Source: Dendrobates tinctorius (taxonomy: Eukaryota). Taken from it: DNA of 64,000 nt. Below are positions 1-64,000 of the stretch, piece after piece. Below the pieces are notes generated by a model. It saw nothing but the letters and a program-made list of their open reading frames with translations. It ran no database searches and was not told the origin of the DNA. The DNA is taken from NCBI RefSeq assembly GCF_039654945.1, contig NW_027361774.1:620001-684000 (forward strand), given 5' to 3'. A program made the position numbers and the translations under genes. Positions within the stretch are counted from its first letter, which is position 1. Each line of letters begins with the position of its first letter.

Positions 1-898
1 CTTCACCTGGTGTGTACGGGAGCGAGTTCTGTTGATTCACAGAACCGAGGTGCCGCACAATGTAGGTGCCGAAGCCTGTTAAACTCACAGGGCTTGGCCG
101 GATGAGCGCTAGTATACAGACACAGGACTCCGCCCCAAGGATACGGGGTTAGAGTCCCTCTAGTCCACTAGCGCTCAGTGCACAGTAGCGGAGCCAGCAA
201 GAGGCCAAATGAGAGATAACGCACCAGTGTGCACTGCACCAGTCTGGCGGATGCCACTAACCACCCAGAGTGGGGAGGAAAGCGATAGATTTGCGCACGG
301 TGCCGCATTGGCAGTTACTGCTACCTGACGCGGTAGGACAGTGCCTTAAGCAGAGCGGCAGTCAGAAACTAGCAAGTGCAGAGGACTGTGGCATATAGCC
401 TAGCCACTGACAGGTGCTGACTCTAACAACATACACAACCAAGGGTAGGGATTTCATAATGAGTCATTCGAAGTAACAAGCATCCGTCATCATACACACC
501 ATAAGCCACAAGAGTCTATACTAGCGCATGGCCGAGCGGCCATGCGACTCTTTTATAGCAGTGTCCTTTCGGGACCTTTACAGTAGTGGACTAATCCGAG
601 CAGGAACGGGACCTGCGCATGTGACCTCCTACCTCCAATGAGAGGTCATCCCACAGGCATGCTCAGTACCCAAAAGACAGGACTTAGTCCCAGAAGTGTC
701 TACTTTTGCTGCTGACTCAAGCATGGAGTTATAGCAGAGCCAGAATGAGCAACCAGACGCCTAGCATCAGCCTGGGCAAGACGCCTGGACCGACGCCTCT
801 GCTCAGCAGGAATCTCTGCGGCTGCAGAGGAATGGGAGACCGCAGAGGACATGGCTTGAGATTCCCCCTGTGCAGTGGGGGAAGCTCGGCACCTAACA
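1..898 (-). mobile_element. Probable LTR (LTR-retrotransposon) inserted in an intron of the minus-strand ZNF gene; runs off the window
   Basis: Minus strand starts TGTTAGG at 898, exactly where homology to the ZNF intron (AATAACAGAT) stops; TATA-like GCTATAAAAG at ~550-559 (minus); no recognisable coding domain. Confidence 0.5.
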
Positions 899-954
899 AT
901 CTGTTATTCCCATAGATAAGAATGAGGTAATGTGACGTCATCAGAATCTCTCAC

Positions 955-1032
955 CTCTCCAGTAAGCCAGAAGAGGATCTCTAGGGTGAAGTGTAATATC
1001 ATCTCTGCCATCTTGTCTCTGTCCATATCCAT
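955..1032 (-). CDS. First coding exon ([26 protein letters not shown]) of a minus-strand KRAB-type ZNF paralog; rest of the gene lies left of the window
   Basis: Reverse-complement homolog of 37436-37513 and 44617-44694; acceptor TTCAG|G at 1101, donor GAG|GTGAGA at 955. Confidence 0.8.
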
Positions 1033-1316
1033 CCTTGATGGGGAAATCAGGAAAATTCTCTTCTATAGATCTTCACTGAGAGGATCCAATATTGTAGAGA
1101 CCTGAATGAGAAGATGATCAGATGTAACATAAGGATCCACTTGCTGATGTGAAAAGCAAACATGGCATCTAAGAAGGTGTGACAGTTTGGCTTCAAGTAC
1201 TCGATAGTATGGGTCGGCCTAGTTACTACGATACTTACATGCCTAATAATGGTGTCTGGGCTGCAATGTATGAAGGTCTATTAGGCAGAGGCAGAGTCCA
1301 ATAAGTTACCTTATAA

Positions 1317-1623
1317 CGCCCCCATACACATTAGACTAATGTTACATGAAAGCACTTATTTCGGGGGGTTTGGCCGACCATATAATGTTTTGGGGGCCTC
1401 CCGACAGATGATGTCAGGGCAGAGAAGGATCCGGCATCCTGAATTTCAGAGGACAATCCGTTTGTTCTTCCTGTAGATAATCCTCCTCTAGAGGAGTCTG
1501 GAGGCGACTCTCTCATACAGACCACAGGAAAGCTGGAATATTTGTGTGTATGGGGGAGTCGGGAGAGATCGCCGTCTGCCAAATGACCATTCAGCCAACT
1601 CTGATCTCATGTGTATGGGGCCG
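1317..1623. mobile_element. Harbinger-like MITE (paralog at 36042-36349)
   Basis: TIR GCCCCCATACACAT...ATGTGTATGGGGC with TAA/TTA flanks. Confidence 0.65.
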
Positions 1624-2044
1624 TTAGTATTACACTGACCGGCAGTGATGATACACGGGAGTACAGGGCATCATGGAGCCATCAGAGGCTTGTATGTTGT
1701 GTGATCACACTGATCAGAGGGGTTAAAGTGGAAAAAAAAATAGAATTAGACTTACCGGTAATTCGATTTCTTGAAACCTTCCACGATAACATAGGAGGTC
1801 GTCTCCACACCCTAATGGGGGACAGGAAGCACGAGAGGTTAAAATGTCCTTCCCTCCTCCCTTTCACCAGTGACTTACAACTGATTACCATAGCACCGGT
1901 TACCTTTAAGATTCTCAGAATTTGTCCAAGAATACAGGGAGGGAAATAGTGGTGTCGTGGAAGGTTTCTAGAAACCGAATTACTGGTAAGTCTAATTCTA
2001 TTTTCTCTAGCAACCTTCCACGACAGCATAGGAGGCATAACAAC

Positions 2045-3070
2045 CTATACTGCACTGGGGGGGGAGACAACGGCCTGAAGAACTTTTCGGCCAAAGACTA
2101 GATCCCTGATGGATACGAGGTCTAATCTATAATGTCTAGTAAAGGTAAAGGTTGCTGCCCTACAAATCTGCTCTGAAGATGCGCCTGCCCTCTCAGCCCA
2201 TGACTTAGAGGTAGACCGTGTTGAATGCGCTTTGATTCCAGCAGGGGGAGTGATGTTTTGTGTCAGGTAAGCTTCAGAGATAGCCCTTCTAATCCAATTA
2301 GCAATGGTGTTCTTTGCCACCTTCTTCCCTCTGTTTGGGCCAGAGGTATGAATAAATAGGTTGTGGTCGACTCTATAGGGTTTGGTAAACTCCAGGTAGT
2401 GGAGAACTATACGTCTTACATCCAGCGTATGGAACACATCTTCCTTGGGGTTTGCTGGGTTCTGACAGAATGACGGAAGGATTATATTCTGTGACCTATG
2501 GAAGTTGGACACTACCTTCGGCAGAAAAGATGGGTCAAGAGAGAGAACTATGGAATCATCTCTAATAGTTAGGTAGGGTTCTCTAACTGAGAGCACCTGG
2601 AGCTCTCCTACTCATCTTGCTGAAGTTATTGCTACAAGGAAGGCGACTTTACAGGTGAGAAGCTGGGAAGTGCTGGATGACAAGGGCTCAAAGGGAGATT
2701 GAGTGAGTCCCGTAAGCACCACATTCAAGTCCCATGTTGGGACCGCTATTAACTTCTTTGGATGAAGTCTAGTGGCCGATGTCATGAATCTTCTTATCCA
2801 CCTGTGGTTGGCCAAGTCACAATCGAACATAGCACTTAATGCTGACACTTGAACTTTCAAAGTGGTAGGTTTTAGATCTAGTTCTAGCCCCCTCTGCAAG
2901 AAATCCAGGATACGAGAAATGTTAGGTTTCTCTGGATCAGGCAGGTCTGGTAGACACCATGAGGAGAATCTCTTCCATATCTTATAATATATGGCGATAG
3001 TGACCGGTTTTCGGGATTTCTGTAGGGTCTTTATTACCGCCACTGATAAGCCCCTAGCCCTCAGGATCTG
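2045..3070 (-). pseudogene. DIRS tyrosine recombinase (disrupted)
   Basis: SAM-like region then LVAITSAR*VGEL (in-frame stop at 2612-2614), AHSTR and RHY motifs; short deletion after AAT. Confidence 0.9.
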
Positions 3071-3558
3071 GGCTTCAGTAGCCAGGCCGCCAACCTCATT
3101 CCTCGTAGGTTTGGGTGATGTAGGGGGCCCTGCGAGAGAAGGCAGTCTTCCATGGGTAGGATGAATGGTCCATCTACCACCAGTTCCGTGATCAGAGAGT
3201 ACCAGCTCCTCTTTGGCCATAATGGAGCTACTAGGATGGTTGGGGTATGATTGTCCCGAATCTTCTTCAGGGTTGCGGCAAGGATTGGGACTGGCGGAAA
3301 GGCGTAAGCTAGATGGAACCTCCACCTGTGGGCGAAGGTATCCACTCCCAGGGACCTGTCTCTGGGGTTCAGTGAAAAGTATTTCTCCACTTGAGCATTT
3401 TCTCCTGAGGCTAATAGGTCCACTTCCGGTAGGACCCACCTGTCGACCAGTTTCTGGAAGATTATTTTGCTTAGGGTCCATTCGGCCGGCTGGATGCTTT
3501 TCCTGCTTAGGAAATCTGCCTGAAGATTGGCCGTACCCTTCAGGTGAATTGCCATCAA
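3061..3558 (-). pseudogene. DIRS RNase H C-terminus plus N6-adenine methyltransferase-like domain
   Basis: HLKG..N..ADFLSR, DLLAS..N, AYAFPP and P.WPKRSW motifs typical of the DIRS1 ORF2 C-terminus. Confidence 0.8.
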
Positions 3559-3629
3559 AGAGCGGAGGTGCTTTTCGGCCCAGGAAAATATTCGGTTTGA
3601 GAGGCCATCCAGGCTGCTGGATCTCGTAC

Positions 3630-4160
3630 CCCCCCTGGTGCCTGAGATGGGCCACCGTTGTTATATTGTCTGAGTAGACTCTGATGTGCTGGCCCCGGAC
3701 CAGGTGTCTGCCAGTAGAGCTTCTTCCACTGCCTTCAACTCTCTGAAGTTTGAGGATTTTGCGCTCACTTTCTGGCTCCATAACCCCTGGAATGGGTGAC
3801 GAGACACTACCGCTCCCCAGCCTTTTTTGCTGGCGTCTGTTGTTACCGTGACTAAAGGGGTCTGAGACCAGTTGATTCCCCTGCACAGGTTCTTGTGGTC
3901 CATCCACCATGCCAGCAAGGCTCTCACTACCCCTGGGGTCTGGACCTTTTTGTTCAGACAGGTGTGATCCCGATTCCAGTTTCTTAGGATATGGGACTGG
4001 AGCGTTCTGAAGTGGGCCTGTGCCCAAGGTACTGATTGGATACAGGAGGTCATAGACCCTAGTATGGACATAGCTGACCTGAGGGTCGGGGGATCTCTGG
4101 TCCCTGAACTCTGAGATCCTTGATATTATGGATCTCTGGTGCTCCTCCGGGAGGAAGGAG
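3630..4160 (-). pseudogene. DIRS RT C-terminus/RNase H, frameshifted
   Basis: FLPEEH..., VPWAQAH, TTDASKKGWG, NFRELKAV and SDNITTV motifs split across frames. Confidence 0.85.
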
Positions 4161-4483
4161 GTCTGAACCTGACGGGTGACCAAGCTGCGGATCTCGTCAA
4201 TTAGTGACGGGTGCTCGGCCCTGACCACTTTATCTGTGCATGCCTGACATAACTTTTTCTCCCAATAAGAGGGAAGTTTCGTGCTGCATATGACACATTT
4301 GGCCGTTTTGCTGGATGTATTGGTGCTTTTATGGGCAGACTTTTCTCCCTATAAAAAAGAGGGGGAGAAGTATTTTAAGGACCTCTATCCCGGATCGCAC
4401 CACTAGGACCCACCCCAGGTAACACTCACTGTGGCTGGGGCAGCGCTGGGCTCTGCAGATGCAGGGCAGGAAGAACTGTCCAT
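4160..4483 (-). pseudogene. DIRS gag N-terminus with CxxC..CxxC motif, apparently split by an 81-nt intron (4349-4429)
   Basis: ATG at 4483; MDSSSCPASAEPSAAPAT|GEKSAHK...KCVIC...LCQAC; GTGAGT donor and polypyrimidine-TAG acceptor. Confidence 0.65.
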
Positions 4484-5499
4484 GACAGCAGGGGATGTCT
4501 TACCTGTCGGTGTCTTCCGGCGGGTTAATGAAGGGTTAACTCCGCCCTCAGCGCATTAGCTTGTTTCCCCCTCCTCCTCCCTGGGTCCTGGAGCAGGCAC
4601 AGCAGATGCTGGCGAGCTCCGCGCGCTGGCAGCAGCATGGGTGCCGCCATGACAGCGTGCCCTCCACATACCCCAAAAGTGACCCGCGTGTACAGCACGC
4701 AGGGGAGGAGGAGACGCCGGAGAGCACTGGCCCGCTTTACTCCCCAAAGGGGAGAACGGGAGGGCCAGGAACGGTCCCGAATGCAGGTGCAGAACGGAGG
4801 AGGGGAGGCTGCGCCACCGACCACCACTGCCCGGCTCTTTCACACAGCACACCAGACCTCTCCATGCCCCATGGGGGACAGGAAAGACACTGGTGAGAGG
4901 GAGGAGGGAGGTACCTTTTAACCTCTCGTGCTTCCTGTCCCCCATTAGGGCGTGGAGACGACCTCCTATGCTGTCGTGGAATGTTGCTAGAGAAAATCAC
5001 AGTTTTAGTAACAAGAAATATCTGTCACTATATGGAAATCAGAGTCACTGCACAATGTTAGTTACGTCACGTCCATAACTGCTTTATTATACTCTATTAT
5101 CCTTTATACAGTGGAGTAGATAGAAATCACAGATTCCACAGCAATAGCTGGAATTGGACCCTCCAACATAAAGAAAAAAAAAATCTCCATATCTCTCTCT
5201 ATAATATATATATATAGCAGAATCATATCTCCTGACTCTGCAGTTAGCCAGTGAGTATATATTGGTGGCGCAGATTTTATTCTTCCCATTGAGCTGGCTC
5301 TTCAGGACCTTTGATGGTGTTTGGATGTTGCCGCTTTCCTTGCCTCCTCATCATGGTTACCGTATCCCTGTGGGATGCGTAAGTCTTTGTAGCATGTCTG
5401 TACATCTGCTACCTGCCCTGCTGATAATTCCACTCCATCAGTCTTAACTACCTTGCCTCTCTTTATTACCAACTGACCGCACTTATTCAGTCCGAAGGA

Positions 5500-5901
5500 C
5501 GCTCCGATGTCCCGATATCTTCACTGTAGATCCTTGTCAGGTGGATAAGTGAATTGTTGTCTTGATCGTTTTTCGCATACAGCTTGAGGTCATCCATGTA
5601 GAGGAGGTGGCTGATGGTGCTTCCACTCTTGAACTTGTATCCATAGACAGACTCTGCAATTATCTGACTGAGGGGCTTCAAGCCTATGCAGAACAGCAAT
5701 GGGGACAGTGCATGACCTTGGTATATGCCGCATTGGATGGTCACTTGTGCTAGTTGTCTTGAGTTGACTTATAATGTTATTCTCCATAGCCTCATTGAGT
5801 TTCTGAGGAAGGTTCTTAATTTCTTGTCGACATTGTAGAGAGCCAAGCATTCAGAGATCCATGTGTGTAGAATTGAGTCATAGGCTTTCCTGTAGTCAAT
5901 C
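5500..5901 (-). mobile_element. R4/Rex6-like non-LTR retrotransposon RT fragment
   Basis: DYRKAYDS, GIYQGHALSPLLF and ISHLLYMDDLKLY motifs; cut at 5901 by the ERV LTR. Confidence 0.8.
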
Positions 5902-6390
5902 TGTGAAGGGTTAATACTAAAATCAGAGCTGAAGTTTCACTTCTCCATTTTTCCTGAAGGTTTCATTTCTCCATTTTTGTTGCTGTAAGATAAATTTTGT
6001 AATTAGGTAAAAGGTCAAACTGTCATGAAACCAGACTGTTCCCATCAGGTGCAAGATTAGGGAGTTGGGGGTGTATTACTCTGAAGAATATGCCATTATA
6101 TTACTTTCTATGCTATTTGGATACAGACATATATGTAGTTTCCGGTTTTCTGCAATATTATTGGCTTATAAAGTGAAATGATGCTATTGGTACTTGAGAA
6201 CCTTGCATAATTAAGCAAAAGATTATAAAAGAAGTGACTAAAATAAAGGGGACTAGTGATCTGTCTCGATCCTCCCATACAGAGACCCCCGTCTCCGTGT
6301 GGTCATTTGAGTTGCTAGCAACACTCTGTGGATTAATTTGGACATCACTGGCTCAACCGTAAAGGGTTAATTTAGCCCTACCTCGACAGC

Positions 6391-6423
6391 TGGCGGCCCA
6401 ACGTGGGGCCCCCGAACAGGGAC
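6391..6423 (+). promoter_or_regulatory. Primer-binding site: tRNA-Lys1,2 type followed by a partial tRNA-Lys3 type
   Basis: TGGC(G)GCCCAACGTGGGGC, then CCCGAACAGGGAC, starting 2 nt after the LTR-terminal CA. Confidence 0.8.
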
Positions 6424-7248
6424 GCCTCTGCCCATGGAGGACAAGACAAAGGACCCTCGGAGCGGACACAGGTGCTGGAAAATTGGGACTGATCATCCCC
6501 CACAACAACCACGGTAATTTGGCAGTTAACTGTTCAGACTGACCGTTGGTGTGGTTTTCCTGTGCTTGTTGCTGCAAAGAGGATCTGAGGTTTGTCTCCG
6601 TGGTGGGGTGATTCATGGCTGGAATCATATAGAGGTGCAGTCCTGTTGGGGGCCCAGTGCTCAAACCGTACCTCATAAGGAACGGACACCCCGGATTGAC
6701 CAGTGATTGTGACTCTCTTTATAGTCAAAATATCCTGAATTCCTGATCATTGTTAGTAATCGGGCGTGGTGACGTGATCGAAGACTGGGTAGGATACATA
6801 ACTCAGGTATATATAGATAGATATATATATATAACCAGAGGTGTCCGGAGGGATAGTCTGAGACGCCCTCCTCCTTTCACTGAGTACCGCGAATTTTGGG
6901 TATCCCAGAGGGTGATTATTGACCCGGTGGAACAGACTGATACGGCCGCTCCAGATCTGTGCACAACTAAGGTAAGGATATTTAGCGCTAAATGAGAGAA
7001 TCCGTGGAAGGAAAAGAATTTTGTGGCTTGGCACATGAATTGTGTGACGAAGGTGTTAGGAAGAACAGAGGAAGTGAATTCTGATTGTTTCTGTTACTGC
7101 TATGTTGAAGAAGGAAAAATTGTCTATTATGGCAAGGACTGGATGTATTGTGGTTCAAGAAAGTGACTGGTGTGAGAAAGTGATTGGTTTAGAAGGAACT
7201 GAGATTGATACTAATGTGTAAGGCAGACAAATAGTTAAAAGTGATGAT

Positions 7249-8150
7249 TTGAAAGAAGAGGTCTCCCTGCTAGATAATAATTGTACAAGGAGACCAGGAG
7301 ACGCTGACGGTACCTACTATCATCCGCCGCTAGCCTCAGTCCCCGCTATGTCTAATATTGCTAGTGGTTATGAGTATACTCCCTTCACCCCATCCCAAAT
7401 AGACACCCTTTGCAATCAATTACCCAATCCAGAGTCTTCCCCCATGGCTTTCTACAGGCAAATGGCAGCAAATTGAGAGATTTATTCCACTTCCCGAAGA
7501 GATCTATTACACATACTTCGAGTAAAAGTTGGGGAGGGGTATTTTCCAATTATTGAGGGTGGCATAATGTATAATGTCAATCTGAATGGGGGAACCTATG
7601 AGAGTGGTGTTGATTTCTGCAATGCTTTAAAGGTTTGGGCACAAGATAAATTAGCGGACCAAGCTATCTCTCTCACAGATATCACAAAGGCCGAAGGGGA
7701 GACTGCCGAGAAGTTCTATGGGCGTCCTATGGCAGTATTTAGAGATCTGGGATTCTCCCTGTATATTGAAGCCCATACACATCTTTTTGTGGCACTTTGA
7801 TGTCCGGCCTCAGACCCGAATTGCAAGAGGCAATAATTTCAGTTAGACCTGACGTTGAGAATTCCACTCCGGACAATGTATTGAAAGTAATAAAAAGTTT
7901 TCAGAAGACTTTAACCCGCTCTGTTCAGCATAGAGAAAAAGAAAAAGAAAAAAAAACAAAACAAAACTAGCAACCTCCAGCCCCCACTGCAGCTGCGAGC
8001 ACAAAGTGTGCCCTTCAGCCCACACAGCAAACTCTCGCCCCCCTCAGACTTCAGCTACTGAGAACCTTACTCCTCAGCCCCTCCCTGCTAATTCTCGTCA
8101 GCAATTCTGGCGCTGTGCCCGATTCGGACACTTTTATGGAGATTGTCATA
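7249..8150 (+). pseudogene. ERV gag remnant
   Basis: Broken ORFs ending in a degenerate CCHC knuckle (FWRCARFGHFYGDC). Confidence 0.65.
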
Positions 8151-8379
8151 CAGGCCTCTGTTTTAATCGGAGTAGATGGCAGACCCAATTAATATACTGT
8201 AATAAACCCCATAAAACCCTTCCCCGAGGTTACTATTCAGTTTGTAATCTCTCCCACATGTCCAGTAAATTTACTAGGGGCAGATTTATTATCACAGTTC
8301 TGCTCCGAAATACAATTCCAAGATGATGGTCAGATGGTTCTTAGGTTATATAATCCCTATGTAGATGAAGACAGTGAGG

Positions 8380-10305
8380 AAATCTGTATTTTGCATGCCT
8401 TTCCCACAGTTATGCCACAAGGGGCCCAAAACAGTCCCAACCAGTATGCAAAAAAAATATGAGCAGGTGTCTTTTGCCATTTCTGGCATTGTTAGCCTCC
8501 TTAAGTATCTGGCAGCACTGAACTGTCGGGTTTCGGCCTCGAGACTTCAGTTCTGCCTTGGTCAAGTGATATTCTTGGGTCACTTTCTCCTTCAGGGTGT
8601 CTGACACCTCACAGAAGAAAGAAAAATAGCTGTCAGCAACCTTCCTTTCCCAAAAGATGAAGCTGAACTCCAGCGTTTTCTTGGACTATGCACTTATTGT
8701 TGTCAGTGGATACCGGATGCATCCCGCATAATGCATCCTCTTTACAATGCCTTGAAAGACGGTATAATGAACTATAAGGAAAGATGGCAGTGATGAGGAT
8801 TACCTCCAACATGATTGTTCCCAATTTCTGATAGAAGAAACAGCTACTCCACCAAATGTCAGTGAGAATCCACTCCCAGATCCTGATCTGGTGTTATACA
8901 CGGATGTTTCAAGATATGCTGACGAGTTTGGTAGATTCCACACAGGATACGCTGTTACCACAGAGGACACTGTAGTGCACGCAGCTGCGCTCCCGCCCTC
9001 ACAGTCAGCACAAGAAGCAGAACTCCAGGCTCTGTCTACTGCATGTACTTTGGCCAAGAACAGACGGGCTAATATATACACGGACTCACGGTATGCATTT
9101 GGTATTGCTCACGATTTTGGGGCTCTATGGACCAATCGAGGGTTTATTACTACTGCCGGAACCCCAGTGAAAAATGCTGAAGCTGTTAAAACCCTCATGG
9201 ACTCGATCAAATTACCTACTCAGGTGGCTATTATCAAAGTTAAGGCGCACGGTCCTAGGACCAGTCCACAGACTGTTGGCAACACATTTGCGGATATGCA
9301 AGCAAAAGCCGCCGCTCTTTTACCCGTTGAACTAACCATACCAACTGTGGTGACCACACGCTCTCAGTGTAAACAGTTACAAGAAGCATTAACCCTACAA
9401 GAACCTGATGATCTACAACAGACTGAAGTTTTCTGTTGGACCCTGTTTAATGACGATGCAGAGAATGTCTCCAAAGGAAGAGGTGAAGCAATGGAAGACT
9501 GATGGGGCACGAATGAATAATGGTCTCTGGAAAAAGGACCAACTTGTGTGTCTCCCTAAGCGGATGTACCCTGCTATTGCCACATGGGCACATGGACCTA
9601 CACATCGAGGAAAGAATCAGGCCCTCGCACTGGTGCAAAAATTCTACTGGGCCCCGGTTCTCCAGTTGGCTGGAAGCATTCCCTGTTACCAACATGACTG
9701 CAAAAACCACAGCGAAGAAATTGGTGATGGAAGTCATATGCAGATATGGGGTTCCAGAAGTTGTTGAAAGTGATCAAGGCCCGGCCTTTTCTTCTCATGT
9801 GTACCAAGAAGTTCTGACAATGCTTGGATCCACTGTAGCCCTCCATACTCCGTACCACCCACAATCCAGTGGTGAAGTTGAGAGGCTGAACGGCACACTG
9901 AAGGGACAATTGACCAAAATGATGCAGGAGACTACGGCTCCATGGTCAGAGCTCCTACCCATTGTACTATACCATATCCGTACTCCCCTATTACAAAATA
10001 TTGCTTTTCCCCATATGAGATATTGTTTGGTACTAGGCCCCCAGTTGCAAATTTCCAGCCCCAGCAGTTATCAGAAGAAACTGACCATGCTGTTCAATGT
10101 TATTCTGCTTAGTAAAAATCTTGCTAACACCTATGCTCTAGTTTCCTCTTCTTTACCAGATTCAGTAGAAACCGACACCTGTCATAACCTGAAGCCTGGT
10201 GATTTGGTAGTCGTGAAAAGGCATGTCAGGAAGCATGGACTAGAACCCTTGTATGACGGTCCCTATCAAGTCCACCTCATCACCCAACAAGCCAATAGCA
10301 AATAA
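8380..10305 (+). pseudogene. ERV pol remnants: RT fragments, RNase H (8891-9320), integrase (~9570-10290)
   Basis: YTDVS..GYAV, AQEAEL, NIYTDSRYAFG, GN.FAD; SDQGPAF, HTPYHPQSSGEVERLN, GPY-type C-terminus. Confidence 0.9.
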
Positions 10306-10317
10306 AGGGGGGGCATA

Positions 10318-10740
10318 ATGTTTTAGTTTTCGCATTTTTCATATTATTATTGGTAGAAGTTAAAGTTACAAGATATACAATGACTCAGAGATCAATACGA
10401 TAAAGATAATGATCGTAATAAGGACAGTTGGTGGTCAGACACCTTCTCCTTTCTCAATCCAGCCAATTGATTTAAGGGAATTGGGGGCTGGATAGCTGGG
10501 ATTTTACAAAGCTTGTTACATATTGCTGCCTGTATCCTTGTTGTATATGTGATACTAAAAATTGTTCTTTGGTGTGTTTCTGTATGTATTAGGAAATTCT
10601 ACACTAAGCCAGCTAATGATGATACCAAAGGCGTCGTTGCCCCTGCTCTTCTCTGCACCGATTTCAAAAGGCTACTTGATGAAGACGTCGAAGCCAAGCA
10701 CATGGCTACCTACAAAAGATCTCCACCACAGTTATCAAAA
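10318..10740 (+). pseudogene. ERV env remnant (signal-peptide-like start joined almost directly to the TM anchor)
   Basis: MFLVFAFFILL... followed within ~120 bp by WWSDTFSFLNP..GGWIAGILQSLLHIAACILVVYVILKIVLWC. Confidence 0.6.
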
Positions 10741-11299
10741 ATTGTTATTCGTGAACTGCAGTACACAGGGGGGACGGGTGCACCGCGACAGCCATGACTG
10801 GTAACACAGCATCAGTCATGTGAAGACCAGTACCCCTCAAGCTGTTAGCTTGGGATAACAGATATGCATCATCAGAGGTGCTAACAAAATTTATCTAGGG
10901 GTGAATGTGAAGGGTTAATACTAAAATCAGAGCTGAAGTTTCACTTCTCCATTTTTCCTGAAGGCTTCGTTTCTCCGTTTTTGTTGCTGTAAGATAAATT
11001 TTGTAATTAGGTAAAAGTTCAAACTGTCATGAAACCAGACTGTTCCCATCAGGTGCAAGATAAGGGAGGTGGGGGTGTATTACTCTGAAGAATATGCCAT
11101 TATATTACTTTCTATGCTATTTGGATACGGACATATATGTAGTTTCCGGTTTTCTTGCAATATTATTGGCTTATAAAGTGAAATGATGCTATTGGTACTT
11201 GAGAACCTTGCATAATTAAGCAAAAGATTATAAAAGTGAATAAAATAAAGTAAATGCTCCTGTACAGAGACCCCCATCTCCGTGTGGTCATTTGAGTTG

Positions 11300-11545
11300 G
11301 TTTGGTCCCGTAGCCCATTTATCATCAGATTGTCTTGGTTCCTCGACATCTGACGCGGACCTTGTTAATCTGGGCAATGTCCCAGCTGGAAAGACTCTTT
11401 GTTCAAGAGACACTCTCATGTTTATTGAGGTAGGCACCATAGTGTTATGGACCACTTCTGGTATATTACGTCCAACAGGGCAGAGCTAGGATTTGAACCC
11501 AGTTTCCCACATTGGTGGCTGTGACTTTACTAAACGTGGCACGTG
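11300..11545 (-). mobile_element. Probable 5' end of the same R4-clade LINE (ORF start at 11419) with a tRNA-like head
   Basis: MRVSLEQRVFPAGTLPRLTRSASDVEEPRQSDDKWATGPN resembles R4/Rex6 N-termini as I recall them; same orientation as the RT fragment; B-box GGTTCAAATCC at ~11489-11499. Confidence 0.5.
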
Positions 11546-11729
11546 TATTGCTGGCTTCTATTATATCTTTTACCGAATGTTACCGACTTTTATGTTACGG
11601 ACTTTTTCCGATCATAAGAAAAATTTTCATTTTACCAATCATGAATCAGAATGTACCATATTAGCGCTGAATTTATGTTTGGTGATCGTTTTCCTAACAT
11701 ATTTGCTCATCTCTAATTTTATTTTTGGA

Positions 11730-14700
11730 GGTACTGTAGGAACATTATACTGTGTGTGGGGGTATGGCGGTACTATGAAAAGATTATACTGTGTGGGGGT
11801 ATGGCGGTACTATGAGAACATTATACTGTGTGTGGAGATATGGCGGTACTGTGAGAACATTATACTGTGTGGGGGTATGGCGGTACTAGGAGAACATTAT
11901 ACTGTGTGTGGGGGTATGGCGGTACTATGAGAACATTATACTGTGTGGGGGTATGGCGGTACTATGGGAAGATTGTACAGTGTGGGGGTATGGTGGTACT
12001 ATGAGAACATTATACTGTCTGTGTGGGGGTATGGCGGTACTGTAGGAACAATATACTGTGTGTGGGGGTATGGCGGTACTGTAGGAACATTATACTGTGT
12101 GTGGGGGTATGGCGAAACTGTAGGAACATTATACTGTGTGTGGGGGTATGGCGGTACTGTAGGAACATTATACTGTGTGTGGGGGTATGGCGGTACTGTA
12201 GGAACATTATACTGTGTGTGGGGGTATGGCGGTACTGTAGGAACATTATACTGTGTGTGGGGGTATGGCGGTACTGTAGGAACATTATACTGTGTGTGGG
12301 GGTATGGCGGTACTGTAGGAACATTATACTGTGTGGAGGGGTATGGCGGTACTGTAGGAACATTATACTGTGTGTGGGGGTATGGCGGTACTGTAGGAAC
12401 ATTATACTGTGTGGGGGGTATGGCGGTACTATGAGAACATTATACTGTGTGTGGGGGTATGGCGGTACTATGAGAACATTATACTGTGTGGGGGTATGGC
12501 GGTACTATGAGAACATTATACTGTGTGGGGGGATGGTGATACTGTGAGAAGATTATACTATGTGTGGTGGGATGGTGATACTGTGAGAAGATTATGCTGA
12601 GTGTGGGGGTATGGTGATACTGTGAGAAGATTATACTGTGTGTGGTGGGATGGTGATACTGTGAGAAGATTATACTGTGTGTGGGGGATGGTGATACTGT
12701 GAGAAGATTATACTGTGTGTGGGGGGATGGTGATACTGTGAGAAGATTATACTGTGTATGGTGGGATGGTGGTACTGTGAGAAGATTATACTGTGTGTGG
12801 GGGGATGGTGATACTGTAAGAAGATTATACTGTGTGTGGTGGGATGGCGATACTGTGAGATTATACTGTGTGTGGTGGGATGGTGGTACTGTGAGAAGAT
12901 TATACTGTGTGTGGGGGGGATGGTGATACTGTGAGAAGATTATACTGTGTGTGGGGGGAATGGTGATACTGTGAGAAGATTATACTGTGTGTGGGGGGAT
13001 GGTGATACTGTGAGAAGATTATACTGTGTGTGGTGGGATGGTGATACTGTGAGAAGATTATACTGTGTGTGGTGCGATGGTGATACTGTGTGTGGTGGGA
13101 TGGTGATACTGTGAGAAGATTATACTGTGTGTGGTGGGATGGTGATACTGTGAGAAGATTATACTATGTGTGGTGGGATGGTGATACTGTGAGAAGATTA
13201 TACTGTGTGTGGTGGGATGGTGATACTGTGAGAAGATTATACTGTGTGTGGTGGGATGGTGATACTGTGAGAAGATTATACTGTGTGTGGTGGGATGGTG
13301 ATACTGTGAGAAGATTATACTGTGTGTGGGGGATAGTGATACTGTGAGATTATACTGTGTATGGTGGGATGGTGATACTGTGAGAAGATTATACTGTGTG
13401 TGGGGGGATGGTGATACTGTGAGATTATACTGTGTGTGATGGGATGGTGATACTGTGAGAAGATTATACTGTGTGTGGTGGGATGGTGATAGTGTGAGAA
13501 GATTATACTGTGTGTGGTGGGATGGTGATAGTGTGAGAAGATTATACTGTGTGTGGTGGGATGGTGATACTGTGAGAAGATTATACTGTGTATGGTGGGA
13601 TGGTGATACTGTGAGAAGATTATACTGTGTGTGGTGGGATGGTGATACTGTGAGATTATACTGTGTGTGATGGGATGGTGATACTGTGAGAAGATTATAC
13701 TGTGTGTGGTGGGATGGTGATACTGTGAGAAGATTATACTGTGTGTGGTGGGATGGTGATACTGTGAGAAGATTATACTGTGTATGGTGGGATGGTGATA
13801 CTGTGAGAAGATTATACTGTGTGTGGTGGGATGGTGATACTGTGAGATTATACTGTGTGTGATGGGATGGTGATACTGTGAGAAGATTATACTGTGTGTG
13901 GTGGGATGGTGATACTGTGAGAAGATTATACTGTGTGTGGTGGGATGGTGATAGTGTGAGAAGATTATACTGTGTGTGGTGGGATGGTGATACTGTGAGA
14001 AGATTATACTGTGTGTGGTGGGATGGTGATACTGTGAGAAGATTATACTGTGTGGGGGGATGGTGGTACTGTGAGAAGATTATACTGTGTGGGGGGATGG
14101 TGGTACTGTGAGAAGATTATACTGTGTGTGGTGGGATGGTGATACTGTGAGAAGATTATACTGTGTGTGGTGGGATGGTGATATTGTGAGAAGATTATAC
14201 TGTGTGTGGTGGGATGGTGATACTGTGAGATTATACTGTGTGTGGTGGGATGGTAATACTGTGAGAAGATTATACTGTGTGTGGTGGGATGGTGATACTG
14301 TGAGAAGATTATACTGTGTGTGGGGGATAATGATACTGTGAGAAGATTATACTGTGTGTGGTGGGATGGTGATACTGTGAGAAGATTATACTGTGTGTGG
14401 GGGATAGTGATACTGTGAGAAGATTATACTGTGTATGGTGGGATGGTGATACTGTGAGAAGATTATACTGTGTGTGGTGGGATGGTGGTACTGTGAGAAG
14501 ATTATACTGTGTGTGGTGGGATGATGATACTGTGAGAAGATTATACTGTGTGTGGTGGGATGGTGATATTGTGAGAAGATTATACTGTGTATGGTGGGAT
14601 GGTGATACTGTGAGAAGATTATACTGTGTATGGTGGGATGGTGGTACTGTGAGAAGATTATACTGTGTATGGTGGGATGGTGGTACTGTGAGAAGATTAT

Positions 14701-16010
14701 ACTGTGTGTGGTGGGATGATGATACTGTGAGATTATACTGTGTGTGGTGGGATGGTGATATTGTGAGAAGATTATACTGTGTGTGGTGGGATGGTGATAC
14801 TGTGAGAAGATTATACTGTGTGTGGTGGGATGGTAATACTGTGAGAAGATTATACTGTGTGTGGTGGGATGGTGATACTGTGAGAAGATTATACTGTGTG
14901 TGGGGGATAGTGATACTGTGAGAAGATTATACTGTGTATGGTGGGATGGTGATACTGTGAGAAGATTATACTGTGGGTGGGGGGATGGTGATACTGTGAG
15001 AAGATTATACTGTGTGTGGTGGGATGGTGATACTGTGAGAAGATTATACTGTGTGTGGGGGATAGTGATACTGTGAGAAGATTATACTGTGTATGGTGGG
15101 ATGGTGATACTGTGAGAAGATTATACTGTGTGTGGTGGGATGGTGATACTGTGAGATTATACTGTGTGTGATGGGATGGTGATACTGTGAGAAGATTATA
15201 CTGTGTGTGGTGGGATGGTGATAGTGTGAGAAGATTATACTGTGTGTGGTGGGATGGTGATACTGTGAGAAGATTATACTGTGTGTGGTGGGATGGTAAT
15301 ACTGTGAGAAGATTATACTGTGTGTGGTGGGATGGTGATACTGTGAGAAGAATATACTGTGTGTGGTGGGATGGTGATACTGTGAGAAGAATATACTGTG
15401 TGTGGTGGGATGGTGATACTGTGAGAAGATTATACTGTGTGTGGTGGGATGGTGATACTGTGAGAAGATTATACTGTGTGTGGTGGGATGGTGATACTGT
15501 GAGAAGATTATACTGTGTGTGGGGGGATGGTGATACTGTGAGAAGATTATACTGTGTGTGGGGGATAATGATACTGTGAGAAGATTATACTGAGTGTGGT
15601 GGGATGGTGATACTGTGAGATTATACTGTGTGTGGTGGGATGGTGATACTGTGAGAAGATTATACTGTGTGTGGTGGGATGGTGATACTGTGAGAAGATT
15701 ATACTGTGTGTGGTGGGATGGTGATACTGTGAGATTATGCTGTGTGTGGTGGGATGGTGATACTGTGAGAAGATTATACTGAGTGTGGTGGGATGGTGAT
15801 ACTGTGAGATTATACTGTGTGTGGTGGGATGGTGATACTGTGAGAAGATTATACTGTGTGTGGTGGGATGGTGATACTGTGAGAAGATTATACTGTGTGT
15901 GGTGGGATGGTGATACTGTGAGATTATGCTGTGTGTGGTGGGATGGTGATACTGTGAGAAGATTATACTGTGTGTGGTGGGATGGCGATACTGTGGAAAT
16001 ATCTTTTGTG
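11730..16010. repeat. 39-bp minisatellite (~4.3 kb) with two sub-arrays
   Basis: Unit GGGGGTATGGCGGTACTGTAGGAACATTATACTGTGTGT up to ~12530, then GGTGGGATGGTGATACTGTGAGAAGATTATACTGTGTGT. Confidence 0.97.
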
Positions 16011-16072
16011 TGAGAGATGCCAGTACTGTGGACACACTATACTGTGTGAGGGGCATCATATATACTGCATAA

Positions 16073-16401
16073 GGCTGGTTTCACACTTGCGCTTTTTTGC
16101 GTTTTACATGGGTGCGCATACACATGCGTTTTTTTGTAGTGTGCGCTCGCGCGCACAAAATGCATCTTGTTGCATTTTTTGTGCGTCCAACCTGTCCCAA
16201 AAAAACTCATGTGCACGCAATGCGTTTATTTTCACCCACTCATTATAGTCTACGGGTGTGCTGACGTGCGCATGGTAATGCGCACATCAGCGCAAAAAAA
16301 GCATGTGTATTTTTTTTAAAAAACGCGCCTAAACCCGCAAAAAATGCACACAAACGCATGATGCATTTTTATGTGCGTTTGCAAAAAGTGTGAAAGTAGC
16401 C
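16073..16401. mobile_element. Harbinger-like MITE
   Basis: TIR GGCTGGTTTCACACTT / AAGTGTGAAAGTAGCC; TAA TSD on both sides. Confidence 0.8.
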
Positions 16402-16749
16402 TAAGGGGTGTTAGAAGGAGAGTCATAAGAACAAATCCTCAGGGCTGTGCGGCATTTGTACATAGACTGCCATCTGCCATACAGATGGCAGTCTATGTGG
16501 AATCAATGGGGAAAGGGAGAGTTTCAGGGAGGAAGAGTCTAGATAGTGCACCAGGTCAGGTGACCTTGAGGACACAGTTTCCTGATATTATAAAGGCCAC
16601 AGCCCCAAAGGAAAGGGGTGCGGGGAGGAATCTGAGGTACCGGCCATGGTAAAGTGCCCGAGGCAGCTGGTTGTGGGGCAGAACCCTGCTTACAGGGGCA
16701 TAATGGGGGCATTACACTGTGTGGGGCCAAGAAAGGGGCCCTGTACTAT

Positions 16750-17055
16750 GGGAACACTCCGTGCGCAGTATGAGCCTTTTTGACAGTGCGCCGACCTGCG
16801 CCAAACGCAACCTGCTGCAGTTTGGTTGCGCCGACGCACCGTCAAAAAGGCGCATGCGCCGCCAAACGCATAATGCGCATGGCCTGTGCCCCCAGTGATA
16901 AAGGGGAGCGGGAGATAAAGATAGGGGACGCAGGGCGCATGCAGCGTCATGCGCCGGTAGGCGGAGCTACCGGCGGAGGCGCGGCAGGGGCGGGGCTTAG
17001 CGACGGCCGTGCGCAGGCCGTCGCTGCGCTCAAAAACGCTAGTGTGAAACTAGCC
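16750..17055. mobile_element. Partial Harbinger-like MITE (right end only)
   Basis: Ends AGTGTGAAACTAGCC+TTA, same TIR family as 16073-16401. Confidence 0.55.
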
Positions 17056-17224
17056 TTAGATTGTGTACAGAGGCCACGACTTTACCACTGATGACCAATC
17101 CGTATCCTTAGGATGGGTGATCAATGTCTGATCGGTGGGTGCAACACCGCCACTCCCATCACTCACCTGTCACTGGAAGCTGGAACTGCACATACCCTGC
17201 ACCCCTCCGTCTCACTCACCCTGC

Positions 17225-20045
17225 AGCCTCTCACACCCCTCCATCTCCCACACCCCCTGCCCCCTCTCGCTCCCCTCTATCACACACCCCCTGCCCCCTC
17301 TCGCTCCCCTCTATCACACACCCCCTGCCCCCTCTCGCTCCCCTCTATCACACACCCCCTGCAGCCTCTCGCTCCCCTCTATCACACACCCCCTGCAGCC
17401 TCTCGCTCCCCTCTATCACACACCCCCTGCAGCCTCTCGCTCCCCTCTATCACACACCCCCTGCAGCCTCTCGCTCCCCTCTATCACACACCCCCTGCCC
17501 CCTCCCGCTCCCCTCTATCACACACCCCCTGCCCCCTCCCGCTCCCCTCTATCACACACCCCCTGCCCCCTCCCGCTCCCCTCTATCACACACCCCCTGC
17601 CCCCTCCCGCTCCCCTCTATCACACACCCCCTGCCCCCTCCCGCTCCCCTCTATCACACACCCCCTGCCCCCTCCCGCTCCCCTCTATCACACACCCCCT
17701 GCCCCCTCCCGCTCCCCTCTATCACACACCCCCTGCCCCCTCTCGCTCCCCTCTATCACACACCCCCTGCCCCCTCTCGCTCCCCTCTATCACACACCCC
17801 CTGCCCCCTCTCGCTCCCCTCTATCACACACCCCCTGCCCCCTCTCGCTCCCCTCTATCACACACCCCCTGCCCCCTCTCGCTCCCCTCTATCACACACC
17901 CCCTGCCCCCTCTCGCTCCCCTCTATCACACACCCCCTGCCCCCTCTCGCTCCCCTCTATCACACACCCCCTGCCCCCTCTCGCTCCCCTCTATCACACA
18001 CCCCCTGCCCCCTCTCGCTCCCCTCTATCACACACCCCCTGCGCCCTCTCGCTCCCCTCTATCACACACCCCCTGCGCCCTCTCGCTCCCCTCTATCACA
18101 CACCCCCTGCCCCCTCTCGCTCCCCTCTATCACACACCCCCTGCCCCCTCTCGCTCCCCTCTATCACACACCCCCTGCCCCCTCTCGCTCCCCTCTATCA
18201 CACACCCCCTGCCCCCTCTCGCTCCCCTCTATCACACACCCCCTGCACCCACCCGCTCCCCTCTATCACACACCCCCTGCACCCACCCGCTCCCCTCTAT
18301 CACACACCCCCTGCACCCACCCGCTCCCCTCTATCACACACCCCCTGCCCCCTCCCGCTCCCCTCTATCACACACCCCCTGCCCCCTCCCGCTCCCCTCT
18401 ATCACACACCCCCTGCCCCCTCCCGCTCCCCTCTATCACACACCCCCTGCCCCCTCCCGCTCCCCTCTATCACACACCCCCTGCCCCCTCCCGCTCCCCT
18501 CTATCACACACCCCCTGCCCCCTCCCGCTCCCCTCTATCACACACCCCCTGCCCCCTCCCGCTCCCCTCTATCACACACCCCCTGCCCCCTCCCGCTCCC
18601 CTCTATCACACACCCCCTGCCCCCTCCCGCTCCCCTCTATCACACACCCCCTGCGCCCTCTCGCTCCCCTCTATCACACACCCCCTGCGCCCTCTCGCTC
18701 CCCTCTATCACACACCCCCTGCGCCCTCTCGCTCCCCTCTATCACACACCCCCTGCCCCCTCTCGCTCCCCTCTATCACACACCCCCTGCCCCCTCTATC
18801 ACACACCCCCTGCACCCACTCGCTCCCCTCTATCACACACCCCCTGCCCCCTCTATCACACACCCCCTGCACCCACTCGCTCCCCTCTATCACACACCCC
18901 CTGCCCCCTCTCGCTCCCCTCTATCACACACCCCCTGCCCCCTCCCGCTCCCCTCTATCACACACCCCCTGCCCCCTCCCGCTCCCCTCTATCACACACC
19001 CCCTGCCCCCTCTATCACACACCCCCTGCCCCCTCTCGCTCCCCTCTATCACACAGCCCCAGCGCCCTCCCGCTCCCCTCTATCACACACCCCCTGCCCC
19101 CTCTCGCTCCCCTCTATCACACACCCCCTGCGCCCTCTCGCTCCCCTCTATCACACACCCCCTGCCCCCTCCCGCTCCCCTCTATCACACACCCCCTGCC
19201 CCCTCCCGCTCCCCTCTATCACACACCCCCTGCCCCCTCCCGCTCCCCTCTATCACACACCCCCTGCCCCCTCCCGCTCCCCTCTATCACACACCCCCTG
19301 CCCCCTCCCGCTCCCCTCTATCACACAGCCCCTGCCCCCTCTCGCTCCCCTCTATCACACAGCCCCTGCCCCCTCTCGCTCCCCTCTATCACACACCCCC
19401 TGCGCCCTCTCGCTCCCCTCTATCACACACCCCCTGCGCCCTCTCGCTCCCCTCTATCACACACCCCCTGCGCCCTCTCGCTCCCCTCTATCACACACCC
19501 CCTGCCCCCTCCCGCTCCCCTCTATCACACACCCCCTGCCCCCTCCCGCTCCCCTCTATCACACACCCCCTGCCCCCTCCCGCTCCCCTCTATCACACAC
19601 CCCCTGCACCCTCTCGCTCCCCTCTATCACACACCCCCTGCCCCCTCCCGCTCCCCTCTATCACACACCCCCTGCCCCCTCCCGCTCCCCTCTATCACAC
19701 ACCCCCTGCCCCCTCTCGCTCCCCTCTATCACACACCCCCTGCCCCCTCCCGCTCCCCTCTATCACACACCCCCTGCCCCCTCTCGCTCCCCTCTATCAC
19801 ACACCCCCTGCCCCCTCTCGCTCCCCTCTATCACACAGCCCCTGCCCCCTCTCGCTCCCCTCTATCACACACCCCCTGCGCCCTCTCGCTCCCCTCTATC
19901 ACACACCCCCTGCACCCTCTGGCTCCCCTCTATCACACACCCCCTGCCCCCTCCCGCTCCCCTCTATCACACACCCCCTGCCCCCTCTTGCTCCCCTCTA
20001 TCACACCCCCTGCCCCCTCTTGCTCCCCTCTATCACACACCCCCT
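17225..20045. repeat. 34-bp C-rich minisatellite (~80 copies)
   Basis: Unit CACACACCCCCTGCCCCCTCTCGCTCCCCTCTAT; gives 34-aa periodicity in all three + frames. Confidence 0.97.
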
Positions 20046-20193
20046 GTCCTCCCCATGTTCCCTGTTCCCGCCATTACCTCTCACAAGTTTCCCATCTTCT
20101 CAGCTTCCAGCCTGCAAGCTCTCTGGCTCCTCCCCCTTAAATGACATGATCGTTACCTCATCGCAGGTCCTGTACCATGCATCGGTGGCCCCA

Positions 20194-20545
20194 GATCATG
20201 TGACCCCTGACTCCTCCCCTCCTGTGACCTCATCACAGGTCCTGTGCACACAGAGCAGTCATATATGTGGCAGACTCTGAGGCCCCTGATCATGTGACCC
20301 CTGACTCCTCCCCTCCTGTGACCTCATCACAGGTCCTGTGCACAGAGCAGTCATATATGTGGCAGACACTCCTGGATCTTCTGCTTTCTGGGCCGGTTCC
20401 TCCTGTGAGTCCTATTAACCCTTTCGCTCCCTGTCTTCTCCTTTCTGACAGGACAATCTCTGAATTCGGACAGTGTGACAGGAATTTCAGCAATGTGGAA
20501 GGAAGAAATGACAATTTTACTGTTTCCCTCACAGAAATGTGACTT
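20194..20545 (+). promoter_or_regulatory. Recurrent ~80-bp motif (two copies here; also 32072-32146 and 34342-34420), candidate ZNF promoter/first-exon module
   Basis: GATCATGTGACCCCTGACTCCTCCCCTCCTGTGACCTCATCACAGGTCCTGTGCAC; E-box TCATGTGAC. Function inferred from position only. Confidence 0.4.
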
Positions 20546-21318
20546 CCCCCCAATGTATCATTGTCCTACAGGTGACAGGAGCGCTGAGGCCGCACAGTGC
20601 GCCGTGTCTCCTGAGGGCCGGTACCCCACAGGCTCGGGAGGGAAGGGGCGCCATTGTGGGGGGATAGACGGCGGACGCCGTGTGACCTGTGAAGAGCTCT
20701 GACACCAGAACAGCAGAGACCCCACAAGTGGCCCCATGTTACCCCCTCCACCTCTGGGGGCTCATCTAGGGGGCAGGGAGGATTATTAACCCTCAGGGGG
20801 TCACAGAATTGTGTAACATTGAGCGGAGGAATGAAGTGTTGCCACTAAAATGTCGCTCTGTCCCCAAGTCTGTAATTATCACACGGGAGAAGAGGAGAAA
20901 ACAGAAACCACTTGTTCCACAATTTCCCCTGAGTGCTAATACCCCATAAGGGGCCGGACACTCCTCAGGAGGGAAGGAGGGCCGTCTGACAGGGCAGAGT
21001 CTGCTCTTATGGTGTTAGGGGCCATGTCACATTATCAGAGCCCCCAATAAGAGGCGCCATGTTACACCCGCCACCTCTCAATTACTCATCTGTGTCCCAG
21101 AATTTTATACCATTGGGCGATGAGGAAAAAATAATTACATTTTACCACAAAAATAGTTTTCTCCCCAGAGTTTACCTTTATAAAAGGGGAAATAGGTAAA
21201 AACGGCCCCAAAATGTGTCAGACAATTCCCGATGACTGTCCGGCGCTTCATGCCCACCCGGCGAGGCTTGGGAGGGAAGACGCTATTGGATTCCTGGAGA
21301 ACACATTTTCTCAGGATA

Positions 21319-22827
21319 CAGTAGGGAGAATAAGTCTTTGATGTTCTGCCGATTTTCCAAGTTTCCCCCTACAGAGAATGGAGAGGTCGGTAATTGTTAT
21401 TGTAGGAAGACTTCACCTGTGAGAGACAGAATCTAACAATAAATAACAGACGATCACATCCTATGATTTCTAAGGAATTAATGGGAATTTTATTGCATGA
21501 AATAAGTATTTGACACAATAGAGAAACAGGATTTTTGCCCCCCCCCCATACAGATCTTCTCCAGATATTTCAGTTTTCGGAGCTGTTGCTTGGCAACATT
21601 GAGTTTCCGCTCCTCCAAAGATTTCCTGTTGGGTTCAGGTCTGGAGACCGGCTAGGCCACTCCAGGACCCTGACATTCTTCTTTAGTAGCCACTCCTTAG
21701 TTTCCCTGTCTCTGTGTTTTGGGTCATTGTTCTGCTCAAAGACCCAGCCTCGACCCATCTTCAATGCTGTTACTGAGAGAAGGAGGTTGTTAGCCAAAAT
21801 CTCCCGGTACATGACCCCATCCATCCTTCCTTCAATACGTTGCAGTTGTCCTGTCCCCTTTGCAGAAAAACACCCCCAAAGTATGATGTTTCCCCCACTA
21901 GGCTTCACGGTTGGGACTGTGTTCTTGGGGTTGTACTCATCCTTCTTGTTCCTCCTCACATATGTATGGAGTTGATACCCAAAAATTCTCTTTTGGTCTC
22001 ATCTGACCACTTGACCTTCTCCCATGCCTCCTCTGGATCATCCAGATGGTCATTGGCGACCTTCAAATAGGCCTGGACATGTGCTGGCATGAGCAGGGGA
22101 ACCTTCCGTGCCTTGCAGGATTTTAATCCATGACAGCATCATGTATTGCTAACTGTAATGTTTGAGACTGTGGTCCCAGCTCTCTTCAAGTCATTGACCA
22201 GGTCCTCGTCCCATGTAGTGCTGGCCTGATTCCTGACCTTTCTCAGAATCACCCTTACTCTACGAGGCGAGATCTTGCATGGAGCCCCAGACTACGGAAG
22301 ATCAGTCATCTTGTATTTCTTCAATGTTTCTAATAATTGCACCAACAGTTGCCTTCTCACCTAGCTGCTTGCCTATTGTCCTGTAGCTCATCCCAGCCTT
22401 GTGCAGGTCTACAATTTTTTCCCTGGTGTCCTTGGACAGCTCTTTGGTCTTGGCCATTGTGGAGAGGTTGGGAGTGTGATTGAGTGTGTGGACAGGTTTC
22501 TAGTATACAGGTAATAAGATTAAATAGGTGCAATTAATACAGGTAATGAGTGCAGAGTAGGAGGCTTCATAAAGAAAAACTAACAGGTCTGTGAGAGCCA
22601 GAATTCTGGCTAGTTGGCAGGTGATCAAATACTACTTTACTACTTTCATCCAATAAAATTTAATTTACTTATTTAGAAAACATACAATGTGATTTTCTGT
22701 TTTTTATTTTTACATTTTGTCTCACAGTTGAAGTGTACCTGCAATAAAAATTACAGACCTCTTCATTCTTTGTAGGTTGGAAAACTTGCAAAATTGCCAG
22801 CATAACAAATACTTATTTTCCCCACTG
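21319..22827 (-). mobile_element. Degenerate Tc1 transposon
   Basis: TA-flanked TIRs CAGT(A/G)GGG..AATAAGT; transposase remnant ([23 protein letters not shown]). Confidence 0.92.
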
Positions 22828-22849
22828 TAGTTTGTGGACTCCATATACA

Positions 22850-24620
22850 GTATGTGGGCCCTGCTATATACTATGTGGGCTGTGCTATATACTATGTGGG
22901 CTGTGCTATATGCTATGTGGGCCGTGCTATATACTATGTGGACTGTGCTATATACTATGTGGGCCGTGCTATATACTATGTGGGCTGTGCTATATACTAT
23001 GTGGGCTGTGCTATATACTATTTGGGCTGTGCTATATACTATGTGGGCTGTGCTATATACTATGTGGGCTGTGCTATATACTATGTCGCTGTGCTATATA
23101 CTACGTGGACTGTGTTATATACTACGTGGGCTGTGTTATATACTACGTGGGCTGTGTTATATACTATGTGGGCTGGGCTATATACTATGTGGGCTGTGCT
23201 ATATACTACGTGGACTGTTATATACTACGTGGGCTGTGTTATATACTATGTGGCTGTGCTATATACTATGTGGCTGTGCTATATACTATGTGGGCTGTGC
23301 TATATACTATGTGGGCTGTGCTATATACTATGTGGGCCGTGCTATATACTATGTGGGCCGTGCTATATACTATGTGGACTGTGTTATATACTATGTGGGC
23401 CGTGCTATATACTATGTGGGCTGTGCTATATGCTATGTGGGTTGTGTTATATGCTATGTGGGCTGTGCTGTATGCTATGTGGACTGTGTTATATACTATG
23501 TGGCTGTGCTATATACTATGTGGGCTGTGTTATATACTATGTGGACTGTGTTATATACTATGTGGCTGTGCTATATACTATGTGGGCTGTGCTATATACT
23601 ATGTGGGCTGTGCTGTATACTATGTGGGCTGTGCTGTATACTATGTGGGCTGTGCTGTATACTATGTGGGCTGTGCTATATACTATGTGGGCTGTGCTAT
23701 ATACTATGTGGGCTGTGCTATATACTATGTGGGCTGTGCTATATACTATGAGCTGTGCTATATACTATGTGGGCTGTGCTATATACTATGGGCTGTGCTA
23801 TATACTATGTGGGCTGTGTTATATACTATGTGGGCTGTGTTATATACTATGTGGGCTGTGTTATATACTATGTGGGCTGTGTTATATACTATGTGGGCTG
23901 TGCTATATACTCTGTGGGCTGTGCTATATACTATGTGAGCTGTGCTATATACTATGTGGGCTGTGCTGTATACTATGTGGGCTGTACTGTATACTATGTG
24001 GGCTGTGTTATATACTATGTGGGCTGTGCTATATACTATGTAGGCTGTGTTATATACAACGTGGCTGTGCTATATACTATGTGGCTGTGCTGTATACTAT
24101 GTGGGCTGTGTTATATACTATGTGGGCTGTGTTATATACTATGTGGGCTGTGTTATATACTATGTGGGCTGTGCTATATACTATGTGAGCTGTGCTATAT
24201 ACTATGTGGGCTGTGCTATATACTATGTGAGCTGTGCTATATACTATGTGGGCTGTGCTATATACTATGTGAGCTGTGCTATATACTATGTGGGCTGTGC
24301 TGTATACTATGTGGGCTGTACTGTATACTATGTGGGCTGTGTAATATACTATGTGGGCTGTGCTATATACTATGTTAGCTGTGCTATATACTATGTGGGC
24401 TGTGCTATATACTATGTGAGCTGTGCTATATACTATGTGGGCTGTGCTATATACTATGTGAGCTGTGCTATATACTATGTGGGCTGTGCTGTATACTATG
24501 TGGGCTGTACTGTATACTATGTGGGCTGTGTAATATACTATGTGGGCTGTGCTATATACTATGTAGGCTGTGTTATATACAACGTGGCTGTGCTATATAC
24601 TATGTGGGCTGTGTTATAAT
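22850..24620. repeat. 21-bp minisatellite (GGGCTGTGCTATATACTATGT)
   Basis: Direct inspection; grades into a TATGGAGGACTATGGG variant repeat to ~24950. Confidence 0.97.
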
Positions 24621-25312
24621 ATTGGGGGGTATATTATATTCTATGGGGGAGGCTGTGTTATATACTATGTGGGCTACATTATATTCTATATGGAGGACTA
24701 TGGGAAGTGTATAATACTATATGGAAGACTGAGCAGTGTATTTTAATATATGGAGGACTATAGGGAGTGTATTATACTATATAGAGGACTATGGGGCACA
24801 TAATAATATATGGAGGACTATAGGGAGTGTATTATACTATATAGAGGACTATGGGGCACATATTATATGGAGGACTATGAGGTGTGGATTTTACAATATG
24901 GAGGACTGCACATTATAATATATGTCGGACTATGGTGTGAATAATACTAAACAAGCAAAATGCTGCATATTCATCGAGTGATTGGATTGTTTATGCCGGA
25001 AGAAAAATCATTGTTCTCAGCAGCACATCGCCGGTGTAAACTGTAGATGTGCTGCTGATAACATGATACTGTCTGGGGACAGATTGATCTAATAGTGATT
25101 GTTCTGTTCCCATCATTATTCCTCAGCCAGTGGAAAGAGGCCGGGAAACAAGTGTGGAACGATTTCAATATTGTCGATCACGCTTGTTTAGCGGCCTGAA
25201 CTCAGCGCATGTAACTACAACCGAAATGCTCCTGTGTGATGTGCCATATGTCAGCATTTGGACCCCTTTTTAAACTTTGCCTAGGGCCCCACTTTGCCTA
25301 AAACCGGCCCTG
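24620..25312. mobile_element. Terminus of a probable non-autonomous hAT-like element that may carry the 21-bp array
   Basis: Ends AAAACCGGCCCTG (CAGGGCCGG on the minus strand); other end not found. Confidence 0.45.
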
Positions 25313-26642
25313 TGTGTCACAGTAAGTTTGTAAAACCATTTAGCTCAGGATAATTGGATAAACAGGTCAGGTATAAGGGGTAAAGGATAGGGAAGGTGAA
25401 CCGTGACTCACAGGCACAACCCTCCATCCTTCTACCAAACCCCCCACGGTGACCGGAGAGGAGCATGGCCGTATATGAGCCTCAGTCGGTCTCTGGAAGG
25501 GAGGAAATAAACGAGATTTCAGCAGATTAGTTTCAATAAATTTTTATTTAGAAACTTATTAAACCAAGTCCAAGTTATGATCTCCCATGCAAGGGAGCAT
25601 AAGCTAACAATTTACCATACATTCAATAAACTTCAAATAATATAAGGGAGACAGGACATAGACAGGGTAGGGAAAGGCACAAAGGATATAATTATACGAT
25701 ATCCAATAATCTATAATGGTATCATCAATGACCAATCCAGGGCGATTAAAGCAGTTATGCAACTCACTATTGTAGGATCATATCTGAATCCCGTCCCAGG
25801 CCGTGATCAGTTCTCAATTGGCTACAGAGAGAGCCTCCATGCCTGATCCAGTCGAGTATCTGAGTGAAGCTCCATCCAGGGATGCCAAACCCTGAAGAAA
25901 GAATCCCACCTGTCGGTTCTAGTTGCTTCTATTCTTTTATATAACATAATGTCGTTCATCTTCTCTTTCACCATAGATATTGGCAGTGAGGGCGACTTCC
26001 ACTTTGCCGCAATGTGGATTTTAGTGACCATACATAAGTAGTTTACTAGCTTCTGAAATCTTTCTGGAAGCCGGGAAGGCCTGGTTCCCAGTAAAAGGGT
26101 AGAAGGTTCCAGATTAACCGGTCCACCATACATCTGTGCTATCAGACGCTTCACCTTCTCCCAAAGCCCAGAAACCACCGTACAAGACCATCAAATATGT
26201 CTCATGTCACCAGATATTCCACATCCCCAAAACAGTCTCCCGAGATATTGGGAAAAATGCTGTGAATTTTTTCTGGTCCATAAGAGACTCTGTACAATAG
26301 TTTTAAGGAGGTCTCCACAAGGGAAGTCTGGTGACTACCTCATGATAGGGTGTCACAGCTACGATACCATTCATCAATTGACTGTTCAAACCCTGAATCC
26401 TCCTCCCACTGTAACATATACTTCAATTTTTTATCATCTTGTGGAGAATTTATAGCATAGTCGATCAATGAGATCGTTCCCCTGCCCAAAGGGTCATTTA
26501 GACATTAATTTTCAAACCTCGTTGCCCTGAGAGTAGTACCGCTCGGGAGGATCTGCTTTGCAAAGTGGAAGATCTGGTTCAATCGCATTACCTCCCTAAC
26601 TGGAGGTTCAAATATTTGAACAAATTCCTGTCTGTCAAGTAA

Positions 26643-26943
26643 GGCTGTGTTCACACACAGCGTTTTTTTAGCGGTATTTTTAGCGGTTTTTCCAATAAAA
26701 CCGCTAAAAATAAGCTTCCCATTCATTTCTATGCATTTTTCACCACGAAAAAAACCGCATCACGGTAAAAAACGCAGCATGCTCAATAATTACGCAGATT
26801 TTTCCGCGTTTCTGGCTAGTTATATGCGTTTTGAAAACGCAGAAAAAAAACGCACAAAAAACACGCGCAGAAAAAAACGCGCGGTTTCTGGAAAGGGAGT
26901 CAGGTTTTTCAGCAGAAAATTTCTGCTACGTGTGCACTTAGCC
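26643..26943. mobile_element. Harbinger-like MITE in L1 (copy 1)
   Basis: GGCTGTGTTCACAC...GTGTGCACTTAGCC with TAA TSD. Confidence 0.85.
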
Positions 26944-26975
26944 TAAGATATTAAATGGGGAACACAAATGTTTAA

Positions 26976-27305
26976 GGCTATGTGCACACGTAGCAGAAAT
27001 TTTCTGCTGAAAAACCTGACTCCCTTTCCAGAAACCGCGCGTTTTTTTCTGCGCGTTTTCCGCGTGGTTTTTTTGCGTTTTTTTCCGCGTAGTTTCTAGA
27101 CACATGGAAAAAGCCAGAAACGCGGAACAAAACGCGAAATTAATGAGCATGCTGCGTTTTTTACCGCGATGCGTTTTTTTTTTTCGCGGTAAAAAACGCA
27201 TCAATGTGCACAAAAAGTGCAAAATTAATGGGAAGCTTCTTTTTCGCGTTTGCCAAAAAATCCGCGGGAAAAACCGCGATAAAAACGCTGTGTGTGAACA
27301 CAGCC
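26976..27305. mobile_element. Harbinger-like MITE in L1 (copy 2, inverted relative to copy 1)
   Basis: GGCTATGTGCACAC...GTGTGAACACAGCC with TAA TSD. Confidence 0.85.
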
Positions 27306-27790
27306 TAAGTATATGAATACCTTTCAGCTTCCACCAAGAAAACATTTGTGGCTCAAGACCTGGCGGGAACATGGGGTTTTGTAATATAGCTGTCAGGGGA
27401 GAAGGGCTTGATTGTAAGTTATATTTAAACTTTCCTCCAAAGAAGCAACGAGTGGACTGTAAAAGGAGCCACATTCATTAACCCCCATGGAAGTCGGTCT
27501 GTGGTCCACATTAGGCCTGATAAAGAGAATGGTTTGGAGAGAAATGATTCCAGAATAACCCATCTCGGACTATTGGGATATCAACACGCACTTATTAATG
27601 GAGCAATCTGTGCCGACTTGTAATAAAGTGTAAAATTAGGAAGGGATAAACCCCCTTCTTTTCTGTGACGGAACATAAGTTTTTGCACAATTCTGGGTTG
27701 TTTTCCTAGCCAAAGAAACTTAGACATCATAGAGTGTGAATGAGTGAACGTTCTGGCTGGTACCATAATTGGGAGGGACCTAAATAGATA

Positions 27791-29422
27791 CAGTCATATG
27801 TAAAAGTTTGGGCACCCCTATTAATGTTAACCTTTTTTCTTTATAACAAGCTATTTCAGTTTCATATATCTAATAACTGATGGACTCAGTTATATTTCTG
27901 GATTTTAATGAGGTTTATTGTATTAACAGAAAATGTGCAATCTGCATTTAAACAAAATTTGACTGGTGCAAAAGTATGGGCACCCTTATCATTTTCTTGA
28001 TTTGAACACTCCTAACTACTTTTTACTGACTTCCTGAAGCACTAAATTGGTTTTGTAACCTCATTGAGCTTTGAACTTCATAGCCAGGTGTATCCAATCA
28101 TGAGAAAAGGTATTTAAGGTGGCCACTTGCAAGTAGTTCTCCTATTTGATTCTCCTATGAAGAGTGGCATCATGGGCTCCTCAAAACAACTCTCAAATAA
28201 TCTGAAAACAAAGATTATTCAACATAGCTTTTCAGGGGAAGGATACAAAAAGTTGTCTCAGAGATTTAACCTGTCAGTTTCCACTGTGAGGAACATAGTA
28301 AGGAAATGGAAGAACACAGGCACAGTTCTTGTTAAGCCCAGAAGTGGCAGGCCAAGAAAAATATCAGAAAGGCAGAGAAGAAGAATGGTGAGAACAGTCA
28401 AGGACAATCCACAGACCACCTCCAAAGACCTGCAGCCTCATCTTGCTGCAGATGGTGTCACTGTGCATCGGTCAACAATACAGCGCACTTTGCACAAGGA
28501 GAAGCTGTATGGGAGAGTGATGCGAAAGAAGCCGTTTCTGCAAGCACGCCACAAACAGAGTCGCCTGAGGTATGCAAAAGCACATTGGGACAAGCCAGTT
28601 ACATTTTGGAAGAAGGGCCTGTGGACTGATGAAACAAAGATTGAGTTGTTTGGTCATACAAAAAGGCGTTATGCATGGAGGCTAAAAAACACAGCATTCC
28701 AAGAAAAACACTTGCTACCCACAGTAAAATTTGGTGGAGGTTCCATCATGCTTTGGGGCTGTGTGGCCAATGCCGGCACCGGGAATCTTGTTAAAGTTGA
28801 GGGTCGCATGGATTCAACTCAGTATCAGCAGATTCTTGACAATTATGTGCAAGAATCAGTGACGAAGTTGAAGTTACGCAGGGGATGGATATTTCAGCAA
28901 GACAATGATCCAAAACACCGCTCCAAATCTACTCAGGCATTCATGCAGAGGAACAATTACAATGTTCTGGAATGGCCATCCCAGTCCCCAGACCTGAATA
29001 TCATTGAACATCTGTGGGATAATTTGAAGTGGGCTGTCCATGCTCGGCGACCATCAAACTTAACTGAACTGGAATTGTTTTGTAAACAGGAATGGTCACA
29101 AATACCTTTATCCAGGATCCAGGAACTCATTAATAGCTACAGGAAGCGACTAGAGGCTGTTATTTTTGCAAAATGAGGATCTACGAAATATTAATGTCAA
29201 TTTTATGTTGAGGTGCCCATACTTTTGCACCGGTCAAATTTTGTTTAAATGCAGATTGCACATTTTCTGTTAGTACAATAAACCTCATTTGAATCCAGAA
29301 ATATAACTGAGTCCATCAGTTATTAGATATATGAAACTGAAATAGCTGTTGCAAAAAACAAAATTGTTATAAAGAAAAAAGGTTAACATTAATAGGGGTG
29401 CCCAAACTTTAACATATGACTG
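27791..29422 (+). mobile_element. Full-length young Tc1 transposon nested in L1
   Basis: ~200-bp TIRs starting CAGTCATATG; TA TSD; L1 reading frame resumes across the site. Confidence 0.97.
28172..29176 (+). CDS. Tc1 DD34E transposase, complete except a stop 6 codons before the natural end
   Basis: HTH and GRPRK, WTDETK, QQDND, SPDLNIIE; ends AK*GSTKY*. Confidence 0.92.
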   Translation: MGSSKQLSNNLKTKIIQHSFSGEGYKKLSQRFNLSVSTVRNIVRKWKNTGTVLVKPRSGRPRKISERQRRRMVRTVKDNPQTTSKDLQPHLAADGVTVHRSTIQRTLHKEKLYGRVMRKKPFLQARHKQSRLRYAKAHWDKPVTFWKKGLWTDETKIELFGHTKRRYAWRLKNTAFQEKHLLPTVKFGGGSIMLWGCVANAGTGNLVKVEGRMDSTQYQQILDNYVQESVTKLKLRRGWIFQQDNDPKHRSKSTQAFMQRNNYNVLEWPSQSPDLNIIEHLWDNLKWAVHARRPSNLTELELFCKQEWSQIPLSRIQELINSYRKRLEAVIFAK

Positions 29423-29598
29423 TATAAGAAGCGAGGCAGTGACACCATTTTTAATGCATGTGTTCTGCCGAGCCAGGATAACTTTGAGGAAGCCCATCTA
29501 TCCAGGTCCCTCTGGAAGTTTTGGATCAGTGGAGTGTAATTCCACCGAAACAGAGGTGACCTGTTGGCTGTTAAGTTGATACCCAGATATGTTAGATA

Positions 29599-30315
29599 CC
29601 GTATTTTTCAGACCATAAGACGCACTTTTTTCCCTCAAAATTTTGGGGGAAAGTGGGGGGTGCATCTTATGGTCGAAATATACTAACCTGCGGTGCGGTG
29701 GTGGCAGCGAGCAGGGCTCTGCGGTGCGGTGGTGGCAGCGAGCAGGGCTCTGCGGTGCGGTGGTGGCAGCGGGCGGGGCTCTGCGGTGCGGTGGTGGCAG
29801 CGGGCGGGGCTCTGCGGTGCAGGGTGGCGGCGAGATCTGAACCCGCGCATGCGCCGTCCCCGGACCAGCGGCCATCTTTCCGGCAGCCATGTTCCCGGAG
29901 GCCACCGCAACATGGCGGCAGCCAGCAAGGGATGTGCGGGGGACTCCGGGCTGCGAGGAAATGCCGGCGGAGCCGCCGCCCCTGCACCGGAGCACAGCCC
30001 GCCACCACCCTCACCCAGCACAGGCCACCTGCCCCTGCCCCAGCACAGCTGCCCCAGCACAGCTGCCCCTGCCCCAGCACAGCTGCCCAGCATAACCAAC
30101 CTGCCCCAGCACAGAGCCGTCACCGCACGAGCCTGGACCACTGAATGACCCCTGTGAATACTCCTCCACCTGTGCCGGATCCCTTCCCAGGTAAGCTGAA
30201 TTCGGACTGTAAGACGGACCCCCATTTGACACATTATTATTTTTTTCCCTATTTTCCTTCTGAAAATTGGGGTGCGTTTTATGGTCCGGTGCGTCTTGTA
30301 GTCCGAAAAATACAG
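29599..30315. mobile_element. Tc1/mariner-superfamily MITE (CCGTA termini) with internal GC-rich tandem repeats
   Basis: TA+CCGTATTTTTCAGACCATAAGACGCAC ... GTGCGTCTTGTAGTCCGAAAAATACAG+TA. Confidence 0.85.
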
Positions 30316-32214
30316 TAATGTTCTTTGTGTATAAACCCAAAATGGGAGGCTATATTAGTTTGCTCTGTCTTAGGAAAATTTACAAAAAATGCTTTGGATT
30401 TATCAATGTTAATCTTTAACCCTGAGATCATCTCAAATTCGTGAAGGAGGGAAAACAAGTGAGGGAGTGTAGTGTGGGGACTTATTAATGTTAGCAGGAG
30501 ATCATCCGCAAAGAGGCTGACTTTTTATTGGTCTCCCATATTCTCAGGGCCCAGGATATTCTGATCTCTCCTTATTGCTTCCACAATGGGTTCCATTGTA
30601 AGTGCAGAAAGATCCGGAGATAGAGGACAGCCCTGCCTGGTACCCTCTGAATATTAATTGGAGGGGGGTGTGGTGACGGGAGTTTTACATAAGCGATAGG
30701 GCTGTCATATAACAATTGGAGGCACTTTATAAGTTTAGGGGAGAATCCGACTTCTGATAGAACCGTAAAGAGATATGTCCAGGACGCCGAATCGAAAGCC
30801 CTCTCAGTATCTAATGCAAGCAGGAGAAGTCGCTTTCGCTGTAGGTTAGTTGTATGAATAATATTTAACGCTCCCCTAATATTATCTGGGGCCTGTCGCG
30901 CTGGTATAAAACCAACCTGACCCCGATGGATGAGGTGAGGGAGGATTTTATTGCTCCTGTTAGTCACAATGGATGTAAAGATTTTGAAGTCAATGTATAA
31001 GAGGAATATAGGTCTATAATTTGTGGTGAGATGATCTTTCTTAGGATTAGGGATTACGGTTACATGCGCCACGTAGAACTCAGGGGGCAGCTGTGAGCCA
31101 TTTAGTAGTGAATTACAGAGGTTTTTATATGTGGTGTCAGCACATCGTTGCATTTTTTATCATATATTGCTGTAAGACCATCCGGCCCCGGGGCCTTTCC
31201 TCTTTTTAGTTTTTTGAGTGATGAAACTATTTCCTCCTCAGAGATGTGTAAATGGAGTTGTTGTGCCGCGGACTCAGTCAGGTTAGGTAGATGTAGTGTG
31301 TGAAGGAATGACTCCAGTAGTGAGGGGGGTGATTGTGGGGCGAATACAAACTCTGGGGGTATTCATTATAAGTGCTATACATGACATCGGGGTGGGCTGA
31401 GATCTGACCCTTAGGGTCTTTTATAGAGGAGATTATATGCAGTGACTCTCTCATTCTGAGCTTACGAGCGGCATCTTATTAGGCTTATTGGCATGGTGAT
31501 AAAACGCGGCTTTACTCCAAGTTAGCGCCTCTCCGTTCTGGTGGTGAGAATGGCGTCTAATTGTCATTTCATATCTTGTATTTGTGTAGATAAGTATAGG
31601 GGTGAAGAGCGCTGATTGGCCAATTCTCACTCCTGCAGTTTCTCCTCCAGTCTGGGCTGTAATTCAGACCTTTCTTCTTCCTGTCGGCCGATAACTTAAT
31701 CACAGAACCGGGAATAGATTTTCTGTGCGCGAATCACATTACTCCAAGTGAGGCCTCCTCCGCTGTGTGAGTTTAGGGGAAATTTGTTATATCTTCTCTT
31801 ATAGCGGTTACATTAGAGATTTGGGCATTTTAGCTCTTGGTGTGGAGTCGATAGCACAATCATATGCCGCCATATAGTAGACGGCCGGTAACTGGTGAGA
31901 ATTCCCTCCAGTGTGGGGTCTATTTCCCTCCAGAGAAATCACACGTTACATTCCACACATAACACTGTGTAGAGAAGGCGGCGCGGGGTAATTGTGCCAG
32001 TAGTGAGGGGCGAATAATGGCGGGACTGTCACTGACTGAGGAGAAGGCTCCATGGAGGTCTGCACTCCGGAGATCATGTGACCCCTGACTCCTCCCCTCC
32101 TGTGACCTCATCACAGGTCCTGTGCACAGAGCAGCCATATATGTGGAGTGCGGCTCTGCAGGTTAGTGATCGGCAGTCCAGCTCTTCTTTCTCCTTTCCC
32201 CACTTTTCTCCCTC

Positions 32215-33738
32215 CTGTCCCTTCACTATAAAGCCTGAGCCTCATTATACAGCTGTACAGGGGTCTAGTGAAGGCTTTTTAGCCCTTTCCTCATACTGTA
32301 GCTCCTGGGAACAGGCCCTCACTCCTGTCCCCTCACTATAAAGCCTGGGCCTCATTATACAGCTGTACAGGGGTCTAGTGAAGGCTTTTTAGCCCTTTCC
32401 TCAGACTGTAGCTCCTGGGATCAGGCCCTCACTCCTGTCCCCTCACTATAAAGCCTGGGCATCATTATACAGCTGTACAGGGGTCTAGTGAAGGCTTTTT
32501 AGCCCTTTCCTCAGTCTGTAGCTCCTGGGATCAGGCCCTCACTCCTGTCCCCTCACTATAAAGCCTGGGCCTCATTATACAGCTGTACAGGGGTCTAGTG
32601 AAGGCTTTTTAGCCCTTTCCTCAGACTGTAGCTCCTGGGAACAGGCCCTCACTCCTGTCCCTTCACTATAAAGCCTGGGCCTCATTATACAGCTGTACAG
32701 GGGTCTAGTGAAGGCTTTTTAGCCCTTTCCTCAGTGTGTAGCTCCTGGGAACAGGCCCTCACTCTTGTCCCTTCACTATAAAGCCTAGGCCTCATTATAC
32801 AGCTGTACAGGGGTCTAGTGAAGGCTTTTTAGCCCCTTCCTCAGACTGTAGCTCCTGGGAACAGGCCCTCACTCCTGTCCCTTCACTATAAAGCCTGGGC
32901 CTCATTATACGGCTGTACAGGGGTCTAGTGAAGGCTTTTTAGCCCTTTCCTCAGACTGTAGCTCCTGGGAACAGGCCCTCACTCTTGTCCCTTCACTATA
33001 AAGCCTGGGCCTCATTATACAGCTGTACAGGGGTCTAGTGAAGGCTTTTTAGCCCTTTCCTCAGACTGTAGCTCCTGGGAACAGGCCCGCACTCCTGTCC
33101 CTTCACTATAAAGCCTGGACCTCATTATACAGCTGTACAGGGGTCTAGTGAAGGCTTTTTAGCCCTTTCCTCAGTCTGTAGCTCCTGGGAACAGGACCTC
33201 ACTCCTGTCCCTTCACTATAAAGCCTGGGCCTCATTATACAGCTGTACAGGGGTCTAGTGAAGGCTTTTTAGCCCTTTCCTCAGTCTGTAGCTCCTGGGA
33301 ACAGACCCTCACTCCTGTCCCGTCACTATAAAGCCTGTGCCTCATTATACAGCTGTACAGGGGTCTAGTGAAGGCTTTTTAGCCCTTTCCTCAGACTGTA
33401 GTTCCTGGGATCAGGCTCTCACTCCTGTCCCTTCACTATAAAGCCTGGGCCTCATTATACAGCTGTACAGGGGTCTAGTGAAGGCTTTTTAGCCCTTTCC
33501 TCAGTGTGTAGCTCCTGGGAACAGGCCCTCACTCTTGTCCCTTCACTATAAAGCCTAGGCCTCATTATACAGCTGTACAGGGGTCTAGTGAAGGCTTTTT
33601 AGGCCTTTCGTCAGACTGTAGCTCCTGGGAACAGGCCCTCACTCCTGACCCTTCACTATAAAGCCTGGGCCTCATTATACAGCTGTACAGGGGTCTAGTG
33701 AAGGCTTTTTAGCCCTTTCCTCAGACTGTAGCTCCTGG
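32215..33738. repeat. 110-bp tandem array, ~14 copies, no indels
   Basis: Unit starts at 32221, 32331, ... 33651, exactly 110 bp apart. Confidence 0.97.
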
Positions 33739-34127
33739 TCACCATGTGATCTCACCATAACCCTAACAAGCGAATTAAGGTGTGAAATCTTGATCAAAAT
33801 TATCTCAGTACACAAATCTCTAAATGTGCCCAAAGTTTTGCATCGCCCCTTTTACTTTTTGCAATTATGAAATTGTCTATATATATATATGTGTTTTATT
33901 ATTATTTTTGCCTAAAATACAAAGGCCATGTGTCATCTTAGAGGTTCGGCCTTTTAGAGATCATTTCATTTTCATCTTACTACTCACAATAACGGTCATT
34001 TTGACCAGGGGCGCCCACACTTTTACATGCCGCTGTCAATGCTTCGTCCCGCTGGTGCTCAATATTTAATAGGGTCTTGCTATTAATCTTAATGAAAATT
34101 TCGGTTAATTTCTTTGAGCTGTTATTA

Positions 34128-34310
34128 CTAGAGATGAGCGAATATCGTCGGAGAAGTTGTTATTGGCTAATATCACTTACCGAATAGCTGCATCGGGACC
34201 CCGGATCCCTGGAGCGCTCCCGATAATCAGCTGCATGTGTCGCCCTCCATGCAGGTGCTGTGACTATCACACAGCGCGACACACGCAGCTGATTATCGGG
34301 AGCGCTCCAG
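34128..34310. mobile_element. Partial hAT-like MITE
   Basis: Starts TAGAGATGAGCGAA; internal inverted repeat CTGGAGCGCTCCCGATAATCAGCTGC. Confidence 0.5.
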
Positions 34311-34829
34311 CACACTGAGTCCTGCACACACTGAGGCCCCTGATCATGTGACCCCTGACTCCTCCCCTCCTGTGACCTCATCACAGGTCCTGTGCACAGA
34401 GCAGTCATATATGTGGCAGACACTCCTGGTCTTATGCTTTCTGGGCCGGTTCCTCCTGTGAGTCCTATTAACCCTTTCGCTCCCTGTATTCTCCTTTCTG
34501 ACTAGGACAATATCTGAATTCGGACAGTGTGACAGAAATTTAAGCAATGTGGAAGGAAAAAATGACAATTTTACTTTTTTCCTCACAAAAATGTGACTTT
34601 AGCCCCAAAATTGGCAGCGTAACAAATCCTTATTCCCCCACTGTAGTTTGTAGACTCCATATACAGATCCCTTAAGTGTGAAAAGAGCTGAATTCCCCAC
34701 TTAAGTTATTGCATTTTGGAAATTGCCCCCACTGGGAATTTATCTCCAGGTAAAGGCACAATTGTGTCTCCATGGGGGTTGTGCTCGCAGCCCAACATCG
34801 TGTGACCCTACAAAGAAATGCCACCCCGC

Positions 34830-35701
34830 ACCATTACTGACCACTGCCAAACTGGTCATGCTGAAGGATGTTGCAGGCAGCAGATCGCTCTCCACGGCGT
34901 CTCCAGACTCTGTCACGTCTGTCACATGTGCTCAGTGTGAACCTGCTTTCATCTGTGAAGAGCACAGGGCGCCAGTGGTGAATTTGCCAACCCTGGTGTT
35001 CTGTGGCAAATGCCAAGCGTCCTGTACGGTGTTGGGCTGTGAGCACAACCCCCATCTGTGGGCATCGGGCCCTCAGACCATCCTCATGGAGTCAGTTTCT
35101 AACCGTTTGTACAGACACATGCACATTTGTGGCCTGCTGAAGATCATTTTGCAGGGCTCTGGCAGTGCTCCTCCTGTTCCTCCTTGCATAAAGGTGGAGG
35201 TAGCGGTCCTGCTGCTGGGTTGGTGCCCTCCTACGGCCCCCTCCACATCTCCTGGTGTACTGGCCTATTCCTGGTAGCGCCTCCAGCCTCTGGACACTAC
35301 GCTGACAGACACAGCAAACCTTCTTGCCACAGCTCGCATTGATGTGCCATCCTGGATGAGCTGCACTACCTGAGCCACTTGTGTGGGTTGTAGAGTCCGT
35401 CTCATGCTACCACGAGTGTGAAAGCACAACCAACATTCAAAAGTGACTAAAACATCATCCAGAAGCATTGGTACTGAGATGTGGTCTGTGGTCCCCACCT
35501 GCAGAACCACTCCTTTATTGAGGGTGTCTTGATAATTGCCAATAATTTCCATCTGTTGTCTATTCCATTTGCACAACAGCATGTGAAATTGATTGTCAGT
35601 CAGTGTTGCTTCCTAAGTGGACAGTTTGATTTCACAGAAGTTTGATTTACTTGGAGTTATATTCTGTTATTTAAGTGTTCCCTTTATTTTTTTGAACAGT
35701 G
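34830..35701 (-). mobile_element. Truncated Tc1 element (5' half)
   Basis: TIR CACTGTTCAAAAAAATAAAGGGAAC beside TA; [12 protein letters not shown]... HTH region and W..VLFTDESRF. Confidence 0.88.
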
Positions 35702-37852
35702 TATATAGATTGATAGATTTTTTTTTCTTTGCATTGGAGGGTCCAATTCCAGCTATTGCTGTGGGACCTGTGATTTCTATCTACTCCACTGTGTACAGGA
35801 TAATAGAGTATAATAAAGTAGTTATGGATGAGACGTAACTAACATTGTGCAGTGACTCTGCTTTCCATATAGTGATGGATATTTCTTGTTGATGAAACTG
35901 TGATTTTTTTTTCAACTTCAAACCTTTTTTAAACCCCTCTGATCAGTGCGATCATACAACATACAAGCCTCTGATGGCTCCGGTGATGCCCTGTACTACT
36001 GTAGTGCCGTGTATCATCACTGCCTGTCAGTGTAATACTAACGGCCCCATACACATGAGATCAGAGTTGGCTGAACGGTCATTTGGCAGACGGCGATCTC
36101 TCCCGACTCCCCCATACACACAAATATTCCAGCTTTCCTGTGGTCTGTATGAGAGAGTCGCCTCCAGACTCCTCTAGAGGAGGATTATCTACAGGAAGAA
36201 CAGATGGATTATCCTCTGAAATTCAGGATGCCAGATCCTTCTCTGTCCTGACATCATCTGTCGGGAGGCCCCCAAATACATTATGTGATCGGCCAAACCC
36301 CCCGAAGTCAGAGCTTTCATGGAACTTTAGTCTAATGTGTATGGGGGCGTTATAAGGTAACTTATTGGACGCTGCCTCTGGCCCGACCTAATAGACCTTC
36401 ATACATTGCAGCCCAGACCCCGTTATTAGGCATGTAAGTATCGCAGTAACTAGGCCGCCCCATACTATCGAGTACTTGGAGGCGGGGGGCATTCAGCCAA
36501 ACTCTGTCACACCTTCTTAGATGTCATGTTTGCTTTTCAGGGTTTTTGTTGCAGCCTCATCTGTGCCGTCCCTGCGGTGTACATCTATGTTCTGGGGCCC
36601 AAAAAGATTAATTTCTTTTTAATAAATGTTTAACATGTTAAAAACTATAAAATGTGTTTTGCTTTTTACATATTTTTTTCTTCTTACAAGAATTGTTGGA
36701 GCCAATTTTCCTTAGAAACATTTAAATTTCGGCTTTTTCTGGAGTTTTTCTTGTAACATAGGAAAGCCTAAGGCCAGAAATAAACCCCATAAATCACTGT
36801 ACATAGAGACTTTGAGATCAGATCATTTCTGTCCGCGTTGATTGTGGAAACAAAAAATCTTTTCTAAAAGCCTCAAACTTCTGTGTGTGACTCAGAGCTG
36901 AGATCTAACGGGATAGAAGATTCCAGTGCGGGGAAGACGGGAAACCTTCATATAGACGGCCGGTGGGGATGGAGGCAGTGACCGACTCTGGCCAAATCTG
37001 TCTCTAGAGCCGCAGTAGAAGATGAAGATGTCGTCCTCACCATGAAGGAGTTATTTCTCATGTCGCGTGTAATGAATCTCTCCTGCAGTATTGCTAATAC
37101 CGATTTCAGTGTCTGTAATGAGACGAGAATTAGCATTATGGAAGATGAGTCTATGAGGAACGTGTTCAGCTGCCGACTCCGAGGAGGAAACTGCTTGTTG
37201 TCTGTGGCCTAAATATATAGGTTTTATTAGTAGATGTCAGGGGAGAAAACTAAACCCTGTAAGATAATAAATCTCCTCATATGTTTCCCTTATTATCTCC
37301 AGTAATTGTATTATTACACAGGATTCTTATGATGTTACATCGGATCATCTTCTTCTCATTCAGGTCTCTACAATATCGGATCCTCTCAGTGAAGATCTTC
37401 TACAAAAGAGAATTTTCCTGGTTTACCCATCAAGGATGGATATGGACAGAGACAAGATGGCGGAGAGGATATTACACCTCACCCTAGAGATCCTCCTCCG
37501 TCTCACTGGAGAGGTGAGAGATTCTGATGATGTCACATTACATCATTCTTATCTATGGGAATAACAGATGGACAGAACTGGAGAGGTGAGGACTCTGGAA
37601 ATGTCTGTAGTGAGAGTTATTAATGTGTCTCTCCATTACCAGGATTACACAGTGGTGAAGAAGACCTCTAGTGATCGCTGTCAGGACCCTGTGTCTGAGG
37701 GATGGGGAAGACCCCTGAGCCAAATCACGGGGCCTCCACCTCTCCCCCTGATCCATGAGGACATCAATGACCAGAAGATCCTAGAACTCATCTACAAGAT
37801 GATTGAGCTGCTAACTGGAGAGGTGACATTGCTGGGAATGCTGGGACATTAT

Positions 37853-40800
37853 TACTATTTATTTATAAAGCACCATTGGTTCCATGGTGCTGTACATGAG
37901 AAGGGGTTACATAGAATTACAGATATCACCGACAGTAAACAAACTAACAATGACAGACTGATACAGAGGGGAGAGAGGACCCTGCCCTTTCGGGCTTACA
38001 TGCTACAGGATGGTGGGGAAGGAGACAGTAGGTTGGGGGGTTGCAGCAGTTCCGGTGTTGGTTGAGGTGATATCTGCGGTAGTGGTTAAGAGGTAGTGGA
38101 GTCATTGCAGGCTGTAGGCTTTTTTGAAGAGGTGGGTTTTCAGGTTCCGTCTGAAGGATCCGAGTGTGGTTGATAGCCGGACGTGTTGGGGCAAAGAATT
38201 CCAGCGAATAGGGGCACTTCGGGAGAAGTCTTGGAGGCGGTTGGGTGAGGAGCGAATAAGTGTGGAGGAGAGAAGGAGGTCTTGGGAGGACCAGAGTTTA
38301 CGTGAGGGAAGGTATCAGGAGATTAGTTCAGAGACATATGGGGGAGACAGGTTATAGATGGCCTTGTAGGTCAGTATTAGTAAATTGAATTGGATACGCT
38401 GAGGGAATGGGAGCCAGTGAAGAGATTTGCAGAGGGGAGAAGCAGAGGAGTAGCGAGGAGAGAGATGAATTAGTCAGGCGGCAGAGTTAAGGATGGACTG
38501 GAGAGATGCAAGGGTGTTAGCAGGGAAGCCACAGAAAAGGATGTTGCAATAGTCGAGGTGGGAGATGATGAGGGCATGCACAAGTAGTTTAGTAGATTGA
38601 GAGTTGAGGAAGGGACAGATTCTGGAAATATTTTTGAGCTGGAGGCGGCAGAAGGTGGAGAGAGCTTGGATGTGCGGTTTGAAGGACAGGGCAGAGTCAA
38701 GGGTTACTCCCAGGCAGTGGACCTCGGGTAGGGGGGAAAGCGTGATGTCAATTGTTATAGAAATGTCGGGTAAGGAAGATCTGTGAGATGGGGGAAAGAT
38801 GATGAGTTCAGATTTGTCCACATTGAGTTTGAGGAAGCGAGAGGAGAAGAAAGAGGATATGGCTGATAGACACTCTGGGATTCTGGAGAGCAGTGAGGTG
38901 ACGTCTGGGCCAGAGAGGTAGATCTGAGTATCATCGGCATAAAAGTGGTACTGGAATCCATGGGACTCCATGTTGCCCCAGGCCAAGTGTATAGATTGGG
39001 AAGAGTAGGGGTCCTAGAACAGAGCCTTGGGGGACTCCAACAGAGAGAGGGTGGGATGAGGAGGTAGTGTGGGAGTGGGAGACGCTGAATGTGCGGTTGG
39101 AAAGGTATGAGGAAATCCAGGATAGGGCGAGATCTTTGATGCCGAAGGAGGAGAGGATGTGTAGTAGGAGGCAGTGGTCAACTGTGTTGAAAGCAGAGGA
39201 CAGGTCTAGAAGGAGGAGTATAGAGTGTTGTCCCATAGATTTGGCTGTAAGTAGGTAATTGGTAATTCTGGTCAGGGCTGTCTCAGTGGAATGATGGGGG
39301 CGGAAGCCAGATTGTAGATTGTCAAAGAGCAAGTTAGATGAGAGGTGGGAGGAAAGGTGAGCGTGGACATGCTGCTCCAGGAGTTTAGAAGCGAATGGGA
39401 GCAGCGATATTGGGCGATAGCTAGATGTGGCTATTGGGTCGAGGGTCGGCTTTTTAAGGATAGGCGTGATTGTGGCATGTTTGAAAGCAGAAGGGAAGGT
39501 ACCAGAAGTAAATGATAGGTTGAAGAGGTGGTTTAGGGATGGAATAAGAGTGGTGGCGAGGTTGTGGAGGAGGTGAGATGGCATAGGATCAAGTGCACAA
39601 GTGGTGAGGTGTGATTTGGAGAGATGAGCAAGCTCCCCTTCAGTGATGTTATATAGGGAGGTTATGGGGTTTGGGCTTTGGTCTGGTGTGTAAAGGGGTT
39701 GTGGTGGTTGAGCAATAAAGACATGCCATGTTTGGGCCATCTTGTTTTTGAAGTGTGCGCAAAGTCCTCGGCAGAGATGAGGGAGGTTGGAGGGGGCAGT
39801 GGTGGGTGGAGGAGGGAGTTAAAAGTACTGAACAACTGTTTGGGGTTGTGGGATAAGGAAGATACAAGGGATGTAAAGTAGGCCTGTTTAGCAGAGGTGA
39901 GGGCAGATTTGAATGCAAGTGTTGCTTGTTTTAGTGCAGTGAAGTCGTCTTGCGAATGCGTTTTCTTCCAGCGCCGTTCTGCAATTCTGAATGCTTGCCG
40001 AAGCTTTTTAGTGGTGTTATTGTGCCAGGGTTGTCTATTGATTCGTCGCACTCTGTTATGCATGACAGGGGCGACCGGGTCGATGGCTGATGCAAGAGTG
40101 GCATTGTAGAAACTAGTGGCAGTGTCTGTGTCGTGGAGTGAAGATATGGAGGACAGTGGTAGAATAGAGTAAGAGAGTTTGTGAGTGTCTAGATGTGTGA
40201 GGTTTCTGCGGGGGTGCGCATGCTGCTGGACATGGGTGACAGGTGAGGAGGACAGGGATGAGAAAGTGCGTAGATGGTGGTCAGATAGAGGGGAGGTGGT
40301 GAAGTTAGAAAGACAGCAGAGGCGGGTGAAAACCAGGTCTAATGTATGTCCGTCTGTGTGGGTGGCTGAGGAGGACCACAGAGTGAGTCCAAAGGATGAT
40401 GTAAGGGACAGGAGTTTGGAGGCTGCTGAATGGTGGTTGTCAATGGGGATGTTGAAGTCACCCATGATGATGGTGGGAATGTCAGCAGAGAGAAAGTGAA
40501 GGAACCAGGTGGAGAATTGGTCAATGAAGGCAGTGGTCGGACCTGGAGGTCGGTACAGGACGGCCACTTGGAGGTTGGAGGGAGAGTAGATGCGGACAGA
40601 GTGGACTTCAAAAGAGGGGAGGATAAGGGAGGGTAGAGGTTGGATTGGGTTGAAGCTGCAATTGGAAGAAAGGAGAAGGCCCACTCCCCCGTCATGTCTG
40701 TTGCCAGGGCGAGGAGTGTAGGTGAAGTGGAGGCCACCGTAACCTAGCACAGCAGGGGAGGCAGTGTCGGAGGGTGTCAGCCATGTTTCGGTGAGGCCAA

Positions 40801-42001
40801 GGAAGGAAAAATTACGAGAGGTAAAGAGGTCGTGAATCACATGGAGTTTATTGCAGATGGAGCTGGCATTCCAGAGTGATCCAAAGAGTGGGAGCAGGGT
40901 GGTGGGTGTCAAGGGCATGGATTTGAGGTGGGAAAGATTTCTGGTGTTTGTGTTGATTTGGGAACGATAGAAGGGGGTAATAATGGGAGGTATGGGCTGT
41001 GGGGGTCCAGGGTTGAGAGATATATCGCCAGCAGTGAGGAGAAGCAGAGAGAGGGAGAGCATGTGGGAGAAGGAGGGTGGGTGGCTTGTTTTGTATTTTA
41101 TTAGGAGAGCTCTGAGGTCAAGGAGCAGGTCAGCAGAGGAGGTCAGGTGGGGAGGCCAGAGGGAAGAAGAGATTATTATTTGGTTAGCGGGTGATGGGGT
41201 TTGCGGATAGCGAAGGAGAGTGAGGAGTAGTGGAGCCAAAACTGTTAGTGAGTATGTCAGCATGGTGAGAGTAATATAAAAGGCAAAAGAAATTTAGTAC
41301 ATCTTAATGCAGCAGTTAGTCATACCTTCTGGTCACTTCAGGCTCATTTCAGATGTTATCCTTAGAAAACATCCTTGCAATGACAGACCGAGGTCAGACA
41401 GACCTCTTAGTCTGAATTTATACTAACTTAACAGCACATGAAAGGGCCCAGGTGTGATCAGAAAGGGAGGAGCAGCAGGGAGACTGGATGCAGACACAGG
41501 AGACGATTAATTAAAGTCACAAGAGGAAATGCAAAGGGAGATAGTATTGCAGCCAGAACACATACCAGTGATAGCAGACAGATACAGGGGTGATTGGGGT
41601 TCAGGAAAGCTGGGTGATGATGGTATTGCAGCCTGAACACATACCAGTGATAGCAGACAGATACAGGGGTGATTGGGGTTCAGGAAAGATGGATGATGAT
41701 GGTATTGCAGCCGGGATACATACCATTGATAGCAGACAGATACAGGGGTGATGATGGTATTGCAGCCGGGATACATACCATTGATAGCAGACAGATACAG
41801 GGGTGATTGTGGTTCAGGAAAGATGGGTGATGATGGTATTGCAGCCAGAACACATACCTGTGGATGAAGCAGATCAATTGTCAGAGTGATAGTAATAGTG
41901 AAGCATAGTAATAATAATAATGAAGCATCTAGAGCAAGGGAGTCATTTTCAGGCATATTTCAGATGTTATCCTTAGAACGACATCCTTGGAATGACAGAC
42001 C
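37853..42001 (-). mobile_element. L2-clade LINE, near full length, in intron 2 of gene A
   Basis: APE domain (LTETWL, MGDFN, TLDL, SDH); RT (YRPISLL, QSGFR, LDLSSAF, GVPQGSVLGP, YADD) with frameshifts; 3' tail TTTATAAATAAATAGTAATAAT; GACATTAT at both junctions. Confidence 0.93.
41545..41860. repeat. 79-bp tandem repeat in the L2 5' region
   Basis: ATAGCAGACAGATACAGGGGTGA units at 41571, 41650, 41729 and 41784. Confidence 0.85.
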
Positions 42002-42895
42002 GACATTATACAGTAACACTATGAAGAGATCGGGGGGGATTGACGGTATCATTGTGTGTGTCAGGTTCCTATAAGGTGTCACGATGTCGCTGTCTATTTC
42101 TCCATGGAGGAGTGGGAGTATATAGAAGGACACAGAGATCTATACAAGGACGTCATAATGGAGGTTCCCCAGCCCCTCACATCTCCAGGTAATAGACAGG
42201 ACTAAATACTCACCGCATATAATATATGTAGAGAATGAATTCAGTCCCTGCATGTGTTTCCTCCAGATCTATCCAGTAAGAGGACAACACCAGAGAGATG
42301 TCCCCGTCCTCTTCTTCCACAGGACTGTAACCAAGAAGATCCCAGTGTTCCTCAGGATCATCAGGTAGATGGAGAGAAGGTGTCAGGAGATCTCCCCTAT
42401 GATGTGTAGACGGCTGTGAAGGTCTTGTGCTCAGTCTTGTTTTATCCACCAGTATTATATGTTTTATACTTGTGTGATGAGAACGGTAGAGATGGCAGGA
42501 TTAGAGCTGACACCAGTGACCGGAGGTAAACTTTTTACCTCCAATCACAGCTGAGCGGTTATGCTGTGTTCTGACAACGTGGGAACCACGGCTCTGTGAC
42601 CGGCGGGGATGATTTTACCGCCAATCAGAAGCGCTACACCGGTGTTTACCGCACCTTCACACAGCTTGGGAAACACCGGCTTTTGTGCTGTGCATGATCG
42701 GCTATATTCTGCTATTAAATCAGCAAAAGTGTTGTGCCTGCCATCTGATGTATATACTTCTCATCAAGTTCTTGTTAAGTGAAGGAAAGTCTATTTTTTA
42801 ACTTTGGTCTCCCTCATTCATCTCCATACTATCTGGTCTGGGCCTACAACGACAGCATGCAATCTCCGGAGTCGGGAGATATGACTCTGCTATAA

Positions 42896-42971
<76 letters not shown>

Positions 42972-42978
42972 TACTATA

Positions 42979-44353
42979 CTAGATGGTGGCCCGATTCTAA
43001 CGCATCGGGTATTCTAGAATATGTATGTAGTTTATTTATGAAGATTTAAGAATAATGCAATGAATGTTCGGGCGGTGTAGAAAATTGCTTTGGAAAGGCT
43101 TCTGGAATCGACTTTGGGATTGCCCCTTGCAGACCTGGGGGGCTGGACCCTCATCTGACCTTGTTTTCCCTGGGCACACCGCTGGTGAAGTTTCCCTCTC
43201 TGCCTGCTGCACGCGCCATCTTCTTCCTTTGTGGTGACGTCACCGCTACCCGATGTTCGGCCGGTGTGGAGATTTCCTTCTGAACAGTATCTGCGTCCTG
43301 CCTTATGCTTGCCCTTTGCCGAACGGGGTTTTTTCGCCCTCCTCTGCTCAAGTTAAGGCAGGGCACATCGTTGGTGAAGTTCCTGTGGAGGACTGCTGCG
43401 GCGCCATCTTCCTCCACCTTCAGTGACGTCCCCGGGCGCGACCAATCAGCGACGCGGGATTTCCGTTACAGACAGAATTAGACGAATATATATATATACT
43501 AGATGGTGGCCCAATTCTAACGCATCGGGTATTCTAGAATATGGCCAAATTCGCATGCGTTTTGCCGCAGAAAACATGCTTTTTTCACGCGCGGAATTCA
43601 AGCGCATACCAAACGATTTGAAGCATCACTTGGAATGTGATTGACAGGTTGGTCACACTTGTGAAGCATAGTGTTTTTGACAATTGTGATCAACTTTTTA
43701 CTATTGATTGAAACCACAATTTTTTGCAAGTATTTAAATAGGCACTTCAACACATGAATCCACACTTGCGGGTAAAAAAGAATATTACTCCTTCTTATCC
43801 AAAATGAAGCGAACCACAATTATATTACCAACATGTAACTTTATTAAACAAAATAAAGACATTTAAAATTGGCTACATATTCATTGTTTCCTGATAACCT
43901 ACCCCAAAAGGGGAAAAAAAAACAGCAGACAATTATCTCTGTTTTGTTTAATAAAGTTACATGTTTTTAATATAATTGTGGTTCGCTTCATTTTGGATAA
44001 GAAGGAGTAATATTCTTTTTTGTCCGCAAGTGTGTATTTTTACTATTGATGATGCCTATGCAGCATCAATAGTAAAAGATAGCATGTAAAAGAGAATAAA
44101 AAAAAATTAAAAAAAGGTTATTCTCACCTTCCGACGGTCCCCGGACTCTTTCTTTCCTCTCCACGCTCCCGGCATCTTCCGTTCCCAGTTATGCTTAGCG
44201 CGAATTACCGGAGATGACGTCACTCTCGAGAGCGCGATGCTTGCGAGATTGCGACGTCATCAGCGGTCTTTCTTTTAAACTTTTGCTACAAATAAACTAC
44301 GGACTTTCAATATGGATCGGTGAGTGCTTCAGTCCTTACTTTCTTTGATGGTG

Positions 44354-44400
<47 letters not shown>
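42979..44400 (-). mobile_element. Two tandem non-autonomous Helitron-like elements in (TA)n (repeated near 53107 and 63678)
   Basis: Minus-strand 3' ends: hairpin CCCGATGCGTTAGAATCGGG about 7 nt before CTAG|T, at 42979 and 43499. Confidence 0.6.
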
Positions 44401-44403
<3 letters not shown>

Positions 44404-44616
44404 TATATTCTGTATATATGTGTGTATGTGTATATATATATGTTTGGCAGAGTCATATCTCCCGACTCTGCAGATTGCTGCTGTCATTGTATTATTACAC
44501 AGGATTCTTATGATGTTACATCGGATCATCTTCTTCTCATTCAGGTCTCTACAATATCGGATCCTCTCAGTGAAGATCTTCTACAGAAGAGAATTTTCCT
44601 GATTTACCCATCAAGG

Positions 44617-47600
44617 ATGGATATGGACAGAGACAAGATGGCGGAGAGGATGTTACACCTCACCCTAGAGATCCTCTTCCGTCTCACTGGAGAGGTGAGA
44701 GACTCTGATGACGTCACATTACATCATTCTTATCTATGGGAATAACAGATGGACAGAACTGGAAAGGTGAGGACTCTGGAAATGTCTGTAGTGAGATTTA
44801 TTAATGTGTCTCTCCATAACCAGGATTACACAGTGGTGAAGAAGACCTCTAGTGATCACTGTCAGGACCCTGTGTCTGAGGGATGTGGAAGACCCCTGAA
44901 CTCAATCACGGGGCCTCCACCTCACCCCCTGATCCATGAGGACATCAATGACCAGAAGATCCTAGAACTCATCTACAAGATGATTGAGCTGCTGACTGGA
45001 GAGGTGACACTGCTGGGAATGCTGGGACATTATACAGTAACACTATGAAGGGATCGGGGGGATGACGGTATCATTGTATGTGTCAGGTTCCTATAAGGTG
45101 TCAGGATGTCGCTGTCTATTTCTCCATGGAGGAGTGGGAGTATTTAGAAGGACACAGAGATCTGTACAAGGACGTCATAATGGAGGTTCCCCAGCCCCTC
45201 ACATCACCAGGTAATAGACAGGACTAAATACACACGGCCTATAATTATCTGTATGTAGAGAATTAATTCAGTCCCTGTATGTGTTTCCTCCAGATCTATC
45301 CAGTAAGAGGACAACACCAGAGAGATGTCCCCGTCCTCTTCTTCCACAGGACTGTAACCAAGAAGATCCCAGTGCTCCTCAGGATCATCAGGTAGATGGA
45401 GAGAAGGTGTCAGGAGATCTCCCCTATGATGTGTAGACGGCTGTGAAGGTCTTGTGCTCAGTCTTGTTTTTTCCCCCAGTATTATATGTTTTATACTTGT
45501 GTAATGAGAACGGTGGAGATGGCAGGATTAGAGCTGATCATAGATGGGACTTCTCCATCTGTCGGTGACTTTTACAATATTTGTTTCAGGGTGAAGGTCT
45601 GACCCATCTTAATACTACAGAGACATATGTGAGAGATGATGAGTGGTGTAAAGAGAAGATTCCCACATATGACTACCCAGGTGAGTAGTAACCACTGAAT
45701 GCAGAGAAGTCACAGATTCCTCTCAGTCACCGGCTGTGGCTGCTTTATCGGTGGTGTAGTCCGGCCGTATTACCATGATCACCATTTTGCCTCTAGACCA
45801 CAACATTCTCCTCCACCCAAAACTGTTCAAATGACTTTGGGCATTGAAAGCCCTTTTCTATAGAACTTACAACCTGGAGGATCCACCTACTCCCTGGTAT
45901 TAGTGTGAGGGTGATCCCTTAAAGAGAGATCTATATGATTACTTGTACCTAACCCAATATAGGCCGAGTGCGCGCTTAAAGAGTCACACCGAACACAGAG
46001 TTAGATGTCTACTCCTTTCTCAGCAAAGGCTTGCACACAACTGAAGTTTATTCTCAAGACAAAGAGACAGGAAATGGGTGTCACACCATCTTCTGAGTAG
46101 CCAGTGTCAGTCTATGATAGGTCCATTTCAGCTTCACTTCCATATATGGTATCCAGTATCTCAGCTTCTGCATTCCAAGGATTCCTTCCAAGGTGTTGTC
46201 TGAAGACACAGACGCCATCTTGGTACACCATATCTGAACTGACTTATATAAGGTTAGCTGCGTTGTACAGTACCATGAAAGTGAATGTAAATTGAAAAAC
46301 GCTGTGCACATGCTGCAGAAAAATCTGCGTGGAAACGCTGCGGGTTCATGTCAATTCTTTGTGCGGATCTGCAGCGTTTCTGCACCCATTGACTTGCATT
46401 AAGTCGGGCATATCCGGAGCAAAACCGCAGATCTAAAAAAGATCTGCGTTTTTGCTGTGGATGAAACGCTGCAGATCGGGAGGGGGGGGAAGAGTGGGGG
46501 CGGCGTGTCGGCGGAGACTGTCTGCTTGTGTATGTGTGTGGGCGGTGACTGTGTGCGTGTATGGGCCTGTGTGTGCGGGGGTCATCAGGCGGTCTGCCGG
46601 GCTGTGCGAAGGTCATTAGGCATATGTCAGGGCTGTGCGGGGGTCATTAGGCATATGTCGGGGCTGTGCGGGGGTCATCGGGCGGTCTGCTGGGCTGTGC
46701 GGGGGTCATTAGGCATATGCCGGGGCTGTGCGGGGGTCATCGGTCGGTCTGCCGGGCTGTGCGGGGGTCATTAGGCATATGTCGGGGCTGTGCGGGGGTC
46801 ATTGGGCGGTCTGCGGGTCTGTGCGGGGGTCATTAGGCACATGCCGGGGCTGTGCGGGGGTCATTAGGCATATGTCGGGGCTGTGCGGGGGTCATCGGGC
46901 GGTCTGCTGGGCTGTGCGTGGGTCATTAGGTATACGCCGTGGCTGTGTGGGGGTCATTGCGCGGTCTGCCGGGCTGTGCGGGGGTCATTAGGCATATGTC
47001 GGGGCTGTGCGGGGGTCATTGGGCGGTCTGCCGGGCTGTGCAGGGGTCATTAGGCATATGCCGGGGCTGTGCGGGGGTCATTGGGCGGTCTGTCGGGCTG
47101 TGCGGGGGTCATTGGGCGGTCTGCGGGGCTGTGCGGGGGTCATTAGGCATATGCCGGGCTGTGCGGGGGTCATTAGGCATATGTCGGGGCTGTGCGGGGG
47201 TCATTGGGCGGTCTGCTGGGCTGTGCAGGGGTCATTAGGCATATGCCGGGGCTGTGCGGGGGTCATTGGGCGGTCTGCCGGGCTGTGCGGGGGTCATCAG
47301 GCGGTCTGCTGGGCTGTGCGGGGGTCATTAGGCATATGCCGGGGCTGTGCGGGGGTCATTAGGCATATGCCGGGCTGTGCGGGGGTCATTAGGCATATGC
47401 CGGGGCTGTGCGGGGGTCATCGGGCGGTCTGCTGGGCTGTGCGTGGGTCATTAGGCATACGCCGTGGCTGTGCGGGGGTCATTGGGCGGTTTGCCGGGCT
47501 GTGCGGGGGTCATTAGGCATATGTCGGGGCTGTGCGGGGGTCATTGGGCGGTCTGCGGGGCTGTGTGTACTACAAGTCCCATCGGGCTATGCCTGCTACA

Positions 47601-50600
47601 CTGTCAGTGCTTATACACTTAGATAGGAAGGAAGGATCATCCCCGCGCTGCCGCAAGAAGAATTCCAGAAATTGTAGAGGTGTTAACGTGGTTTCTTCTA
47701 CGTGTTTGGGGGGTTCAGGTGACCCCTTCATCAGGACATACCACAAATATTGTACCAAATCATTCTCAAACACTATCCGAAGCCAGGAAACATCTAGAAA
47801 AGATTAAATTACAAATTAATCTAATTTAAAGATAAAACCACTGCTGCCCCGAAGACACTGAGAGGTAATAATAAATCTGGGACCAAAGGAGCCAACTCTA
47901 ATTCGGATCTGTCCAGTTCTCTCCCTCTTTCACTTCTTGAGTTCTCCATTCATGATACCACTCCAAGCATGTTGGTACCTTCACTAACCACTATCTCATT
48001 AGGTCCTGACGACCCTGATACCTCCACTCCACCAGCCCCACCAATGACACTATTGTAGTGGATCATTCAGATGCCTCTAAATCCGGGACGGTTCCTCTTT
48101 TACCCCGGGCAATAAAAAAACTCCCAACTGAACCAATTTTTTGTACCCAAAACCGTAAAAATAAAAAGCACTACAGAGGAACTAGGGGAGGGAGAAAAAG
48201 AGGAAAAATACCACCTTAACCCCTCCATCGCTAATGAATTAACTTCTAATATTTGTAATCTTTCTGACTACAAACTCTCTGAAAGTGAGGAATCCCTCCT
48301 ATCTAGAGGATTGTCCTTCTGTCTCTCCAACAAACCTAAGGATTTTAATTTATTTTTAGATTTACAAATTTTCATAAGGAAATTAAACCTTAAAAGACAT
48401 TTCTTTATTAAGGAAAATAAATCCAACCCTCCAACCAACACAGAAAATACTGAAGAAACAGATGAATGGTTTCACCTGAACGTACCTGCTAAGTCTAAAT
48501 TTTATCCTGTTGAGGACAAAAGCCACCATCTATCTATTATCTATCTATCTATCCTTCTATCTATCTCTCTATCTATCCTTCTATCTATCTATCTATTATC
48601 TATCTATCCTATAGCTATCTATCTATTTCTCTATTTATTTATCCTTCTATCTATTTATCCTTCTATCTATTATCTATGTATCTGTGTGTTATGGAGTGTG
48701 GGTTGGACAAATGTAAATGAGGAGGTTGGACAGAAATGACATCACAAATCTTTTTTTTTTGTTAAATAAGATATCTTTATTTAGCTTACAAAAACGCATA
48801 CAAATCCGCCTGAAAAACCGCAGCAAAAAGGCATCAAAGACGCAACTGAGTTTTCTCCCAAGAACTGTGGATTTTGTGCGGAAAAATCCGCGGCAAAATC
48901 TGCAACGTGTGCACGCAGCCTAAATGTTGTTTGCGCACACTGCAAGACTCAGAAGTGAGAGCGGATTTTGCTGGATTGGTTTATGGAAACCTTGTTGCTT
49001 TTCAGCAGCCTTTGAGCCACTAATAGTGCGGGAACCTCTGTTTTTCCATTGACACATGATGGACCTGAGTGAGGACTTGTTTTTTGTGAGATGAGAATTG
49101 GTGTTATTTTCGCCTACATAACATTGATTGGTTTCTTTATATTTGATACTAGATGTGTGCCCGATGCTATCGCATCGGGAGGGCAGTAACATCACGATGG
49201 GGGCAGCTTTGTGGTGCTGGGGGTGGCGGCCCACCCACTTCCATGCAGTCACAACTGGCAGGAAAGACTTTGTTTTGCGATCTGTGCTGGAGATGGTGTG
49301 CGGCGCTTCCAGAGGGTGGCCGCACCCAATCTCCAGCACAGGCCTCAAGTCGCAGTCTTTCCTGGTGACTGTGACTGCATGGAGGTGGGTGGGGAGGCAG
49401 CGGTGGGATCCGGCGCATGTAGTCAGACAGTGGGTCCTGGCGGGGGTCTGGCGGTGGCATCCCTCTCATTACTCCCCCCTCATTACACCCTCTCATTATA
49501 CCCCCTTTATTACACCCCTCTCTTTATACCCCCTCGTTACACCCCTTTAACAGCCTCATGATCGCAGTGATGGCCGGGATCCGAGCGGTGGCCGGGATCC
49601 GAGTAGCGGTCGGGATCCCAGCGCCGGTAGGGATCACAGTGGCAGCCTGGATATAAGCGGCAGCTGGGATCCCAGGGGTATTCGGGATCGCAGCTGCGTC
49701 CTGGATCTGAGCGGCATCACTTGGGTGTACCAAAATAGCGGTCGGCGTACTTCCGGTGCGGCGCAGTGGATTGTGGGATTCGGGGACATCCAGATGGAAG
49801 TGGATGACAGACAATTTAAGGCAATTATATATATACATTTGGGAGGCAGAATGAACAAACAGTTGAACACCGCACACTACTGGCTCATCCAACAAGGTTT
49901 TCAATTAGACTGTGAACTGTCATTGTCTTGGTAAATAAAGTTTTTTACATAGCTTGCCATTTTTTAAGTAGAAGTGTTGAAAAATATAAACCTCAAGGAT
50001 ATTTTATTTAAAAAAATTGTTTATTATGTTAGATGACTGTACCAGGAGATCAGAGGGACAGCTGACATCTTCAATTTTTAAATCTGATGATCTTGATATC
50101 CTACAAGATACACCTGAAATGAATGCCGTTACTCCAGACACATCATCATCCATTCACAGCAAAGATCTGTCATCTGAACCTATGAAACATGTCCCATCTT
50201 CTGATTCTTTACTGACTACTAAGGAAAATCAAAGTCACAAAAGAGGCATTAAAAAACAAACTGCTCCTAAAGCAAAGAAGTCATTTTCATGTTCAGAATG
50301 TGGTAAATATTTTACACGGAAATCAGATTTTGTTACTCACCAGAGAATTCACACAGGGGAGAAGCCTTTTTCATGTTCAGAATGTGGGAAATGTTTTAAT
50401 CATAAAGGGAATCTTAATGAACACCATAGAACTCACACAGGGGAGAAGCCTGTTTCATGTTCAGAATGTGGGAAATGTTTTATCAATAAATCAGTTTGTG
50501 TTAAGCACCAGAGAATCCACACAGGAGAGAAGCCTTTTTCATGTTTAGAATGTGGGAAATGTTTTGCACATAAATCACATTTTGTTACCCACCAAAGAAC

Positions 50601-51639
50601 TCACACAGGGGAGAAGCCTTTTTCCTGTTCTGAATGTGGGAAATGTTTTGCACATAAATCACATTTTGTTACCCACCAAAGAACTCACACAGGGGAGAAG
50701 CCTTTTTCCTGTTCAGAATGTGGGAAATGTTTTAACACTAAATCAGAATGTGTTACGCACCAGAGAACTCACACAGGAGAGAAGCCTTTTTCATGTTTAG
50801 AATGTGGGAAATGTTTTAACACTAAATCAGATTGTGTTATGCACCAGAGAACTCACACAGGAGAGAAGCCTTTTTCATGTTCAGAATGTGGGAAATGTTT
50901 TATCAATAAATCAGTTTGTGTTAAGCACCAGAGAACTCACACAGGGGAGAAGCCTTTTTCATGTTCAGAATGTGGGAAATGTTTTAACCTTAAAAGGAAT
51001 CTTGATGAACACCATAGAACTCACACAGGGATGAAGCCTGTTTCATGTTCAGAATGTGGGAAATGTTTTAGCAGTAAATCAGCCTGTGCTAAGCACCATA
51101 GAATCCACACAGGAGAGAAGCCTGTTTCATGTTCAGAATGTGGGAAATGTTTTATCAGTAAATCAGCTTGTGCTAAGCACCATAGAATCCACACAGGAGA
51201 GAAGCCTTTTTCATGTTCAGAATGTGGGAAATGTTTTAAATTTAAAAAGAATCTTGATGAACACCATAAAACTCACACAGGGGAGAAGCCTGTTTCATGT
51301 TCAGAATGTGGGAAATGTTTTATCAGTAAATCAGCTTGTGTTAAGCACCAGAGAACTCACACAGGAGAGAAGCCTTTTTCATGTTTAGAATGTGGGAAAT
51401 GTTTTAACAGTAAATCAGATTGTGTTAAACACCAGAGAACTCACACAGGAGAGAAGCCTTTTTCATGTTTAGAATGTGGGAAATGTTTTAACCAGAAAGG
51501 GAGTCTTGATGAACACCATAGAACTCATACAGGGGAGAAGCCTTTTTCATGTTCAGAATGTGGGAAATGTTTTACAAGGAAATCAAATTGTGTTAAGCAC
51601 CAGAGAACCCACATACAGGAGAAGCCTTTTTCCTGTTAA
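44617..51639 (+). CDS. KRAB-type C2H2 zinc-finger protein B (XlCOF/XlCGF-like), 6 coding exons, ~725 aa, 16 fingers
   Basis: Exons 44617-44694, 44824-45003, 45087-45210, 45294-45391, 45590-45680 and 50033-51639; all GT-AG and phase-consistent (2178 nt); TGEKP linkers. Confidence 0.92.
46270..48920. mobile_element. Harbinger-like non-autonomous element containing a 31-bp array (46575-47560), a nested Penelope fragment and (TATC)n; duplicated at +10533
   Basis: Right end CGTGTGCACGCAGCC+TAA; left end indistinct. Confidence 0.55.
47620..48525 (+). mobile_element. Penelope-like element fragment (copy at ~58153-59058)
   Basis: [22 protein letters not shown]...[11 protein letters not shown], typical of the PLE ORF N-terminus; inverted hammerhead-like motif upstream. 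Confidence 0.75.
49149..49836 (-). mobile_element. Non-autonomous Helitron-like element (copy at ~59682-60369)
   Basis: CCCGATGCGATAGCATCGGG hairpin before CTAG on the minus strand; internal inverted repeats and ~18-bp GGGATCC repeats. Confidence 0.55.
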
Positions 51640-51830
51640 TGTGGGAAATTTTTTAACCAGGAAGCGCTTCTTGATCGCCATCAGAGCAGTCACACAGAGG
51701 AGAAGCCATTTTCATTTTCTTAATGTAGGAAATATTTTACTTGGAAATCAACTGTTAATAAACATCAGAGATGTCACATAGGGGAGAAGCCTTTTTTTAT
51801 ATTCATAATGTTGGAATAGTTTTAACCAAA
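51640..51830 (+). pseudogene. Two to three decayed zinc fingers in the 3' UTR of gene B (also after gene C)
   Basis: TGTGGGAAA...CATCAGAG..CACA..GGAGAAGCC pattern continues with stops and frameshifts. Confidence 0.8.
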
Positions 51831-52228
51831 ATTAAATGTTCTTAAATGGGTTGTCTCTTGTCATTCCTCATGTTTGCTGACAAAAGGATAAAACTAAACT
51901 TTATTAATTCCAAATATAAAGCTATACCCATAATTCACCCCAGACAGATAGCAGACAGATACAGGGGTGATTGTGGTTCAGGAAAGATGGGTGATGATGG
52001 TATTGCAGCCAGAACACATACCTGTGGATGAAGCAGATCAATTGTCAGAGTGATAGTAATAGTGAAGCATAGTAATAATAATAATGAAGCATCTAGAGCA
52101 AGGGAGTCATTTTCAGGCATATTTCAGATGTTATCCTTAGAACGACATCCTTGGAATGACAGACCGACATTATACAGTAACACTATGAAGAGATCGGGGG
52201 GGATTGACGGTATCATTGTGTGTGTCAG

Positions 52229-52528
52229 GTTCCTATAAGGTGTCACGATGTCGCTGTCTATTTCTCCATGGAGGAGTGGGAGTATATAGAAGGACACAGA
52301 GATCTATACAAGGACGTCATAATGGAGGTTCCCCAGCCCCTCACATCTCCAGGTAATAGACAGGACTAAATACTCACCGCATATAATATATGTAGAGAAT
52401 GAATTCAGTCCCTGCATGTGTTTCCTCCAGATCTATCCAGTAAGAGGACAACACCAGAGAGATGTCCCCGTCCTCTTCTTCCACAGGACTGTAACCAAGA
52501 AGATCCCAGTGTTCCTCAGGATCATCAG
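52229..52528 (+). pseudogene. Orphan KRAB exon and exon 4 (copy 2)
   Basis: 52229-52352 and 52431-52528, duplicates of gene A exons 3-4 with intact splice sites. Confidence 0.85.
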
Positions 52529-53061
52529 GTAGATGGAGAGAAGGTGTCAGGAGATCTCCCCTATGATGTGTAGACGGCTGTGAAGGTCTTGTGCTCAGTC
52601 TTGTTTTATCCACCAGTATTATATGTTTTATACTTGTGTGATGAGAACGGTAGAGATGGCAGGATTAGAGCTGACACCAGTGACCGGAGGTAAACTTTTT
52701 ACCTCCAATCACAGCTGAGCGGTTATGCTGTGTTCTGACAACGTGGGAACCACGGCTCTGTGACCGGCGGGGATGATTTTACCGCCAATCAGAAGCGCTA
52801 CACCGGTGTTTACCGTACCTTCACACAGCTTGGGAAACACCGGCTTTTGTGCTGTGCATGATCGGCTATATTCTGCTATTAAATCAGCAAAAGTGTTGTG
52901 CCTGCCATCTGATGTATATACTTCTCATCAAGTTCTTGTTAAGTGAAGGAAAGTCTATTTTTTAACTTTGGTCTCCCTCATTCATCTCCATACTATCTGG
53001 TCTGGGCCTACAACGACAGCATGCAATCTCCGGAGTCGGGAGATATGACTCTGCTATAATG

Positions 53062-53099
<38 letters not shown>

Positions 53100-55149
53100 T
53101 ACTATACTAGATGGTGGCCCGATTCTAACGCATCGTGTATTCTAGAATATGTATGTAGTTTATTTATGAAGATTTAAGAATAATGCAATGAATGTTCGGG
53201 CGGTGTAGAAAATTGCTTTGGAAAGGCTTCTGGAATCGACTTTGGGATTGCCCCTTGCAGACCTGGGGGGCTGGACCCTCATCTGACCTTGTTTTCCCTG
53301 GGCACACCGCTGGTGAAGTTTCCCTCTCTGCCTGCTGCACGCGCCATCTTCTTCCTTTGTGGTGACGTCACCGCTACCCGATGTTCGGCCGGTGTGGAGA
53401 TTTCCTTCTGAACAGTATCTGCGTCCTGCCTTATGCTTGCCCTTTGCCGAACGGGGTTTTTTCGCCCTCCTCTGCTCAAGTTAAGGCAGGGCACATCGTT
53501 GGTGAAGTTCCTGTGGAGGACTGCTGCGGCGCCATCTTCCTCCACCTTCAGTGACGTCCCCGGGCGCGACCAATCAGCGACGCGGGATTTCCGTTACAGA
53601 CAGAATTAGACGAATATATATATATAATAGATGGTGGCCCAATTCTAACGCATCGGGTATTCTAGAATATGGCCAAATTCGCATGCGTTTTGCCGCAGAA
53701 AACATGCTTTTTTCACGCGCGGAATTCAAGCGCATACCAAACGATTTGAAGCATCACTTGGAATGTGATTGACAGGTTGGTCACACTTGTGAAGCATAGT
53801 GTTTGACAATTGTGATCAACTTTTTACTATTGATTGAAACCACAATTTTTTGCAAGTATTTAAATAGGCACTTCAACACATGAATCCACACTTGCGGGTA
53901 AAAAAGAATATTACTCCTTCTTATCCAAAATGAAGCGAACCACAATTATATTACCAACATGTAACTTTATTAAACAAAATAAAGACATTTAAAATTGGCT
54001 ACATATTCATTGTTTCCTGATAACCTACCCCAAAAGGGGAAAAAAAAACAGCAGACAATTATCTCTGTTTTGTTTAATAAAGTTACATGTTTTTAATATA
54101 ATTGTGGTTCGCTTCATTTTGGATAAGAAGGAGTAATATTCTTTTTTGTCCGCAAGTGTGGATTTTTACTATTGATGATGCCTATGCAGCATCAATAGTA
54201 AAAGATAGCATGTAAAAAAGAATAAAAAAAAATTAAAAAAAGGTTATTCTCACCTTCCGACGGTCCCCGGACTCTTTCTTTCCTCTCCACGCTCCCGGCA
54301 TCTTCCGTTCCCAGTTATGCTTAGCGCGAATTACCGGAGATGACGTCACTCTCGAGAGCGCGATGCTTGCGAGATTGCGACGTCATCAGCGGTCTTTCTC
54401 GCAAAGCATTACTGGGAACGGAAGATGCCGGCTGCGTGGTTAGAGGTGGGAGAGCTCCGGGGGCCGTCGGAGGGTGAGTATATCACTATTTTTTGCTTTA
54501 ATTCTATTTTTACAGGTTTATGGTACCCACGGTCCAGAGGAGTCTCCCGACTCCTAGCGCCGCTGATCTCCCGACGGTAGCGGTGGCGTGTGTCCTTCAA
54601 ATTCCGGACTGCGCCTGCGCACTGCGCCTGTCGCTGATTGGTTGCGGCCTGCCGGCCACGACCAATCAGCGACACGGGATTTCCGTTACAGACAGACAGA
54701 GTTAGACGATTATATAAATAGATATATATATATATATATGTTATATATAGCTGACCCGTGGAAGCGCTGATAGGCCGTCATCAGAGTTTACTCACTCCTT
54801 TCTTCAGCCTCCCGGCCATGAAGTTTTAAACTTTTGCTACAAATAAACTACGGACTTTCAATATGGATCGGTGAGTGCTTCAGTCCTTACTTTCTTTGAT
54901 GGTGAAATTATATATATATATATATATATATATAGATATATTCTGTATATATGTGTGTATGTGTATATATATATGTTTGGCAGAGTCATATCTCCCGACT
55001 CTGCAGATTGCTGCTGTCATTGTATTATTACACAGGATTCTTATGATGTTACATCGGATCATCTTCTTCTCATTCAGGTCTCTACAATATCGGATCCTCT
55101 CAGTGAAGATCTTCTACAGAAGAGAATTTTCCTGATTTACCCATCAAGG

Positions 55150-58100
55150 ATGGATATGGACAGAGACAAGATGGCGGAGAGGATGTTACACCTCACCCTA
55201 GAGATCCTCTTCCGTCTCACTGGAGAGGTGAGAGATTCTGATGACGTCACATTACATCATTCTTATCTATGGGAATAACAGATGGACAGAACTGGAAAGG
55301 TGAGGACTCTGGAAATGTCTGTAGTGAGATTTATTAATGTGTCTCTCCATAACCAGGATTACACAGTGGTGAAGAAGACCTCTAGTGATCACTGTCAGGA
55401 CCCTGTGTCTGAGGGATGTGGAAGACCCCTGAACTCAATCACGGGGCCTCCACCTCACCCCCTGATCCATGAGGACATCAATGACCAGAAGATCCTAGAA
55501 CTCATCTACAAGATGATTGAGCTGCTGACTGGAGAGGTGACACTGCTGGGAATGCTGGGACATTATACAGTAACACTATGAAGGGATCGGGGGGATGACG
55601 GTATCATTGTATGTGTCAGGTTCCTATAAGGTGTCAGGATGTCGCTGTCTATTTCTCCATGGAGGAGTGGGAGTATTTAGAAGGACACAGAGATCTGTAC
55701 AAGGACGTCATAATGGAGGTTCCCCAGCCCCTCACATCACCAGGTAATAGACAGGACTAAATACACACGGCCTATAATTATCTGTATGTAGAGAATTAAT
55801 TCAGTCCCTGTATGTGTTTCCTCCAGATCTATCCAGTAAGAGGACAACACCAGAGAGATGTCCCCGTCCTCTTCTTCCACAGGACTGTAAACAAGAAGAT
55901 CCCAGTGCTCCTCAGGATCATCAGGTAGATGGAGAGAAGGTGTCAGGAGATCTCCCCTATGATGTGTAGACGGCTGTGAAGGTCTTGTGCTCAGTCTTGT
56001 TTTTTCCCCCAGTATTATATGTTTTATACTTGTGTAATGAGAACGGTGGAGATGGCAGGATTAGAGCTGATCATAGATGGGACTTCTCCATCTGTCGGTG
56101 ACTTTTACAATATTTGTTTCAGGGTGAAGGTCTGACCCATCTTAATACTACAGAGACATATGTGAGAGATGATGAGTGGTGTAAAGAGAAGATTCCCACA
56201 TATGACTACCCAGGTGAGTAGTAACCACTGAATGCAGAGAAGTCACAGATTCCTCTCAGTCACCGGCTGTGGCTGCTTTATCGGTGGTGTAGTCCGGCCG
56301 TATTACCATGATCACCATTTTGCCTCTAGACCACAACATTCTCCTCCACCCAAAACTGTTCAAATGACTTTGGACATTGAAAGCCCTTTTCTATAGAACT
56401 TACAACCTGGAGGATCCACCTACTCCCTGGTATTAGTGTGAGGGTGATCCCTTAAAGAGAGATCTATATGATTACTTGTACCTAACCCAATATAGGCCGA
56501 GTGCGCGCTTAAAGAGTCACACCGAACACAGAGTTAGATGTCTACTCCTTTCTCAGCAAAGGCTTGCACACAACTGAAGTTTATTCTCAAGACAAAGAGA
56601 CAGGAAATGGGTGTCACACCATCTTCTGAGTAGCCAGTGTCAGTCTATGATAGGTCCATTTCAGCTTCACTTCCATATATGGTATCCAGTATCTCAGCTT
56701 CTGCATTCCAAGGATTCCTTCCAAGGTGTTGTCTGAAGACACAGACGCCATCTTGGTACACCATATCTGAACTGACTTATATAAGGTTAGCTGCGTTGTA
56801 CAGTACCATGAAAGTGAATGTAAATTGAAAAACGCTGTGCACATGCTGCAGAAAAATCTGCGTGGAAACGCTGCGGGTTCATGTCAATTCTTTGTGCGGA
56901 TCTGCAGCGTTTCTGCACCCATTGACTTGCATTAAGTCGGGCATATCCGGAGCAAAACCGCAGATCTAAAAAATATCTGCGTTTTTGCTGTGGATGAAAC
57001 GCTGCAGATCGGGAGGGGGGGGAAGAGTGGGGGCGGCGTGTCGGCGGAGACTGTCTGCTTGTGTATGTGTGTGGGCGGTGACTGTGTGCGTGTATGGGCC
57101 TGTGTGTGCGGGGGTCATCAGGCGGTCTGCCGGGCTGTGCGAAGGTCATTAGGCATATGTCAGGGCTGTGCGGGGGTCATTAGGCATATGTCGGGGCTGT
57201 GCGGGGGTCATCGGGCGGTCTGCTGGGCTGTGCGGGGGTCATTAGGCATATGCCGGGGCTGTGCGGGGGTCATCGGTCGGTCTGCCGGGCTGTGCGGGGG
57301 TCATTAGGCATATGTCGGGGCTGTGCGGGGGTCATTGGGCGGTCTGCGGGTCTGTGCGGGGGTCATTAGGCACATGCCGGGGCTGTGCGGGGGTCATTAG
57401 GCATATGTCGGGGCTGTGCGGGGGTCATCGGGCGGTCTGCTGGGCTGTGCGTGGGTCATTAGGTATACGCCGTGGCTGTGTGGGGGTCATTGCGCGGTCT
57501 GCCGGGCTGTGCGGGGGTCATTAGGCATATGTCGGGGCTGTGCGGGGGTCATTGGGCGGTCTGCCGGGCTGTGCAGGGGTCATTAGGCATATGCCGGGGC
57601 TGTGCGGGGGTCATTGGGCGGTCTGTCGGGCTGTGCGGGGGTCATTGGGCGGTCTGCGGGGCTGTGCGGGGGTCATTAGGCATATGCCGGGCTGTGCGGG
57701 GGTCATTAGGCATATGTCGGGGCTGTGCGGGGGTCATTGGGCGGTCTGCTGGGCTGTGCAGGGGTCATTAGGCATATGCCGGGGCTGTGCGGGGGTCATT
57801 GGGCGGTCTGCCGGGCTGTGCGGGGGTCATCAGGCGGTCTGCTGGGCTGTGCGGGGGTCATTAGGCATATGCCGGGGCTGTGCGGGGGTCATTAGGCATA
57901 TGCCAGGCTGTGCGGGGGTCATTAGGCATATGCCGGGGCTGTGCGGGGGTCATCGGGCGGTCTGCTGGGCTGTGCGTGGGTCATTAGGCATACGCCGTGG
58001 CTGTGCGGGGGTCATTGGGCGGTTTGCCGGGCTGTGCGGGGGTCATTAGGCATATGTCGGGGCTGTGCGGGGGTCATTGGGCGGTCTGCGGGGCTGTGTG

Positions 58101-61100
58101 TACTACAAGTCCCATCGGGCTATGCCTGCTACACTGTCAGTGTTTATACACTTAGATAGGAAGGAAGGATCATCCCCGCGCTGCCGCAAGAAGAATTCCA
58201 GAAATTGTAGAGGTGTTAACGTGGTTTCTTCTACGTGTTTGGGGGGTTCAGGTGACCCCTTCATCAGGACATACCACAAATATTGTACCAAATCATTCTC
58301 AAACACTATCCGAAGCCAGGAAACATCTAGAAAAGATTAAATTACAAATTAATCTAATTTAAAGATAAAACCACTGCTGCCCCGAAGACACTGAGAGGTA
58401 ATAATAAATCTGGGACCAAAGGAGCCAACTCTAATTCGGATCTGTCCAGTTCTCTCCCTCTTTCACTTCTTGAGTTCTCCATTCATGATACCACTCCAAG
58501 CATGTTGGTACCTTCACTAACCACTATCTCATTAGGTCCTGACGACCCTGATACCTCCACTCCACCAGCCCCACCAATGACACTATTGTAGTGGATCATT
58601 CAGATGCCTCTAAATCCGGGACGGTTCCTCTTTTACCCCGGGCAATAAAAAAACTCCCAACTGAACCAATTTTTTGTACCCAAAACCGTAAAAATAAAAA
58701 GCACTACAGAGGAACTAGGGGAGGGAGAAAAAGAGGAAAAATACCACCTTAACCCCTCCATCGCTAATGAATTAACTTCTAATATTTGTAATCTTTCTGA
58801 CTACAAACTCTCTGAAAGTGAGGAATCCCTCCTATCTAGAGGATTGTCCTTCTGTCTCTCCAACAAACCTAAGGATTTTAATTTATTTTTAGATTTACAA
58901 ATTTTCATAAGGAAATTAAACCTTAAAAGACATTTCTTTATTAAGGAAAATAAATCCAACCCTCCAACCAACACAGAAAATACTGAAGAAACAGATGAAT
59001 GGTTTCACCTGAACGTACCTGCTAAGTCTAAATTTTATCCTGTTGAGGACAAAAGCCACCATCTATCTATTATCTATCTATCTATCCTTCTATCTATCTC
59101 TCTATCTATCCTTCTATCTATCTATCTATTATCTATCTATCCTATAGCTATCTATCTATTTCTCTATTTATTTATCCTTCTATCTATTTATCCTTCTATC
59201 TATTATCTATGTATCTGTGTGTTATGGAGTGTGGGTTGGACAAATGTAAATGAGGAGGTTGGACAGAAATGACATCACAAATCTTTTTTTTTTGTTAAAT
59301 AAGATATCTTTATTTAGCTTACAAAAACGCATACAAATCCGCCTGAAAAACCGCAGCAAAAAGGCATCAAAGACGCAACTGAGTTTTCTCCCAAGAACTG
59401 TGGATTTTGTGCGGAAAAATCCGCGGCAAAATCTGCAACGTGTGCACGCAGCCTAAATGTTGTTTGCGCACACTGCAAGACTCAGAAGTGAGAGCGGATT
59501 TTGCTGGATTGGTTTATGGAAACCTTGTTGCTTTTCAGCAGCCTTTGAGCCACTAATAGTGCGGGAACCTCTGTTTTTCCATTGACACATGATGGACCTG
59601 AGTGAGGACTTGTTTTTTGTGAGATGAGAATTGGTGTTATTTTCGCCTACATAACATTGATTGGTTTCTTTATATTTGATACTAGATGTGTGCCCGATGC
59701 TATCGCATCGGGAGGGCAGTAACATCACGATGGGGGCAGCTTTGTGGTGCTGGGGGTGGCGGCCCACCCACTTCCATGCAGTCACAACTGGCAGGAAAGA
59801 CTTTGTTTTGCGATCTGTGCTGGAGATGGTGTGCGGCGCTTCCAGAGGGTGGCCGCACCCAATCTCCAGCACAGGCCTCAAGTCGCAGTCTTTCCTGGTG
59901 ACTGTGACTGCATGGAGGTGGGTGGGGAGGCAGCGGTGGGATCCGGCGCATGTAGTCAGACAGTGGGTCCTGGCGGGGGTCTGGCGGTGGCATCCCTCTC
60001 ATTACTCCCCCCTCATTACACCCTCTCATTATACCCCCTTTATTACACCCCTCTCTTTATACCCCCTCGTTACACCCCTTTAACAGCCTCATGATCGCAG
60101 TGATGGCCGGGATCCGAGCGGTGGCCGGGATCCGAGTAGCGGTCGGGATCCCAGCGCCGGTAGGGATCACAGTGGCAGCCTGGATATAAGCGGCAGCTGG
60201 GATCCCAGGGGTATTCGGGATCGCAGCTCCGTCCTGGATCTGAGCGGCATCACTTGGGTGTACCAAAATAGCGGTCGGCGTACTTCCGGTGCGGCGCAGT
60301 GGATTGTGGGATTCGGGGACATCCAGATGGAAGTGGATGACAGACAATTTAAGGCAATTATATATATACATTTGGGAGGCAGAATGAACAAACAGTTGAA
60401 CACCGCACACTACTGGCTCATCCAACAAGGTTTTCAATTAGACTGTGAACTGTCATTGTCTTGGTAAATAAAGTTTTTTACATAGCTTGCCATTTTTTAA
60501 GTAGAAGTGTTGAAAAATATAAACCTCAAGGATATTTTATTTAAAAAAATTGTTTATTATGTTAGATGACTGTACCAGGAGATCAGAGGGACAGCTGACA
60601 TCTTCAATTTTTAAATCTGATGATCTTGATATCCTACAAGATACACCTGAAATGAATGCCGTTACTCCAGACACATCATCATCCATTCACAGCAAAGATC
60701 TGTCATCTGAACCTATGAAACATGTCCCATCTTCTGATTCTTTACTGACTACTAAGGAAAATCAAAGTCACAAAAGAGGCATTAAAAAACAAACTGCTCC
60801 TAAAGCAAAGAAGTCATTTTCATGTTCAGAATGTGGTAAATATTTTACACGGAAATCAGATTTTGTTACTCACCAGAGAATTCACACAGGGGAGAAGCCT
60901 TTTTCATGTTCAGAATGTGGGAAATGTTTTAATCATAAAGGGAATCTTAATGAACACCATAGAACTCACACAGGGGAGAAGCCTGTTTCATGTTCAGAAT
61001 GTGGGAAATGTTTTATCAATAAATCAGTTTGTGTTAAGCACCAGAGAATCCACACAGGAGAGAAGCCTTTTTCATGTTTAGAATGTGGGAAATGTTTTGC

Positions 61101-62172
61101 ACATAAATCACATTTTGTTACCCACCAAAGAACTCACACAGGGGAGAAGCCTTTTTCCTGTTCTGAATGTGGGAAATGTTTTGCACATAAATCACATTTT
61201 GTTACCCACCAAAGAACTCACACAGGGGAGAAGCCTTTTTCCTGTTCAGAATGTGGGAAATGTTTTAACACTAAATCAGAATGTGTTACGCACCAGAGAA
61301 CTCACACAGGAGAGAAGCCTTTTTCATGTTTAGAATGTGGGAAATGTTTTAACACTAAATCAGATTGTGTTATGCACCAGAGAACTCACACAGGAGAGAA
61401 GCCTTTTTCATGTTCAGAATGTGGGAAATGTTTTATCAATAAATCAGTTTGTGTTAAGCACCAGAGAACTCACACAGGGGAGAAGCCTTTTTCATGTTCA
61501 GAATGTGGGAAATGTTTTAACCTTAAAAGGAATCTTGATGAACACCATAGAACTCACACAGGGATGAAGCCTGTTTCATGTTCAGAATGTGGGAAATGTT
61601 TTAGCAGTAAATCAGCCTGTGCTAAGCACCATAGAATCCACACAGGAGAGAAGCCTGTTTCATGTTCAGAATGTGGGAAATGTTTTATCAGTAAATCAGC
61701 TTGTGCTAAGCACCATAGAATCCACACAGGAGAGAAGCCTTTTTCATGTTCAGAATGTGGGAAATGTTTTAAATTTAAAAGGAATCTTGATGAACACCAT
61801 AAAACTCACACAGGGGAGAAGCCTGTTTCATGTTCAGAATGTGGGAAATGTTTTATCAGTAAATCAGCTTGTGTTAAGCACCAGAGAACTCACACAGGAG
61901 AGAAGCCTTTTTCATGTTTAGAATGTGGGAAATGTTTTAACAGTAAATCAGATTGTGTTAAACACCAGAGAACTCACACAGGAGAGAAGCCTTTTTCATG
62001 TTTAGAATGTGGGAAATGTTTTAACCAGAAAGGGAGTCTTGATGAACACCATAGAACTCATACAGGGGAGAAGCCTTTTTCATGTTCAGAATGTGGGAAA
62101 TGTTTTACAAGGAAATCAAATTGTGTTAAGCACCAGAGAACCCACATACAGGAGAAGCCTTTTTCCTGTTAA
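55150..62172 (+). CDS. KRAB-type C2H2 zinc-finger protein C, near-identical duplicate of B
   Basis: Exons 55150-55227, 55357-55536, 55620-55743, 55827-55924, 56123-56213 and 60566-62172. Confidence 0.92.
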
Positions 62173-62761
62173 TGTGGGAAATTTTTTAACCAGGAAGCGC
62201 TTCTTGATCGCCATCAGAGCAGTCACACAGAGGAGAAGCCATTTTCATTTTCTTAATGTAGGAAATATTTTACTTGGAAATCAACTGTTAATAAACATCA
62301 GAGATGTCACATAGGGGAGAAGCCTTTTTTTATATTCATAATGTTGGAATAGTTTTAACCAAAATTAAATGTTCTTAAATGGGTTGTCTCTTGTCATTCC
62401 TCATGTTTGCTGACAAAAGGATAAAACTAAACTTTATTAATTCCAAATATAAAGCTATACCCATAATTCACCCCAGACAGATAGCAGACAGATACAGGGG
62501 TGATTGTGGTTCAGGAAAGATGGGTGATGATGGTATTGCAGCCAGAACACATACCTGTGGATGAAGCAGATCAATTGTCAGAGTGATAGTAATAGTGAAG
62601 CATAGTAATAATAATAATGAAGCATCTAGAGCAAGGGAGTCATTTTCAGGCATATTTCAGATGTTATCCTTAGAACGACATCCTTGGAATGACAGACCGA
62701 CATTATACAGTAACACTATGAAGAGATCGGGGGGGATTGACGGTATCATTGTGTGTGTCAG

Positions 62762-63061
62762 GTTCCTATAAGGTGTCACGATGTCGCTGTCTATTTCTCC
62801 ATGGAGGAGTGGGAGTATATAGAAGGACACAGAGATCTATACAAAGACGTCATAATGGAGGTTCCCCAGCCCCTCACATCTCCAGGTAATAGACAGGACT
62901 AAATACTCACCGCATATAATATATGTAGAGAATGAATTCAGTCCCTGCATGTGTTTCCTCCAGATCTATCCAGTAAGAGGACAACACCAGAGAGATGTCC
63001 CCGTCCTCTTCTTCCACAGGACTGTAACCAAGAAGATCCCAGTGTTCCTCAGGATCATCAG
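62762..63061 (+). pseudogene. Orphan KRAB exon and exon 4 (copy 3)
   Basis: 62762-62885 and 62964-63061. Confidence 0.85.
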
Positions 63062-63592
63062 GTAGATGGAGAGAAGGTGTCAGGAGATCTCCCCTATGAT
63101 GTGTAGACGGCTGTGAAGGTCTTGTGCTCAGTCTTGTTTTATCCACCAGTATTATATGTTTTATACTTGTGTGATGAGAACGGTAGAGATGGCAGGATTA
63201 GAGCTGACACCAGTGACCGGAGGTAAACTTTTTACCTCCAATCACAGCTGAGCGGTTATGCTGTGTTCTGACAACGTGGGAACCACGGCTCTGTGACCGG
63301 CGGGGATGATTTTACCGCCAATCAGAAGCGCTACACCGGTGTTTACCGCACCTTCACACAGCTTGGGAAACACCGGCTTTTGTGCTGTGCATGATCGGCT
63401 ATATTCTGCTATTAAATCAGCAAAAGTGTTGTGCCTGCCATCTGATGTATATACTTCTCATCAAGTTCTTGTTAAGTGAAGGAAAGTCTATTTTTTAACT
63501 TTGGTCTCCCTCATTCATCTCCATACTATCTGGTCTGGGCCTACAACGACAGCATGCAATCTCCGGAGTCGGGAGATATGACTCTGCTATAA

Positions 63593-63670
<78 letters not shown>

Positions 63671-64000
63671 TACTATACTAGATGGTGGCCCGATTCTAAC
63701 GCATCGGGTATTCTAGAATATGTATGTAGTTTATTTATGAAGATTTAAGAATAATGCAATGAATGTTCGGGCGGTGTAGAAAATTGCTTTGGAAAGGCTT
63801 CTGGAATCGACTTTGGGATTGCCCCTTGCAGACCTGGGGGGCTGGACCCTCATCTGACCTTGTTTTCCCTGGGCACACCGCTGGTGAAGTTTCCCTCTCT
63901 GCCTGCTGCACGCGCCATCTTCTTCCTTTGTGGTGACGTCACCGCTACCCGATGTTCGGCCGGTGTGGAGATTTCCTTCTGAACAGTATCTGCGTCCTGC

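What the first reader, a model, noticed from the sequence alone, without database searches (positions are those of the whole stretch)
41783..64000. ZNF gene birth in progress: triplication of an apparently promoterless, phase-compatible cassette
Seen: at least three near-identical units. The breakpoint joins gene B's 3' flank to the L2 5' repeat via CAGACAGATA microhomology. Each complete unit has orphan KRAB exons plus a full coding gene but not the candidate promoter motif. Exon phases allow cross-unit splicing (exon 2 to orphan exon 3, exon 4 to the next exon 1, exon 5 to the next finger exon). Inference: one upstream promoter could serve alternative terminal finger arrays and variable KRAB number, a combinatorial ZNF locus. 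This is the best candidate for a novel system here, but it is untested.
Basis: partly seen in the sequence, partly recalled or inferred. Interest (0 to 1): 0.75.

Follow-up and report, generated by a model that had tools for sequence, protein, structure and literature searches.

The report
Recent tandem copies of frog KRAB-ZNF gene
A poison-frog KRAB zinc-finger gene has very recently been copied head-to-tail at least three times, which is the ordinary way this gene family grows; the copies are not clearly promoterless, and no cross-copy splicing system was shown.

Summary
The repeat is real in this assembly. There are two complete units (41783-51946, 10,164 bp; 51947-62479, 10,533 bp) and the first 1,521 bp of a third. 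They are about 99.9% identical at aligned bases, and both junctions are identical.

Each unit holds 219 bp of an antisense LINE 5' end, two "orphan" exons, and a complete six-coding-exon KRAB-ZNF gene with 16 Pfam-scored fingers. The locus matches Dendrobates tinctorius.

The orphan exons are exons 3-4 of upstream module A. A LINE insertion with an 8-bp target-site duplication cut them off from A's exons 1-2.

- **"Promoterless":** the family's usual first exon is indeed absent from the unit. But unit 2 carries a CpG island and a leader exon just upstream of exon 1. This stretch is 94.6% identical to the annotated 5' end of a paralog, and one RNA-like contig splices the leader to exon 1.
- **Microhomology:** paralog flanks indicate a 5-nt filler at the junction, not 10-nt microhomology.

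The exon phases are as stated, but identical copies share phases automatically. The copies differ by two amino acids, so there is no combinatorial diversity yet. The exon 4 to exon 1 join is already annotated at sister loci. Copy-specific expression and read-level copy number could not be tested.

Verdict: an ordinary young tandem duplication. An earlier scan note (s1-377038) reached a like verdict elsewhere in this genome.

The parts
32015..32163 (+). The family's usual first exon (begins MAG.SLTEEK, ends ..WSAALQ, then a GT donor). It is the presumed first exon and promoter side of module A. It occurs once in the window and lies outside the repeat unit.
   Evidence: the translation matches the N-termini of annotated dendrobatid proteins P0027, P0100 and P0012. 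No second copy was found in the window.
37364..37822 (+). Module A exons 1 and 2 (37364-37513 and 37643-37822). They are 96.7-96.9% identical to gene B exons 1-2.
   Evidence: 37302-37852 matches 44483-45033 and 55016-55566; motif positions, offset 7181.
37853..42001 (-). Antisense non-LTR retrotransposon with endonuclease and reverse-transcriptase domains; its reading frame is broken into pieces. It sits in module A's intron 2, flanked by an 8-bp target-site duplication (GACATTAT). Its 5' end carries 55-134 bp tandem repeats.
   Evidence: PF03372, PF00078; three ORF pieces; duplicated 8-mer at both ends against the uninterrupted intron 2 of gene B; repeats at 41540-41858.
41783..51946 (+). 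Repeat unit 1 (10,164 bp). Relative to unit 2 it has a 425-bp deletion at 44272/44273 that removes most of the CpG island.
51947..62479 (+). Repeat unit 2 (10,533 bp), with the CpG island intact. It is collinear over its first 10,073 bp (51947-62019) with the single unit seen in the other D. tinctorius assembly, whose contig ends there.
62480..64000 (+). Start of repeat unit 3, cut by the window end. In this stretch it is closer to unit 1 than to unit 2, and it has one private change at 62845 in the orphan KRAB exon.
42065..42364 (+). 'Orphan' exons, which are module A exon 3 (KRAB box, 42065-42188) and exon 4 (42267-42364). Splice sites are intact. Copies lie at 52229-52528 and 62762-63061.
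   Evidence: sequence and splice sites; KRAB, 36.5 bits; 95.5% identical to gene B exons 3-4; the annotated model P0017 uses them after A exon 2.
54211..54870 (+). Promoter-like CpG island containing a roughly 300-bp palindrome with two TGACGTCA motifs and inverted CCAAT boxes, followed by a leader exon ending at 54870 with a GTGAGT donor. The unit 1 remnant is 44085-44319.
   Evidence: CpG observed/expected 1.0-1.2; 94.6% identical to L002 5777-6635; the P0016 coding sequence begins inside that stretch; X5 contig joins 54870 to exon 1; non-CpG divergence of 1.3% to the paralog against 3.4-7% for neighbouring stretches.
44545..51639 (+). Gene B in unit 1. Exon 1: acceptor 44545, ATG 44617, end 44694. 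Exon 2: 44824-45003. Exon 3 (KRAB): 45087-45210. Exon 4: 45294-45391. Exon 5: 45590-45680. Finger exon: 50033-51639 including the stop. Phases at exon ends are 0, 0, 1, 0, 1.
   Evidence: sequence and splice sites; ORF, KRAB, 16 fingers; same exon layout in annotated paralogs P0016 and P0002.
55078..62172 (+). Gene B in unit 2 (all exons at +10,533). It differs from copy 1 by N to K in exon 4 (55891) and K to R at helix position +2 of one finger (61781).
51942..51946 (+). Duplication junction. The gene's 3' flank ends at 51941, 5 nt of filler (AGACA) follow, and LINE 5'-repeat sequence resumes at 51947. An identical junction lies at 62475-62479.
   Evidence: paralog flanks in L002 and L003; X1 loose end after 51941.

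Best explanation
This is a young tandem segmental duplication inside a KRAB zinc-finger (KZFP) gene cluster of a dendrobatid poison frog. The sequence matches Dendrobates tinctorius.

The ancestral locus had the two-module layout common in this frog family: first exon, module A exons 1-4, module B exons 1-5, then one finger exon. An antisense LINE had inserted into A's intron 2.

A non-homologous join linked the 3' flank of the finger exon to the LINE's 5' repeat, with a 5-nt filler. This duplicated about 10.5 kb holding A exons 3-4 plus all of module B and the fingers. Because the two junctions are identical, further copies most likely arose by unequal exchange between units.

Each unit therefore carries a complete one-module KZFP gene with its own ATG, stop codon, CpG island and leader exon. 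The 'orphan' KRAB exons came along as passengers.

Functionally this is extra gene dosage and raw material for divergence, which is how the family normally expands. Shown: anatomy, junction, exon structure, near-identity. Inferred: order of events, that the CpG island is an active promoter, and that the copies are expressed.
For: - Repeat structure and divergence: 13 substitutions in about 10.1 kb. Identical junctions.
- LINE target-site duplication, showing the orphan exons are A exons 3-4.
- KRAB and 16 fingers by Pfam. Exon and splice map.
- Same locus in GCA_039654945.1 at 99.3-99.65% identity. That contig ends inside the first unit's finger array, as expected for an unresolved repeat.
- CpG island and leader exon conserved with paralog L002, where the annotated coding sequence starts.
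- A leader-to-exon-1 joint and exon 1-2, 2-3 and 3-4 joints appear in RNA-like contigs.
- An older paralog carries the same order of LINE end, orphan exons and module B, so this arrangement has been duplicated before.
- Published work names tandem duplication as the main mode of C2H2-ZNF expansion (PMC2443715) and reports lineage-specific KRAB-ZNF expansion in frog (PMC3971581).
Against: - No read-level confirmation of the junction or the copy number. Runs were available only as short contigs, and no listed piece bridges 51946/51947.
- The transcription start was not mapped. The leader exon has a possible upstream acceptor near 54808, so it could be an internal exon.
- The CpG-rich palindrome belongs to a repeated element family with 67-77% identical copies elsewhere.
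- Relative to local divergence, CpG decay in the island is not lower than in the flanks.
- Unit 1 has lost most of the island.
- The annotated model at this locus (P0017) joins A exon 2, the orphan exons, B exon 5 and the fingers, rather than using B's own exons 1-4.
Confidence: 0.75

Rival explanations
1. Downstream units have no working promoter and are expressed only from the single upstream promoter near 32 kb, through read-through and cross-unit splicing. That would give proteins with varying numbers of KRAB modules and a choice of terminal finger exons, that is, a combinatorial locus.
For: - The family's usual first exon is present once, outside the unit.
- All cross-unit joins are phase-compatible, and exon 1 is open in frame from its acceptor.
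- Annotated dendrobatid proteins show exon 4 to exon 1 joins, finger-linker to exon 1 joins, and even finger exon to next finger exon joins, e.g. P0002 across 59 kb.
- The model at this locus (P0017) uses A exon 2 then the orphan exons.
- A spliced orphan-type exon 3 to exon 4 joint appears in three runs.
Against: - The unit has its own CpG island and leader exon, and a contig splices that leader to exon 1.
- Reaching the next unit requires skipping a terminal exon with candidate poly(A) signals.
- The copies differ by 2 amino acids, so the products would be nearly the same.
- The annotated joins are pipeline models in arrays of near-identical genes, where mis-joining is common.
- The short joints could not be assigned to this locus rather than to paralogs.
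Confidence: 0.12
2. Units 2 and 3 are real DNA copies but transcriptionally dead. They would be 5'-truncated duplicates of a two-module gene, on their way to becoming pseudogenes.
For: - They lack the usual first exon and A exons 1-2.
- No copy-specific expression could be shown.
- The CpG-rich element may simply be a transposon-derived repeat.
Against: - All exons, splice sites and the long ORF are intact in both complete copies.
- The paralog with the same upstream element is annotated as starting there.
- The duplication is so young that intact ORFs say little either way.
Confidence: 0.1
3. Assembly artefact: one unit, or two haplotypes of one unit, wrongly laid out in tandem.
For: - Unit 3 resembles unit 1 more than unit 2, which alternating haplotypes could produce.
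- The other assembly shows only one unit before its contig ends.
- The junction has no read-level confirmation.
Against: - There are no gaps (N) in the window.
- The junction is a new adjacency with a filler, present twice and identical. Haplotype stacking does not create that.
- The three units are mutually distinguishable.
- The other assembly breaks exactly inside the array.
Confidence: 0.06

Closest known systems
Tandem segmental duplication in KRAB-ZNF clusters (mammalian chr19-type clusters; general model in PMC2443715)
   Same: Head-to-tail copying of a whole KRAB-ZNF gene within a cluster. The new copies are nearly identical, and the first differences include a DNA-contact position of a finger.
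   Different: This is in a frog lineage. The unit boundary lies inside a LINE within the neighbouring module's intron, so each copy also carries two exons of the upstream module. The copies are far younger than most described paralogs.
Two-module (double-KRAB) dendrobatid KZFP genes as annotated in Ranitomeya, Dendrobates and Phyllobates
   Same: The A-plus-B layout here matches them.
   Different: Here module A is split by a LINE, and only its second half is repeated with module B. No transcript from this locus was seen.
Conjoined genes / transcription-induced chimeras between tandem neighbours
   Same: Read-through from one tandem gene into the next, using phase-compatible exons. Annotated examples exist in this family (P0002, P0007).
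   Different: Such chimeras are usually minor by-products, and none was demonstrated here.
Variable-exon loci (clustered protocadherins, UGT1A)
   Same: Tandem repeated exon units that could be joined to shared exons.
   Different: In those loci each variable exon has its own promoter and a distinct sequence, and splices to shared downstream constant exons. Here the units are whole genes, nearly identical, each with its own terminal exon. The comparison rests on general knowledge and was not tested.

Membership tests
KRAB C2H2 zinc-finger gene (KZFP) | N-terminal KRAB A box | tested here: met
   PF01352 at 40.6 bits (cut-off 20.4) for 45087-45209, and 36.5 bits for the orphan exon 42065-42187.
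KRAB C2H2 zinc-finger gene (KZFP) | Tandem C2H2 finger array encoded in one 3' exon | tested here: met
   16 zf-C2H2 matches in 50035-51636 and an 84-bp periodicity.
KRAB C2H2 zinc-finger gene (KZFP) | KRAB recruits the TRIM28/KAP1 corepressor | not testable with these tools
   This is a biochemical property; frog KRAB boxes may differ from mammalian ones.
Recent tandem segmental duplication (copy-number gain) | Head-to-tail units sharing one breakpoint junction | tested here: met
   The junctions at 51946/51947 and 62479/62480 are identical.
Recent tandem segmental duplication (copy-number gain) | Near-identity of units, yet units distinguishable | tested here: met
   13 substitutions and 5 indels between units 1 and 2; unit 3 has a private change.
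Recent tandem segmental duplication (copy-number gain) | Junction and copy number seen in independent reads | tested here: inconclusive
   Only short contigs were served and no listed piece bridges the junction. The other assembly's contig ends inside the array.
Non-LTR retrotransposon (LINE) | Endonuclease and reverse-transcriptase ORF, with a target-site duplication | tested here: met
   PF03372 and PF00078; 8-bp duplication GACATTAT.
Non-LTR retrotransposon (LINE) | Assignment to the L2 clade | not tested
Combinatorial variable-exon locus (protocadherin/UGT1A-like) | Alternative units encode different products | tested here: not met
   The complete copies differ by 2 amino acids in total.
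Combinatorial variable-exon locus (protocadherin/UGT1A-like) | Transcripts from one promoter splice across units | tested here: inconclusive
   No copy-specific joint was recovered. Short contigs map to paralogs as well. A search with exon 1 among short proteins found nothing.

The most novel reading that the evidence does not exclude
The downstream, 5'-truncated units are used through long-range splicing from the single upstream promoter. The array would then work as one gene that varies its number of KRAB modules and picks among diverging finger exons. That would be a frog-specific way to diversify KZFPs, already hinted at by the many multi-module and finger-linker-to-exon-1 models annotated in dendrobatids.
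Probability: 0.1. Interest if true: 0.6.

Novelty: new member of a known kind. Interest (0 to 1): 0.27.

Why it matters
It gives a clean, very young example of how a KRAB zinc-finger cluster grows. The breakpoint, the 5-nt filler, the passenger exons from a neighbouring module and the first amino-acid differences (one at a DNA-contact position) are all still readable.

It also shows that 'orphan' KRAB exons in these frog clusters can be explained by a LINE insertion followed by partial duplication. They need not be a designed splice cassette. Beyond that, it is an ordinary family expansion.

Tried and rejected
- **Repeat finder on the whole window.** It was swamped by a 34-bp minisatellite, so I used scripted BLAST instead.
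- **Public reads.** All 24 runs are held only as short contigs. Depth is dominated by the hundreds of paralogs, so copy number, start sites and copy-specific expression could not be read. The single read-laying run covered 51500-57100.
- **Exon 1 (50 aa) searched among short proteins for transcript fragments showing what precedes it.** No hits.
- **CpG-decay comparison with the paralog, as a test for an unmethylated promoter.** The island is the least diverged non-coding block, but relative to local divergence its CpG loss is not lower. The result is ambiguous.
- **Earlier scan notes searched for a neighbouring window showing how far the array continues.** Nothing was found.
- **Joined spliced protein model of gene B.** Exons were searched one by one by reference.
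Rejected after comparison with the paralog 3' flanks.
- **P0017 as evidence for real A-to-B splicing.** Rejected as too weak. It is a partial pipeline model that begins in transposon-derived exons.
Full report
**The observation**

- 41783-44273 matches 51947-54399.
- 44273-53429 matches 54824-64000.
- 41783-43301 matches 62480-64000.

So unit 1 is 41783-51946 (10,164 bp) and unit 2 is 51947-62479 (10,533 bp). Unit 3 begins at 62480 and is cut by the window end. The window contains no N.

A full alignment of units 1 and 2 gives 13 substitutions and 5 indels. The largest indel is a 425-bp stretch that is present in unit 2 (54400-54824) and missing from unit 1.

Over its 1.5 kb, unit 3 agrees with unit 1 rather than unit 2. 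It has one private change at 62845. The sequences around 51947 and 62480 are identical.

**Organism and a second assembly**

The pre-finger linker of the finger exon finds only dendrobatid frog proteins. One of them, P0017 from Dendrobates tinctorius, is 100% identical over that linker.

The P0017 locus (L001, GCA_039654945.1, contig JAYMGB010000446.1) is the same locus at 99.3-99.65% identity. That contig ends inside the first unit's finger array, at window-equivalent 51486. This is what an unresolved tandem repeat would produce, so it neither confirms nor refutes the copy number. The single unit in that assembly carries the 425-bp stretch, so unit 1's deletion is derived.

**Anatomy of a unit**

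I read gene B directly from the sequence.

| Exon | Coordinates (unit 1) | Length | Phase at end |
|---|---|---|---|
| 1 | acceptor 44545, ATG 44617, end 44694 | 150 nt from the acceptor, open in frame | 0 |
| 2 | 44824-45003 | 180 nt | 0 |
| 3 (KRAB) | 45087-45210 | 124 nt | 1 |
| 4 | 45294-45391 | 98 nt | 0 |
| 5 | 45590-45680 | 91 nt | 1 |
| Finger exon | 50033-51639, including the stop | about 1.6 kb | – |

- Pfam confirms KRAB (40.6 bits) and 16 C2H2 fingers.
- Annotated paralogs P0016 and P0002 have the same exon layout.
- Unit 2 repeats all of this at +10,533.
- The two complete copies differ by N/K in exon 4 and by K/R at helix position +2 of one finger.

I did not build or search a joined spliced protein. 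Exons were searched one at a time by reference.

**What the "orphan" KRAB exons are**

The orphan exons are 42065-42188 (KRAB, 36.5 bits) and 42267-42364. Both have intact splice sites. They are 95.5% identical to gene B exons 3-4.

Upstream, 37302-37852 is 96.7-96.9% identical to gene B exons 1-2. Between these two blocks lies an antisense LINE at 37853-42001. It has endonuclease and reverse-transcriptase domains, and its reading frame is broken into pieces.

The same 8-mer, GACATTAT, flanks the LINE on both sides, whereas gene B's intron 2 is uninterrupted. The orphan exons are therefore exons 3-4 of an upstream module A, cut off from A exons 1-2 by a LINE insertion.

The repeat unit starts 219 bp inside the LINE's 5' end. 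That is why every later unit carries A exons 3-4 without A exons 1-2.

An older paralog (L002) has the same order at about 95% identity: LINE end, orphan exons, module B. So this arrangement has been copied before.

**The junction**

The 3' flanks of two paralogs continue past "..CACCCC" with "CTGAAGG..". One contig of run X1 leaves the window sequence after 51941 with "CTGAAGATTA".

The ancestral flank therefore ends at 51941, and the LINE homology begins at 51947. The 5 nt between them (AGACA) are filler that repeats letters of the adjacent LINE repeat.

The join looks non-homologous, by end joining or template switching. Because the second junction is identical, the third copy most likely arose by unequal exchange. 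That last step is inference.

**Is the cassette promoterless?**

The family's usual first exon occurs once, at about 32015-32163, upstream of module A and outside the unit.

However, unit 2 has a CpG island at 54301-54800 with observed/expected 1.0-1.2. It contains:
- a roughly 300-bp palindrome with two TGACGTCA motifs;
- inverted CCAAT boxes;
- a short leader exon ending at 54870 with a GTGAGT donor, 207 bp before the exon 1 acceptor.

The whole 882-bp stretch is 94.6% identical to L002 5777-6635. The annotated coding sequence of paralog P0016 starts inside that stretch and splices to exon 1.

One contig of run X5 matches up to 54872 and then continues with the first letters of exon 1. That is a spliced leader-to-exon-1 joint.

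Against the paralog, this block has 1.3% non-CpG divergence, compared with 3.4-7% in neighbouring stretches.

There are caveats:
- The start site itself is unmapped.
- The leader exon has a possible upstream acceptor near 54808.
- The palindrome has diverged copies elsewhere.
- CpG loss relative to local divergence is not reduced.
- Unit 1 has lost most of the island.

I rate "each intact unit has its own promoter" as likely, at about 0.55. It is not shown.

**Cross-unit splicing**

They follow automatically from copying one gene.

The proposed joins are also not new for the family. Of the 120 annotated dendrobatid proteins retrieved, 36 carry more than one module or an internal exon 1. At least eight of them have the exon 4 to exon 1 join (..PQDHQ|VSTIS..). 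Others join the finger-exon linker to the next exon 1, or one finger exon to another 59 kb away (P0002).

An earlier scan note (s1-377038) reached the same view of two-module genes at another place in this genome.

At this locus the only model, P0017, joins A exon 2, the orphan exons, B exon 5 and the fingers. It starts in transposon-derived exons and is partial, so it carries little weight.

**Read evidence**

The read evidence is thin. All runs are held as short contigs and are dominated by paralogs.
- Exon 1-2, 2-3 and 3-4 joints are seen.
- An orphan-type exon 3 to exon 4 joint (78-nt intron) is seen in three runs.
- None of these joints can be tied to one unit, or even to this locus.
- Copy number from depth, start sites and copy-specific expression could not be tested.

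**Verdict**

This is a real, very young tandem duplication of a KRAB zinc-finger gene. The divergence of about 0.13% would mean well under a million years at typical vertebrate rates; that rate is my own rough figure, and gene conversion could also keep the copies alike.

This is the standard mode of growth for the family. Published work names tandem duplication as the main route of C2H2-ZNF expansion (PMC2443715) and reports lineage-specific KRAB-ZNF expansion in frog (PMC3971581).

With only two amino-acid differences between copies, there is no combinatorial repertoire yet.

Noticed in passing
window 11726-16053; 17219-20046; 22844-24675; 32208-33738: Four large minisatellite arrays with unit sizes of 39/78 bp, 34 bp (C-rich), 21 bp and 110 bp. 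The 110-bp array lies just after the usual first exon, so it sits in module A's first intron. Array lengths differ between the two D. tinctorius assemblies.
   Followed up: partly
window 46572-47565 and 57105-58098: A GC-rich 31-bp minisatellite (about 32 copies) inside intron 5 of each gene B copy. It also scores as CpG-rich.
   Followed up: no
window 952-1130 (- strand), 1150-1727 (- strand): Exon 1 of another family member on the opposite strand. Its upstream block is 90% identical to 35929-36539 upstream of module A, pointing to an inverted paralog pair.
   Followed up: partly
L001 796-5680 (- strand) vs window 36539-41409: A third, inverted copy of module A exons 1-2 plus the same LINE insertion, at 92.8% identity and contiguous across the exon-LINE boundary. 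The LINE insertion would then predate that duplication, yet A and B exons are only 3-4.5% apart. This suggests gene conversion between A and B.
   Followed up: no
window 45026-45537 vs L002 1900-2410: Gene B exons 3-4 are closer (97.9%) to the orphan exons of the L002 paralog than the two sets of orphan exons are to each other (94.8%). This is another hint of gene conversion among KRAB exon pairs.
   Followed up: no
L003 (P0002 locus) 6001-91711; L002 7766-46727: Annotated D. tinctorius models span 42-86 kb. P0002 joins one finger exon to a second finger exon 59 kb downstream, and P0016 has a 39-kb intron before its finger exon. Several dendrobatid models leave the finger-exon linker at '..KQ|V' and enter the next gene's exon 1.
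   Followed up: partly
window 54211-54514; 43432-43496 and 54652-54720: A CpG-rich palindromic (foldback) element, and a second short element (CCAAT box plus 'GGGATTTCCGTTACAGACAGACAG') present twice per unit. Diverged copies of the palindrome occur in the other loci; copies of the second element were seen only within the window. Both look transposon-derived, and the palindrome block sits at an annotated 5' end.
   Followed up: partly
window 32015-32163: The usual first exon here has a frame disruption after 'MAGLSLTEEK..' compared with the Ranitomeya proteins. The in-frame part resumes only before '..QPYMWSAALQ'.
   Followed up: no
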